The notes below the pieces were generated by a model, which searched no databases, was not told where the DNA came from, and saw nothing but the letters and a program-made list of their open reading frames with translations. The translations under genes and the position numbers were made by a program. Shown here piece by piece: positions 1-64,000 of a DNA stretch of 64,000 nt (within the stretch, counting starts at the first letter, position 1; each line of letters opens with the position of its first letter). Origin of the DNA: Paramecium tetraurelia (lineage: Eukaryota). The DNA is taken from NCBI GenBank assembly GCA_000165425.1, contig CT868065.1:1-64000 (forward strand). Reading direction: 5' to 3'.

Positions 1-671
1 TTCTATATTAAGGTTACAATCGGAATTATCAATATCATATGTTATTTAAACAAATTCTCCCGCAAAATATAAATTTTTCTCTACTTATGCAGATATTGTC
101 GAAGACTATATTTAATGTCATTTTTACTCCTTGTTTTTTACAGCACCATGTCGTTAGATTAGCAGTCTCTTATTTTGAAGAACCTTATAAAATTTCTTTA
201 ATTGGTTCTCGAATGATAATATCTTATTTATGCTTGACGTCATTAATTGATTTAGAAGCTGATCTTATTCGAGCCTTGACCTTATAATTAAGGCTTGCCA
301 AAAAGCCGTACCTAGACTCAAAAGATCCTGGCAGATTTGGTGGAAGATGTAATTCAAAGGGAAAAACAAATTGCCCGACCATTAAGTTTTAATCTAAAAA
401 AGTATGAATAACAAAAGTGTCTCTATGGAATAGATTTTTTCCATGATGTGTCCTTCTGCTTTGTTTTTATCCACTTGTCCACTGAGTTTTCTCTTTTCCT
501 ACAATTTAAAGTTGAACAACATTTCCATGATAACCTGGTATTATAATATGAAGGTAGATATTTCCTAAAATGCTGGAAAATTATACCTTTGACAACATCC
601 CCAGCAATATATTAAGATTTTTCTGTTCTAATCATAATGCTTCCAAATTCTGATCCTGATTTGTTACCCAT
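1..671 (-). CDS. Arrestin N-domain protein (alpha-arrestin-like), 3' end runs off the window
   Basis: Code-6 translation MGNKSGSEFGSIMIRTEKSQYIAGDVVKG|NIYLHI..GKEKTQW..GQFVFPFELHLPPNLPGSFE..LNYKVKA. 22-nt intron at 565-586. The N-terminal MG may be myristoylated. Confidence 0.8.
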
Positions 672-3600
672 AAAAAACAAATTAATTAATTAATTCAATT
701 TCAAAATAATAATAGAAATTTCAGAAAAATACAATAATTAATTTTTAAAAGACATATTAACTTTCAACAATTTTCTTTTCTTAATTCTCTATATTTATTG
801 TTGTTTTTTGAAATATATTACAAGTGAATAATTTTAGTGCTTTTTGAAGGAATTACCTAATAACGTGAAACTCCTAAGTTTTATTAATAATGTCTTCATT
901 TTAGTTCAAAATTTTATATAAACCACTTAAGCCAATTTTTTAAAAATATAATAATAAATTCATGATATCGAGAAATTTATTCAAATCCAGAATAATAATA
1001 AGTAAACTAAGAATCTGTAGTTAAATTAACATTTTAATTAAGTTAGAGCAAATCGTTCAAATCTTTAAGAAATCGGTTTATTTAGAAAAACCCCTTAAAA
1101 ACAATTATGTTAAATAAACTAGTATTTCAAGGAATAATTTAATAAGCATTATGATAGGTATGATAGAAATGGAAAATTGCATGTTTATAGTGTTATATAT
1201 TATAAATAGGCAAAATATAAGGATAAGAAATATCAATAGATAATAGAAAATAATGACGTTTAGTGATGGAGATTATCTAATAAAAGGAACTACAAAGATT
1301 TAGAGATAAATTTCTGAATCTGCTTGAAACTTTGATTGCCAATTCTGTTCTTAAAGTAATATCAATAAACATAGTCAAAGAATTAATTCTGATTATGGAG
1401 AGAAAAATTCTAGATTTATTTCTAAACATCAAGAAAAAGAAGCAATCAATATTGTAAATAGAACGAGAGTTAAAAAGATTTTCAGTATATTTATAAAAAT
1501 ATATTATAATTGATAAAACATATCAGTAAAATGTAAAAAATTGGATTGTGAAATATGAATATTATTTCAAAGAATGAATTTTATTCTCAGAATCAAATTA
1601 ATAAAGTATGTGGGATTGTATTTATTGATATTTGATGGAAAGGCTAATTGGCTAGCTCCAAAAATAGAATAGATTAAATGCATTGATTTTAAAACGTTAA
1701 AGATATACTAACATCAGATGATAAATGGATACCCAATGAAATGGAATCATGAAAATTATTAATAGATGAAATACCTGAAATAATGCAACATTAATGAGAT
1801 TATTATTAAAATAAGATAGATTCTCAATTTTCTGTAGATAATTACTTAAATTTTAATGACTAAAACTTTAAATATTTATTATGGTGTTTATTTTAAAGGT
1901 AGACTTAAAGTGATTTTTATTTTTTGTCCTTCTCTAAGTTAAATATTGATAAACTGTAATTGTTGGTTAATATTTAGCAGCATAAGCCTTAATAGGATTC
2001 TTCTTAATTGAGTTTATCTCTAAATGTTTTATAAGAAAAATTACATATTTCTCAGTTATCAAAGAAAATACAAATAATGTATTCAAGAATAAAGTAATAA
2101 TATAGACCTGCAAAATAAAATTGATTGAAAGTTAATTTACATTGATATTTCATAGCTTTTCTTCAAGATTTATGTAATATAAAAATTATTCATAATTATA
2201 CAATCAATTTTAGAAAGTTAAATAAATAAAATACTTTTACTCTTCTTTCAAATCTTTTAGTGCTTCAGATCATTTGATAGATAAATCAAAAAAAAAAAAA
2301 TTTGCTCTTTAAATGAATTTGAGTTTATTGATATATTTCAAAAAAATTATGAGAGAGTTTTATAAATATTCGATAAATTTAAAAGAATTCTTGAAGAATT
2401 GTTTTATTTCTTAGGTTTCCTTGACCTTAAATTCAAGTACATTGGTAAAGTTTTTAAGGATTACCTTATTAAATATTGTTTTTAATCACCATTTCAACCA
2501 ACTCTCTTACTTACTATTTCCACATATCAACCTCTTGTTGAGTTTTTTATTCGAAAATTAATATCAATAAAAAGCATCTTATAATTATTGTTTTCTTTTT
2601 CTTCACTTAATCCTTCAAAATCTCTCTTATATCAATCTTCTTTTTAACACATGTTTATTTTTTAATTCAAGTCAGAGATAAGAAAAGAACAACTTTAATT
2701 TCAAATCATCCAAATCTATTGTTTTGCAAACCTATAGCTGCTCTATTGTCTTAACTAATAGCGATTTTCTAAATATTCAAAACAATTGTTAAGCATTTGA
2801 ATAAAATTCTGGATTAAATTATACATTAATATTCCATAAAAATTTATCAACCAATTCACCTTGGGGAGAAATCTCCAATACTATAAGCTAAATTATTTCT
2901 AACACGATAAGTTATGCCTAGCGAAGAAAATTGAATTAAATATTAGGAAGAGTCATTTTTATTATAATTAAAAATATTTGCATTCATTTATCTTCTTAAG
3001 AATTATTTTCAGCTATTTTAGATGTCTTTATAGCCATATAACCTATATGATTATTCACATATAGGAAATAATAAACTGTATAATATTTTTTAATTTATAA
3101 TATAATTTTATAATCCAAACCCATAAATTATTTTCTAGAAATCTTAAATCTAATAAACCATAATTTGTTTGTATAATTGGATCACTAAATGTGATCCAAA
3201 AAGACCCATTAAAGGAAAAAAAATGATACCGAACAATATCAAAAGATAAAAAGGCCCCAAAAAAAAATTCCAAAAAAAAAAAGGGCTGAAAAAAAATAAA
3301 ACAAAAAAACCCCAAAAAAATTTTTTCTTTATACCTCCTATTATTTCAGTTCAAGATTAATCAATTTAAGCAATTTTTGTAATAGATTTTGCTATTCTTT
3401 AGAGTTTTAAATAATACCCAGTTTAATATTTTATAATTTAACTGCTACTTTCTTATAAATTTTTTATCATAAGCAAAAGTTAAACAAATAATTAGTTTCT
3501 GCCTATTTTATTAATTGCAATTCTAAAATATTCTAATTATGTAAGAAATATATCTTTCCATTAGGTCTAGGATTACTATTATGATTTCAAAGAAAGGAAC

Positions 3601-4159
3601 ATATGGAAAAAATTAATAAGGTTAGCCCAGTATTTTTAGGTAGTTTAGAGATAATAAAATTTGCAGTTTTGAGGGAAATTGTACTTCGATTTCTGGATTT
3701 GAGTTTGAATCATCAAATTTTCATGATAATCATTTGGATAAAAAAATTGATTATTTTTTGGGAGTCTATGAATTATACAAAAAGGATTATGAAAAAAATT
3801 TTGGACGAAGAGCTATCTTGCCTGATAAATATGAATAATTTCCTTTTTCAATGAAAGTGGTTCTGAGTAATCGAAATTAGAGTATATTGTTAGTGTATGA
3901 TTCAATCCATAAGAAAAATAGAAACATTTAATAATTATATTTATTGTTATAAATCCTCTTGTACTTATTCTTTAAATATATTTCATGTCTGTGTTTATCC
4001 CCAAAAATGCTTAGTAATACTTGATAAAGCTGTTATTTTATAAATATTTTTTTTTCTCTTTAGAATCTAATAACTCTCTTATTCTTTTGCTCAAAATAAA
4101 ATAATTATCAGTAAATTTAATTAGACAGTAATTATTCGCAAATCCACAACTATAAAAAT

Positions 4160-5040
4160 AATTGTTATTCCATATCAATTACAAACCTTTTACTAAACGC
4201 CACATTAATCGAATACTTATTGGCCCACAAAACCTGCATTTGTAATTTATATAAAAACATAACCTCAATAATACTAATATTAATCATAATTTCAAGTGAA
4301 ATAGCCGCAAATAATCCAACTTAACAAATTTACTAACCTACCTAGTCCAGTTAGATAATAACAAAAATCTATAAATTAATAACAAATCCAAACTGGTAAT
4401 TCTATCAACCCTTAATATCCTAATGATTAAAGATAAATCTAACTAAATAAATCACACCTATTGTAATCATTGCCATAACTTGGTCCTAGATATTCTGTAC
4501 GAAAGCCTCAAACTTATATAATTCCTAATCAAACTGCTCAATAAATTTTCTGTAATAAAACTATCAATAACAAGAATAACAGCCGTAACCATAATAGCAG
4601 CCAAATTAAATGAAGTATGTTTTTCCACTAATTACTTATAAGAAGTGGAGTTAGAGAAGAGATTCTAAGATGACATTGATAGAACAAAAAATTTGGTTCA
4701 AAAATATAACCCTGCAGAATAAAACACATACAATAATAATAATAATTTGTAGAATTGCAATATGAAGATGATTTATTTAAGGATATGAACCTCCCATCAG
4801 GGAAGGTTTTTTTGGTGTACTCATGAAATATAGAAAATGGATGGCTTAGTTATGAAGGTATTATGAAGTTAATATGGGTGAATATTTGGAAGGTAAAATG
4901 CACTGAAAAGGAGTGCTATTTTAAAATGGAGAATAATATTTGTAGGGGAATCTAATGATGGCATGATAAATGGTTAAGGAATATATTCCACCAGTAACAT
5001 GAATGATATAGAATGGTTTGGAAGATGGATAATTAGTTTA
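4160..5040 (+). pseudogene. Decayed MORN-repeat gene
   Basis: GEYLEGKMH*KGVL, with TGA at 4904-4906 replacing the MORN Gly, then a frameshift to FVGESNDGMINGQGIY. A Q/N/P-rich N-terminal relic lies upstream. Boundaries approximate. Confidence 0.6.
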
Positions 5041-5343
5041 ATGATTCTTAAAGTTGACTTATAAATATATATTTGAAGAAATAATATAAGATCCTCATCC
5101 CAAATCGAATAGAATTACATTATCAAATATCTTACCTGTTCAATAAGTTTAGATTTAGCAGATTTTCCATTTTGATAGTTTGCTGAATAAGCATTAAATC
5201 ATTGATTATTTTGAGTATTTACCTTGCAAATCTAAATCAACCTCTGTTTAAGAATTTATCCTTTTTTCTTCACTATATTTACAACACCTTTAGCAATTTT
5301 TAAAACTTTCATAATTAATTATAAAAAAATCAATTTAAGAATT

Positions 5344-6948
5344 TCAAAGATCTATATAATTATTCTCAAAATATATATCGGATTTTTAGATATCATCATC
5401 TATGGTTATCGGTTCATCAATTGTAAAGAGCTAAAAGTCCTCATCACTTAAGAGATGAAATTCATCCTTTAATTTTAAGAATATGCTTTTAGAGTTGTCC
5501 TTATTGATTGTTTCTTGCTGAACCATAGAACTTTAATTGTTATTCTATTCATTTTGATTGACATTTGAAATGTCATGAATTTAAATATGATCATTGGATT
5601 GGTTTCTCGATATCTCCTGTAAATTTAATTACTCTTAAATTATTTCTGGTGTACTTATTTTGGAAAATTATTTGAGTTTGATTCCAACTTTATGGGCTAG
5701 TTTGATTTTATCAGAAGGATATGTTGATTATAGTAAAAATTATAATTTTGCCAAGGTGTACAAAATATTTGTAATGCTAAGCTTTTTTGCTGCAATTCTT
5801 TATATTTTATTATAAAATGAAATGTATTCATCTTTATCAATAATTATATTATTGTATTTAACTTCAACAATTTTGCCATACCAATTTTGACTTTATTAGA
5901 TATTACAATATTCAGGATAATACATTTGAATAACCTTAGAGATGGATTCTTTCTCTAATTAATGCTCATTCAAAAAGATGAACAAATATGATAACACTAA
6001 AATGATCGAAACGATAGATCCTATGTCAGCCAGCACTTCAGATATCTTAGGATATTCAATATACTATTCTTATATTACTTCACTCAAACTATAGGCCATA
6101 ACTAAGTAGGTTGCCCTTCCAAATACATTGTAAAAGCTATCAGTGCTAGTTGTTTAAGATATTATTATAACATCCATAGGAAACTCTTTATTAGAATTAG
6201 AAGGAAATAAAAATCCATCATCAACTTCAGTTTTAGACAATCTAATTTAATTTTAGAAATACAACGTTGAATTACTAGTAAGAATTCCTAAGAATTGCTT
6301 TGTTACATTTTAAATACGTTTTTACTTTGAGTTATATTCTTTCACATAATGATTTAATATTATAGCATGACTTTTTTAATTCATATAAGTGTTAACCAAA
6401 GATTAATTTGCACATTTCTATCCATCCAATAAATATATTTCCATGCATGTTCCAAAGGATAATAAATACTCGATTTATGGATCATCATCAGAATAGTTCA
6501 TGTTTAAGTTTAGTTCTATGTTTTTCAAAATAACTTCATAAATATCATTATTATCTTATAATCTATATTCACAAGGATATGAATCTACAAGTTGTTAATT
6601 CTCAAATTTAGATAGTACAGGCTGCAGTATGATGTTTCCTGGATCAAATGGGTCGATTTAGTCAACTTTGTTATTTTTTCTAATGTAAAAAGTTGACAAC
6701 ATTTCATCAATGTTATAGTATTTTTTCTCATAGGAAGTTTAGATATAAGTGATTTTTGGTAATAATTGGTTTGATTGCCATTAGATAATTTGATACAAAA
6801 AGTAAGCTAGGCTTGATCCATATAAAATAAAAGTAGCAATCCCTCCAAGAACTGATTTATATTCAGGATGGATGTCTATAATTGGTGGTCTATATATAGC
6901 TCCAAATCTATCAATTTTTTACAACCCTTTGACAAATTGATCAATCAT
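5344..6948 (-). CDS. Two-TM membrane protein with large extracellular loop (ciliate DxFG..GG family, DEG/ENaC-like topology), copy 1
   Basis: Intronless 535-codon frame. MIDQF..KIDRFGAIYRP..YKSVLGGIATFILYGSSLAYFLYQIIQW (TM1), EYPKISEVLADIGSIVSIILVLSY (TM2), C-terminal LSDEDF. Confidence 0.8.
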
Positions 6949-7551
6949 TTAATGTTATTGCAATTATAATGAAATCAAAAAATATATATAAATGTTTCAA
7001 TAAAGATAATTATATTAGAATTATTAGTAAGGTTATTATTCATATTCATTTAAGTGCAATTATTATTCTTAAATTTTATAAGGCCAATAAAATATGGGAA
7101 TCTGATTAAGTAAAATACAGAATTCTATTATTATTAATGCAGATTGATTGGCAATGCTGTTGTTACTGATTCTGCTTCCCTATTTAAAATTTTTAAATGA
7201 ATATCTATTTTAATTATTCTTAACAATCACTAAATTAGTTATATGATACAATGATTTGGGAGAAGCTGGTGATCTATTAACAAAATACCGAAGGATTTTC
7301 ATTCTCAAAATAATTACTACAATCTTAAAATCCTTATGTTGTCCACTTTTACAGCAAAAGAAAAGGATTGATCCAAATTTCTCTCAAAATTATAAACCAT
7401 TTTTTCGACTTAAAAATAAATAGTCTATGGTTTATGATTATAGATATTCTAAAGTAGGCTGGATACTGAGGTTGATCACACTCTTTGAAACATCAGAGTA
7501 TTTCTAATGTAAAATATAATTAATAATATTAAATCAGTAGAAGTTTAAAAT

Positions 7552-10240
7552 ATGAATTAAATTAAGATTGAGGAGGAGAGTTCTTTAAACTTTGATCCGT
7601 TTCGCATACCAGCCAACATTGATTTAGCCAAAATTCATTAGGTAAGCTCAATTACTAATTAGAAAGCATCCATGTGTGGAGAGAATGAGGAAAAATCAGA
7701 TCATTGCCCATGCTGTGGATAACATGTATAATAAAAAGAAATTTCATTATGTTAAAATAGATTGGATTTGGCATTTTTGGGTTAAGGGATGCCTTTATTT
7801 TTTGAAATGACCCAGTAATTGACTTTATTGGCTTGTGTTTTATTTATAATTCTTGGGATACCATGTCTAATAACTAATATTAAAAATCATGACTGTATTG
7901 CGGAAGACAATTAGTTTTATCAAATTTCATTAAATGGACTTTGTAATGAAAATTGTCCATAAAATTCAACTGATTTTTTATCGATCACAAAATTGACTCA
8001 CTCAAATGAATGCAAGACTATTTGTGCTAAAATTTTAGATATTTGTCTTGAAACATCAGTTATGTAGATGTCATTTGCAAACAAACAGTTCGATGAGACA
8101 TCTAAATTTGTCTAGTCTATTCTAGTTTTGTGTAGTATTTTAGTTTTTAAGTTTGCGATGATTAGAATCAGGATATCACAAAGAAACACTGCAAGAGTTT
8201 GTGATTAAGAATTTGTTTCTCCTTCTGATTTCACAGCCATGTTGACAAACTTACCAAGAAATGAATACAATGAAGCGGAATTAAAGGACGCATTGTTAGA
8301 TTTTTGTTATTAATTTGATGACAAAGGGCGATACGAAATCATTAAAATAATAATAGCATATGATATTACTTCATTTGTTTAATGCAGTAGGGAAAAGATG
8401 TGTTTGGAAAAAAAGATAGAAAAAATAGAAAATTATTATAAATCCTATCATCGATATCCACGTTCTTTGAAGAACAATTATCTCAGTAGTTTGAAACAAA
8501 GGATTATTTTCCTTGGTGAAAAATTATCGCGAATTGAAAGTGAAGTTGAAAAATAATAATATGCACACTAAACTTAGGTTGCATTTGTGACTTTCTAAAC
8601 TAAAGAATGTAAATTGATATTCTATTTTAGAATTGCAATCAGTTTTAGATTAAACTAAACTATCATACTGGGAAGGAGTGTGGATTCGATTCAAATATTA
8701 CTTCATCAATCAACAAGATCGAAGAGGCTTCTATTTTAAAAATCGAATTATCATATTTTGCAGAGCTCCTGAACCAAACGATGTCTTTTGGGAGAACTGT
8801 GGGTTTAATTTCCAGTATCAAATACAAAAAAGAATATTAAATTTCTTTATTACGATATTCATATTAGCAGCTTCCTTCACAATTTTACTAGGCTTAAATA
8901 TCTTATAAAGTCAAAATCTCTCTTCCTTTGATGATGCTATAATGATATTTGTAACTCTGGTTATTTCATTAATAATCACAGTTATAAATTAGATAATTTA
9001 TCACGTAATTAAATTGCTAGGATAATCGGAAAAGCATTTCACAAAAACTCACCATGATGTTTCAGTTGCAACTAAATTGGCAATTGTTTAATTTTTTAAT
9101 TCAGGAATCTTCACCAAAGTTATTAATATTTTAGTCTATAATTTTCAAAACGAAAATCCTGATGCTCATGCAGCAACGTATGCCTACTCTAGATAAGGGG
9201 GAGTAATTTCAGACGCATTCTTTTTGTTGATTGTGAATTCATTCCTTGTTCCTATTTTTGCCTATTTGGATCCACTCTACCTCTATAAATTATATCAGTA
9301 ATACTTCTTCAAAGTTGATAATACTTTCAATTAGATAGAAGCTAATAGAATATTTGAAGGACCTTCTGTACTTTTGTATGAACATTATTCATATGTTTGC
9401 TTGTCTCTTTGGATCTCCTTACTATTTGCTCCTTTATTACCAATATCCTTGCTATTTTGCAGTTCTGGATTACTTCTGTACTATTGGATATAGAAGTATC
9501 TATTGCTAAGAAGAAATTGCAAACCTCCTTTTTAAAGTTTTCATTTAAATCGAGAAATGATGAACTTATTTGAATTAAGTCCTATCATTTTGGCTGTTGG
9601 CTAAATATGGACAGATTACATTTTTAGTTCAAGTTCAATTATATTGACAATAAATTTTATCAGTTTGGGGTTCTCTTGTCTAGAATTAATCACTCCAGCT
9701 ACTAGAATCAGTAAATTATTTGATAGAAAGGATAATCTATATACTGAGAAGGATAGATACTAGGATGTCTTTTTAAAACTGCCAACAGATTATGATAGAA
9801 CCAACCCATTGACTTAACAAAATGCAATCTTGGAATTCATTAAAGCAAAAACCTTAAAAGATAGTAATTACAAATAGCCTTAAGTTATGGACACCAAAAC
9901 AGCATTATATAAATATATTTAAACTGGAGGAGTTCAGTTTATGAAAAATACCGTTGCATTAAAGCTTAAAATTTCCATGATGAGAAAAATCAAACTAATA
10001 AGATAAGCTCGTTAGTTAGGTGCTATGGCTTTGCAGTAATGTGATGAGGAGATCTCTTAAGATTAACAAGAACCAATCTATACTTAAGCACCAGAATACA
10101 TAATAGTTAATAAAAATATAAATTTTAGGTAGAATTCACTTATTAATTCTACTCATGATGAAAATAATAATAATAAATTTTAAGATGCTCATATCTACAA
10201 TTTCTCTAAAATTCTTAATCCCAATAAATTTGAAAATTGA
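7552..10240 (+). CDS. OSCA/TMEM63 (CSC1)-like mechanosensitive channel
   Basis: 882 codons after introns 7642-7662 and 8609-8630. Motifs PSDFTAMLTNLP, AFVTF, RAPEPNDVFWEN, EKHFTKT, plus multiple TM helices. Confidence 0.8.
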
Positions 10241-10528
10241 GAATGTTTTTTCTACTTTTTTGATAACTTGTTTATGTGTATTGGTTATTTTTAAGAAATT
10301 ATCATTTATATTGTCATTTAAATATAAGATATAAGAGTTTCTTTCTCTCTGTATTCCGAAATCTCAACATCGATGATTATGTTTGAACTCTCTCATTAAT
10401 CTATACTGCTATTATTCAAAAGCTATTGATTAGGATGATTTTAAGTAGCAAAGCAATTTTTATTTGATGGACTTAAAAGAGGGTAAAGTTTAATTTTCCA
10501 AAAATCACAATTAATTCATAAATTATTA

Positions 10529-11849
10529 ATGAGTGATATTAAAGAAATAGAAGTGGAAAAGAAATTCATCGAAGAGTATTTTAAATAAATCAGTACTTCT
10601 GACATTGATACTATAAAAAGGTATCTCTTGTATGTAAAACAACGCAAGAGAGGAAATGAAAATGAGAAGGTTCCCATAAGAACATTTATAAATGTGATTT
10701 CAGAGGGAAAAGGCAAGAAGGCCATTCATTTCGGTGCATCTAGAGGAGACTTGGATGTGTTCAAGTTTTTAGTCAAGAAAGGAGCAGATGTTAATTTGTT
10801 GGATGATGAAAAGAATAATCCATTCTTGATTGCTGTTCAACACAATCATTTATCAATTGTGCAATACTTGATTGATGTACACCATGTGGATGTGAATTAC
10901 TCTAGAAATACAATCACAGCTCTTCATTTGGCTGCTTAATAAGGTGCAATTCCAATGATTGAATTATTGCTCTCAGCAGGAGCCAATATCAATGCATTGT
11001 CCAATTATGGTACACCAGTTTCATTTGCAGTGGCATACTAGTAAAATTGGAGTGCTCTCCATTTGATAAAGAAAGGAGCAGACTTAAATATCGTTTAAAA
11101 TGAAATGCCTTCCTTATTACATTTACTTATTGACTAAAACAATCAAGAGTTGTTTAACACAATATTTGAAGAATTCTCAGACAAGATCAACGTGAATATC
11201 AAAGACCACGATGGATGGTCAGCTTTGCACTTATGTGCAGAAAAAGGATTATTAAAATTTTCATAAACACTGATTAAACATGGTGCGGATATCAATTACG
11301 AAAATAAAAAGTAAACTTCTTTGGACTTAGCAGTATAAAATGAGAATTGGGATTGTGTCGAATATTATAGAGAATTTGCTTTGAGAAAGGAACCCTAGAT
11401 TCCAGCTTCTTTGGTTTAGCTGACAGATGATTAAGTTAAGGTTCTATATAATGAGATTAATGTAGAAAAGGGGGAGGCCAATAAATTGTTATAAGCAGAA
11501 AAATATGAATAGGCAGTTATTAAGTATAGTGAAATAATTGAGAAATCCAAATAGATCGTTGATCATTATAGAGATGAAATTGTGAAGATTTACACTAATT
11601 TAGCTAATGCTTAATTGAAATTATCGAAATATAAGGACACATTAGCAACATGTAAGCAGGCTAGAAATGTTAAGAAAGATTGGGGTGAAGATCTACTACT
11701 TTGAAGGGTAAGCTTATGAAGGATTGAATGAGTTTGGAGAGGCAGCTGCATCCTACTTTGAAGCATTAAAGATTTAATAAGAACCAGGAATGAAAGCATT
11801 ATTTGATTAAGCTATCAAGAGAGGTAAGGAATTGTATAAATAAAAATGA
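10529..11849 (+). CDS. Ankyrin-repeat + TPR protein, with a +1 frameshift in the last TPR
   Basis: Ankyrin repeats (AIHFGASRG, TALHLAAQQG, GWSALHLCAEKG), then TPR (KGEANKLLQAEKYEQA..IYTNLANAQ..DW/VKIYYFEGQAY). Extra G at 11682-11685. Confidence 0.85.
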
Positions 11850-14157
11850 TCACAAATACATTTCCAATATTTGCTATAAATTTTCTTTATTTATTGGTTT
11901 TTCTAAGTAACTTAACATCCCATATGATTATGCTTAATACTTTGTCTGCATGTCACTGAAAGCAGAACAAGCCACTATTTTAATTTTTGGTTACAATAAT
12001 TTGATTTATCTGGTTGTTTCAAATCCATCCATTTACGGCATGTTAATATCCATTAATATTAAATGATATTGGCATTTCTAATTCAATCTTGATTCCACCT
12101 ATTAAATAGCTTGATATCCATTTTATGCTATATCACTCTCGAACCCAAGCATTTTAATCATAATCCTCAACGGGAATAAATTTGCTGGTTCATCATCCAC
12201 TAAGAGTAATTTAACAAATTAGCATTCTGGTGAACTCATTGAAGGGAATCTTGCTCTCTGTCCAGGCAAATGATTTGGTTTTGGATCCTCTGCAATTGTT
12301 CTGTCATCTTCTTCAATTATCATAATGTTATCATCCTTGAGAGTTGATGGAAAGAATATCTAAGGTTAAGGTCTCATTTGGCACGATTTGCTTGGACTCA
12401 ATTTTTTGATTTATGATGGACAACTTTTAGGATTGGAGGCAATGCTGGAAAGAGGATAAGCAAGATTGGATTTCTGATGAAGGAATACTTTCTTATCAAT
12501 CATTTTTATTGATTTGGATTCAAATTAACTGGTGGGTGATTCTAATACTTGATATTTCCAAAGGCAAAACCAAAACTTTGTGCCATCTCCTTATTTTGAT
12601 TTAAATTGCAAATATTCTTTGTGAGCTGGTTTGAATGAGGATAGATGCTTAATTAAGTAATTTGAATTGAGCAATCCTAAGCCTAATCCAGCTGCTCCTT
12701 CTGAAAGTTTTGACGTCAAGATCAAATCATTCCCTAACATTTATTCGATGTTGGAGGCTACACTTTCAGATATTCCAATTCCTGAATCTAGAACTGAAAA
12801 TTTGATCCTTTTGTCATCTTCCTTTTCAGCAGTCACATATACTTGCCCCTCTTAATTTGTGTATTTGATAGCATTTTAGATAAGGTTTTGGAGTATTTAC
12901 TTAATTCTTTATCCATCTTATTTAAAGTTGACAGTAACTTTATTCACTAAATATAGGGAAATCTTTTTTTATACTGCATGTTATTTAAATAAGGTTTAGA
13001 GTTCAGTGAAGATGTCATCGATATTCACGTCGTCTATTTCTAATTGAAAGGTTTTGCTGCGTAGCTAATGGAAGTCTTTTAAGTCCTTGACCATGTTATT
13101 CATCATAACTACACAATTGTATATAGAATCGAATTGTTCTTTCATTGATGGGAATTGTGCCAAACCATTTTACGCATTAAGAGCGATTTAATTCAATAGG
13201 GTTCCAAATTCGTGACTAAAGGATTAAAACAATTTGTTCATCAAAGCATAACATGAGTTTTTCTTGATGTACTTTGAAAACTCTTTGATTTCTTCAAACT
13301 TTAAAATGATCACATCTCTCTCGAAATGCAACTTTATCTAATAATATTCTAATAAAATAAAATTTGTTTTAATTATTAATATATCTGTTGTCTTTTGCAA
13401 AATTTAACATTTGTTTATTAGTTGTCGTAGACTTATTCCCTTGATTTTTTAATTTAGGTTTTTTTGAGTTTGTTTGTCCACTTTAAGTATTCTCATGTGA
13501 TCCAATAGATTTTCTTCGGAAACCTCATCCCTAATTAGAATGTCTCTGAGTTCATTGGTGCATGATCTTATTTCAAGTGTTGTCGAATTTTCAAGCACAA
13601 TAGCTTTGTGTGTTATGAAGTTGATGTCCTCCAAAAGAACAAGCGATTTGATTGTATTCGGCATGCGAGAAGTAAGCAAAGAGCCTTTACTCGATTGCTT
13701 TTGCAGCTTCTACTCTTTTATAGCCCAAGAGAAATAGGTGACAATCAAGACGGTGAATACACTCATCAAATAAGATTGGACTTCATTATTTTATGAATAT
13801 ATACAGATTAGGGTTACATGGACTATGATAATTTCCAATACTACTTGAGCAAGCAAGAATATTAAGATGCCATCTTTTTTAGTCATTTTCCATAAAAAGT
13901 ATGAATCCGACAAGTGACTACAGCACCATGAACTAATCGTTTTGTTTGGCAAAAACACTCAAGATATTGATAGCGAATTGAGCATAAATGTTTAAGTTAC
14001 TATATTTTGTTAAGAGTACTATTTAGAATAGACTAATAACTAAGCTGATTAAAAGCAGTATGAGATTCAAAAGGGGAGCTCTAGTGCATTCTAAAGTTGC
14101 ATAAATGAGTTGCAGAATGTACATCCCAATAATGGCTTATTTTTTATGTTTAATCAT
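11850..14157 (-). CDS. Hybrid histidine kinase (multi-TM sensor, HisKA, HATPase, receiver), with a +1 frameshift near 13895
   Basis: H-box SFSHEFGTLLN, N-box QNLIQNAIKYT, G1 DSGIG, G2 AAGLGLGL, receiver LLVDDE..ILMDINMP..ACSAF..KP. Confidence 0.9.
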
Positions 14158-15140
14158 TATATAATTAAATTCAAGTGATTCAACAATTTCAAGAGTTCAA
14201 ACATTGTAACAGGTTTGTTGATATAGTATTTCATTCCCACAGAATAACACTTAGTTTTCGTTTCTACGTCGCTGAATGCAGTGCATGCAACAATGGTATT
14301 ATCATTGTCAAATTTTAGAATCTGTTCTGTGGCCTAGAACCCATCCATGATAGGCATATTAACATCCATAAAAATAACATTAAATTTCTCATTAGCTAAA
14401 TATTTAAATTTACAAATATACATTCTTTTATTTTGTTTACTGCTTCTAATCCATTGAAAGCAGAAGTGCATTTGATATTGAACTGACTAAGTAAGATCTT
14501 CAAACTAATAATATTGATCATCTCATCATCAACAATTAAGATATGAGGTTACTCCCTAATCGTTTTAACACTAGCTATGTCAGCAACAGAAGCCCCAAAA
14601 GTAGGTGACTATTTTTACCCTTCCCTTTTTCTAGTGATAATGCGTTGTCTTATTCTCTCAATAATTTCATTATCCTATTTCAATTCTGGTTCAACACAAT
14701 CAATAATTTAATTTGGCGAGAACGAAGCTGATAATAAACTTGATTTTTTAGTCAATGTCAAAAGTAGATGATTGTCAGCAGGTTTATGTCTATTCGTAAG
14801 TTGTAAGTCTATTACTGATTGACGAGAGTCGAAATACCCATTTTCATTAAACAATATCCCTGACTTTGCTGATGATATATCACAACTTGTGTAAAATATT
14901 TCGAAAGGCTAATTCTTCACTCGAAAAGAAACTCGGATTCCTTTTTCTAATCTTACATACTTCAGACCTCCACCTGCTGTTACTGGTAAATTCGATAATT
15001 TCAAGGCAATTTATTGAGATAGATAACAACCCAAGCCAAACCCAGCAGTGTGTTAGGAAATCTTTTATTCTGACTTAAACTCGGTTTCTAAAGTTTAATT
15101 TAGATTATCAAAAGTCTCTTAGGTCATTCCGAATCCACTC
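14154..15140 (-). CDS. Hybrid histidine kinase, C-terminal part (HATPase end + receiver); 5' part lost in the assembly gap
   Basis: SGFGM..TAGFGLG, then HILIVDDE..IFMDVNMPIMDG..ACTAFSD..INKP. One short intron near 14396-14421. Stop TGA at 14156-14154. Confidence 0.85.
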
Positions 15141-15371
15141 NNNNNNNNNNNNNNNNNNNNNNNNNNNNNNNNNNNNNNNNNNNNNNNNNNNNNNNNNNNN
15201 NNNNNNNNNNNNNNNNNNNNNNNNNNNNNNNNNNNNNNNNNNNNNNNNNNNNNNNNNNNNNNNNNNNNNNNNNNNNNNNNNNNNNNNNNNNNNNNNNNNN
15301 NNNNNNNNNNNNNNNNNNNNNNNNNNNNNNNNNNNNNNNNNNNNNNNNNNNNNNNNNNNNNNNNNNNNNNN
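15141..15371. other. Assembly gap (N run)
   Basis: Run of N. Confidence 1.
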
Positions 15372-15668
15372 CAATTTCGTTTTTATTTTGCGAGAAAGTA
15401 AATACCATTTAGTGGAATATTCATTTTTGAAGTTTACTACTACAAATATTGGGTAAGATAAAAAGATATTACCATTGCATATAAGATTTTCACCTACTTT
15501 GTTTTATGTTAATCTACTAAAGGTAAATTCATTTTGGATTTGTTTTGTTTTATTTGAAACTCTGTTTGACTTAATAGGAACACAATATTCTAACTTTTAT
15601 AAGCAAAGATATAGATGAAATTAAATATAAAGTTCTTAATTTAAAATATATTATTATCAATCAATCTT

Positions 15669-18305
15669 TCATTATATGTTTTTTTTCTTTAATTCATCGA
15701 TTTGTGATTTTATCCAGGGAGGTAAGACTGCCTTCTATTTAACTTTTATTATATCCTGAGCATCAAGCAAAGCAGCCTAAATTCCTCCTTTTAGATGTAC
15801 AAGACGTTTAATTCGTTACTTAAGTAAATAATCCATAATTTCTTTTACATTCTGCTTATCAGTATCGCATATCACAACTATATAATAAATGCTTTGTTCT
15901 TCAACCAGTCCTCTCAGTTCGAAGTAGTTTAGTAATTGAATATTATTTATTTTTTTTTTATCATAGTATGCAAACAAGGAACCAGTTATGCAAGCCTATT
16001 CATAATCCTTAGCACTTCTCATATCCAAAGATAAGACATTGAAGGATTATTTTTGTTCCCTCAACAATTATTGGAAATCATGAATGGAAATAGAAAATGT
16101 CTATTGCTCTTATAATTACTTAAATGTTAATGGATGTTCCCATGGTCTTTCTTATAAGTACTCGTTTTCCTCCTTCATTTAATTGCAAATCTCTTCATCC
16201 TGATGAGTGAGAATGAAAAACGTTTTATGCAATTAAGTTGAAAATTTGAGGGAATTCTACAAGCAATTATCCAATTGTATATTATTCTAAAGATTCTTGA
16301 GACAACTGAGCATGCCTTCACTATCTTTAATTTCAAAGGTTGATTTGAGTTCCAACATAATTTAACATGCTAACAGGATTTCGAATGATTCATCAGAAAT
16401 TAAGAAATAATCATAAATTTTCATTACATTCTCTAAGTTGAATTCTCTGGCATAAAAAGTACTAAACCAAGAGACAATATGAGTCTCACACTTGAAGTCA
16501 GTTTCCTTTAGATGATTGCTTAATCCTGGATCAAAATACTAGAGAGTCCAATTGTAAAGTAAGATCTTTTCCTATAATTTTTATCCGAAATACTCACTAA
16601 TTTCCACTTACTCTTCTTCTGGTGGTAAATTGACAATCCTTTTCTTGTAGATCTCATTCAAACATATTGTACTGAGTTCGGAATCATAATTAAAGGCTTC
16701 TAAGAGGATATAAGAAATGGAATCCATCCCTTATATATAACAATTTGAAACAGACTAATTGATAAATCCTCTTATTGTACTTCTTATTGCATCCTGAGTT
16801 CTTTTATTGTATTTTTGTCTGTTCAAGTCTTTTTCAAGTTGAATGATATCCTTCTATTTTTAAGCATTCAAATATTCACATAATTCAAGTGTCAATTATA
16901 CAATTTATCGTTAGGCTTCCAAGGATTCAAAACCAAGTGCTCTTGGCCAAAATGCCTTTCTTATGTTTTACCAAATTAAACCAGACCCTCCCATAAAATG
17001 AATTACCTTAGAAATGAAGGCTTAAAAGGCTTTCTCAGAGGCCTAGGATATCAATTTTAACAATAAAACCTAAGCCATATAGGTTGGTTCCTAAGGGGCG
17101 AGTACCTATTCTTACATGTCTTCACTTTTCTATTCTTGTTTTTTAAACCATTTTCTGAATAAAAATTATTGTTTCTTAGGTTAGACCACTTGATTTTCCT
17201 CTTATTACTAAGGATTGGCTATTTTGGTAAGAGTAGCAATCAACTCTTCAAGGGTGCAATTATTGGGGCAATTCTAAATGATTTAAGTGATCTAACTGTT
17301 AATTTCAGATTTCAATTCACCGATTGGATAAATACCCTCCTTGAGATCACTAATGTAAATTATTTCTTCCATAGAAAAAAATTGATCTGCCCAATCCAGG
17401 TTGAAAAATTTATTCTTGACAAATTGGAAAAATACTGCCAAAGACATTTGATTTGAAAGTTTAGGCTGGATTTCCACTTACTTGTGTTCATAGAATAAAG
17501 GATTTTGAAGTAATTCTTTAATCGAACTCCTTTCATCTTCTTCTCTTAACATCTATTGGATGAGGTCTCTCAAAGACCAACTATATTTAGAGTTCTTAAG
17601 AATCTCCTAATAATTATTGGTGTTATCCTTTTTGAATTCAAAATAGATGCATTGTAATAGTATGATTCCTAAGGAAAAGACAGATGCCTTAGGAGCATTA
17701 ATCTCTTAACTGAGATGTTTATTGAAATCGTCACAATCATTGAGTTCGATGTCCAGATATTTATATAGTTCTGGGGCTAAGTATAATTTGTCTTCGGATT
17801 CCAGAAATTATCTTTGGTTTTGGTGGACCATTTACTCCATGTAGTTGATGATCTTCCATTTCTTGATTATGTAGGAGGGACTCAAATACAAGATATTGAT
17901 ATTCGATAAGCCATTAAGTATTGCATATGCCAAATGAACGATCTCATCTTCGTTCATTGGGGCATTATTCTGGTGTCTTAATTTAATGTAATCCATAAGG
18001 GTTTCTGGGTGTGTTTCACTTATAAATGTTATAGTTTCATTTTCTGTAGAAAGGACATAGTATTTGCTTAGATATTGTGAGTTCGGTGGGTTTGAGATGA
18101 TGGCCACTAGATTTTGCATATAATCCTCGAATTGTTGTATGTTATTGGTATTTTAGCATTGATCGAATTGGTCTTCTTCATAGTAGGAGGAATTGAGTTG
18201 TTGGACTTGTCTGACGATCTTATTGGTATAACACTAAATGTATTATTCAGATTGATTTCTTTCACTTGGATTAGAGAAGGATTTCAGACTAGGAGTTTTT
18301 AGCAT
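15669..18305 (-). CDS. TBCK: TBCK-like protein: pseudokinase + Rab-GAP TBC + rhodanese-like domain
   Basis: 879-codon frame. Kinase-like region lacks HRD (YLAPELY, KASVFSLGIILL); TBC has LEKDLNR and YIQGM; rhodanese has DMRS and LKGGI. Confidence 0.8.
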
Positions 18306-18355
18306 TAATGAATAAATATTTTAGTTTATAATTATATAATTTAGTTGAAATTTAT

Positions 18356-19771
18356 TCACATTATTAGACAGGCTTGTGACCTTGAATTAATTAGGAGTTT
18401 TTTATTATGCTATCAAATTATTAGATTTAATTACTACAATGTTAGTATTGGTGAGAAGAAGTTCGTAATTTTGGTTAGAGTTGCAAAAGCGATTGTCTTG
18501 GAATTGGCAACTATTTATATTGACCTTGAATCCTATTTAATAAATTCAGGCTTACTTTTATCATTGGGTTCTCCTTGATGGGAGAGATTCAAGGCATTAC
18601 AATTGGAGAAGAAGGCACTCTTTGAAATTTGAAGGTTGATGGGATTAAATAATAAATTGCTGCTGAGGAAAATGCCATGTATACGATTGGAACTGATAGT
18701 GGAGTTTTTAATTGTAATGATGAATGGGTTGACAGCATTTTGATCTGGCATTTTGGAAGTGCTGATGTCGATGTCCATTCCAATAGTGTTGTCTTGAATA
18801 TTGATTTCATCTATTTCCATGCAGACCACTTCTCGTATGATTATGGCTGTTTGTTCCATGCTAGACATTACATTCTGTTTGAGTGAGATTGGTTTGATCA
18901 GCTGTACTAATTAACAGATTTCAACCACATTGGACATAAATAGGCCAATTCGGCATTTAGTGATTGTATTCTTAAAGAGTTGTAATCTGTCCACTACGAT
19001 GTTGTTCATTCTTATTGCATAATCGGTAGATCGGAAAAAGACATTCTTTTCTATTACTATTGATTTATTCTAGATATTTTCAATAGAAATCGAAGTTTAT
19101 TGATTTTTAAACTCGTTGTCTATAATTCTGACTTCCACATTCCTACTATTTGTTATGATGACTGAACTGCCTTCGATGATTGAATTTATAATTTCTATCT
19201 AAAATTCTCTCAGATTGTTCGCATGAATCAAAACTGACTGTTGTTGTTGACAATCACTCTGTATTATGGAATGATTTATACTCAATATTGTCCCATTGCC
19301 CTCACAAGCAAACAACACCTAGAATCCATTAAATTTTGTGTCATTTATGATTAAGGAGTTATCAAATTGGATAAACGTCCCTTTATTTTGGAAGTTCTCA
19401 ACACTGCATGCCATAATCATCATGTTTCTGCAATGCACTTTGATGCAAGGTGACATTTGCTAAACTTCTATTTGAAATCCTTGAATACTACATTCCTCAT
19501 CAAAAATAGAATCTATTGACATCCCCTCAAACAACAAACTCCCTCCCTTAAATTGAATCACAGAATCAATCCCAACCAATTTCAACACCTAAGAAATTAC
19601 CACCTCCCTGTTTATTATTATTTTCTTCCTCTTTACTTCCACTCTCTCAGATATCAGCAATTATTGGAATGCATCCCAATCCATCTCCTCATATGTCGGA
19701 GTATCTACGGTTTGATTGGTTGAACTTAACGATCCCCTTCTATATTCATTAAGTATATCATTTTCATTCAT
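18356..19771 (-). CDS. Right-handed parallel beta-helix protein ending in a CaaX box (CLIM)
   Basis: Repeated I.I.N..I..N...GI.L-type strands. Removing introns 18533-18555 (23 nt) and 18410-18434 (25 nt) gives 456 codons ending QACLIM*. Confidence 0.7.
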
Positions 19772-19782
19772 TTTATAATATA

Positions 19783-20559
19783 ATGAATATCAATCACCAA
19801 ATCAATTTCTACTTTGCAAATCGCCAATACACTCTTGTCTGGCAAGATCTCGATCAAAATATCCTAAATGAAGTCGTCTTCTTCGTTTTAAATGACATCT
19901 CCTCAAAAAATAAATTGAATAACCTAACATTCACCGATTCCAATCTTTCACCCATCCAATAATCACTTGCACTCTTCCTCCAATCACAACATATCTTCAT
20001 CAATAACACCCCTCCCATCACCCAGGTTCAAGAGTGCGAATTTTAGAATCTCTATGAGATCCTTCCCAATCAACTTCTAATCCAGAAATTTAAGAACAAG
20101 CGCAAATTAGAAAGTGTAAACTATCAGATGCAAACAATCCTTAACCTCAATCAACAATTCAGAGAAACTAGCTCAAACATCAAGGACAATAATAACATGA
20201 TCAACCAAAAATAAAGTATCGAAAGAAGTGCCAACACCTATCCAATCACCAAAATATAATCTTCAAACACGCAGCCATTGAATAAGCGTCAAACAGAATT
20301 AAAATCCTACACCATCGAAGAAGTAAAACTCCCTATTATTTTCAAGGTTTAGCAGCACAATACCCAAAAAGATGCATGGATTGTGCTACAGGATAATATC
20401 TACGACGTGTCCTATTATATTGAAAAACATCCTGGTGGCAGAGAATAAATTCTAAGAGGAGTTGGGAAAGATGCCACTTTCCTCTTTCTCTAGCATCACC
20501 CCTGGGTTAACTTTCATTATATTCTTGAAAAATTTTAAGTTGGTTATTTAGTAAGATGA
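19783..20559 (+). CDS. Cytochrome b5-like heme-binding domain protein (IRC21/CYB5R4-type b5 domain at C-terminus)
   Basis: YTIEE|VQQHNTQKDAWIV..IYDVSYYIEKHPGG..GKDAT..HHPWVN. 24-nt intron at 20323-20346. Confidence 0.85.
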
Positions 20560-22129
20560 GTATTTATACTAAAAAATATATAGATTATAATTATCAATTC
20601 CATATATTATTAAACACATTAAATCTAATATTTAATATGAAAACCTATTCAAAATGATCGTTTATTTTAATTAACAGAACCTTAAGAAATGAATTACATA
20701 TTCAGATTTCACTATTTTTTATCACCTTTTGATAATTGAAAGAGAAAGTAAATTGATGTTATTAATCCAAAGGGACTTATTGGTTATTAATAGCATATTT
20801 TATATCCGATTGTTATTTATTCTATTTAATATTTAATCTATCCTTTCTAAAGTATTTAATCAACTTCTTTAGAAATTTCATATTTATTTTTTAGAATGGA
20901 TTTGCAATATAACTTTGACAGAATAATAATGTTGATTCCTTGTTATTTGAATTCAAGAGAGTTAGAATTTCAATAATATACGAGCCTGCTTTATTGCCAC
21001 ATCTTGAAACATTATATTATAGGTTTTATAATGTCAAAAGATGCTAAAATTGAGAAATGTTGTAATCATAATGAAAAAGTTGAATATTCTTTGCCATTCT
21101 TATTAATAACATGAAATCATACTTAAGATTGCTGGATATGATTATCATTATAATAGAGAATACAAATGAAACCAATTTAAATAATAAGCTATTTACTGGC
21201 AATTATTAGAGAAATTATAACAGTATATAGAAGAAAGTTCTGATAATATATAAATTAATAGTTCCTAAACGAGTCATTACTTATCTTAACTTTAAATTAA
21301 ATATCCCACTCAATAATAATTTGTATCAATTATATTTCCTTATATTAATAAATAAGGACAAAACCAAATAGATGGTATCATATATATTGATCAACCATAA
21401 TTCTACAAATTATAACGACTTAAATTATCAATTAAGTCAACTTGTTCTTTCTTCATAGATTGTTTTATTAAATTTTAAATAAATCAAAAAAGAAAATCTA
21501 AATTTAATTTAAAGTAAATTCTTGATTTCTTTGAGTAATCGGAAATAAAAAATAGCCAAATCCCATCTATTAATTTGATTTCTGCTTCTGACTCTTGTCT
21601 CAATTACAATATTTAATTAATATATATTTTTAAAGTTTTTTAATGTCAAATTGAACTAGAATTAAACAATTAGAATCAGCTAAATAATTATAAAGACAAT
21701 TTAACTAACAACAAGAGCGTTAACTAATTTTACCTTGACACACTTCTGGATCCTTGTGAAAGACATCGTGTTCTTGATTTATAAATATAGTATTCATAAA
21801 TGAGATGCAGGTAGTTTATAGTTTCCTATCAATTAGGATAGACAAATTAGAAATAGAATTAAAGTGAAAATATTTTTATTATTTAGAATAACAAATTTTA
21901 CTTAATTTTATATATATATTATTTAGTATTCATTATAGCATTCATAGGATTAATATTTAATTTTCTGTTAAGTAGTGGGTCTGAAAGCAGGGATTGTAAT
22001 TAAATGGATATGAAAATTGGGGGTTTGGATTGATGAGCATCGATCCAAGTATGCTAGTTCTGATGGAGTTGTTGATGACAACTAAACTATAAGTCCATTT
22101 ATAATATGTGTATAAATATTATATTAAAT

Positions 22130-24609
22130 ATGATATTGGCTATTTTATACAGTAGCATTTGGTTGTGCAATACAATTTACGAAATGATGCTGGGAATTGA
22201 GTACAATATTTATATTATAGAGACAGCTCTTGTATCACGGTATCTAGTTGGGGATTGTTCTGTGTTTCCTCATGTTGCAATATCTATAGAAATCGAGGCA
22301 ATCTATCAGCTACATGATCCCAATTCTTCTATTATGCCTGAACATTTTAAGTAACCATTAAATTTAAAGTAGATGTCAACGAAGACATGAATAGCGAAAA
22401 ACTATATTTATTCCTGCTGCCACCCTTAATATATGACCATTTAAATAAGGATGAAAAAAAGAAACTTTATTTTATCATTTTCAAATTTCTGCATCTCCTC
22501 ACTATGTGCATTTGGAAAGCGTTAGGCGATCTGAACAGGGGTTAACCAATAATAATAACATTTATATTATTATTGTTCACATACTATCTCTAAAAATAAT
22601 ATGATCAACAACTCAAACGAACTGAAGGAGGCTTGGAAGACACCATAAATATAAAGACTATCACAGACACAGATCGAATCTGGGACTCATAAAATTATTT
22701 GATAAGTATAATCAAATTGGATGGTAAATTAAATTTGCTGACAAGCAATAACAGAGCATAAGACCTGTTGAAACACATCAATTTACAGGAACTCTTGAAT
22801 AGCCCTTTATTATCAGTGGATAAACAGACCAGATTATTAATGCAGGAGCAATTCAGTTGTAGATTCCCATCGATTCAGGATTTGAAAGAGGTTCAACAAC
22901 ATTATTCCTTAAATGAATTGTTGGAACAACTCCAGTAACTCCAAAAGTACCCTTACGAATTCGAAGTGTTCAGCATTCGAGGTTATAACGATCTCCACTT
23001 AAAAGTGTTTTACCTAGAGCCAAAGTCATTTACAATAGTGCTGCAAAATATGGAAGAATACAATCTACAAATTAAGAAAGTGTTTACTCAAACTACGATG
23101 CAACAATTGTTTAAGAGTTTTAGCCATGAGTACAACACTTCTTTAAACTATATCTTGGCATTAGCATAGGTAGCTGAGTGTCATGAGGAAGTGCCACAAA
23201 ATATCAAAGAGTAATTCTTTAAACCCATATTGGTGAATGGGAAAGTGATGCACAGCATGGTGTTGGATATGATGGATTACAATAGTATCTTGGGAAAGAC
23301 ATTCAGTTTGCAAGTGGCAGTCTTCAACATCTAAGAGTTAATACTAGATGTCATTTCACTTTTTAAAGATCAAGTCTCAAAAAAGAATCTAGAAATCAAA
23401 ATTGACTTTAAATCCAAGATAACCTAGATCCTGTCTGATCGAAATAGAATCAAGCAGATTTTGATCAATTTGGTATCCAATGCCCAAAAGTTTACACTCT
23501 AAGGATCCATATCCCTAAAGGTTGAAACCTGTTTATTTCAGAAGAATTAACAATATGTAGTGTTCCATGTTGAAGATACTGGCATAGGTATGACAAAGGC
23601 AGAATAAGATCGATTGACCTTCCTATTGCAATAAGGAGTGCCTTCCATACAAAAGATATCTAAAAACACAGCTGGATTTGGATTGGGGTTGTTTATAAGT
23701 AATAAGATAGCAGAAGCCTTATCATAATAGAGATTTGAAAAAGGAGGTGGACTCAGATTTGAAACGCAAACAGGAAAGGGATTTCACTGTTGGTTTTCTG
23801 TGTACCCTCAGACCGTTAGTCCAGGTGTTAAACCCAACAATCCAAAAAGTCCATTGATTATGTTGAATAAGAAGATCATTATAGACACGAGGTAAACTGA
23901 AGTCAATGCTGGGATTGAGACATTGAAAAGAGGACTTATGAGGGCCAAATTCTCTCATTTATTGGGTAGTAATGGGTAGATAAATGATGGAAATCAGATC
24001 AGATAGCGAAGACCACATAGTTAGATACGGTTTGTGTAAGAACTTATTGATGCTGTGTCAACAGATACGGTCAATAATGAATGTTCTGTAGAGGACTATT
24101 AAACAAGGGTTAAATACATGAAGTCTCAACAATATTAGCAACAATAACAATCATTTTTGTTGAGAAGCAATTAGTCATTCATTGAATGTCGTTGTCCGAA
24201 TATCCTCATTGTAGATGACGAGTAGATTAATATATTAGCCTTGTCGATCTTGTTGGAACAACTTGGCTTGACTACTGACTAGGTGTTTAATGGGAGGGAG
24301 TGTGTCGATTTGATATACTCGAAATAAAGGAAAAGTATTTATGAACATGTATTGTTAGCCTTTTGTGGGAAATGCACTGATAGACAGTACTAATTGATAT
24401 TTATGGACATCAATATGCCTATTCTGGATGGGTGGGAAGCATCAAGGCAAATTAAAAAACGGTTTTCAATTCCCATTATAGCTTGTACTGCTTTTACTGA
24501 CAATGAAACCAAAGAATAGTGTTATCAAAATGGGATAGATTACTATTTATCGAAGCCAGTAAAAAAGGAATCACTCATCCAAGTATTGCAATATTACCGT
24601 ATACTTTGA
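22130..24609 (+). CDS. Hybrid histidine kinase (multi-TM, HisKA, HATPase, receiver)
   Basis: SFSHEYNTSLN, DRNRIKQILINLVSNAQKFT, EDTGIGM, TAGFGLGL, ILIVDDE, IFMDINMP. Introns about 22201-22222, 22351-22372 and 24335-24358. Start uncertain (22106 or 22130). Confidence 0.88.
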
Positions 24610-24804
24610 CTTAAAAAATCTTTTTATTTATATATATATATATAATATTATTAATGGAGTAGTGAAGTATTGTTTACAATTCAGAGTATTGTTTAGAATG
24701 TAGATAAAAAATGACGTAAATTTAATTTTAGTATTATATTAACAAATATTATTGTGTCATTCTAGTCTAAGTATTAAAATAGAAATCAAAAATAACAATA
24801 TTTT

Positions 24805-26499
24805 ATGTTCATTAACTGTGGGGAATTCTTAAGAAGAATTGATTAATTTGGAGCCAGTTATAAACCTAGTTATGCATACGGAGAAGTTCAATACAGAACA
24901 TCTTTGGGAGGGTTGCTTTCAATTATCTTATATGGATTAAGTTTAGCATATTTGATATACGAGATTGTGTTGTGGAGATTCGGGAGAATACTTCCAAAGA
25001 TTACATCTTTGAATACCGAAATCGAAACCTACGAATTATCATTTGATAAAGTACCTCTAGCATCTTTTTGTTTGAGAAGGCACAAGGATATCAAAGATTA
25101 AATTGACCCTTTTGATCCGAACCATATCGTTCTACTACCGATGCTATATGAATTAATCAATGACGAACTCCAAGATCCTTTGCCTTTATTTTCGACCAAG
25201 AAATCAGAAAAACATGGAACTACAATGATAGAGCTCAAAGATGTAAAATTGACCAATAACCAACATGAATCATTGGAACATCCAGATAGGGAGTATATGC
25301 TTATTTTACAGTAATGCGTTTAAAGTATACTGCCTCAAGGATTGTACTGTGCAGATGTAGATACGATTAAGAGATTCTTCAATTAAAAGTAGAACCAATT
25401 GTCTGTGCAGACTTATGTCAATCAATTTAACACCTCAACGAAATAACTGGATGTAGTTGAGCAATATTATTATGCCTCAATTGACAACAAGACCACTTAT
25501 TTCAGTCAAATAACTATCTGTACATCAAACGTTTCTGTTGATACTGGATTCTTATTAGAAAGTCTGGAAATTATGGATTTCCCTAGTTCAGCCTAGTAAT
25601 ATATTCAGTAGATGGATTTAGATTATTTTACTCACACCTTTCATCAGGATGTTTATGTTGTATTCGAGTTCGAGGTGGGAACGTTGTAATCGACTGTGGT
25701 AATTGAATATCCGAAAATCTCTGAAGTAATGGCAAACATCGGGTCTATAATCTCATTCTTCTTATTCTTCTCTCAATTCGCCTACGTGATAAACGAGAAG
25801 AATCTTGAATCAAAGGTAGTGAGGAATCTGATTGAGATGTACTATCCTCAATTCAAACAAATTACTTTCGAAAAGAATCTCTTCGGCAAAATCATCAATA
25901 TTAAATACCAAAATCAAGAAGTAGCTATGTCATTTTTAAAAACTTATGAGAAGTTGTGGAGAATTGCATCTGCTAAATTATGTATAACCAATACACTCTA
26001 TGAAATCTCCAGATTATAGTTCATAATAAGTTCCATCAGTGATAAGGAGGTGATCAGAAACTGTCACGAAATCGGGATCAGATTAAAAAATCTAGAAATG
26101 GAACCAAACGCCTTAAAGATAGAGAATAATCAGAATAACTCGAATAATCAAATACTCAGATAAGATATCATTGATAATAATTCACTGGATGAATAGAATC
26201 AGAACATACTTAAAATTGTATTTCTTTGATTTCTATTAATCTAGATACCTTAGAACTTAGTTGATGTGCCATAGTCTATTGTGCAGTTCTCAAAGTTGAA
26301 TCAATCTCAAAGCCTATTTTTGGGAAAGAATCTCCAACCGCAAGAATCAATAGATGCTGAATTGAAATTGAGTGACGAAGATTTCTACATCCTCATGTAA
26401 GAATAGTCGAAGGTTAAGGATTTCAACATTGTTGAATTAGACGAAAGTGTGACACCTCAAACCAAATCCTAAAATATTATTCAACGCTAATCGAATTGA
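24805..26499 (+). CDS. Two-TM DEG/ENaC-topology ciliate family protein, copy 2
   Basis: RIDQFGASYKP..YRTSLGGLLSIILYGLSLAYLIYEIVLW; EYPKISEVMANIGSIISFFLFF; LSDEDF. 27-nt intron at 26218-26244 containing an in-frame TGA. 556 codons. Confidence 0.82.
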
Positions 26500-26736
26500 T
26501 GTGTGAGTTTATATTCTTCTTATATCATTCAAAATACATAGTTATAATATAAACATAAATTTAATTAATTTGAATACAATGTAAGGAAAATTTAAGTAAT
26601 GTTGATAATCTTATTGTATTTTTCAAAAATGACATCATTTATGTATTCATATTATTTTAATTAAATAAAATTATGTCATTAACATCAATTCAACCCAAAA
26701 ATCAAATTACACTTTCTATATATAGTTTAAAGAAAG

Positions 26737-28425
26737 ATGATTAATAATTTCTCAGAATTCTTAAGAAGAGTCGATTAATTCGGAGCAAATTATAAACCAA
26801 GCTACGGTTATGGTGAAGTGTAATTCAAGACCTCTCTCGGAGGACTACTCTCAATTCTATTATACGGTGTCAGTTTAGCATATTTACTTTATGAATTGAT
26901 TTTGTGGAGATCAGGATAACTCTTACCAAAAGTGACATCTGTATCAACTGAAATAGAAACCTATTCCTTAAACTTTGATCAAGTAGTTATCGCTGAATTT
27001 TGTCTCAGAAGACATAAGAGTATTCTTGATTAAATAGATCCTTTCGAACCTGAAAACATGGTATTGCTTCCAATGCTATATAAAGTTGTGGAGGATGAAC
27101 TCTAAACACCGACACCTCTGTTATCTAAAAAAATGTCCCCGAAACATAATATGATTCTGATTGAAATCTAGAACATAGAACTAGTTAATAATGAGCATGA
27201 AGATCTTGATCAAAAAAACATTGAATATACAATTATGTTCGAGGAATGCGATCAAACTGTCCTACCAGAAGGGTGGAATTGTGCGAAGGAGGAGAGGGTT
27301 AAAGAGTTCTTCAGTTAAAAATAAAATCAGCTCTATATCAAGACTTTTGTGAATTAATATAACACCTCCACAAAATTGCTGGATTTGATTGAGTAGGATT
27401 ATTACGCTTCTTTCGATAATAAAACTACCTATTTTACTTAAATGTCGTTAGAGACCTCTAATGTTTCAGTTGACACCGGATTCTTATTCGAAAGTGTCCA
27501 AAAACATGAATTTCCAAGTCACATAACGTCATATACACAACAAATGGACTTAGACTACTTTACCCACACTTTTGGGAAGGATGTGTTCATTGTATTCGAA
27601 TTCGAGCTTGGAACACTGCAATAAACAACATTCATCGAATATCCAAAAGTATCAGAAGTCTTGGCGAACATTGGATCCATTATCTCCTTCTTTCTATTCT
27701 TTTCACAAGTGGCTTATCTGATAAACGAAAAGTCCCTTGAAGATAGAATAATTAGATCCGTAATAGAAATGTATTATCCTCAATTTAAGAATGTTAAGTT
27801 CATTTAAAATTGGTACACCAAAGTAGTTGGGGTAAAATATTAGGATAAGTCTATTCCATTTAAGAAGTTCATGCAAAAATATAAAGACTTGTCAGATATC
27901 GCCAGACAGAAACTGTGTCTCACTAATTTTCTATATGAGATCTCCAGATTGTAGTTTATTATGCGTTCCAATTATGACTCTGAAATTTTGAGCCAAAGTC
28001 ACACCATAGGAATTAAACTAAACATTCTGGAATCCTCCCCTGATCCTGAGGAGAAATCAGAGATCCAATAAATTAATAAAGTTCACGATTTTCACATAGA
28101 AAACGTAGATGATTAATCCCTTGAAGAAATAAGAGTACATCCTAATAACAATGTAAATTCAATTAAAATTCTTTAGAACAATTAAGTCACTCTAGATGTC
28201 AATGCGCAAAGTGTTCTGAATATTGAGTAACTTTAAAAACCTTAAACCCTATTCATCAGCAAATCGAATCTGTAATTTTCAAACACTTAAAATAATGACT
28301 AACTAAAATTAAATGATGAAGACTTTTACATCTTAATGTAAAATCAATAAGAAATAAAATTGGAGAACTCTAAATAGTAATCCACTATTTATCTTAATAA
28401 GATATAAGATTTGAATGGAAAATGA
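26737..28425 (+). CDS. Two-TM DEG/ENaC-topology ciliate family protein, copy 3 (tandem paralogue of copy 2)
   Basis: RVDQFGANYKP..FKTSLGGLLSILLYGVSLAYLLYELILW; EYPKVSEVLANIGSIISFFLFF; LNDEDF. 563 codons, intronless. Confidence 0.82.
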
Positions 28426-28456
28426 TCGATAATTTTTTGTATATAATATTATTACA

Positions 28457-30551
28457 TCAAAGACTCATTCGTTAATTAATTTGGCCACTCAATATTTGTA
28501 TCCAGCCCCCATATACTCCAACCTCCTTGCTTTGTGGAGCCTAACTTCGGAAGATCTAAGTATCCATAGTGCTATTTCGTTATGAGGATTTTATTTGACT
28601 TTAACCAAGATTGGCTCGAGAATTCAATCTAGTCTAATCATCTGCATTCACATTATTATATTTGATCATTGAAGAGTTATAAATACCAGATTGACCCATG
28701 AACTCTAATTTTTAGACGAATGTTTATAGCATTAATTTTGCTAAATATGATATAAATATTACGTTTTATTCTGATCATTGAGGTATTTACTTTTTTTTAT
28801 TCACACTGAGGACATTGTAGAAATTTTACGGAACAACAAACCCCAATTTTATGTTTTGTGCAATCAATCTCCTATCTTAAATTGTATTCTGAAAAGCTAG
28901 TAAAACACATTGTGCATTCACCCTATTCAAATTATTTAAAATCTTTCTAAATCTTTTATTCCTGAGTAGACTGGGAGACTTGATCATTTCCACTTTAAGA
29001 GTTAACAGATTTTTCATCTTGATCCACTTATTATAACTATTTATAATTAATAAATCTTGAAGGATATTGGATTACTTTATCAGGGATGATTTATTTTTCT
29101 TATTGTTATTTAAGAGCTTAAAATTCTTTCAGTTCTCTTTCTTCTCTTTCTTCTTTTTCTTACTAAAATAGTTCCTCATATTTCATCCTCTCCTCTAACT
29201 AGCTTAATTACTATTGTTCATAAAATGTATCAAAATCAACCCCATAAATATTGTCACAGGATGGACATGTAAAATTATAAGTATTTGGCTGTTTCTATAT
29301 CTGCATTTCAACATGTACATGAATGCACGGAAAACAAGTATAATGTTTACACCTTTTATCCTTGTATAATCTAGAAATTTGAGTTTCATTATTGCATTTA
29401 GTGCATTTCCCTAATTATTACTTCTGGGTTTGAACAACCTTCTATATTCTAGTTATATCGTCTTCTAGTTAAACTCTCTATTAAAATAGAAGATCATCTA
29501 TTATTATCTCACACCCTTCAACCACACACTTTTATCCTTTACTCGTAATTCGTTATTTAAAGCAATCTGTGCAAAATCTATGAGAGCATTACTTATTAAC
29601 AAAGAGCTCCTTTGATGAGGGTTGATAGCAATAATTACATTACTATTCTATTTATTCTATTGGTTTATTCTATTAAACGGGTTTTTAATTCTTATCTAAC
29701 ACTTCGGTAGTATAACCATAACCCTTTGATTTATCATTGGTAAATTATTAAGATTTCTATAAGTTAAGCTATTAGTCCTTTTGCTATCTTAATGCTTCGA
29801 TCTTGAGTTCTTCATTTAAATATGATTCAGCATCCTTGATGAGTATTTTTTCCTTGCAACTACAACTACATTATACAACCTAATTATTCGAATTGGGGTT
29901 TCCCTTTTTTATTTTTTCAACAAGGCACTTTCGGCAGTTTATGTGTAGACAATTAGAATTAATAAAATAGTTGTCAAATTTTTTATAACATATGTTACAT
30001 GGCTAACCTGCTTGTATTATATATTAGATCAAAGGACTTGTCTATTTAATTAAATAATAACCATCCGTTTGCAGAAGTAGAAATATTTTTTACTTGCTAG
30101 TATAGCCCAATTATTATTGTCCAAGTAGGTTTACTGAAATTGAAAATAATCTTGCGATGCTTTCAATCGTTATTTTATTATTAGTAACAGAGACTCTTAA
30201 TTCTTACAGTTCGCAAAATTCTTCTAAAAGTTATTGTCCCTTTTAATTGTTGATGTCAATATTTTTAAGAAAAATGAAAAATTCTTTCATACTTATATTT
30301 CCAATTCTTAGGTTATATATTTATTAAGCTATTTTTAGATTGTCTCCTTTTGTATAGATTCTCTTGGGTTTAGCCAATGTTTCCATCGACTATGATTTGT
30401 TTTATGCAATAAAGTAATCTAACAATGCTATGAAAAATGCGGATAATAGGTTTTTCCCTAGGTATTGCAATTATGAATATGGTTGTAGTTCATAAAATTA
30501 TCGTTTAGCAGCAGGTGGAATAAACCCTACTTCATATATTCCAAGCTTCAT
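28457..30551 (-). CDS. Multi-RING finger protein (four RING-like domains)
   Basis: CNIC..CLHINCRKC; CYYC..CSHRFCTDC; CTKC..CKHYTCFPC..CPSC; CTMC..CTKH..CC..CPQC. 22-nt intron at 28741-28762. 691 codons. Confidence 0.8.
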
Positions 30552-30942
30552 TTAATATTATAAATAACATTATATAATATAATTAATTTTATTGTGATAT
30601 TTCATCATAATTGAGCAGAATTAGAAAAAAGCTTCCAGAGAGTAAAGCATCGTGTGTTATACCCAAGATCCAGGGATGAACAAGTGAAAATTGCAATTTT
30701 TAGAAGAATTTCTACTTTTTGGAAATAATTGTTTAAAATTCTGAAAAAAAGGATTAAGGGACTGCATTTAAAGGATGTTGATTGATTTAGTGATTTAGTT
30801 TAGATGTCATCTATTTGTTTTATAAAATAATATATAGAAATTTCTGAATTCTGAATTGATAGGAGTAGGTGATTCATGAGTGGGTTGAGAATATTTATGA
30901 AGACAAGTGTATTTGATCAGGAAAGATAAATAAATATAATTT

Positions 30943-32095
30943 ATGGCAACTAAGGAACACAGTCTTTATAAATTAGTAAGCAAAGATTAGGCTGAAGCAT
31001 TTGCATGGTCTTTTGAGGGTCCAAATACAGAGGCTGTCCTCTATCCATTCCAATTCCCTCCCATCAGACCAGATGAAGTCAGAATTCAATAGACATATTT
31101 TGGTTTATGCTACACAGATTGTAAAATTGTGTGATTGATAATTTAGGTCATCTTGTTAATTAAGATTGGTTCCCAATTAGTTATCCAAGTGTTCCTGGAC
31201 ATGAAATCTTGGGCCACATCGTATAAAAAGGAGACCAAGTCACTCAATTCTAAATTGGTGACCTAGTTGGAGCAGGATTCATCAGAGATAGTTGTGGAAA
31301 ATGCAAATAATGTATAGTAGGAAACGATTAATTGTGTGGATAAGTTGGAAATGAGCATTTGATTCCAATCCCCAAGTTTGGTGGATTTGCTACTCATGTC
31401 TAATTGCCAGCTAAATGGACATTCCCAATTCCCAACACAATTCCTCAACATCTTGCACCTCCTCTTTTATGCGCAGGAATTACAGTCTATGCCCCACTTA
31501 AGAGACACTTTGGAGCCAACAAGAAAGTTGGTATCCTCGGTATCGGTGGTCTTGGACATTTAGCAATCAAAATCTCTGCTGCTTTGGGCATGCAAACAAC
31601 AGCTATTTCTACATCAGCAGACAAGGAAGAAGAAGCAAGATCCTATGGTGCCACTGATTTCATTTGCACCAAGAATCAAGAATAGATGGGAAAGGCAAAT
31701 GGAACTTTTGATATGATTTTGAGTTGTGCTAGTGCTAATACAGTTGATGAATTCGTTGCTTACACAAACCTAATCAAGAGCGGAGGTGATTTCGTCATGG
31801 TTGGTATCCCAGCACTCACAAAGGTTGAACTCTAATTACCATTTTACGCTTTGGTTGTAAGATAAATTTCCTTCGTTGGATCCCTTGTTGGATCAAGACA
31901 AGTATATTTTAATATTAAGACCCTTAGGAAAACTACGAAATGCTTGAGTTTGCCAATAAGCACAAGATTTACCCTACTTGCGAGTAATTCGAGTTTGAAA
32001 ACTTCAAAGGTGCCTATGATAAATTGTTAAATGGAAAACCCAAATATAGATGCGTTGTCAAAGTTGGTAATGCTCCAGAAACACTCAAGTAATGA
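30943..32095 (+). CDS. Zn-dependent alcohol dehydrogenase (cinnamyl-alcohol dehydrogenase-type MDR)
   Basis: GLCYTD, PGHEILG, CGKCKQC..C, APPLLCAGITVYAPL, GIGGLGH. Introns 31121-31146 and 31902-31927. 367 codons. Confidence 0.93.
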
Positions 32096-32204
32096 GAGTA
32101 TTATATATAAAGAATCAATTTAAATTGTTATATTTCTCTTTTTTCATGTAGATATTATTTTTTATATATATTTATAATATAAGACTTACAAATATAGTAA
32201 ATAA

Positions 32205-35200
32205 TCAATTACTCTTATTATTTCTTAAACAACAACTCATGTTCTTTAATGAAATCAGTCGCCCTTTCATATCAATAAAAAACTATTTGAACAGAAAGAT
32301 CAACTAAACTAATATCGAGCTCACAATAAAAAATAATATTATCCATCCTATGAAATACTTTTGATCAAACGAGAATATAATGCTTACATCATGAATAGCC
32401 AGTAACACTGTTATAAGGACGATTATGAAAATACAAAAGTCAGGCACTGCTATTTGTACAAGTATGCTTTTATTGACAAATGGATTCTAATAGAGAATCA
32501 ATGCCAAATTTAAGAAACATGTTAAACAACACAATGATGTTTACAACAAAGGCACTTCATAAAAGTACACTGTGAAAAATATAAACAAGGCTTTCCTCAT
32601 TAAATTCACATAACAATAATTCCTAGATAGTCTCTATTTAGTATTGATTCCTTCATACAATGAGCAGTAATATTTTGAAAAGACTTTACTCTCATACAAA
32701 ATCCTATGTTGAGAACAAACAAAAGAGTATAATCTAAACACCACATAAATAAAAATAATTCCTACCACAGATAAGAAAATATTCAATTAGATAATAGCAT
32801 ACTCTTTATTACACTTATTTTTTAATTAAAGAACACAAGCCAAACAAATATCCAGAAATACTAATCCAACAATTTAAAGTAATTTAGCTCTAAAATTGTA
32901 TTTAAAATCTTGGGTTTCTTTATAAATTGCTTTTATTATTGAAGGCATTTCCTTGTTTTTTATTTCTATTGTTTCAGTTGCCAGTTATTGTGGGGTGATT
33001 TGATAAATACTTCTGTGTCCTGGATTGACTGCAAAAATTGAAATTTTATGTTTTTTTCTAAAATTTGGTTCATAATGAGTCTTAATGATTGACACAACTC
33101 CGCTTGCACAAATATATGCAAAAATTGCTAATAAAAATAATCCAAAAAATAATTAGAGATTATTTAAAAATAATGGATTGACATCTTTTTCAGTAAATTT
33201 AGGAGGAGCTTAAAAATAATAAGGATCATCTGGCGAATTCAATGAAATAATATCAGGAATATTAAACACATCACCCCATTGAAGTTTATTGAAAAACAAC
33301 TTTACATTCAAAGGGTAATCCACATTCAGAAAATAAAAGTTGTTAATCCAAGTCAAAATATCTAAGATAGTCCAAAAGAAATTAAATCCTCCTAAAAGAA
33401 TAGCTAACGGTCCAATTAATTAAAGAAGGAAAGTGAAGGTAGAGGAAGTTGCAACAATAGTTTAGGCTTGAGCCTTTTAAGCTTCATTATAATACACCAA
33501 TCTTCTTGGAGTGATAACAACTTCTCTAACATCTTCTTCAAGGATTCTGGTGGCATTTTCCTATAAGGGAACTGTCAAATGAATAAGATTAGATTCCAAA
33601 ATGGTCTTAAAGAACTTAAATGTTATTTGACAACTCTAACCCATCAACTTTTAAACTTCCTTTTATGTAATATTAAATTAGTATTCTTTTATTTTGAAAT
33701 CTTCTATCCAAACTTTTACCTTGTTGCATACATCTTTTATATAAATATCCTCTAAAGTTAAATCAATATCGTTGGTAGTAGTTGAGTTTGAATAAGTCAA
33801 AATAACTTATTTCTTGGGTGGTAATATGCATACGCCATCTTTACAAAGGAACTCCTTTTCAATTTCACATTTGGAATTGCATCCGTCTTTATCTGTTTGA
33901 TTTCCGTCATCGCATTACTCTTGACCAGCTATGATGTTGTCTCCGCATTTAGTAACACAAGATTTTAGTTGTTTATCTAAATAAAGCCCAGATACATTAT
34001 CACATTTTTTGCATCCCTCTGTGATGCATTTTGTGCAATTATTTGGAGTATTTTCACATTCCTCACACTTTTCTGAGCATAAATTACATGAATTATCTTT
34101 AAGAAAATACCCACCCTTACATTTTATACACTCTACTTTGTTGATATTTAATTTACAATCCTCACAATTTTCTTAACATTTGTAACAATAACTTAATAGT
34201 GTCGCATCTTCCTCACAAATATAAAAAGGATCAGGTTTACAAGAAGTGCAACCATCTCTTGCTATATCATTATAATCATCACATAATTCTTAACCAATTT
34301 TAATACCATCTCCACATTTTGTTTCACATTTCTGTCCATTTAAATAATAACCAACTTAACATTCAAAACATTCTCCCTTCTAACAATTTGAACACAAGTT
34401 ATCGCATTAATATTTACATTCATAACATCCATCATATTGGATACTATTTTAATCTTCACATTACTCACTACCTACTACTATGCCATCTCCACATTTAGTC
34501 ACACAATCATTCAAAAAATTATCATAATATAAACCTGCTAATCCTTCACATTATTTTAATTCCTCACAACTTCCCTTTGATTCTACCAAGATCAGGGAAG
34601 TTTCACATTCTAAGCATTTTCCAAACTAACAATTTAAGCACTCCATTTGACATTGAAATTTACACTAAAAACAACCATCATATCTAAATTCATTTCCATC
34701 ATCGCAGACCTCATCTAAAGCTACTATCTAATCTCCACAAACAGAATTACACGAATTACTCACAATATCCAAATAGAATCCTTCCTAGCAAAGTACACAT
34801 ACTCCAAAAGCGCACTATTTACAATGTTGAGGACATTATAACCTGCAATTTAAACAAGAATCAAATAAGTATTGAATTCCGTCATCACACTCTTCTTCTT
34901 AAACTTATATGCCGTCTCCGCATTTAGGAACACAGTTATTCCCATAATATCCCTATTCGCATTCTATACACTTCTGTAGTAAACAATTTTTACAATTACT
35001 AGTGCACTTGTTCAAATTGTAATCTAATGTGCAAATATTAGGAGATAACTTAAGATTATATTAACAAAAAGCAAAAGGAATAGTGTTTAATTAACTTTTC
35101 TATTCAACTTGCTCAAAGTATACTTAATTTTCACATTTGACACAAGTATTGTCAATATAAATTTGGAAGGTATCAATTAAGGTAGAAGTAATTTTTAGAG

Positions 35201-38200
35201 ATTTAATACATTAGATTTGATTGAAGGATAAGTCATATCCTTTTGTGCATTGTTAACAAATACCGAATTGGCAAAGCTAACAATTAATATCGCAAGTAAA
35301 TTAGCAAGATATACAATTGTTTTGAACCACTTAGGTGTTTAAAATTTCACATTATTCATCATTTCTCAATAAAGCGTCTCCACAGATTGGATGACATGTA
35401 AATAATATTAATTCATAACCATCTAAACAATCATAACAGAGTCCTGAAATGCAATTAAGACATGAATCCTGACAATTGAATTAACAGAAATGACATCCAT
35501 CTCCTAATATAAAATTACCATCATCACATTATTCATCATCTGTAACTATCCCATCGCCACAAATTGAATAACAAAAATTATCAATTCTATCGTAACCTAA
35601 TTGACAAGCGAGGCAGCCTTTTCCATTAGTATCACAATCTATACAAGAAGGTTAGCACTTTAAAAGACAGATTTTATTGGAAGAGAGAGTATATTAAGAA
35701 GCACAAATTTCACATCTGTTGTTAACACAAGTAGGACAAATAGATGATGGTTAACATTAAAATTAGCACCAACTACTGCAACCATCTTAATCAGTTGTAT
35801 TACCGTCATCACATTATTCATAATAGTATCCATAAGGATCTGTGACGACTAAACCATCTCCACAAATATTTGTGCAAAAATAATAATATGGAGCAAACCC
35901 AGGGAATTCACAACTTAAACAAGTATTTGTGTTGTAATCACAAGATGAACAACCAATTCTACAATGATACTTACAATCTTTGCATCCATCTGCATCAGAA
36001 GTATTTGCATCATCGCATTATTCAATTCCAACAATTAGATTATCTCCACATCTTTCTTTACATTACCAAGGAGTGACAGTAGGATCAATAAACCATCCTA
36101 CAGTACCACATTCTTAACATTCTCCTTTTATACACTTAGTGCATTAAGGTTAACATTAAAATTTACAATCATAACATCCATCATATTAAATAGTATTGCC
36201 ATCTTCGCATTCTTCAATTCCAGTTATATATCCATCACCACAAATGTCTGGACATGGTAAATTAGTAAATAAATTACAAGTTAAACAATGAGCTGGACAT
36301 TGATATTAACAATTATAACATTTGTCATCAAAAACATTATTATTATCTTCACATTATTCATAACCTTTTATTTATGAATCTCCACAAATAGGTTAACATT
36401 CTCCATATTGTAATTGGAATCCTCCATCACAAGAACTACATATAGTTGTATGCCATATCTATTAATTATTATTACATAATTTATAACATTAAGTTAATGA
36501 ATTATCTTCTGTAATTGGACAATCTATAATAAATATAAATATTTGAAATACTTGTACAAGTATCATTATCTTCATAATAACCAGGTTTACATTCACATTT
36601 TAATCCTTTTAATATTCTATTTAAAGATAGATTACATGTTAAACAACCATTAATAGCAGAACTAAAACATGATTAACAGGATGAATGACAATTAGAACAA
36701 GTTTATGTTGAATCTTAATAATATGATCTAATTGGACATTTACATGCTGTTCCTATATTTTGTTTAATATTATTGCAAGTTAAACAGTCATTAGAAGTTG
36801 GTCCAGTACAAGTCTTACAAAATTGATGACATAAAAGACATTAAGGATTTGATATGATTGGATAATATCCATCTATACAAATACATTACCCATTTTATAA
36901 TTATCTATTATTACTAATTAAACATTCTATACAATAAGTTTAACTTAAACATTAATTACATTCAATTGGACAATCATAGCATTGATTTGATTATTCATAT
37001 TAATTCTATTTACAAGTGCATCCTAATTTACTTAAAGTATAAGTAGATGAACAACTTAAACAATCTAATTGAGATGTACAACTTAAACAAGGCATTGGAC
37101 ATTGTATACATCTAACTTATTCTTTATCATAAAATTAGTTAATATCACATTCTGCTTATGAAAATTTGACAACAGCCGAATTATATGTACTATTCCATTA
37201 TGTACATGTATTTTAATCTGAACATTATAAGCAATAAGGTTTGCATTTATGAACAGCTATATAATAATTATAGAATCCACAATAGGCATTAATTGGTTCA
37301 TTATTGGGTCCATAGCATTCCCATTAAATTGTTAAAGTATTTATATTGTGAGAAATTCTTTCATATACTTTATCATATTTTGAACCATCAGAATAGTATG
37401 ATGATAAATTAGAGGATGATTTATAAACTGAATTGTTTTCAATTGTATATATGAACTATCCATCATTAGGGAATGTTGGACCATAAAGGATATAAAATGC
37501 AATAGTGAGACTATGATGAGGATCAAGTATGTTATGAACTCTTTTGAATTTAGCCTAGGCCCAAACAAAAGGGCCTCCAAAGACTCGATATGATTACCAA
37601 TATGAATAATAAATATCTAATCCCTTTAAAAAATTTTTTCCATTTTGGCAAATTAAAGTATATTAAGAATATTATTCAGGATCATTTGCAGTGTTTATAT
37701 ATTCTTAAACTAAAAACATAGAGTCTAAATTTATCTTGGTATATATTTACATGGTGTTTCATCATCATAATCTTAACAATAAGAACCATTTAATTGTTGG
37801 TTTGGGTTTTAACATCTACGAATGCAACTACCATCTCTATAATTAAAATACCCAGGATTACAAGTCTTACATTTAAATGATACTTCACACAATTAACAAT
37901 ATAAAGGACAATATCCAGAAGTAATTTAGACTGAATATATTCCCCATCCTGCATTATCATTCCTAGAGTATTTAAATAGAAATTTACGTAAAGTTCCCTA
38001 CTGCTGAAAATATAAATGGGTATTTAGGAATGTCTAGATATGTAATTAATTCATATTTTATGGCTGAGGTATAACTCATATATGGGCCATAGGAAGTAGT
38101 ATCAAAGAGATTTAATTTATGCATTTATATGCCAGACGTATTTCTATAAATTGATCCAAAATAAGTCTAATTAATCTTAAATTATATTCCACATTCAATT

Positions 38201-39205
38201 GGAATCTCATTGAATGCAATAATTGAAATTTTTATTCCAATTAACTAAGTGTCATATTAATAATAAGCAATTTGATTAAAAAATCTACATAGACCAGAAT
38301 TAAATTTAAATACTCCATAAACATATTCATTAAATGCTAAGATTGTTGGAGATGTATCCATATGTTTTGGGTCATATAACAATGACCATTTGAAATTTTC
38401 GAATGAAGTAACATGATAAATATTTACTTATTCAAAAGTATAAACTATCATATTTAATTACATATTTACTTTGATAATTCTAACATATTCCATTAGAAAA
38501 CAATGGAGACTAAATGTCACAAGTATTTTTGCAACCATTATATTATTTAAAATATAAATTTGATGGGCAAGGCGGACAAATATTATTTGTAGGAACTCCA
38601 TAATAACATCCTGTGCATTAATTGAAGTTGGGTCCTGTGCAAGACATGCATGTAGGATGGCATGTTAGAGATGATATATAAAAGTTTTTAATTGAAACTT
38701 ATCCTTGAGTTTCGTTTGAGACTGATAATAGGGGTTATCCATAACTTTAGCTTGCCATTTCAATTGTAAAATTGATAGTTCTTATGTCAGCAGTAATGTT
38801 GTCACAAAATTAGCTGGTTAATGGATTACTTGAAGGCAAGGTATATGTATAATTATACACAAATGATCCTAAAACAAGCGTAACATTATCATTTGACCAT
38901 GTACCTTGAAAATATAAGTCTACCGATACAAAATACCCATTCATAAAAGAAAAGCCATATATTTGTTTTGCTGATTAATTTACTTTATTTAGAGTAATGT
39001 AACTTGTTGGAGGGGCTGTACAAGTAATAAAATTAGCAGTTGTAGAACCTGATTCTGAAACAAAGTAACCTGAATATAAGTAAGCATAAGATTCATTATT
39101 ATAGGTGAAAATCTGATTTTAGGTTAAGTAGCTATATCTTGTTAGCCATTATGAATTTGTTAGTTAGATCAAACATACAACGGTGAGTTTGATTAATGAT
39201 TTCAT
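32205..39205 (-). CDS. Giant Cys-rich surface receptor-like protein (signal peptide, furin-like and CGDG/CDDGN DUF4215-type repeats, C-terminal multi-TM), copy A
   Basis: 2299 codons after introns 38445-38469, 37963-37987, 37725-37750 and 36524-36551. Many CGDG..EQCDDGN..DGC units. TM region with FLNVDYPLN. Confidence 0.85.
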
Positions 39206-39729
39206 TAATTAAAATATAAGATTATCTCAAATAATCTATGAGATTATATTTAACAAATATATATTATAATCTATGAGTTTTCTATTAAGCAATAATTATT
39301 TATAGTCCCTTTTCACCTGTATAAATTTTTAAATAAATTATATATTTAAAAAGATATTAATAAAAATAAAAAGCATACCTTCTGAAATTGAAATGGGATT
39401 TGTTACAAATGTTATCAAATTGAACAATAATGCAGCACATGGAATAATATAATTATAGAATTTGATGCAATTTAGGAGATTAAATTGAAATGAAATGAAA
39501 ATTAAGAATTAAAATGAGCGGCAATTTGATTGCATGAGTGGCTGGCATTTCTATATGAGATTTTGGATTTCTATTGAAATGTTGTGTCTCGATTTGCAAT
39601 ACCTTGAATGTGTGCTAAGGTTTATGAAAAAACCCAAAACCATTCTTGAGAATATATAAAACGTGATTAAATTAAATTCTAATATCTGAATCAGATATAT
39701 AAATCTTAATTAAATTTAAAAAATATTTT

Positions 39730-40651
39730 ATGGATCGTCTTAACCCATCTTCGAAAGATTGTATAGTTCCACTAATTGAAGAAAATTCCCCCTGTATTTG
39801 TAATAAATAATATTTATAAATAGAAACAAACAAACCAGAGATTGATCCCCACTTTTTATTACCACAATTTACACAAATGATGTAAAACCCAGATTTCTTT
39901 CTGTAAACTGTTTAATTAGAGTAACTTAAACAGATGTAATCCTCATTCTATTCACAAATGAATAATATCCCTCTCATTACGGAAGAACCTAGAGTAATGG
40001 ATTTATTTACATAATAACTTTTATAACAATAGCTTATTTTAAATGCGGCATTATTAAACCAATTCCAAGTAAGTTGAATACTAATTAGGGTGTTGAAAAT
40101 ATTAATTATAGTCAAACCAAAGATCTCGTGGATAATAAAATAAAAAGAAAACACATCAAAAAATCTCACAATCCTTCTTTTAATAATGGTACTGTCCTCT
40201 ATTCTATTTAAGGTCATTGGAGCGCACAGGAACATTAAGTCTATCTAACATTTTTGTAATAACATAAAGATGTGATGGAAAGCTCTGAGTTAAAGAAGAC
40301 CAATAAGATATTTAAACTTATGTCCGACATAATTAAGTCTAGATCTCCTTCCCAATGCCGTTCTCATCATTAAAAATTCAATCCCTATTCCAAATACTTA
40401 GTTAATGTAATTTGTATTTGATAAATTAGAATAATATTGTTCGTAGAAAAATGAAGGAACAAATGTTGGGTGATGCTCAATAACAAAAACAATCAAAATT
40501 AGAGAATGACAATATTCAACAATAGTCCCAAGATTCAAATTAGAAGATTGAATTCTAATAGTAAGATTCTAATTAAAAATTGGAATCTTAATAATAATTA
40601 TTGGAATCGAACGTGAGAGATGATCAATAATAACTGAGCGGTTAAGAATGA
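39730..40651 (+). CDS. Single-repeat Myb (SHAQKY-like) transcription factor
   Basis: GHWSAQEHQVYL..IFKLMSDIIKSRSPSQCRSHHQKF with Q-rich flanks. Introns 39794-39823 (tentative), 40069-40088, 40189-40212 and about 40407-40429. Confidence 0.85.
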
Positions 40652-41048
40652 TTGTTTTAACTCTAAGATAATATCAAAAGAAACATTTTATTAAATATAA
40701 ATTATTTTATAAAAATATTCTAAGTAGCTCTATCTAGCAGCATTAAAATAAAGTACTAAAAAATGATAACTAATTTATTATGCCTATAAAAGTATTAGAT
40801 CTTTATTGATTATGTAGAGTTAAAGATTGATTGGGACTTCATTGAGAGAAGTGAAGTGGAACTAAAATTATTTAGTGAATCCAACAATATAAATATATAA
40901 TATGAAAGAATTTTGAGAACTTAAATTATATTTTATTCTTGCGTCACTCTTTTTTCTTAAGTTAAGGTCTTAACAAGAGGGAACTTTAGATTTATTTGAG
41001 CTAGTTTGGTTCGATTATAATAGGAAATGTTTTTATTTTTATGAAATT

Positions 41049-42656
41049 ATGAAATAAAATAAAAAAAGATTAAGTTATATAAAAAATCAAAAGCCTGCAA
41101 ACATTGAATGGATATTAAATCTTCTTGATTAGATACCTAAATATCAATTATAATAAAGCAACCTCAAATCAGCAACCTAAATTTAACTGTAAGGATTATA
41201 AGATTGTGATCAAATACTCAAATCGGAACTTTATTCTTTTAACAATAAGACAAATAAATTTTAACAGATAACATTTTCACTCTACCCCAATATGCTTATC
41301 AATAACTTCGGAGAATTCCTCATACTATCTACTTGTATCATGATTAAGAAGATTATCTAATATAAAGAGTTCATTGCCCAAGGTGTTCTATTGTATAATC
41401 ACCATGGAAATCTATTTATATTTTATGAATCTTACGTTTAGCAATTAAATGTACCTATATTCCTTATTCTTAGTGGGAAAAATAATTAAAAAGATTTTGT
41501 AAACAACAAAATTTTTCTTAAAAATATACCATCAAAGAAAAATTATCCATTCCAAATCATTTTGTTTGTGTGAAAAATAAAAACAGTAAGAAATTATTAA
41601 ATAACAATAGATCGAATTTACACAGTACAAATGATAAGATTTACTCATTTAAACGAGTAAAATTATGAACAATTAATGAACGAAATAAATATTTTGATGT
41701 GTTTTAAGTAGAGTGGTCTAAATTAATTCCATGCATTATTTGAAGATGGAGAAATCCTATACATTTTGTACGATTATTGGATAGGGGACACCTTATTTAA
41801 ATAGTTGTAATAAGGATTGCTACTAACTATGCAACAAATTTCTCAAATTATTTATCAATTAATAAAAGTATGCAGATTTTTAACAATAAATAATCTTTAT
41901 CATGCTGCCATATTACCAACTAATATTATCTTATTGAGAAACAATAATAATGCTCAGCAATAAACAAAGATTACTTTATTTAACTTCAGTTTTAGAGATG
42001 TAAATTAAGTTCCTTCGATAATATAAAAATTACCAAATGCTTGGATACCTCCTGAGTTCTCTTGTTTAAATGTGAAGTAAGACTTTGCATAAATTGATTT
42101 ATATTAAATTGGAGTTTTGCTTTACTACTTAACAATATTTCTGCCTGAAAACAATATCAAACAAGGTCCCTTTAATAAGACTATTGATAATTTTTAGATA
42201 TAATATGCCTGGCTCAAAGGATTATAACATAAAAGCCCAATCCCTTACTCATATTCATTAGTTGATTTCTTATGCTAACTATTAGATCCAAATCCTCAAA
42301 CCAGAATCACTTATTCAGTTGCGATTTGTCATCAATGGCTCATAAATTAAAAGCATTAATAAAATCCGATCGAAAAAGATAATATGAAAATCTTAGCATC
42401 TTTAAGAACTATTTTAGAATTGAGAGAATAAAACTCTAACGATTATGCATCCTCTTAAAGATTCGATCAAAAGTTAGAATAACATATAACAAGTTCTTCA
42501 GAAGAGGATGACTAAGTATAGACTGTGGATGATTATCTTCATAGAATATCCAAGGAAAGAAATTGTATTCCTCACTATATAAACCTCATGAACATAATTA
42601 CACCTTGCAAACACCCTTCTAGAAAATCGCTTAACGATTAAATTCAATTTGTTTGA
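41049..42656 (+). CDS. PH-like + CAMK-type pseudokinase
   Basis: NEINIL, FEDGEILYILYDY, YHAAILPTNI (HRD lost), NFS (DFG lost), WIPPE, DLYQIG, LLDPNPQTRIT. Introns 41451-41473 and 41586-41610. 520 codons. Confidence 0.75.
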
Positions 42657-42976
42657 TTTCACTCTATATTTATCAAATTTTTACCTACATATTAATTTAA
42701 AATGTAATAGTTCTCTAAAAATGAAAGGATTAATAATATTTTTGAGTTCTTGAAATTATAAAATCTAATACTCAATTGTATCTTATCAATTATTTTTGTT
42801 GTTTTTATTTAAAAATAATTACTAATACCTTTAACGTGTGAAAACTATTGAATATACGTTAGCATAAAGTAAATATATTATGTTATTAATCCTTAAATAT
42901 ATGATAGTAAATATCAAAATAGTTATAATATAAGGTATGATTCAATATTTAATAATATATAATATTGTTATAATAC

Positions 42977-43854
42977 TCAATTATCAGTCCAAGATGGTTT
43001 TCTCTTTTCTACAAATGCTGACATTCCCTCTTTTCTGTCTTGAGTTGCGAATGTAGAATAGAATGCTTTTCTTTCATATTTCACTCCTTCTCTTAATCCA
43101 ATGTTTTCTGCCTCGTTTATGGTGTCCTTGATCAAAGCAGCAACAGGTCTAAAATGATGATTATTTGTGCAATTACTTGCTAAATGAAGCTATCTTTTCA
43201 GCCACTTTTAATGTTTCCTCAACTAAATTTTATGCTGGAACTACTTTGCTGACTAATCCATATGAGAGTGCAGTCTGTGCATCAATGAATTCTCCTGTTA
43301 ATGTCATTTCCATAGCCTTTGATTTGCCTACTGCTCTAATTAATCTTTAAGTTCCTCCACATCCTGGAATCTAATTAAATAGGAGTATCTCTTACTGTTC
43401 CAAGTGTAATTTCAGGCAATCCAAATTTAGCATTCTCTCCTGCATAAATAATATCACACATTAATGCCAATTCAAATCCACCACCTAAGGCATAACCATT
43501 TACTGCTGCAAGGATAGGCTTTTTAATATTGGTCAAGTTTTCCCATGCTAAAGATGATATATGTTTATTACATGCAAGCATTTAGATGTTTTGAACTTAT
43601 GGGAAAGATTTGTCTTACATTTCTTTAATGTCTGCTCCAGCTGCAAATGCTTTTTCATTTCCTGTAATCACAATTGATCCATATTCAGGATTAGCATCAA
43701 TTTCCTATGTTACTTGGTTTAATTCTTTAATTAATCCATCACAAAGAGCATTCAAAGCTTTTGGTCTGTTTAATTAAATTAAGGCGACCTTTCCTTTTTG
43801 TGTAACACTGATGAAATTGTATGTGCTAAATCTGAACAATGATTTCCTAAACAT
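42977..43854 (-). CDS. ECHS1: Mitochondrial enoyl-CoA hydratase (crotonase family)
   Basis: [61 protein letters not shown]. Introns 43548-43571, 43371-43395 and 43149-43176. Basic N-terminal presequence. Confidence 0.93.
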
Positions 43855-44724
43855 ATAAAAAATTTATTTATTTATATAAAATGACGTATTCGAGGTATGT
43901 TATATAACATTTAATAAATAATTTCAAAAAATTCTTAATCTCCGCATTCATAACAACTAAATATGTGTTAAAATAATCACTTGGTTGTATTTCTCATTGA
44001 TTAACAATCATTTAGTTGATATTTGAATAAGTCAATCTGGATTTGAAATTATTCTGTTATTCGTTTGAAAACAGTTAATGAGACTAACAATCGATACTAC
44101 AAAATTTCATAGAAGGCTTCTTCTTAAGGTATTTTTAAACATTTTTTATTTTATTCCTTAACAATTAAATTAAAAAAATGATAAATCAATTAGATTGAAT
44201 TCTACTTTCTTCAACAAATATGAGTTATGTATAAACTATTTCTAGAATCCATATCTAATTATAATTCTAATTTATATATATAATCTAAACTATTTACTTC
44301 CAAAATTTTTGAAATTATTTGCTATTTACAATGCATTGATTTATATAAGAATGATTAATTAATAAAAATTGGTCAAAATAACGAGAGCTTTTACTTAATG
44401 ATTATTAAATTAATTGATAACTTGTATCATAGGATCACTTTTATATTAATCCTAATCTAGCATGCAATTAGCTATTTGTTTTAATAATTAAAGGGGAATC
44501 TCCAAATTTATAAGCCTACTTTATGTATATTCAGAAGATAATTCTTGAACTTTCAATAGTAATAGTGAGTTTAATTTATTAATATTAATCATCAATTGCA
44601 TTCTGATGTAAGGATGGAGAGGGAATTCTTTAATGATTCGAATATATAACTTAAATTGAGATTAACAAATATTGATTAATGACTTTTGCAATGGTTTTAA
44701 TTTATTCAATTAATTTAAATATCA

Positions 44725-45776
44725 ATGTAAATCGATTAATAATAATAATCATCAACTCTAGAAAAGGAAGCTGAAAGCCCTAAGAGAAAAGAAGAGGTGA
44801 GATTGATAGTTTTCCCTTAAAAATTCCTTAATCCTCTCCTGACGTTTCGAATGAATGGGGTAACTAGAATAACCAACTAAATTCAAGGATTTTCATTTAT
44901 ATGCAGATTCTCGATATATTCAAAGTCATCATCCATTGAAAATCGGAATCAGTTGCCAGAATCCATATAAAAAAATTACGAATATTGTTATGGATCAATT
45001 CTCAGAAACAATTACTTTGTTTTATACTCAATTAGATTTTTCTTAAACTCCATGGGAATATGTTGTGAAAAGACTCGAGAGTTATGGAGATTTCGAAATG
45101 AATAAATTAAGTTTATATATTAAGAAATACAATGAACAGCTTAATTCAGGTCTGAAATAAGAAAATAATAAGACGGTAAGAACTATGAATTAATTGTTAT
45201 AGACAGTGAGTGCTTCGTACAGATCAAAGGGCTCTTACCAATACAAGTATATAAAAGAGCTGGATTAGTTCTTTATTTCGTCTGTAACATATGACATCAA
45301 ATTGATCTAAGATTTGGGATTTGCAATTCCCCAGTTTATTGAACAGTGTTTTAAGACAGGAATCCCAGAGTTTATTAATTTTAATTTATTATAAGAATAT
45401 CTTTGAAGCCAGATAGCACAAACGACCAGTACTATAAAAATGTTGTGGAATTCGCCAAACCCTTGATATTTCCAGACGAAGAACAAGATTTTTACTTGTA
45501 CTCGCATCGATATCCTCATGTATAAATGGTCAACCAATATATTTTAAGGGTCTGAAAACAAGCGTATCTTTTTCGATTGGGAAAGTAGATAAATCTACGA
45601 TTAACGATGAACTCGTCAACTTCAATTTCTATTTCGATTACAAACCTACAATCAATACTAAAGAGTCAGTTCTCACAACCAAAAAGCTCAGATCTCCAAA
45701 CAGCATATCATTCTACTATTAGATTCAAGAGAATTAGTATCATAGATGTGGATATAAGAAAACCAAACTTTCTTGA
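44725..45776 (+). CDS. Hypothetical protein ending HRCGYKKTKLS
   Basis: Open 323-codon frame after removing GT..AAG introns 44860-44887, 45370-45395 and 45520-45548. Confidence 0.55.
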
Positions 45777-46746
45777 TTAATAGCTTTATGTTTATTAAAC
45801 AAAGGTTATGATTATTATACATTAATTAATTGTTCCATTAAAATGATGAATAGCATATTTAATTGTGCTTTTTTCAGTTGATTAAAAATATAATTTCATT
45901 TTGTAATTAAAGTCCCCTTAAGTAATGATGATTATTTTAGAAAATCTCATTTTCTTGGGCACAATTCTTGAAAGACAAAATTAATACATTCCATTAATCT
46001 AGGTTAAATGATAGTTGAGGATGGATATTTCATTATTTTTCTTCCCCACCCCTCAAATATTGATTAATATTACGATGAATCATTATATTGATAAAGGTTA
46101 TTCCACATTTGATTGACATATTCTTACAAAAAATGTGATTTTACTTCTTCATGGACTAAATGAAGAATAAAATTAGTTTTATTCATTTTAATACTAAAAT
46201 TCAATTAAGAATAATATTGTTCTTCCAAATTCATAAGAATGAGTAACCTTCTTATATCTTTCCAATCTGAGATCGATTTAAAAAGTTGAATTTGGAGTAA
46301 TTATATATATTTGACATAAAATGATTTAGTAATTACGATTCTATTGTTTAGTCATATTAAAAACGAAGCAATTTTAGGATGTAATTTCGCCTAAAATACT
46401 TATTGCTTTATTTTTACGACAAAAAAGATATCTTCATTATTAATATCTTACAATACATGGTATTTCCCAGTTAAGTATTTTACATCAGGATTATTCAGGT
46501 GAACATACTTACAGTGTCTCCAATTTTAATTAAATTCTTCTGCCTTTGAAATCCGCTTCAAAAATATTGAAGAAAATTAGAAAATAATACTTAAATAACC
46601 TTATGCATCATGATAAGTTGGCGATGCATTATGATAGTTTGTAATTGTATTCTTATAATAATTTTAATTAGATATTTAACTCTGCAAATAGTTTTAATTT
46701 CTTACATAATATATATAATTAACTTAACAATGAGTTAAATAAATTA

Positions 46747-48944
46747 ATGAAGAGTTAAAGTATTTACAAGAAATCGAACCAAATTAGATCCACTTGTATC
46801 AAATCCATCGAGGCTAATCAAGAGTTCTATTTGGCAGTCATAGAATAATAAATGTGTGTGAGTATTTGTGCTTACAATGAATAAACTGGGGAAGTCTTTG
46901 TTACTTAGTTTTTAGATTGTACGACTTTTAATATCACTTCATCAACCATCTTGAGATTTGCTCCTAAGATCTTGATATCTATTGAGAACAATGAAAAAAG
47001 CATGTTTTTTAAGTAATTAGAAGACGAATTGAATGATACTTTAATCTATTTTCTGCCTCTCAATGTATTGCAAATTAAATTCGAACTCAATCAATTTAGT
47101 AAATTAGTAAAATAATTAAATTAACTTTAATTATGCTACACTGCATTGTCCTACACAGTGAATCAGCATTTGAACATCATGATTAATAATCTGCCAGTTC
47201 AATTCTACAACATCAAGGAGGTGCTGGTGTTCAATATTTAAACTACTTTGAGTCTAGATATCTTAAATCAATTATATAAACTCTTCAAGCCCATTACAAA
47301 TGGAGGTAAGAGACTACTTAAGGCAAATCTGCTTTAACCCTTTAGTACATTGCAAATGATTCACATTCGACAGTAGAATGTTAAGGAAATGCTGAGCAAG
47401 GACGATTCTACAATTCAAGCATTGAAATCACATCTGATGAAATTCAAACAAGTTGATACTTTGGCTTGTCAATTACAAAGCAAGAGCAATAAATTACAGG
47501 ATCAATTATAGTAGATATTCAAAATATACAATTTCCAAAAGGACGTAATCAATTTTACACATTACTTGAACGATTAAAAATTGAATAACATAATGGATAT
47601 AGATATCAATGGTATACTAATGAGTGATGAATTCCAGAATATAAAGTAATAGATAGAGTAATATATTGATGTGACTTTGCAATTGAATAATATTGAGGAG
47701 GACACTCTATTTTTTATTATGTTAAACGAGAAATCCAATAATTTAAAATAGAACCGATTATAATTTATATAATTAAGATAGGAAATAAATAATCTATTTT
47801 AAAGATTGTTATCGTGCTTTTGTCTCAATTTGAAGTGCAAAAAACTTAAGTCAAATGATAATTCAATAAAATGTCTCAAAAGTGGATACATTTTTGAATT
47901 GTCTGTAAATGAAGCAAGCAGGAACAACATAAATGAATTAGATATAAAGAGAATAGTTGAGAAGGAGAATGATTCCATCTCCTTCATTGATAAAAACAAT
48001 AAAAAATACAGTATTCTAACTGAGAAACTCAAAGATCTAAACAATAAATTGAACGATTGCACAGCCAACATATTATCTGAAACATAACTTTAAGTTAACA
48101 ATTTATATGAATAAATGCAGAAGCTTTGTTCTTGGATATTTTCACTTAATTGTTTGATCAGTTAATTTGATATAGCTCTTTGTATAAGAGATTACACAAT
48201 CCAAAATGTATCAAGTAAGTAATAGATGATCTTTCCCCAATTTGAGTATGATTAGTTCGTGATTAAGGACGCTTCGTACTTGTCCTCAGTGAGTTTGCAT
48301 GATGTATTCAATAAGTTGACAATTTCATTTAATTAGTTTAATATCATATATGATTACAAGGAATGTCTTTCAGAACAATTGAAATTGATTGGATAATTGA
48401 TTATACTCTCCCAAATCGGATGCACATTGCCTTGTTCACAATTCAAATAGCAATTATTAAGTTGTTTATACACTCATTTTCAGAAATATACCATTTAGAA
48501 TTTGGCTGAGAGATAGTCTTCATTTACTGCTGAAATTTAATCGTTGAACAATTTATTGGTTTCTGAATTGAGTGACTCATTAATTTTGTGTGATTCCTTA
48601 GCAATTTCATCATCGCATGAATCGAATGTGTCATTCAGCATTTCATTTCTGGAGGCCATATTCAAAAAGACTCACTTTGGGTTGTTTGGAACATAAAATT
48701 CAGATATTATGCAAATAAATGATCTTATTTAATGCAAATGCATGATTTCAAACAATAATTAGATCGACTATATATAGTAGAACCAATTGGAAGTAAACTA
48801 TTATTAATTATGTAGCAAATTCTTGATGAGGAATTTAATTTGGATTATAAGTTGAAGCTGCTTAATAAATTACAATAAACATTTGATTTTCCTTCAACAT
48901 TTTGTTTGATTTTTGAGCGCAACTTTAATAAATAATATGTTTGA
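46747..48944 (+). CDS. MSH4: MutS homologue, MSH4-like, with degenerate ATPase motifs
   Basis: LAVIE..GEVFVTQFLD (MutS domain II, no domain I), TNGGKRLLKANLLQP (domain III), ILSQIGCTLPC, SSFTAEI. 23-nt intron at 48793-48815. 725 codons. Confidence 0.72.
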
Positions 48945-48987
48945 GAGTACTAATGATTATTAAATATTTAATATTTTATATATATAT

Positions 48988-49969
48988 ATGAATTTACTTA
49001 ATTGTTTAGATTTAAGTCAATAAATAGTGAAATAGATTTTTCGAAGTAAATACAAATCGAAGGTGGATACTAACTTCAATATTGAATGTAATTAAATACG
49101 TAAAAAATGGAGCAATAATGGATAAAACCATATCGTAATCTAATTTTATTTATGCAAATCAAGAAAATAATATTTAGTGGAAGAATGGAACATCATTTGC
49201 ATCTAATAATAAATAAGTGATCACATTCAAGAATAATTTAAGAAGTGTGAATAATTGGCTTCATAAACTCCATTGTGTTAAAAATAAGACAATCAAATTG
49301 ATCACATCATACATTTGAATGAAAATAAACGAACTGATTGGATAGATCCCAGTTTAATCCTCACAAGCCAATTGTAATTATCTAACAAAGTGACAATCAA
49401 CGTGGCTTATTTATCAACTCTAGAAGTTATAGAACGAGAGATTCAAGAATCAACCAAAGACTCATTGCCATTTCGAAGGGATCGTTTTTTATCAGATGAT
49501 ATACAATAAAGTAAGTATGTATTCATATGCAATAAAGGTAATCGATTAAGGAGAAGCACCGACATTGATGGACTCAGACAGTACAAAAAGAACAAGGAAA
49601 TATTGAATAAAGTGATGAATAGAATGAATGACTCATTTTGTAAGATATCAGTGTTAATGGTTAGCTTCCACTTCCAGCAAAAATAAGTCAACCTAATTAT
49701 TGACCATTATCAACAAGAAAGATGACATTGAAATACTATCATCTCCAGAAGATGCTCAAAAGATCATAGACGAAGATGAAAATGGAGATTATGAAATCTA
49801 AATGATTATTGATGAAGAACCAATTATCAAAGGCCAAACCGTTATTATCAAGGCATAACAACAACAATTTCACCCAATTATAGATTACATTTTCAAAATA
49901 AGAAACAAGAAACATAATTATAATACTTAATTAATTGATACAATGAATTTTATTAAGAATTAATACTGA
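48988..49969 (+). CDS. Hypothetical protein, possible ATG13-like HORMA domain plus disordered tail
   Basis: QIVKQIFRSK..FNIE..W..IVIQFYL..LVEEWNI. 25-nt intron at 49640-49664, and a possible 27-nt intron at about 49511-49537. Confidence 0.55.
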
Positions 49970-50326
49970 TGTTCATTATTATTATTCTCATACTTGCAAA
50001 TGTTGCAGTGCTTCATTTTACCTTAATGTTATTCATATGCTCAACCCTATCATATATCTAGAGTGTCAATATTGGTACTCAAGAAATTATGATTATTCCA
50101 TTAATTTGTATTAATTAATATAAGTGTTGATGAACTTACTTTTCCATACTTTTGTAAAATTTGAATAACTCTTAAACAAATCTACTCAAAGTTTATTTGA
50201 ATATATGAGTACTTCTTAACATAATATTTTAATCAAGTGTGATGTGTCTATTAATCAGATGATAGTTGAATACAATACTATTGAGAGATAAATGACATAT
50301 TTATAAAATATTATAAAATATTTAAT

Positions 50327-51772
50327 ATGGCTGAATAGGAAGAATATTCTTAATGTTAAGGTCTTGGTTATACCTTGATCAAACATTCAAAGTCTGAGAT
50401 TAGAAAGATATCTGATCCTATTTATGATTTTATTTATTTTGACCAAGCAATTTGGAAGGTGATCGACAATCCAGTTTATTAAAGATTGCGAAACATCAAA
50501 CAATTAGGCACAACAAGTTGGGTATTTTAGGGAGCAAATCATACAAGATTTGAACATTGTTTGGGAGTGGGACATTTGGCATAATAATTCATTACTTCGA
50601 TCTATAAAAACCAACCATATTTGGATGGTGAAGAGGATAAAAGGAGAAATATTAAACTGGTTACGATAGCTGGAATTGTACATGATCTAGGTCATGGTCC
50701 ATTTAGTCATATGTTTGATAATCTATTGATACCCAAACTCACTAACTCTTCTGAATTGTGGTGTCATGAATAGGCCTCAGAAATGCTGTTCAACTACATG
50801 TATGATAAATACTCGCTGGGCCTGGAAAAAGATGAGGTCAACTTTATTAATGCTCTTGTTCATGGAGACAATAACAAAGTTTCTAACGGAAAGAAATAAT
50901 GGTTTTATGATATTGTTTCAAATAAAAGAAATGGCATTGATGTAGACAGAGTCGATTACATTCGTAGAGATTGCCATCATCTGGGACAACCCCCGTCTAT
51001 CAAAGATTTTCAGTATCTCATGCAAGAATCTCGAGTTATTGATGATGAGATCTGCTATCCATAAAGATATGCATTCAACATTTTTGACTTGTTTAATACG
51101 AGATACAAACTATTTAAAATCGTTTATCTCAATAGAATAAGCTAATGCATTGAATAAATGATGTGTGATATTCTGCTGTCAGTCAATTCCATCTATAAGT
51201 TTGATTAAATTATCTATGAACCTGAAAAGTACTGTAAGTTGAATGATTCCATCATTGAACAAATAGATAGTGCAGAAGGACCAGAATATGCTAAAGCCCA
51301 AGCAATAATTAAAAGATTAAAAATGAGAGAATTATATAAATTTGTAAGTGAAGCTCTTATACCCTAATCAACAATTTTATAGTCAAATGAAAAAATTAGA
51401 GATGAAATCATGGCCTACATGCCTTCGAGTGCCTAAGTCAATATTGATGAGATTTATGTATCTTAAGGTAAGGTTGGTTTTGGATCTAACAATGAAAATC
51501 CTATTAATCTGGTTCATTTCTATAAGGGATCAGATCAGGATCTCAAAATTCAAGGAAATGATACAACTACAAGTTTCTGTTTGCCAAAATAGTTCTCTGA
51601 GAAATTTATCAGAGTCTTTGTTTCAAATGTTTAAATAATATAGCCTGTTGAGAAGGCTTTTGAATTGTATTGTAAAAACAAACTTGGGTTTTCTCCAATA
51701 AATCAGGATCGATATTAAACACCTTAAAAGGCTCCGGTTGTTACAGATTTTTCTTAAATCAAATTAACGTGA
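50327..51772 (+). CDS. SAMHD1: SAMHD1-like HD-domain dNTP triphosphohydrolase (no SAM domain)
   Basis: Intronless 482 codons. DPIY..IDNPVYQRLRNIKQLG..GANHTRFEHCLGV, HDLGHGPFSH, WCHE, NGIDVDRVDYIRRD. Confidence 0.9.
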
Positions 51773-52107
51773 GCACTGATTTGCATGATTGTTAACTATA
51801 GTATTATTTGCAATCAAAAATTAAGACATTTCATTTTGCTATCTGCAATATTTAAATTGATTTTATATTTCCTAATCGTTTGGATTCTTAGCCAAAAAGT
51901 CGTTAGGAATGAATTTCTTCTCAATGTAGGTTTATAAAATATTATTATTGTTTTAATTATAAGGATTTACAATATAATTATTAAATTGTATAACTCATAA
52001 TTACAGAATGATGATTCTTAATTCGCACTAATTAATTAAATGCAAATCATTTTCTCAAGCTTACTAAAAGCCAACATATTTTTCATAATTTAAATATATA
52101 TATTATT

Positions 52108-54844
52108 ATGCAATAAGCCACTCATGTGATCTATGAGCTTGAAGATGATGAGGACAATAAATAATAAACTTCTAAACAAGTAGATAAGCTAATCTCATTA
52201 TTATAGTAAATCAAGATTGATAGAAAATTGGGAGCAGTTACTTATAAGAAATGGGGCACGTTATATAATTACTATTTCTCATTCAATCTCAAAAAAGCAA
52301 GACTGTTGTGTTACAAAACGAAGACATCCTCGTCTTACAATAATTATTATTCATTAAACAAGGGAGATTTTGTCAAGGATGAATCAGATATTGATCGATT
52401 CGAAAAAAGTTTGAAGAAAAGGAAAAATTATGAAAGTCCCCCAGATCAGAAGGTACAAATTGACTAATGACTTAAGTTAATTATTTATGTACGAACGGTT
52501 AAAGGCAGAATCTTTAAATTAGTCATCGACGAAAACGAAAATTATGATAAAATCGTAGGTTATTTATAAATTTGTTTCTCATCTAAAATTTAAACTGTGA
52601 CCTCCTTTTTTGCTTTGCTCGGCGTAGGATTAATCAAAGTAAACGATTACGAATTCAAATTAACCACTGGCATCTTTGTATCTTTGAATGATTGGTCAAA
52701 AACAAATAATAATAAATATCTCTTGAATAATCATGATTAAGGCTTAAACTTATTAATAAGCAATATCGAATTATTGGGTGGAATCATAGGTTCGTTTTAT
52801 AGAACCCAAAGTATATTCGGAATTATCTTTAACCCATTTACACAAACCATTGACATCGTATTGTTCGATAACTAAAAGTAAATCATTTTATTAAGCTATT
52901 TTAGTCCTAAAAAATTACTTTAGGGATTGTTCAAATTAGTCAAATTTAGTAGAAAACAAATCTAACCATCAGGTCGAGGGCAGCTGTTGAAATTGAGAAC
53001 AGATTAAAATGCAATTCAAGAAACCCATTATGTAGAAATAGCATAAAATGAGAATGTTAAAATATATATACACAATGAGTATCTTAACATTTCAGATTAT
53101 GAGTTGGTCTAAGGATCCATGTTCACATCCTAATATGTCGATGATCAAAATGATTTGGATGCTGATAAGTTAATATCGAATACAGCTTTAGAATTCTATA
53201 AAAAAGAATATAAACTAATAAACAGCAATGAAGATGAAACTAAAGAATTTATTATTGTTAACAGATAGTAAAAATAATTAAATTTTAATAATATTGTATC
53301 TTCTAGATGTAATAAAAGACACATTTCAATTACTACTGAGGAAATTGTTGATGAAAACTAAGGACAAGGTATTTAAGTAGCCAAAAGTATAAAAGTGCAT
53401 ATGCATAAATCAGAACAAAGTATACAAAAATAAAAATATGCTTCACTCCCTAAATTAGAATTAATTGCAGAATTTCAAACAGGGTATTTTAATTAAATTG
53501 AGAACATCGATTAGGTGAAATAACATCTATTCAAATAAGAATAATAGCAATAATAAAATGGAAAGGACGTATAAAATACATAATAAGAATAAAATAAAGA
53601 AAATAAGGAATAAAAAATACTAGAATGTTAACAAAAAGAGCAAGATAATGATTCAGATGAAATTGATTTGGTTAAGTTTTCAATAGTTTTTGAAATATCT
53701 GAGCATTGCCCTTATAGAGATTATAGTTCAATAATGAATTACGCTGTTAGTTTTAAGAAAATAGATTACAAAGATGAATATAGAGTCAGTATTGCTCATA
53801 AAAGTGGAGGAACAGCTTGTTAAGATAAGAAGATTATTGAATTAGCAAGAAGTGTTGGAAAAAACATGATCAAATAAGTGGGTTAGAAATTATTAAGTGG
53901 TAATTTCAATCTTACACAAGTTTCCTTTCCAGTAATTCAATATCTTATAAATGTATTTAGATCAAAGCCATGATTCCCAAATCTGCCTTAGAAAAAACCT
54001 TCATGTAAACTATTCTCTTTCCGTTATATTTAAATAAGGCAGCATCCCTTTAAGATCCTCTTGAACGAATGAAACTCTCAATTGTCGGATTACTATCTAA
54101 TTATATTTAAGCTAACTCTTTTCTAAAACCTCTTAATCCTATATTGGGGGAGACTTTTGAAGGAGGTTATGAAGATGGAACACAATTATTTTGTGAATAA
54201 GTAATTATTAAATATCAATCTATTAGATATCTCATCACCCTCCACTTTCTTATTTCTTAGTTTACGGACCAAAAAAGTCTTATAAATTTTATGGTTACTC
54301 TCTCTATGAAGCAAAGGCAGGATTCAACTCTCTAACCATATTGAATCATGGTAAAAGAACATTATAATTTAATGATTAAAAAATACAATGCACATTCTCA
54401 TCAGAACATTACTCTGGTACTTTTTTAGGAACAATGAAAAATGAATCGCAAGGCTCTCTTTAATTTGTTGATGAGGCTAATAGTAAATAGTTTAATTTAT
54501 GAGTAGATTTAAAATGTGTCGTCTAACTAGGAAAGGTGAAAAATAAACCAACCGATTATTTTGAAGGAGAGATCAAAAGAGGAAAAACAACTCTAAACAA
54601 ATTATTTGGCTCATACATGGGATTTGCTGATTTCGATGGTGTTCGATATTGGGATGCCAGAGTTGTTAAACCCTTCGCAATGCAGATATTAAAATCTTCT
54701 CTTGAATCAGATCATGCAAAAAGAACAGATAGAATCTTTATGGTACAAGGTGATATGGACAAAGCTCAATCTGAAAAAGAGAGACTGGAATAACTATAGA
54801 GAAAAGACGCAGCTTTAAGAAAAGCCTAAAGATAAAATGATTGA
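52108..54844 (+). CDS. Oxysterol-binding protein-related protein with N-terminal PH-like region
   Basis: KPLNPILGETF, EQ|ISHHPP, AQSEKERLEQLQRKD. Introns 53932-53960, 54201-54226 and 54483-54506. 886 codons. Confidence 0.9.
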
Positions 54845-55056
54845 GATTCTTCTAATTATGTATATTATAAAATATAATATCAATATTACTATAAATTATA
54901 ATTATAAAAACAATAAATGTATATTAATTAATTATATTTAAATTATATTAAAAATTATTTAAAATTCTTCTCGAATTAAAGGAATTATTTAACTATTCTG
55001 ACGATACTCTGTTTTAAGGACTCAAACTTGTATTTTCGAAGAATTTCATGCAATAA

Positions 55057-55320
55057 TTTGGATTCTTAAAATGATATAATAATAGTAATCAAAATTCAAC
55101 TTCCTTTTTTGTTGATTCAAAATCAACTCTTTTGGAATTATAGAAAGTTCCTTATGTTAATATTTATGCTCCTGAGGTAAAATATAAACAGTAATAAATG
55201 TGTTAAAAAAATAAATACCAAAAACAAACTGACATTTTTCAAAAATAATAATAATTAAATTTGAGTAAACTAAAATTAAGATCCAGCATTAAAAACTTGG
55301 GCATTGTAATATATTATTCT
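55057..55320 (+). pseudogene. Protein kinase relic
   Basis: One frame carries FGFLK* (TGA 55072-55074), YAPE, TDIF and LGIVIYY in kinase order. Confidence 0.45.
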
Positions 55321-55615
55321 TATTCTGAAAAAGTCAGAATGTTATTGATTACTTTATATTGTAACAAGGATTAAACCCCTTAAAACGAGAAGTTATTATG
55401 AAATTTCATTTTTTTTTGTTATTCAATACTAATAAGATAAACACTAAAAGGGTCAAAAAATAAATTTGTTGCATCTCTAAGCAATTGATGATTTCTATTT
55501 TATTAATTATTGTAATAAATTTGTATTTCTTATAGTGTCAATGACGTTTAAGAAAAAAAACCAACTACCAAGTAAATAGTTAAATAATGTAAAAAAACTA
55601 TAATTTAAATTGAAA

Positions 55616-55765
55616 NNNNNNNNNNNNNNNNNNNNNNNNNNNNNNNNNNNNNNNNNNNNNNNNNNNNNNNNNNNNNNNNNNNNNNNNNNNNNNNNNNNNN
55701 NNNNNNNNNNNNNNNNNNNNNNNNNNNNNNNNNNNNNNNNNNNNNNNNNNNNNNNNNNNNNNNNN
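55616..55765. other. Assembly gap (N run)
   Basis: Run of N. Confidence 1.
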
Positions 55766-55817
55766 CCTGTTCTATATAAATCCGTCTTATAGAATCTAAT
55801 AATCATATATTAAAACA

Positions 55818-58800
55818 ATGCAATTTTTGCTCATAATCATCGTTCTTACCTATGTTGAAGTTCTTTATTGCTAATGGCAAAACAATTTAGCTTTATTAAC
55901 ATCAAACACATTATTTACCTAATAAACTGGCCCATATGCATCTTAACAATCAGGAACCTTTTTGCAATTTAATACATAAATCACAGCCTATTTTATCACG
56001 TGCACAAACCCAAAAACAAGCTATATAACCCTAAATAGTTAATATCCTAGTGTTGAAACAGATTAAAACTACTTTTTATAAAGTGGATATTTTGTAGCTT
56101 TTGATTTATTTTTTAAAAGTACTTGGGATATTTAAGTTATAAGGTTTAAATTTGGTTCATTTGAATATTAATATATTTATTATGAACCATCAGATCATCC
56201 TTTGACTTATAAATTTTGTGATAATAAAATTGTCGATGTAAAAACAGTAAATTTTTCAATTACAACAACTAATTATGAAAAAATTTAGTTTATTTTCTCT
56301 TATTTCAATATTGGGTGGGTTTCAATTAGAAATTTTTATATATCTTCTTTTAATTGTTATCCCTCTTGCTCCTCTTGTAGTGGTTCTGGATTCAACGAAT
56401 GTACAGATTGCTATTTCCAAACCCCTACTAATGGAATTTGCCCCTCTTGCCCAACAAATTAATATTATGCGAAGCATATAGGATGCAAGCCAATTTGTGA
56501 TATTGGATCTTCTTTAATTAAGAAGGGATTCTGTCAAAATTATCCAAGTAATTATGAATAATATCTTCTTAGCTCAAAGTTTCATATCTACTTAATTTAC
56601 ACCTAATGTTTCATCCCCAGAAAATATGAAATGGTCATTAATCCTTGATCCACTACATGTTGACAATACTTTGCTTCCAAATATTTATGTAAACTATCAA
56701 TACATATACGGGATATTTAAATATCATTCAGGAGTTAACAGATTTATTAACGAACTATCTTCTAATTATTCAACTTACTTAATTGGATTCAAGATTACAT
56801 TAATAACATTCAATGATATCCCACTTGGTTGTGGAATCTAAATAAATATTAATAATACCTATTATGGATCAATTTCTAGAAATGACTAAGGAATTCAGGC
56901 ACATCAGTTAAGTATTTATGAAACTTCAGACTTTGGTTCATATCCAACGTATTCCTCCGTCAAAAAATATGTTTTAGTTACATACTATGATATCCCTAAG
57001 AACCCATTACTATTTTCAGCTGTCGGAAATTTTAGGTAAATTTCAATTATTATAGGTTAGTGATAACTCTGCTGGTTGGGGAATAATGTAAGTGTAAGCT
57101 ACTTCAGGTTATTGCCCTTAATTTTGTAAATTATGTGAAGTACCATTCAAATGTAAAACCTGCAATAGTGGATACTATTATTATAAAGATGGTACTTGTA
57201 TAAGTAGCTGCTCATTGCCATATTAGAAAATAGTCGATTCTTATTGTTAAGATTATGATGATGAAACACCATGTAAATATATACCAAGATAAATTTAGAC
57301 TCTATGTTTTTAGTTTAAGAATATATAAACACTGCAAATGATCCTGAATAATATTCTTAATATACTTTGATTTCTAAAAATGGAATCAATTTTTTAAAAG
57401 GATTAGATATTTATTATTCATATTGGTAATCATATCGAGTCTTTGGAGGCCCTTTTGTTTGGGCCTAGGCTAAATTTAAAAGAGTTCATAACATACTTGA
57501 TCCTCATCATAGTCTCACTATTGCCTTTTATATCCTTTATGGTCCAACATTTCCTTCAAATGGATATTTCATATATACAATAGAAAATAAATCACCAGTT
57601 TATAAATCAAGCTCTAATGCATAATCAGATTATTCTGATGGTTCAAAATATGATAAAGTATATGAAAGAATATCCCACAATACAAATACATTAACAATTT
57701 ATTGGGAATGTTATGGACTCAATAATGAACCAATTGAGGCCTATTGTGGATTCTATAATTATTATATAGCTGTTCATAAATGCAAACCTTATTGCTTATA
57801 ATGTTCAGATTAAAATACATGTACATAATGGAATAGCACATATGATTAGAATATTGTCAAATTTTCATAAGCAGAATGTGATATTCATGAATACTATGAT
57901 AAAGAATAAGTTAGATGCATATAATGTCCAATTCCTTGTTTATATTGTAGATCTAAATTAGATTGTTTAAGTTGTTAACCTACTTATACTTTAAGTAAAT
58001 TAGGATGTACTTGTAAATAGAATTAATATGAACAATCAAATCAATGCTATGATTGTCCAATTGAATGTAATTAATGTTTAAGTTAAACTTATTGTATAGA
58101 ATGCTTAATTAGTAATAATAGATAATTATAAAATGGGTAATGTATTTGTATTGATGGATATTATCCAATCATATCAAATCCTTAATGTCTTTTATGTCAT
58201 CAATTATGTTAAACTTGTACTGGGCCAACTTCTAATGAGTGTTTAACTTGCAAGAATATTCTTAATATTGAATAAATAGGAACAACATGTAAATGTTCAA
58301 TTGGATTATATTATAAAGATTCAACATAAACTTGTTCTAATTGTCATTCATCCTGTTAATCATGTTTTAGTTCTGCTATTAATGGTTGTTTAACATGTAA
58401 TCTATCTTTATAGAGAATATTAAAAGGATTAAAATGTGAATGTAAACCTGGTTATTATGAAGTAAATGATATTTGTATAAGTATTTCAAATATTTATATT
58501 TATTATAGATTGTCCAAATACAGAAGATAATTCATTAACTTAATGTTATAAATTATGTAATAATAATTAATAGATATGGCATACAACTATATGTAGTTCT
58601 TGTGATGGAGGATTCCAATTACAATATGGAGAATGTTAACCTATTTGTGGAGATTCATAAATAAAAGGATATGAATAATGTGAACATAATAATAATGTTG
58701 TTGATGATTTATGTTATAATTGTTAATATCAATGTCCAGCTCATTGTTTAACTTGTGATTAATCTACTAATTTACCATGTCCAGACATTTGTGGTGATGG

Positions 58801-61800
58801 ATATATAACTGGAATTGAAGAATGCGAAGATGGCAATGCTATTTAATATGATGGATGTTATCATTGTAAATTTTAATGTTAACCTTCATGTACTAAGTGT
58901 ATAAAAGGAGAATGTTAAGAATGTGGTACTGTGGGTTGGTTTATTGATCCTGCAGTCACACCTTAGTAATGTAAAGAAAGATGTGGAGATTCACTAATTG
59001 TTGGAATTGAATAATGCGATGATGCAAATACTTCTGATGCAGATGGATGCAAAGATTGTAAATATTTTTGTAGAATTGGTTGTTCATCTTGTGATTACTC
59101 TACAGGTTCTTGTCTAAGTTGTGAATTCCCTGGATTTGCTCCATATTATTATTTTTGCACAAATATTTGTGGAGATGGTTTAGTCGTCACAGATCCTTAT
59201 GGATACTATTATGAATAATGTGATGATGCTAATACATCTAATTATGATGGTTGCAGTAGTTGGTGCTAATTTTAATGTTAACCATCTTATATCTGCACTA
59301 ATTGCGTTAACAACAGATGTGAAACATGTGCTTAATATTATTAATTATCTGAAAATAAAATTTGTATTCCAATTTGTGGTGATTAATAATAATTGTTTGA
59401 TGAGAATTGTGAAGATAGTTTTATATTACCATATAAAGGGTGTTAAAATTGTATCCCTAAGTGTTAATCCTCTTGTATAGATTGTGATAATAATGGAAAA
59501 GGTTGTTTGGCTTGTCAATTTGGTTACGAAAGAATTGATAATTTGTGTTTTTCAATTTGTGGCGATCAGATAGTTACAGATGATGAATAATGTGATGATG
59601 GTAATTTTAAATTAGCAGATGGATGTCATTTCTGTTAATTCAGTTGTTAGGATTCATGTGGTAATTGCATTTCAGGACTCTGTTATAATTGTTTAGATGG
59701 TTATCAATTAATATAAAATAAGTGTCATCCAATCTGTGAAGATGCTATATTGAGAAATGATGAATAATGCGAAATTATAGATTAATCTATCTCAGAAGGG
59801 TGCGTTAATTGTCAATTCAAGTGTGATGTAAATTGTTAAATTTGCTTATTCGGAATGTGTTAACTCTGCTAAGTTGGTTTTCATATGCCTCCTGATGGGT
59901 AAAGTTGTTAAAGAGATTATTAATAATAAGACATCTAACTTGAATACTGTAAATTATAGATAGGGAATGCTTGTAAATAGTGTGAAGATTTCGCATAATT
60001 GAATCAAATAACAAAAACTTGTTCAGTAAACTTGTAATATAAAAAGTGTATGAAGAATTGTAAATTATGCTTAGATTAAATTTGTTTGGAATGTTATACT
60101 GGATATTATGGATTTAAATGTATCCCATAATTAGGAGATGGCATAGTGGTTGAAGAAGAAATTTGTTTTGATTAAAACAACTATGATACTATAGAATGTT
60201 ACTCTAAATGTGATGTCAATTGCATAAGTTGTATAATTGGGATATGTGACCTATGTTTATAAGGCTTTTATTTATTCAATAATAAGTGCATACCAAATAT
60301 TATAACTAATATTTTATATGTGAATGACGATTTAGATTTATGTGGAGATTATAAATTAAGCATCAATGAAGAATGTGAGGATGGCAATACTTATCCATTT
60401 GATGGTTGTTATTAATGCAAATTTTAATGTGATGTTAATTGTATTAATTGTCAATTTGGAAAATGTGAAAGTTGCAATAGTGGTTATATTCTAAATAATA
60501 ATTATATGTGTGAACCAGAATGCGGAGATGGCATTGTGATTCCATTTACAAGTGAATAATGCGATGAAGAAGATGAAGGGTGTTTAAATTGTTAATTTTA
60601 TTGTTAACCTTATTGTCTCTAATGTAATGTACATTAGTGTTTCTAATGCTTTAACGGATTTTCAATAAATTAAAATGAATGCATACCTGTTTGTGGAGAT
60701 GGAATATTATTAAGTGACTTTGAAGAATGTGATGATTAAAATGATGAACAATTTGATGGATGTTTTGAATGTAGATTTTAATGTCAGTAAAATTGTGAAA
60801 TATGTGAAGAAGGTAATTGCTTAAGAGAATTTTGTTACGATGGTACATATTGGCTAAAAGACTAATGTTAAGCTATTTGTGGAGATAAAATAATTGCAGG
60901 TGATGAATAATGTGATGATGGAAACTAAATTCAATATGACGGCTGCCATAATTGTTAATTTTAGTGCAATTAGCAATGCAATATCTGTGAAGAAGGAATA
61001 TGTCTTGAATGTATTATAGATTATGCCTTGATTGATGCGCTTTGCGTTTTAAACTAAAAGAAACTTATTAATAATACTAATCCTGGGTCTTTTAATAACA
61101 ACTCAAGTATCAATAGTAATGGCAACAGTAATAACAACAAAAATAATACTATTAATAGTAATGGTGTTAAATAATAAGAGTCAGTTTTAGAATCGAATGA
61201 GATATGTCGAGACTCAGAATGCGCATACTCAAAAAAACCAAACATGAAACTTACTTATAATTATTAACAATTTTCTTACTAATATGTTGACATTAGTTTC
61301 GATTAAGAAATAAAATTTAGTGATTCGGTGATAAAACAACAAGAGCTATTCAATATCAGTATTCTTGATTTAGAACCCAAAGATTATAATATTACTGTTA
61401 ATACAATATAAGAAGTCTCTTTTGATCTCTAAAATGCTTTCTATTAAGTTGTTGTTGAAATATTTCCACAACTTGTAAATAGGCCAATCCTTTTTATTTC
61501 ACTAAATTAAGAAGTTATTAACTCAAATAATTAGACACTTTAAGAAAATAATTAAACAATTACCCTTTACATACCAAAAGTAATTTCTGAGTCAATCAAA
61601 TCGACATCCATAAAAGCATAATAATCAAACAAAGCATTTATGATTGGAGCAATTTGTTTATGCGTAATTTCTTTAATTTCAGGTGAAAGTTCTGTATTTG
61701 TTGAAACTTTAAATGTTCTATAATATCAATCCTACTTAAGATTTATTAATATTGAATATCCTGAGAACCTATTTATCTATTTTTAAGCGTAAGACTTGCT

Positions 61801-62770
61801 ATCAATAACTTCTTATTTACAATTCTTCTAACTAGATGATTATTTAGACTTTATAACTAGAAAAGAATAATAATATGTTGATTTAAAGGGAAAATTTAAA
61901 GAATATAATATAGAGGCTGATCTTTTTACCAATATATTTCCACAGATGATTCAATTTCTTGGATTGATAACACTGCTTCGTTTTACTAAAAAAATTCATA
62001 ATTTATTATTCAAATTACTTTAATATAAAAAGGTTATTTACTATATCTAAACTACTAAATCTAAGATTTTAATGGCAATTATTAATTTTATACTGTATTT
62101 AGGTAAAAGTGTCAAATAATTAATTAGAATACGATATCTCTTTAATTGTGATTAAATTCGATAACTAATTTACTTAAATTCATGGGATTTGATATTTAAA
62201 GTAATTTTACAACTTAATTATAATCGAATAGATAATATTCGAAGTATTTTAACCACTGTATTTGCAGCTTTAATATTTCTCTACTACTTTTATTTTTTAC
62301 TCCAATCTTTCAAATAATGCAGTGATATCTATAACAAAAATACAAAAGCGAAGTTGGAAATAAAGTTCATTACGTTAGATATGTGCAGAACCATATTTTT
62401 CCATATTGTTCTAATACTATTCTAGGATCAATAATTTTTATAATGTTTACTACTCTCTGTTAGCAGCTTATGCTAATGTTGTCTATTATATAAATATAAA
62501 CGATGCTCTAAATGGGATAAAATTACATCCATATTAATTGAAGCCATTTTAACAGTTTTTAGTTTAAGTTTATTTTTTTATATTGAAATTGAGTAAGTTT
62601 ATATTTCTTACGAAAACAAAGTTACTTTAGGATTTATACACATGAACTTATTGATTTTAAGTCTGGCAATAGTTCTTGCAAAACAATTAATACCTAAAAT
62701 AATAAACATATGCAAATTTTTATTTTAATAAAAGAAACCTAAAGTTGCTACAGAAATACTATTTTTTTGA
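55818..62770 (+). CDS. Giant Cys-rich surface receptor-like protein, copy B (inverted paralogue of 32205-39205)
   Basis: 2283 codons after introns 56548-56572, 57036-57060, 57273-57298 and 58481-58508. Signal peptide, furin-like and CGDG/CDDGN repeats, Asn-rich linker at about 61070-61170, TM region with FINIEYPEN. Confidence 0.85.
57245..59780. repeat. Long inverted repeat matching about 35340-37780
   Basis: Long near-identical reverse-complement stretches, e.g. 58021-58200 versus about 36830-37010, including two identical introns. Confidence 0.9.
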
Positions 62771-63088
62771 ATTTATATTAAATTTATTTTAAATAATCTA
62801 AAATATAATATTATTTAAAGTAGTTTGTTATTATTGATTAGAAATATTTTTGGAATCGTCATCTAAACGAATTATGCTAATAATTAATTCTTTATCTATA
62901 TAAATTCTATGATTCTTATTTATTTATATGCTTTTAAAAGGATAATTTAAGTTTAAGTTCAATTAACCTATTGTTCAGTTTGCTTTTGTATATTAATTTT
63001 ATATAAATATATCAAAATTTTATATGTATATATATATAACATTTATTTAAAAACAGAATTGCTATCTTAAAATATAAGAATATTTTCT

Positions 63089-63440
63089 TCAATTCAAATC
63101 TTCTTTTAGTTTAAAATATAAATTAAATTGCCTATGATATGTATTTTTGGTTTGTTCATATGAGAGAGCTTTCTTACCCATTTTAATTGAATTCAGTAAA
63201 TCTTTGAAATCTAATCCTGAAATTTACGAAATGGAGCAGATATACATAAATAGGTTGTATGACTTCAATAATGTTAATGTCATTTGAAATCTCAATTTTT
63301 GATCTATTAATTTATCCACTTATTTTGGTGAATTTACTTAGAAGTTTATTCATCTCTATCTACTGTTTTGCATTTGTTTATATGATTCGATTCTAATTAG
63401 ATTTATGATTCAAGGGTGTCTAATCTCTATCCAGCTCCAT
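63089..63440 (-). CDS. Small hypothetical protein
   Basis: MELDRDQTP..; removing a 34-nt GTA..TAG intron (63304-63337) gives 106 codons. No recognised motif. Confidence 0.4.
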
Positions 63441-63488
63441 AGATAATCCAAAATTAAAAAAAAACTTAAATTCTTAACATTAAAATAA

Positions 63489-63956
63489 ATGGGATGCGTA
63501 AAATCAAATGGAAATAAAAAAGTAAAGAATTATACAATAAATAGTTAGAGGACATGAAATAAGGCTTTGTTATTCGGATTCTGCATCCCGAAAACAGAAC
63601 TGAGAAACAGTTTAAATACTTTGATGAGAAATAGAAGAGTGATCTTATTATGAATGTGATGAATGGAATATGTTTTAGTGAGAAAGTTTCTGATAAGTGC
63701 GATGGTAATTTTATTTCAGTTTATGATCCTTCTGATGATCGGTTTCACTATTACATATAAAAATTAGATGGTACTGCTTCGAATACTCAAAGCGCTAGGA
63801 ATTGAAATAGACAACTCTAATGAACCACTGAAAGGGAGAATTTGGGTGCCATATATAAATGAAAAAAGGTCGGATTGGGATATATTGGTAGAAAATAACA
63901 CTAGAATATCAATAACTGATCATTTAGTATGGAAATTGGAAGCTGTGAAAAAGTGA
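63489..63956 (+). CDS. Small N-acylated protein with a DUF4430/transcobalamin beta-domain-like C-terminus
   Basis: MGCVKS N-terminus; YIQKLDG..IWVPYINE..ISITDHLVWKL. Introns 63522-63544 and 63771-63798. 139 codons. Confidence 0.65.
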
Positions 63957-64000
63957 ATGATAATTAATTATTTATCTTATGATTAGAATAATTTTCACAT

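Follow-up and report, generated by a model that had tools for sequence, protein, structure and literature searches.

We find that two giant paralogous genes of Paramecium tetraurelia, lying inverted on one scaffold and named A and B here, have in common an internal core far more similar than the regions on either side of it. The reading that we favor, at a probability of roughly 85%, is that about 2.4 kb of A was recently replaced by sequence of the B lineage through non-reciprocal interlocus (ectopic) gene conversion, the two inverted copies lying 16.6 kb from each other. Recent segmental conversion had already been proposed in an earlier sequence-only reading of this DNA, and it is now supported by a local drop in synonymous and intron divergence and by a tree of the core that disagrees with those of its flanks. 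The window analyzed is a 64,000-nt stretch of macronuclear DNA, read with the ciliate code (table 6) and with introns of 25-28 nt.

Gene A (GSPATT00037595001, protein P0003) occupies 32205..39205 on the minus strand, with five exons at 39205-38470, 38444-37988, 37962-37751, 37724-36552, and 36523-32205, stop included. Gene B (GSPATT00037604001, protein P0022) occupies 55818..62770 on the plus strand, also with five exons (55818-56547, 56573-57035, 57061-57272, 57299-58480, and 58509-62770, stop included). Under table 6 the spliced products match the database proteins of 2298 aa (A) and 2282 aa (B) at every letter. The two genes are transcribed divergently and point outward, and their ATGs are separated by 16,612 nt, which bears out the orientation and the 16.6-kb distance first reported for them. 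The spacer between them (39206..55817, 16.6 kb) holds unrelated genes of five Pfam families (protein kinase, enoyl-CoA hydratase, MutS-like, HD-domain, and oxysterol-binding proteins) and has no tblastn match to the A/B family. An assembly gap, a run of N at 55616-55765, ends 52 nt 5′ of the ATG of B. A search of the window for tRNA genes found none.

Divergence between A and B is not uniform, either in sliding windows of identity or in dS by segment. A two-breakpoint maximum chi-square scan places the converted core of A at 35346..37786 on the minus strand (aa ~457-1252), covering the end of exon 3, intron 3, exon 4, intron 4, and the first DUF4215 repeats of exon 5; its counterpart in B, the presumed donor lineage, lies at 57237..59773 on the plus strand. 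Inside the core, 175 of 2440 aligned nt are mismatched (7.2%) against 737 of 1882 outside (39%), a contrast with a chi-square of 653 compared with a maximum of 20.3 in 200 shuffles, none of which exceeded it. Nei-Gojobori estimates for the core (aa 457-1252) are dS 0.136 and dN 0.065, with dN/dS of about 0.5, against saturated flank dS values of 1.31 on the 5′ side and 1.76 on the 3′ side. The exons at 57245-59330 and 35720-37780 had been described as nearly identical; they are close, but core identity is only 92.8% at the nucleotide and 88% at the amino acid level, with a longest perfect run of 150 nt, and the core continues about 440 nt further 3′ than had been described, past an indel. At this indel, 59334..59458 of B (plus strand) has no counterpart in A, which retains only 35661-35698 there. 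The net result is an A core 87 nt (29 codons) shorter than that of B and missing one CGD...C repeat unit; other family members align over 846-848 columns compared with 816 residues in A.

The two edges of the core are of different kinds. The 3′ edge is abrupt and falls within one repeat unit. The 5′ edge is graded, with identity per 100 nt rising from 68-72% to 77-85% and then to 93%. Just 5′ of the A core, a zone of intermediate divergence at 37787..38309 on the minus strand (aa 291-456; B counterpart ~56712-57236) has a dS of 0.94 compared with 1.62 further 5′, and this zone is possibly an older conversion tract. Beyond it, the N-terminal domains are diverged as first described. The C-terminal halves had been called unalignable by eye at the DNA level; they are not unrelated, and align over their full length at ~20-38% amino acid identity.

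The introns follow the same division. All four sit at the same alignment column and in the same phase in A and B, and the earlier statements on their common positions, on which of them differ, and on their exact sequences all hold. The two outside the core differ between the copies: intron 1 of A (38445..38469, minus strand, 25 nt) is identical to intron 1 of B (56548-56572) at 14 of 25 positions, and intron 2 (37963..37987, minus strand, 25 nt) matches 57036-57060 at 18 of 25. The two within the core are base-for-base identical, intron 3 (37725..37750, minus strand) with 57273-57298 over 26 of 26 nt and intron 4 (36524..36551, minus strand) with 58481-58508 over 28 of 28 nt.

These observations bear on whether any DNA was exchanged, or whether the core has simply been under stronger purifying selection since an old duplication. 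Selection does contribute: the core is the best-conserved segment across the family (55-75% amino acid identity compared with 40-50% for the N-terminus), and selection therefore adds to the contrast between core and flanks at the protein level. In addition, dN/dS is below 1 along the whole length of A and B. Selection by itself is nevertheless the least probable of the explanations we considered, and a very remote one, given that synonymous divergence is about ten-fold lower in the core (0.136 compared with 1.3-1.8), that the introns within the core are identical and those outside are not, that the 3′ edge is abrupt within a single repeat unit, and that the core tree moves A away from the relatives of its flanks.

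Trees for each segment were built by IQ-TREE quick search under LG+G4 with SH-aLRT support from 31 hand-picked protein rows, with groups named after the trees had been seen; all comparisons beyond the window are at the protein level. In the core, A and B group with a support of 100 inside a five-row clade with P0029, P0033, and P0026 (94), whereas the grouping of A, B, P0029, and P0033 on its own has a support of only 45. The flank trees conflict with this topology. B joins P0029 and P0033 (100) both in the N-terminus and in the segment combining the middle with the C-terminus; in the latter A joins P0004-P0008 and P0010 (100), and the N-terminus of A groups with neither B nor the C-terminal relatives of A. 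AU tests reject an A+B clade in aa 1-290 (p 3e-4) and in the middle plus C-terminus (p 2e-5), and do not reject it in the intermediate zone of aa 291-456 (p 0.12). For the core, the same test rejects a grouping of B with P0029 and P0033 that leaves out A (p 3e-5) and a grouping of A with its middle plus C-terminal relatives (p 1e-82). Among the 31 aligned proteins, A and B are mutually nearest in almost all 40-aa windows of the core, and none appears as a third-party donor of its more diverged patches. Our searches turned up no orthologue of either gene above ~60-75% in other aurelia species, so that the event is not datable against a speciation.

Relatives switch between segments only in A and stay the same throughout in B, which at the protein level argues for a non-reciprocal tract; copying most likely ran from the B lineage into A. 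That the N-terminus of A has a third set of relatives indicates at least one further, older exchange in the history of A. The same patchwork can be turned toward a different origin, in which A became a chimera by crossing-over or partial duplication, through inversion of the 16.6-kb block or through a double crossover. Inverted repeats can recombine and invert the DNA between them, the three segments of A have three different sets of relatives, and within the family one core type occurs with both types of tail. However, a single crossover between inverted copies would leave one switch point in each and make both chimeric, and we see two in A and none in B. A double crossover with the same outcome is indistinguishable from conversion on the present data. 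We regard such a chimeric origin as improbable, though less so than any of the other alternatives to conversion of A by the B lineage.

A different concern is that the reference scaffold might have collapsed two different genes, or joined them as a chimera, at the core. The scaffold does contain N gaps, one of them immediately upstream of B, and public short-read contigs fragment in the core, where depth is about doubled. We compared these contigs with gene A. In three of three DNA-like public runs from different studies, a 3.46-kb contig covering 32078-35537/35539 spans the 3′ junction of A with 0 differences. The contigs listed for run X12 cover 118 of the 175 core positions that discriminate A from B with 0 differences from A, and A-specific core variants recur in independent runs. 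The 5′ edge of the A core is bridged by none of the contigs listed, which break at 37785-37865, and only the reference assembly shows the 5′ junction of A. Two real copies with 31-mers in common should give a doubled depth, both reading frames are intact and equal to the annotated proteins, and copies with 175 differences and an indel between them are not collapsed. An artifact of this kind, which the sequence-only reading had named as what would overturn its account, is accordingly very improbable: the core is not collapsed and the 3′ junction of A has independent confirmation, whereas the 5′ junction is without a bridging contig. In the RNA run X20, contigs at ≥97% identity fall on exons 5 and 4 of A and none on exons 1-2; none carries a spliced intron, and these contigs prove neither transcription nor splicing.

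One DNA contig, from run X15, has four B-like bases in A context, which can be explained by an assembler merging the two copies at common 31-mers. It could also be taken as a trace of programmed, possibly somatic, recombination reassorting tips and tails, by analogy with the assembly of the Tetrahymena mating-type pair during macronuclear development. In favor of such an analogy, A and B are head-to-head ciliate paralogs encoding cysteine-rich multi-pass membrane proteins with an internal segment in common, and a second locus has the same kind of mosaic. However, the common segment is 93% identical rather than 100%, the copies are separated by unrelated genes of five Pfam families, and the 3′ junction of A is the same in all three runs. 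We found no sign of a programmed or somatic process in the 3′ junction of A in the three DNA-like runs, in core identity, or in the macronuclear sequence. We therefore think it very unlikely that the mosaic arose in this way, and the diversification system earlier suggested for these genes is not supported by a non-reciprocal tract of 93% identity with a constant 3′ junction.

The proteins encoded by A and B are built from a signal peptide, a beta-sandwich tip, cysteine-rich repeats of the furin/EGF-like and DUF4215 types, and a multi-helix membrane tail. In A, the N-terminal beta-sandwich (aa ~20-180; 38666..39148, minus strand), which lies in the diverged tip, is predicted by an AF2 model with pLDDT ~90. 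Foldseek gives this tip weak matches to carbohydrate-binding modules, Cry domain III, MAM, and the EphA2 ligand-binding domain (best E 3e-4), suggesting that the tips of A and B may be CBM-like beta-sandwiches. The DUF4215 region (Pfam PF13948) covers 33882..36521 on the minus strand in A (E 2e-95, 11 stretches) and 58511-60991 on the plus strand in B (E 2e-80, 12 stretches), with scores of 313 and 266 bits, respectively, compared with a curated cut-off of 27. The family is large, with 1969 database proteins at E≤0.001. Our literature search found no paper joining DUF4215 with ciliates and none naming the gene identifiers of A or B.

Two types of membrane tail end these proteins. The A-type tail, at 32289..33431 on the minus strand, has ~7 hydrophobic segments by hydropathy and AF2 modeling, and its model contains more than seven helices. 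The B-type tail, at 61634..62704 on the plus strand, is a distant homologue identified by hydropathy and hhalign. Profile-profile comparison gives a probability of 96.9% (E 1.5e-10, 16% identity over 346 columns); it was run on the cut-out membrane columns, since full alignments merely re-aligned the common repeats. The A-type and B-type tails are two old subtypes of one fold, and the same core type occurs with either of them within the family. By VIA, the best match of the A membrane bundle is a generic one to microbial rhodopsins (Z 9.0), with class C GPCRs at Z ~7; values under ~13 are common for helical bundles. A Foldseek comparison of the A tail model with the PDB yielded no match at E≤0.001, with just weak Ig-like matches for the juxtamembrane beta part. 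A complex prediction for the two membrane domains (A aa 1864-2298 with B aa 1894-2282) scored 0.01, which is informative neither way. In the ESM Atlas we observed only unnamed ciliate clusters; PF06011 occurs in 11% of the members of one of them, and the scores of DGF-1_C clusters are <0.9. These are leads only. The architecture suggests that A and B may be surface receptors with signaling domains. The picture of tip, stalk, and signaling domain drawn earlier is apt as a description of a diverged tip, a homogenized cysteine-rich stalk, and two tails; its receptor and signaling roles remain deductions from architecture.

Several known families resemble A and B in build. The Tetrahymena MTA/MTB genes are a head-to-head paralogous mating-type pair (PMC3608545 and PMC7786109), and their products, like that of Paramecium mtA, combine furin-like cysteine-rich repeats with a large N-terminal portion outside the cell and membrane helices at the C-terminus. 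Unlike MTA/MTB, A and B lie 16.6 kb apart and no programmed joining is seen. Membership of A and B in the mtA or MTA/MTB family was considered and rejected: the mtA and mtA-like genes are characterized in sections of PMC7900874 as a small family with five helices and no genome-duplication duplicates, compared with ~7 hydrophobic segments and 1969 proteins here. The CRMPs of Apicomplexa and ciliates are, by description only, also alike in being very large, with EGF/furin-like cysteine-rich modules and a multi-pass C-terminal domain. According to PMC9815656 and PMC9670195, they have nine helices in Apicomplexa and five in Tetrahymena compared with ~7 in A/B, and in Toxoplasma members of two CRMP clades form a heterodimer; P. 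tetraurelia is credited with a highly expanded CRMP repertoire (PMC9815656).

As a process, conversion between paralogs is already documented genome-wide in Paramecium, and A/B is a new example of it. McGrath et al. 2014 (PMC4199370) and Gout et al. 2023 (PMC10195154) describe it as widespread in the aurelia complex and, as in A/B, as a homogenization of synonymous and non-coding sites found as a local drop in dS. Those studies concern whole-genome-duplication pairs on different chromosomes, with a median longest identical stretch of ~108 bp in P. tetraurelia. In contrast, A and B are inverted on one scaffold, with a gene-internal tract of ~2.4 kb between saturated flanks and no GC enrichment. 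GC3 is 12% in the core and 17-27% in the flanks, the opposite of the GC enrichment that PMC4199370, in the portion available, treats as typical of conversion.

Segmental conversion also acts in families of surface proteins. In trypanosomes, VSG conversion goes together with the switching of expression sites and with immune evasion. Such segmental conversion gives mosaic genes (mentioned in PMC9788069), and like A/B it copies a patch of one family member into another within a large family of cysteine-rich surface-type proteins. A and B differ in giving no sign of a dedicated mechanism or a link to expression, and in that it was the conserved stalk that underwent conversion rather than the variable tip.

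In the history that we propose, A and B are old paralogs from a large family of giant ciliate membrane proteins. A break in A may have been repaired with B, on the same chromosome, as a template, so that ~2.4 kb of A would have been replaced by the corresponding sequence of the B lineage. The conversion would be placed in the germline micronucleus, because only that nucleus is inherited. Subsequently the two cores would have diverged to a dS of ~0.14 and A would have lost one repeat unit. The graded 5′ edge and patchy core suggest that more than one event may have taken place.

Taken alone, the A/B case leaves knowledge of gene conversion as it was; its value is as a clean example of gene-internal conversion between paralogs in inverted orientation, in which both edges of the tract could be placed, the 5′ one being graded. 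It shows that dating of divergence or calls of orthology in this large, unannotated receptor-like family will mislead unless genes are analyzed segment by segment. We searched for further mosaic pairs by a sliding-window scan, as whole-HSP BLAST identity missed even A/B. A second P. tetraurelia cluster (GSPATT00010416001, GSPATT00010418001, and GSPATT00010420001) is mosaic in the same way, its left edge lying at ~aa 410-440, and a P. primaurelia pair on one contig has a homogenized core. Together with the joining of one core type to either tail, these cases hint that the conserved stalk could be a standing recombination substrate across the family, through which clustered paralogs repeatedly exchange or homogenize their stalks while the N-terminal, putatively ligand-binding tips stay diverse and the two old tails are re-dealt, an idea that we put forward tentatively and consider rather unlikely at present. 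A left edge near aa 410-450, if it recurs family-wide, would point to selection keeping N-terminal domains distinct and stalks homogenized, and stalk exchange, if true, would mean that a free-living ciliate shuffles its receptor modules as cassettes over evolutionary time.

We find a real internal gene-conversion tract of ~2.4 kb between the inverted paralogs A and B. The window, identified by protein search as macronuclear DNA of Paramecium tetraurelia, has 23-34% G+C; its long reading frames stay open only if TAA and TAG encode glutamine, and intron lengths are 25-28 nt, with the form GTA...TAG. The spliced model of gene A (minus strand, from the ATG at 39205 to the stop at 32205) matches the family protein P0003 (2298 aa, GSPATT00037595001) letter for letter, as does that of gene B (plus strand, from the ATG at 55818 to the stop at 62770) the protein P0022 (2282 aa, GSPATT00037604001). 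Both proteins are recorded on the same 174,740-nt contig; comparisons beyond the window rest on protein-level evidence. The two genes are divergently transcribed with start codons 16,612 nt apart, and no further family members were found in the window. Runs of N lie at 15141-15371 (231 nt) and 55616-55765 (150 nt), the second ending 52 nt upstream of the B start codon, so that the B promoter region is incomplete. Between the genes, where identifier numbering suggests eight gene models, Pfam matches five families (protein kinase, enoyl-CoA hydratase, MutS-like, HD-domain, and oxysterol-binding protein). The MutS-like open frame (46315-48855, plus strand) matches MutS domains III and V with weak scores, and its location between converted genes is probably coincidental.

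The divergence between A and B is strongly mosaic. Using the genomic alignment profiled in 100-nt steps, we observe that the first 800 nt of the genes are ~53-66% identical, near the 47-58% of the non-coding upstream DNA, in which the A and B regions show no similarity. Identity rises to 68-72% in the latter half of exon 2 and to 77-85% in exon 3; between A 37714 / B 57309 and A 35410 / B 59710 it is 85-99%, with an abrupt drop to 52-55% 3′ of this stretch. A two-breakpoint maximum chi-square scan placed the core limits at A 37786-35346 / B 57237-59773, with 175 mismatches among 2440 aligned positions inside and 737 among 1882 outside (chi-square 653; maximum of 20.3 in 200 shuffles). By the Nei-Gojobori method with the ciliate code, the core (aa 457-1252, 796 codons) has a dS of 0.136 and a dN of 0.065, compared with 1.31 and 0.40 in the 5′ flank and 1.76 and 0.69 in the 3′ flank. 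Each gene has four introns, all at identical alignment columns and codon phases; identity between A and B is 14/25 for intron 1, 18/25 for intron 2, 26/26 for intron 3, and 28/28 for intron 4. Given the dS contrast and the shuffles, the mosaic is real, far above chance, and more than a protein-level effect. The sequence-only reading, which quoted the intron sequences exactly, had described an alike core with diverged ends, and the mismatch, dS, and intron contrasts all agree with it. The core exons that it called nearly identical are 92.8% identical in nucleotides, with perfect runs no longer than 150 nt, and the core that it recognized reaches ~440 nt further 3′, beyond an indel.

Public sequencing runs served as a check on the assembly. 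The interval 34800-39300 is present at 0.96 of sampled words in 14 runs, and in whole or part in 20 runs from 17 studies. We mapped Logan contigs from four of these runs to the gene A region (32000-39500) at a likeness of at least 97%. In all three DNA-like runs, a single contig of 3460-3462 nt covers 32078-35537/35539 with zero differences and passes the abrupt 3′ junction (35346) by ~190 nt. Core contigs are short and about doubled in depth, as expected if 31-mers are common to two real copies. In one run, X12, the listed contigs span 118 of the 175 positions that discriminate A from B, none differing from A; among those listed, no contig bridges the 5′ core edge of A (37785-37865). A contig of another run, X15, over 36450-36716 differs from the window only at 36554, 36560, 36568, and 36569, at the end of A exon 4. 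All four positions carry the base of B, and the flanking discriminating positions 36514, 36619, and 36621 are A-like; the explanation may be a short conversion tract that segregates among strains, or an assembler merge at shared 31-mers. Contigs of the RNA run are restricted to exons 4-5 and include no spliced joint, and expression is thus not demonstrated.

The relatives of each gene point to the direction of transfer. We aligned 31 family members with this N-terminus and core type, hand-picked from 120 listed, and dropped rows filled to less than 60-70% in each segment, leaving 31, 22, and 18 rows for the core, the N-terminus, and the segment after the core (mid+C), respectively. In trees built with IQ-TREE in quick mode (LG+G4, SH-aLRT), A and B are sisters in the core (100) on equal branches of 0.081 and 0.083, within a clade holding P0029 (P. 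tetraurelia), P0033 (P. octaurelia), and P0026 (support 94). In both the N-terminus and mid+C trees, B groups with P0029 and P0033 (100). A joins P0004-P0008 and P0010 of other aurelia species in the mid+C tree (100) and stands apart from B, at a position that is not resolved, in the N-terminus tree. AU tests, whose groups were named only after the trees were inspected, rejected an A+B clade for aa 1-290 (p 3e-4) and mid+C (p 2e-5) but not for aa 291-468 (p 0.12). For the core, they rejected B+P0029+P0033 without A (p 3e-5) and A with its mid+C relatives (p 1e-82, a value inflated by P0004 itself switching between segments). B therefore keeps one set of relatives along its whole length and A has two switch points, so that the tract is non-reciprocal, with A as the likely recipient and the B lineage as the most likely source. 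A single crossover between the inverted copies predicts one switch point per gene, and the pattern differs; a double crossover would give the same outcome as conversion and cannot be told apart from it. The recent segmental conversion proposed from the sequence is thus borne out by the core-limited drop in dS, the identical inner introns, and the conflict between trees. The first 290 residues of A (38310-39205) cluster with neither B nor the relatives of its C-terminal half, and A therefore appears to carry a further, older exchange.

The history of the core may be more complex than one transfer. Core mismatches are clumped (index of dispersion 3.5, reached in 0 of 2000 permutations), no third-party source for the more diverged patches was found among the 31 aligned family members, and aa 291-455 have an intermediate dS of 0.94. 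Taken with the graded nature of the 5′ edge, these features suggest that more than one event took place. The dN/dS of the core is 0.48. In some windows dN exceeds dS, as in two adjacent 60-codon windows at A aa ~777-895 (~36420-36770; dS 0.01, dN 0.05-0.10), where either amino-acid change after a very recent sub-tract or chance on a small number of sites may be responsible. Inside the core, B and the other aligned family members have 29 codons, one CGD...C repeat unit, that are missing from A (35661-35698 in A vs 59334-59458 in B); they were apparently deleted from A once the conversion had taken place. GC3 is ~12% in the core of both genes (A aa 456-1283, B aa 456-1315; approximately 35250-37790 and 57235-59870) vs 17-27% in the flanks. 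This trend is opposite to a signature of GC-biased conversion, of which the core shows none, and is mildly against the simplest expectation.

Both proteins consist of an N-terminal tip, a cysteine-rich stalk, and a membrane tail. Exon 5 of A and B encodes 11-12 DUF4215 units (PF13948; 313 and 266 bits, cut-off 27), and cysteine makes up 13-16% of residues over ~aa 600-1800. Residues 1-245 of A are modelled as a beta-sandwich (pLDDT ~90 across residues 20-180). Its weak similarities (best E 3e-4, TM 0.33-0.55) to carbohydrate-binding modules, Cry-toxin domain III, a MAM domain, and the EphA2 ligand-binding domain offer a lead and no assignment. Hydropathy predicts ~7 membrane segments per protein, and the model of the C-terminal 559 residues of A (mean pLDDT 72) shows a helical bundle preceded by a small beta domain. 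Foldseek found no match to this bundle; VIA-align Z scores were 9.0 for microbial rhodopsins and ~7 for class C GPCRs, values that the tool's note treats as helical-bundle background. The A and B tails do not hit each other in BLASTP, but at the profile level they do match (hhalign probability 96.9%, E 1.5e-10, 16% identity, 346 columns). They are two old subtypes of one fold. The C-terminal halves, taken by eye to be unalignable at the DNA level, are homologous, though very distantly.

Similar mosaics are found elsewhere in what is a large family. Among 5666 candidates, a search with A exon 5 gave 1969 proteins at E≤0.001, and the tail alone matches 125 representative clusters; the 10 distant tail clusters examined include 2 from Paramecium bursaria, 1 from Tetrahymena utriculariae, and 4 from aurelia species. 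We scanned 26 P. tetraurelia family proteins in sliding windows, confined to those pairs (of 325 possible) whose BLASTP alignment reached 400 columns or more, and found 8 pairs with a 150-aa window of at least 85% identity beside windows at 14-53%. Four of these lie wholly inside one cluster on another P. tetraurelia scaffold, which includes P0111 (GSPATT00010416001), P0037 (GSPATT00010418001), and P0052 (GSPATT00010420001), and two more join it to P0097 on a small contig. P0037 and P0111 are 42-56% identical over residues 1-400 and 87-100% identical from ~residue 410, and the tail of P0037, the middle gene, is at best 98% identical to that of its other neighbour, P0052. In P. primaurelia, P0005 and P0010 on one contig share 66-77% identity in the N-terminus and 88-97% in the core; their C-terminal part is patchy. 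Several pairs group by species in the core tree, and one core type occurs with either tail type across the family. These protein comparisons hint that segmental exchange recurs in the family, possibly with a preferred left edge. Some gene models of the other members are possibly fragments.

Our literature search found no paper naming genes A or B and none joining DUF4215 with ciliates. By description, the layout of A and B is similar to that given for cysteine repeat modular proteins (CRMPs) in two papers (PMC9815656, PMC9670195), the first of which reports a highly expanded P. tetraurelia repertoire. The two proteins are unlike the mating-type protein mtA and its four relatives, which PMC7900874 describes as a small family with five helices. 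A dedicated diversification system, as suggested by the sequence-only reading, is not supported; a milder possibility is that the stalk could be a recurrent recombination substrate that re-assorts tips and tails. Since gene conversion between paralogs is described as widespread in Paramecium in PMC4199370 and PMC10195154, the A/B tract is one more instance of a known process, from an unstudied family.
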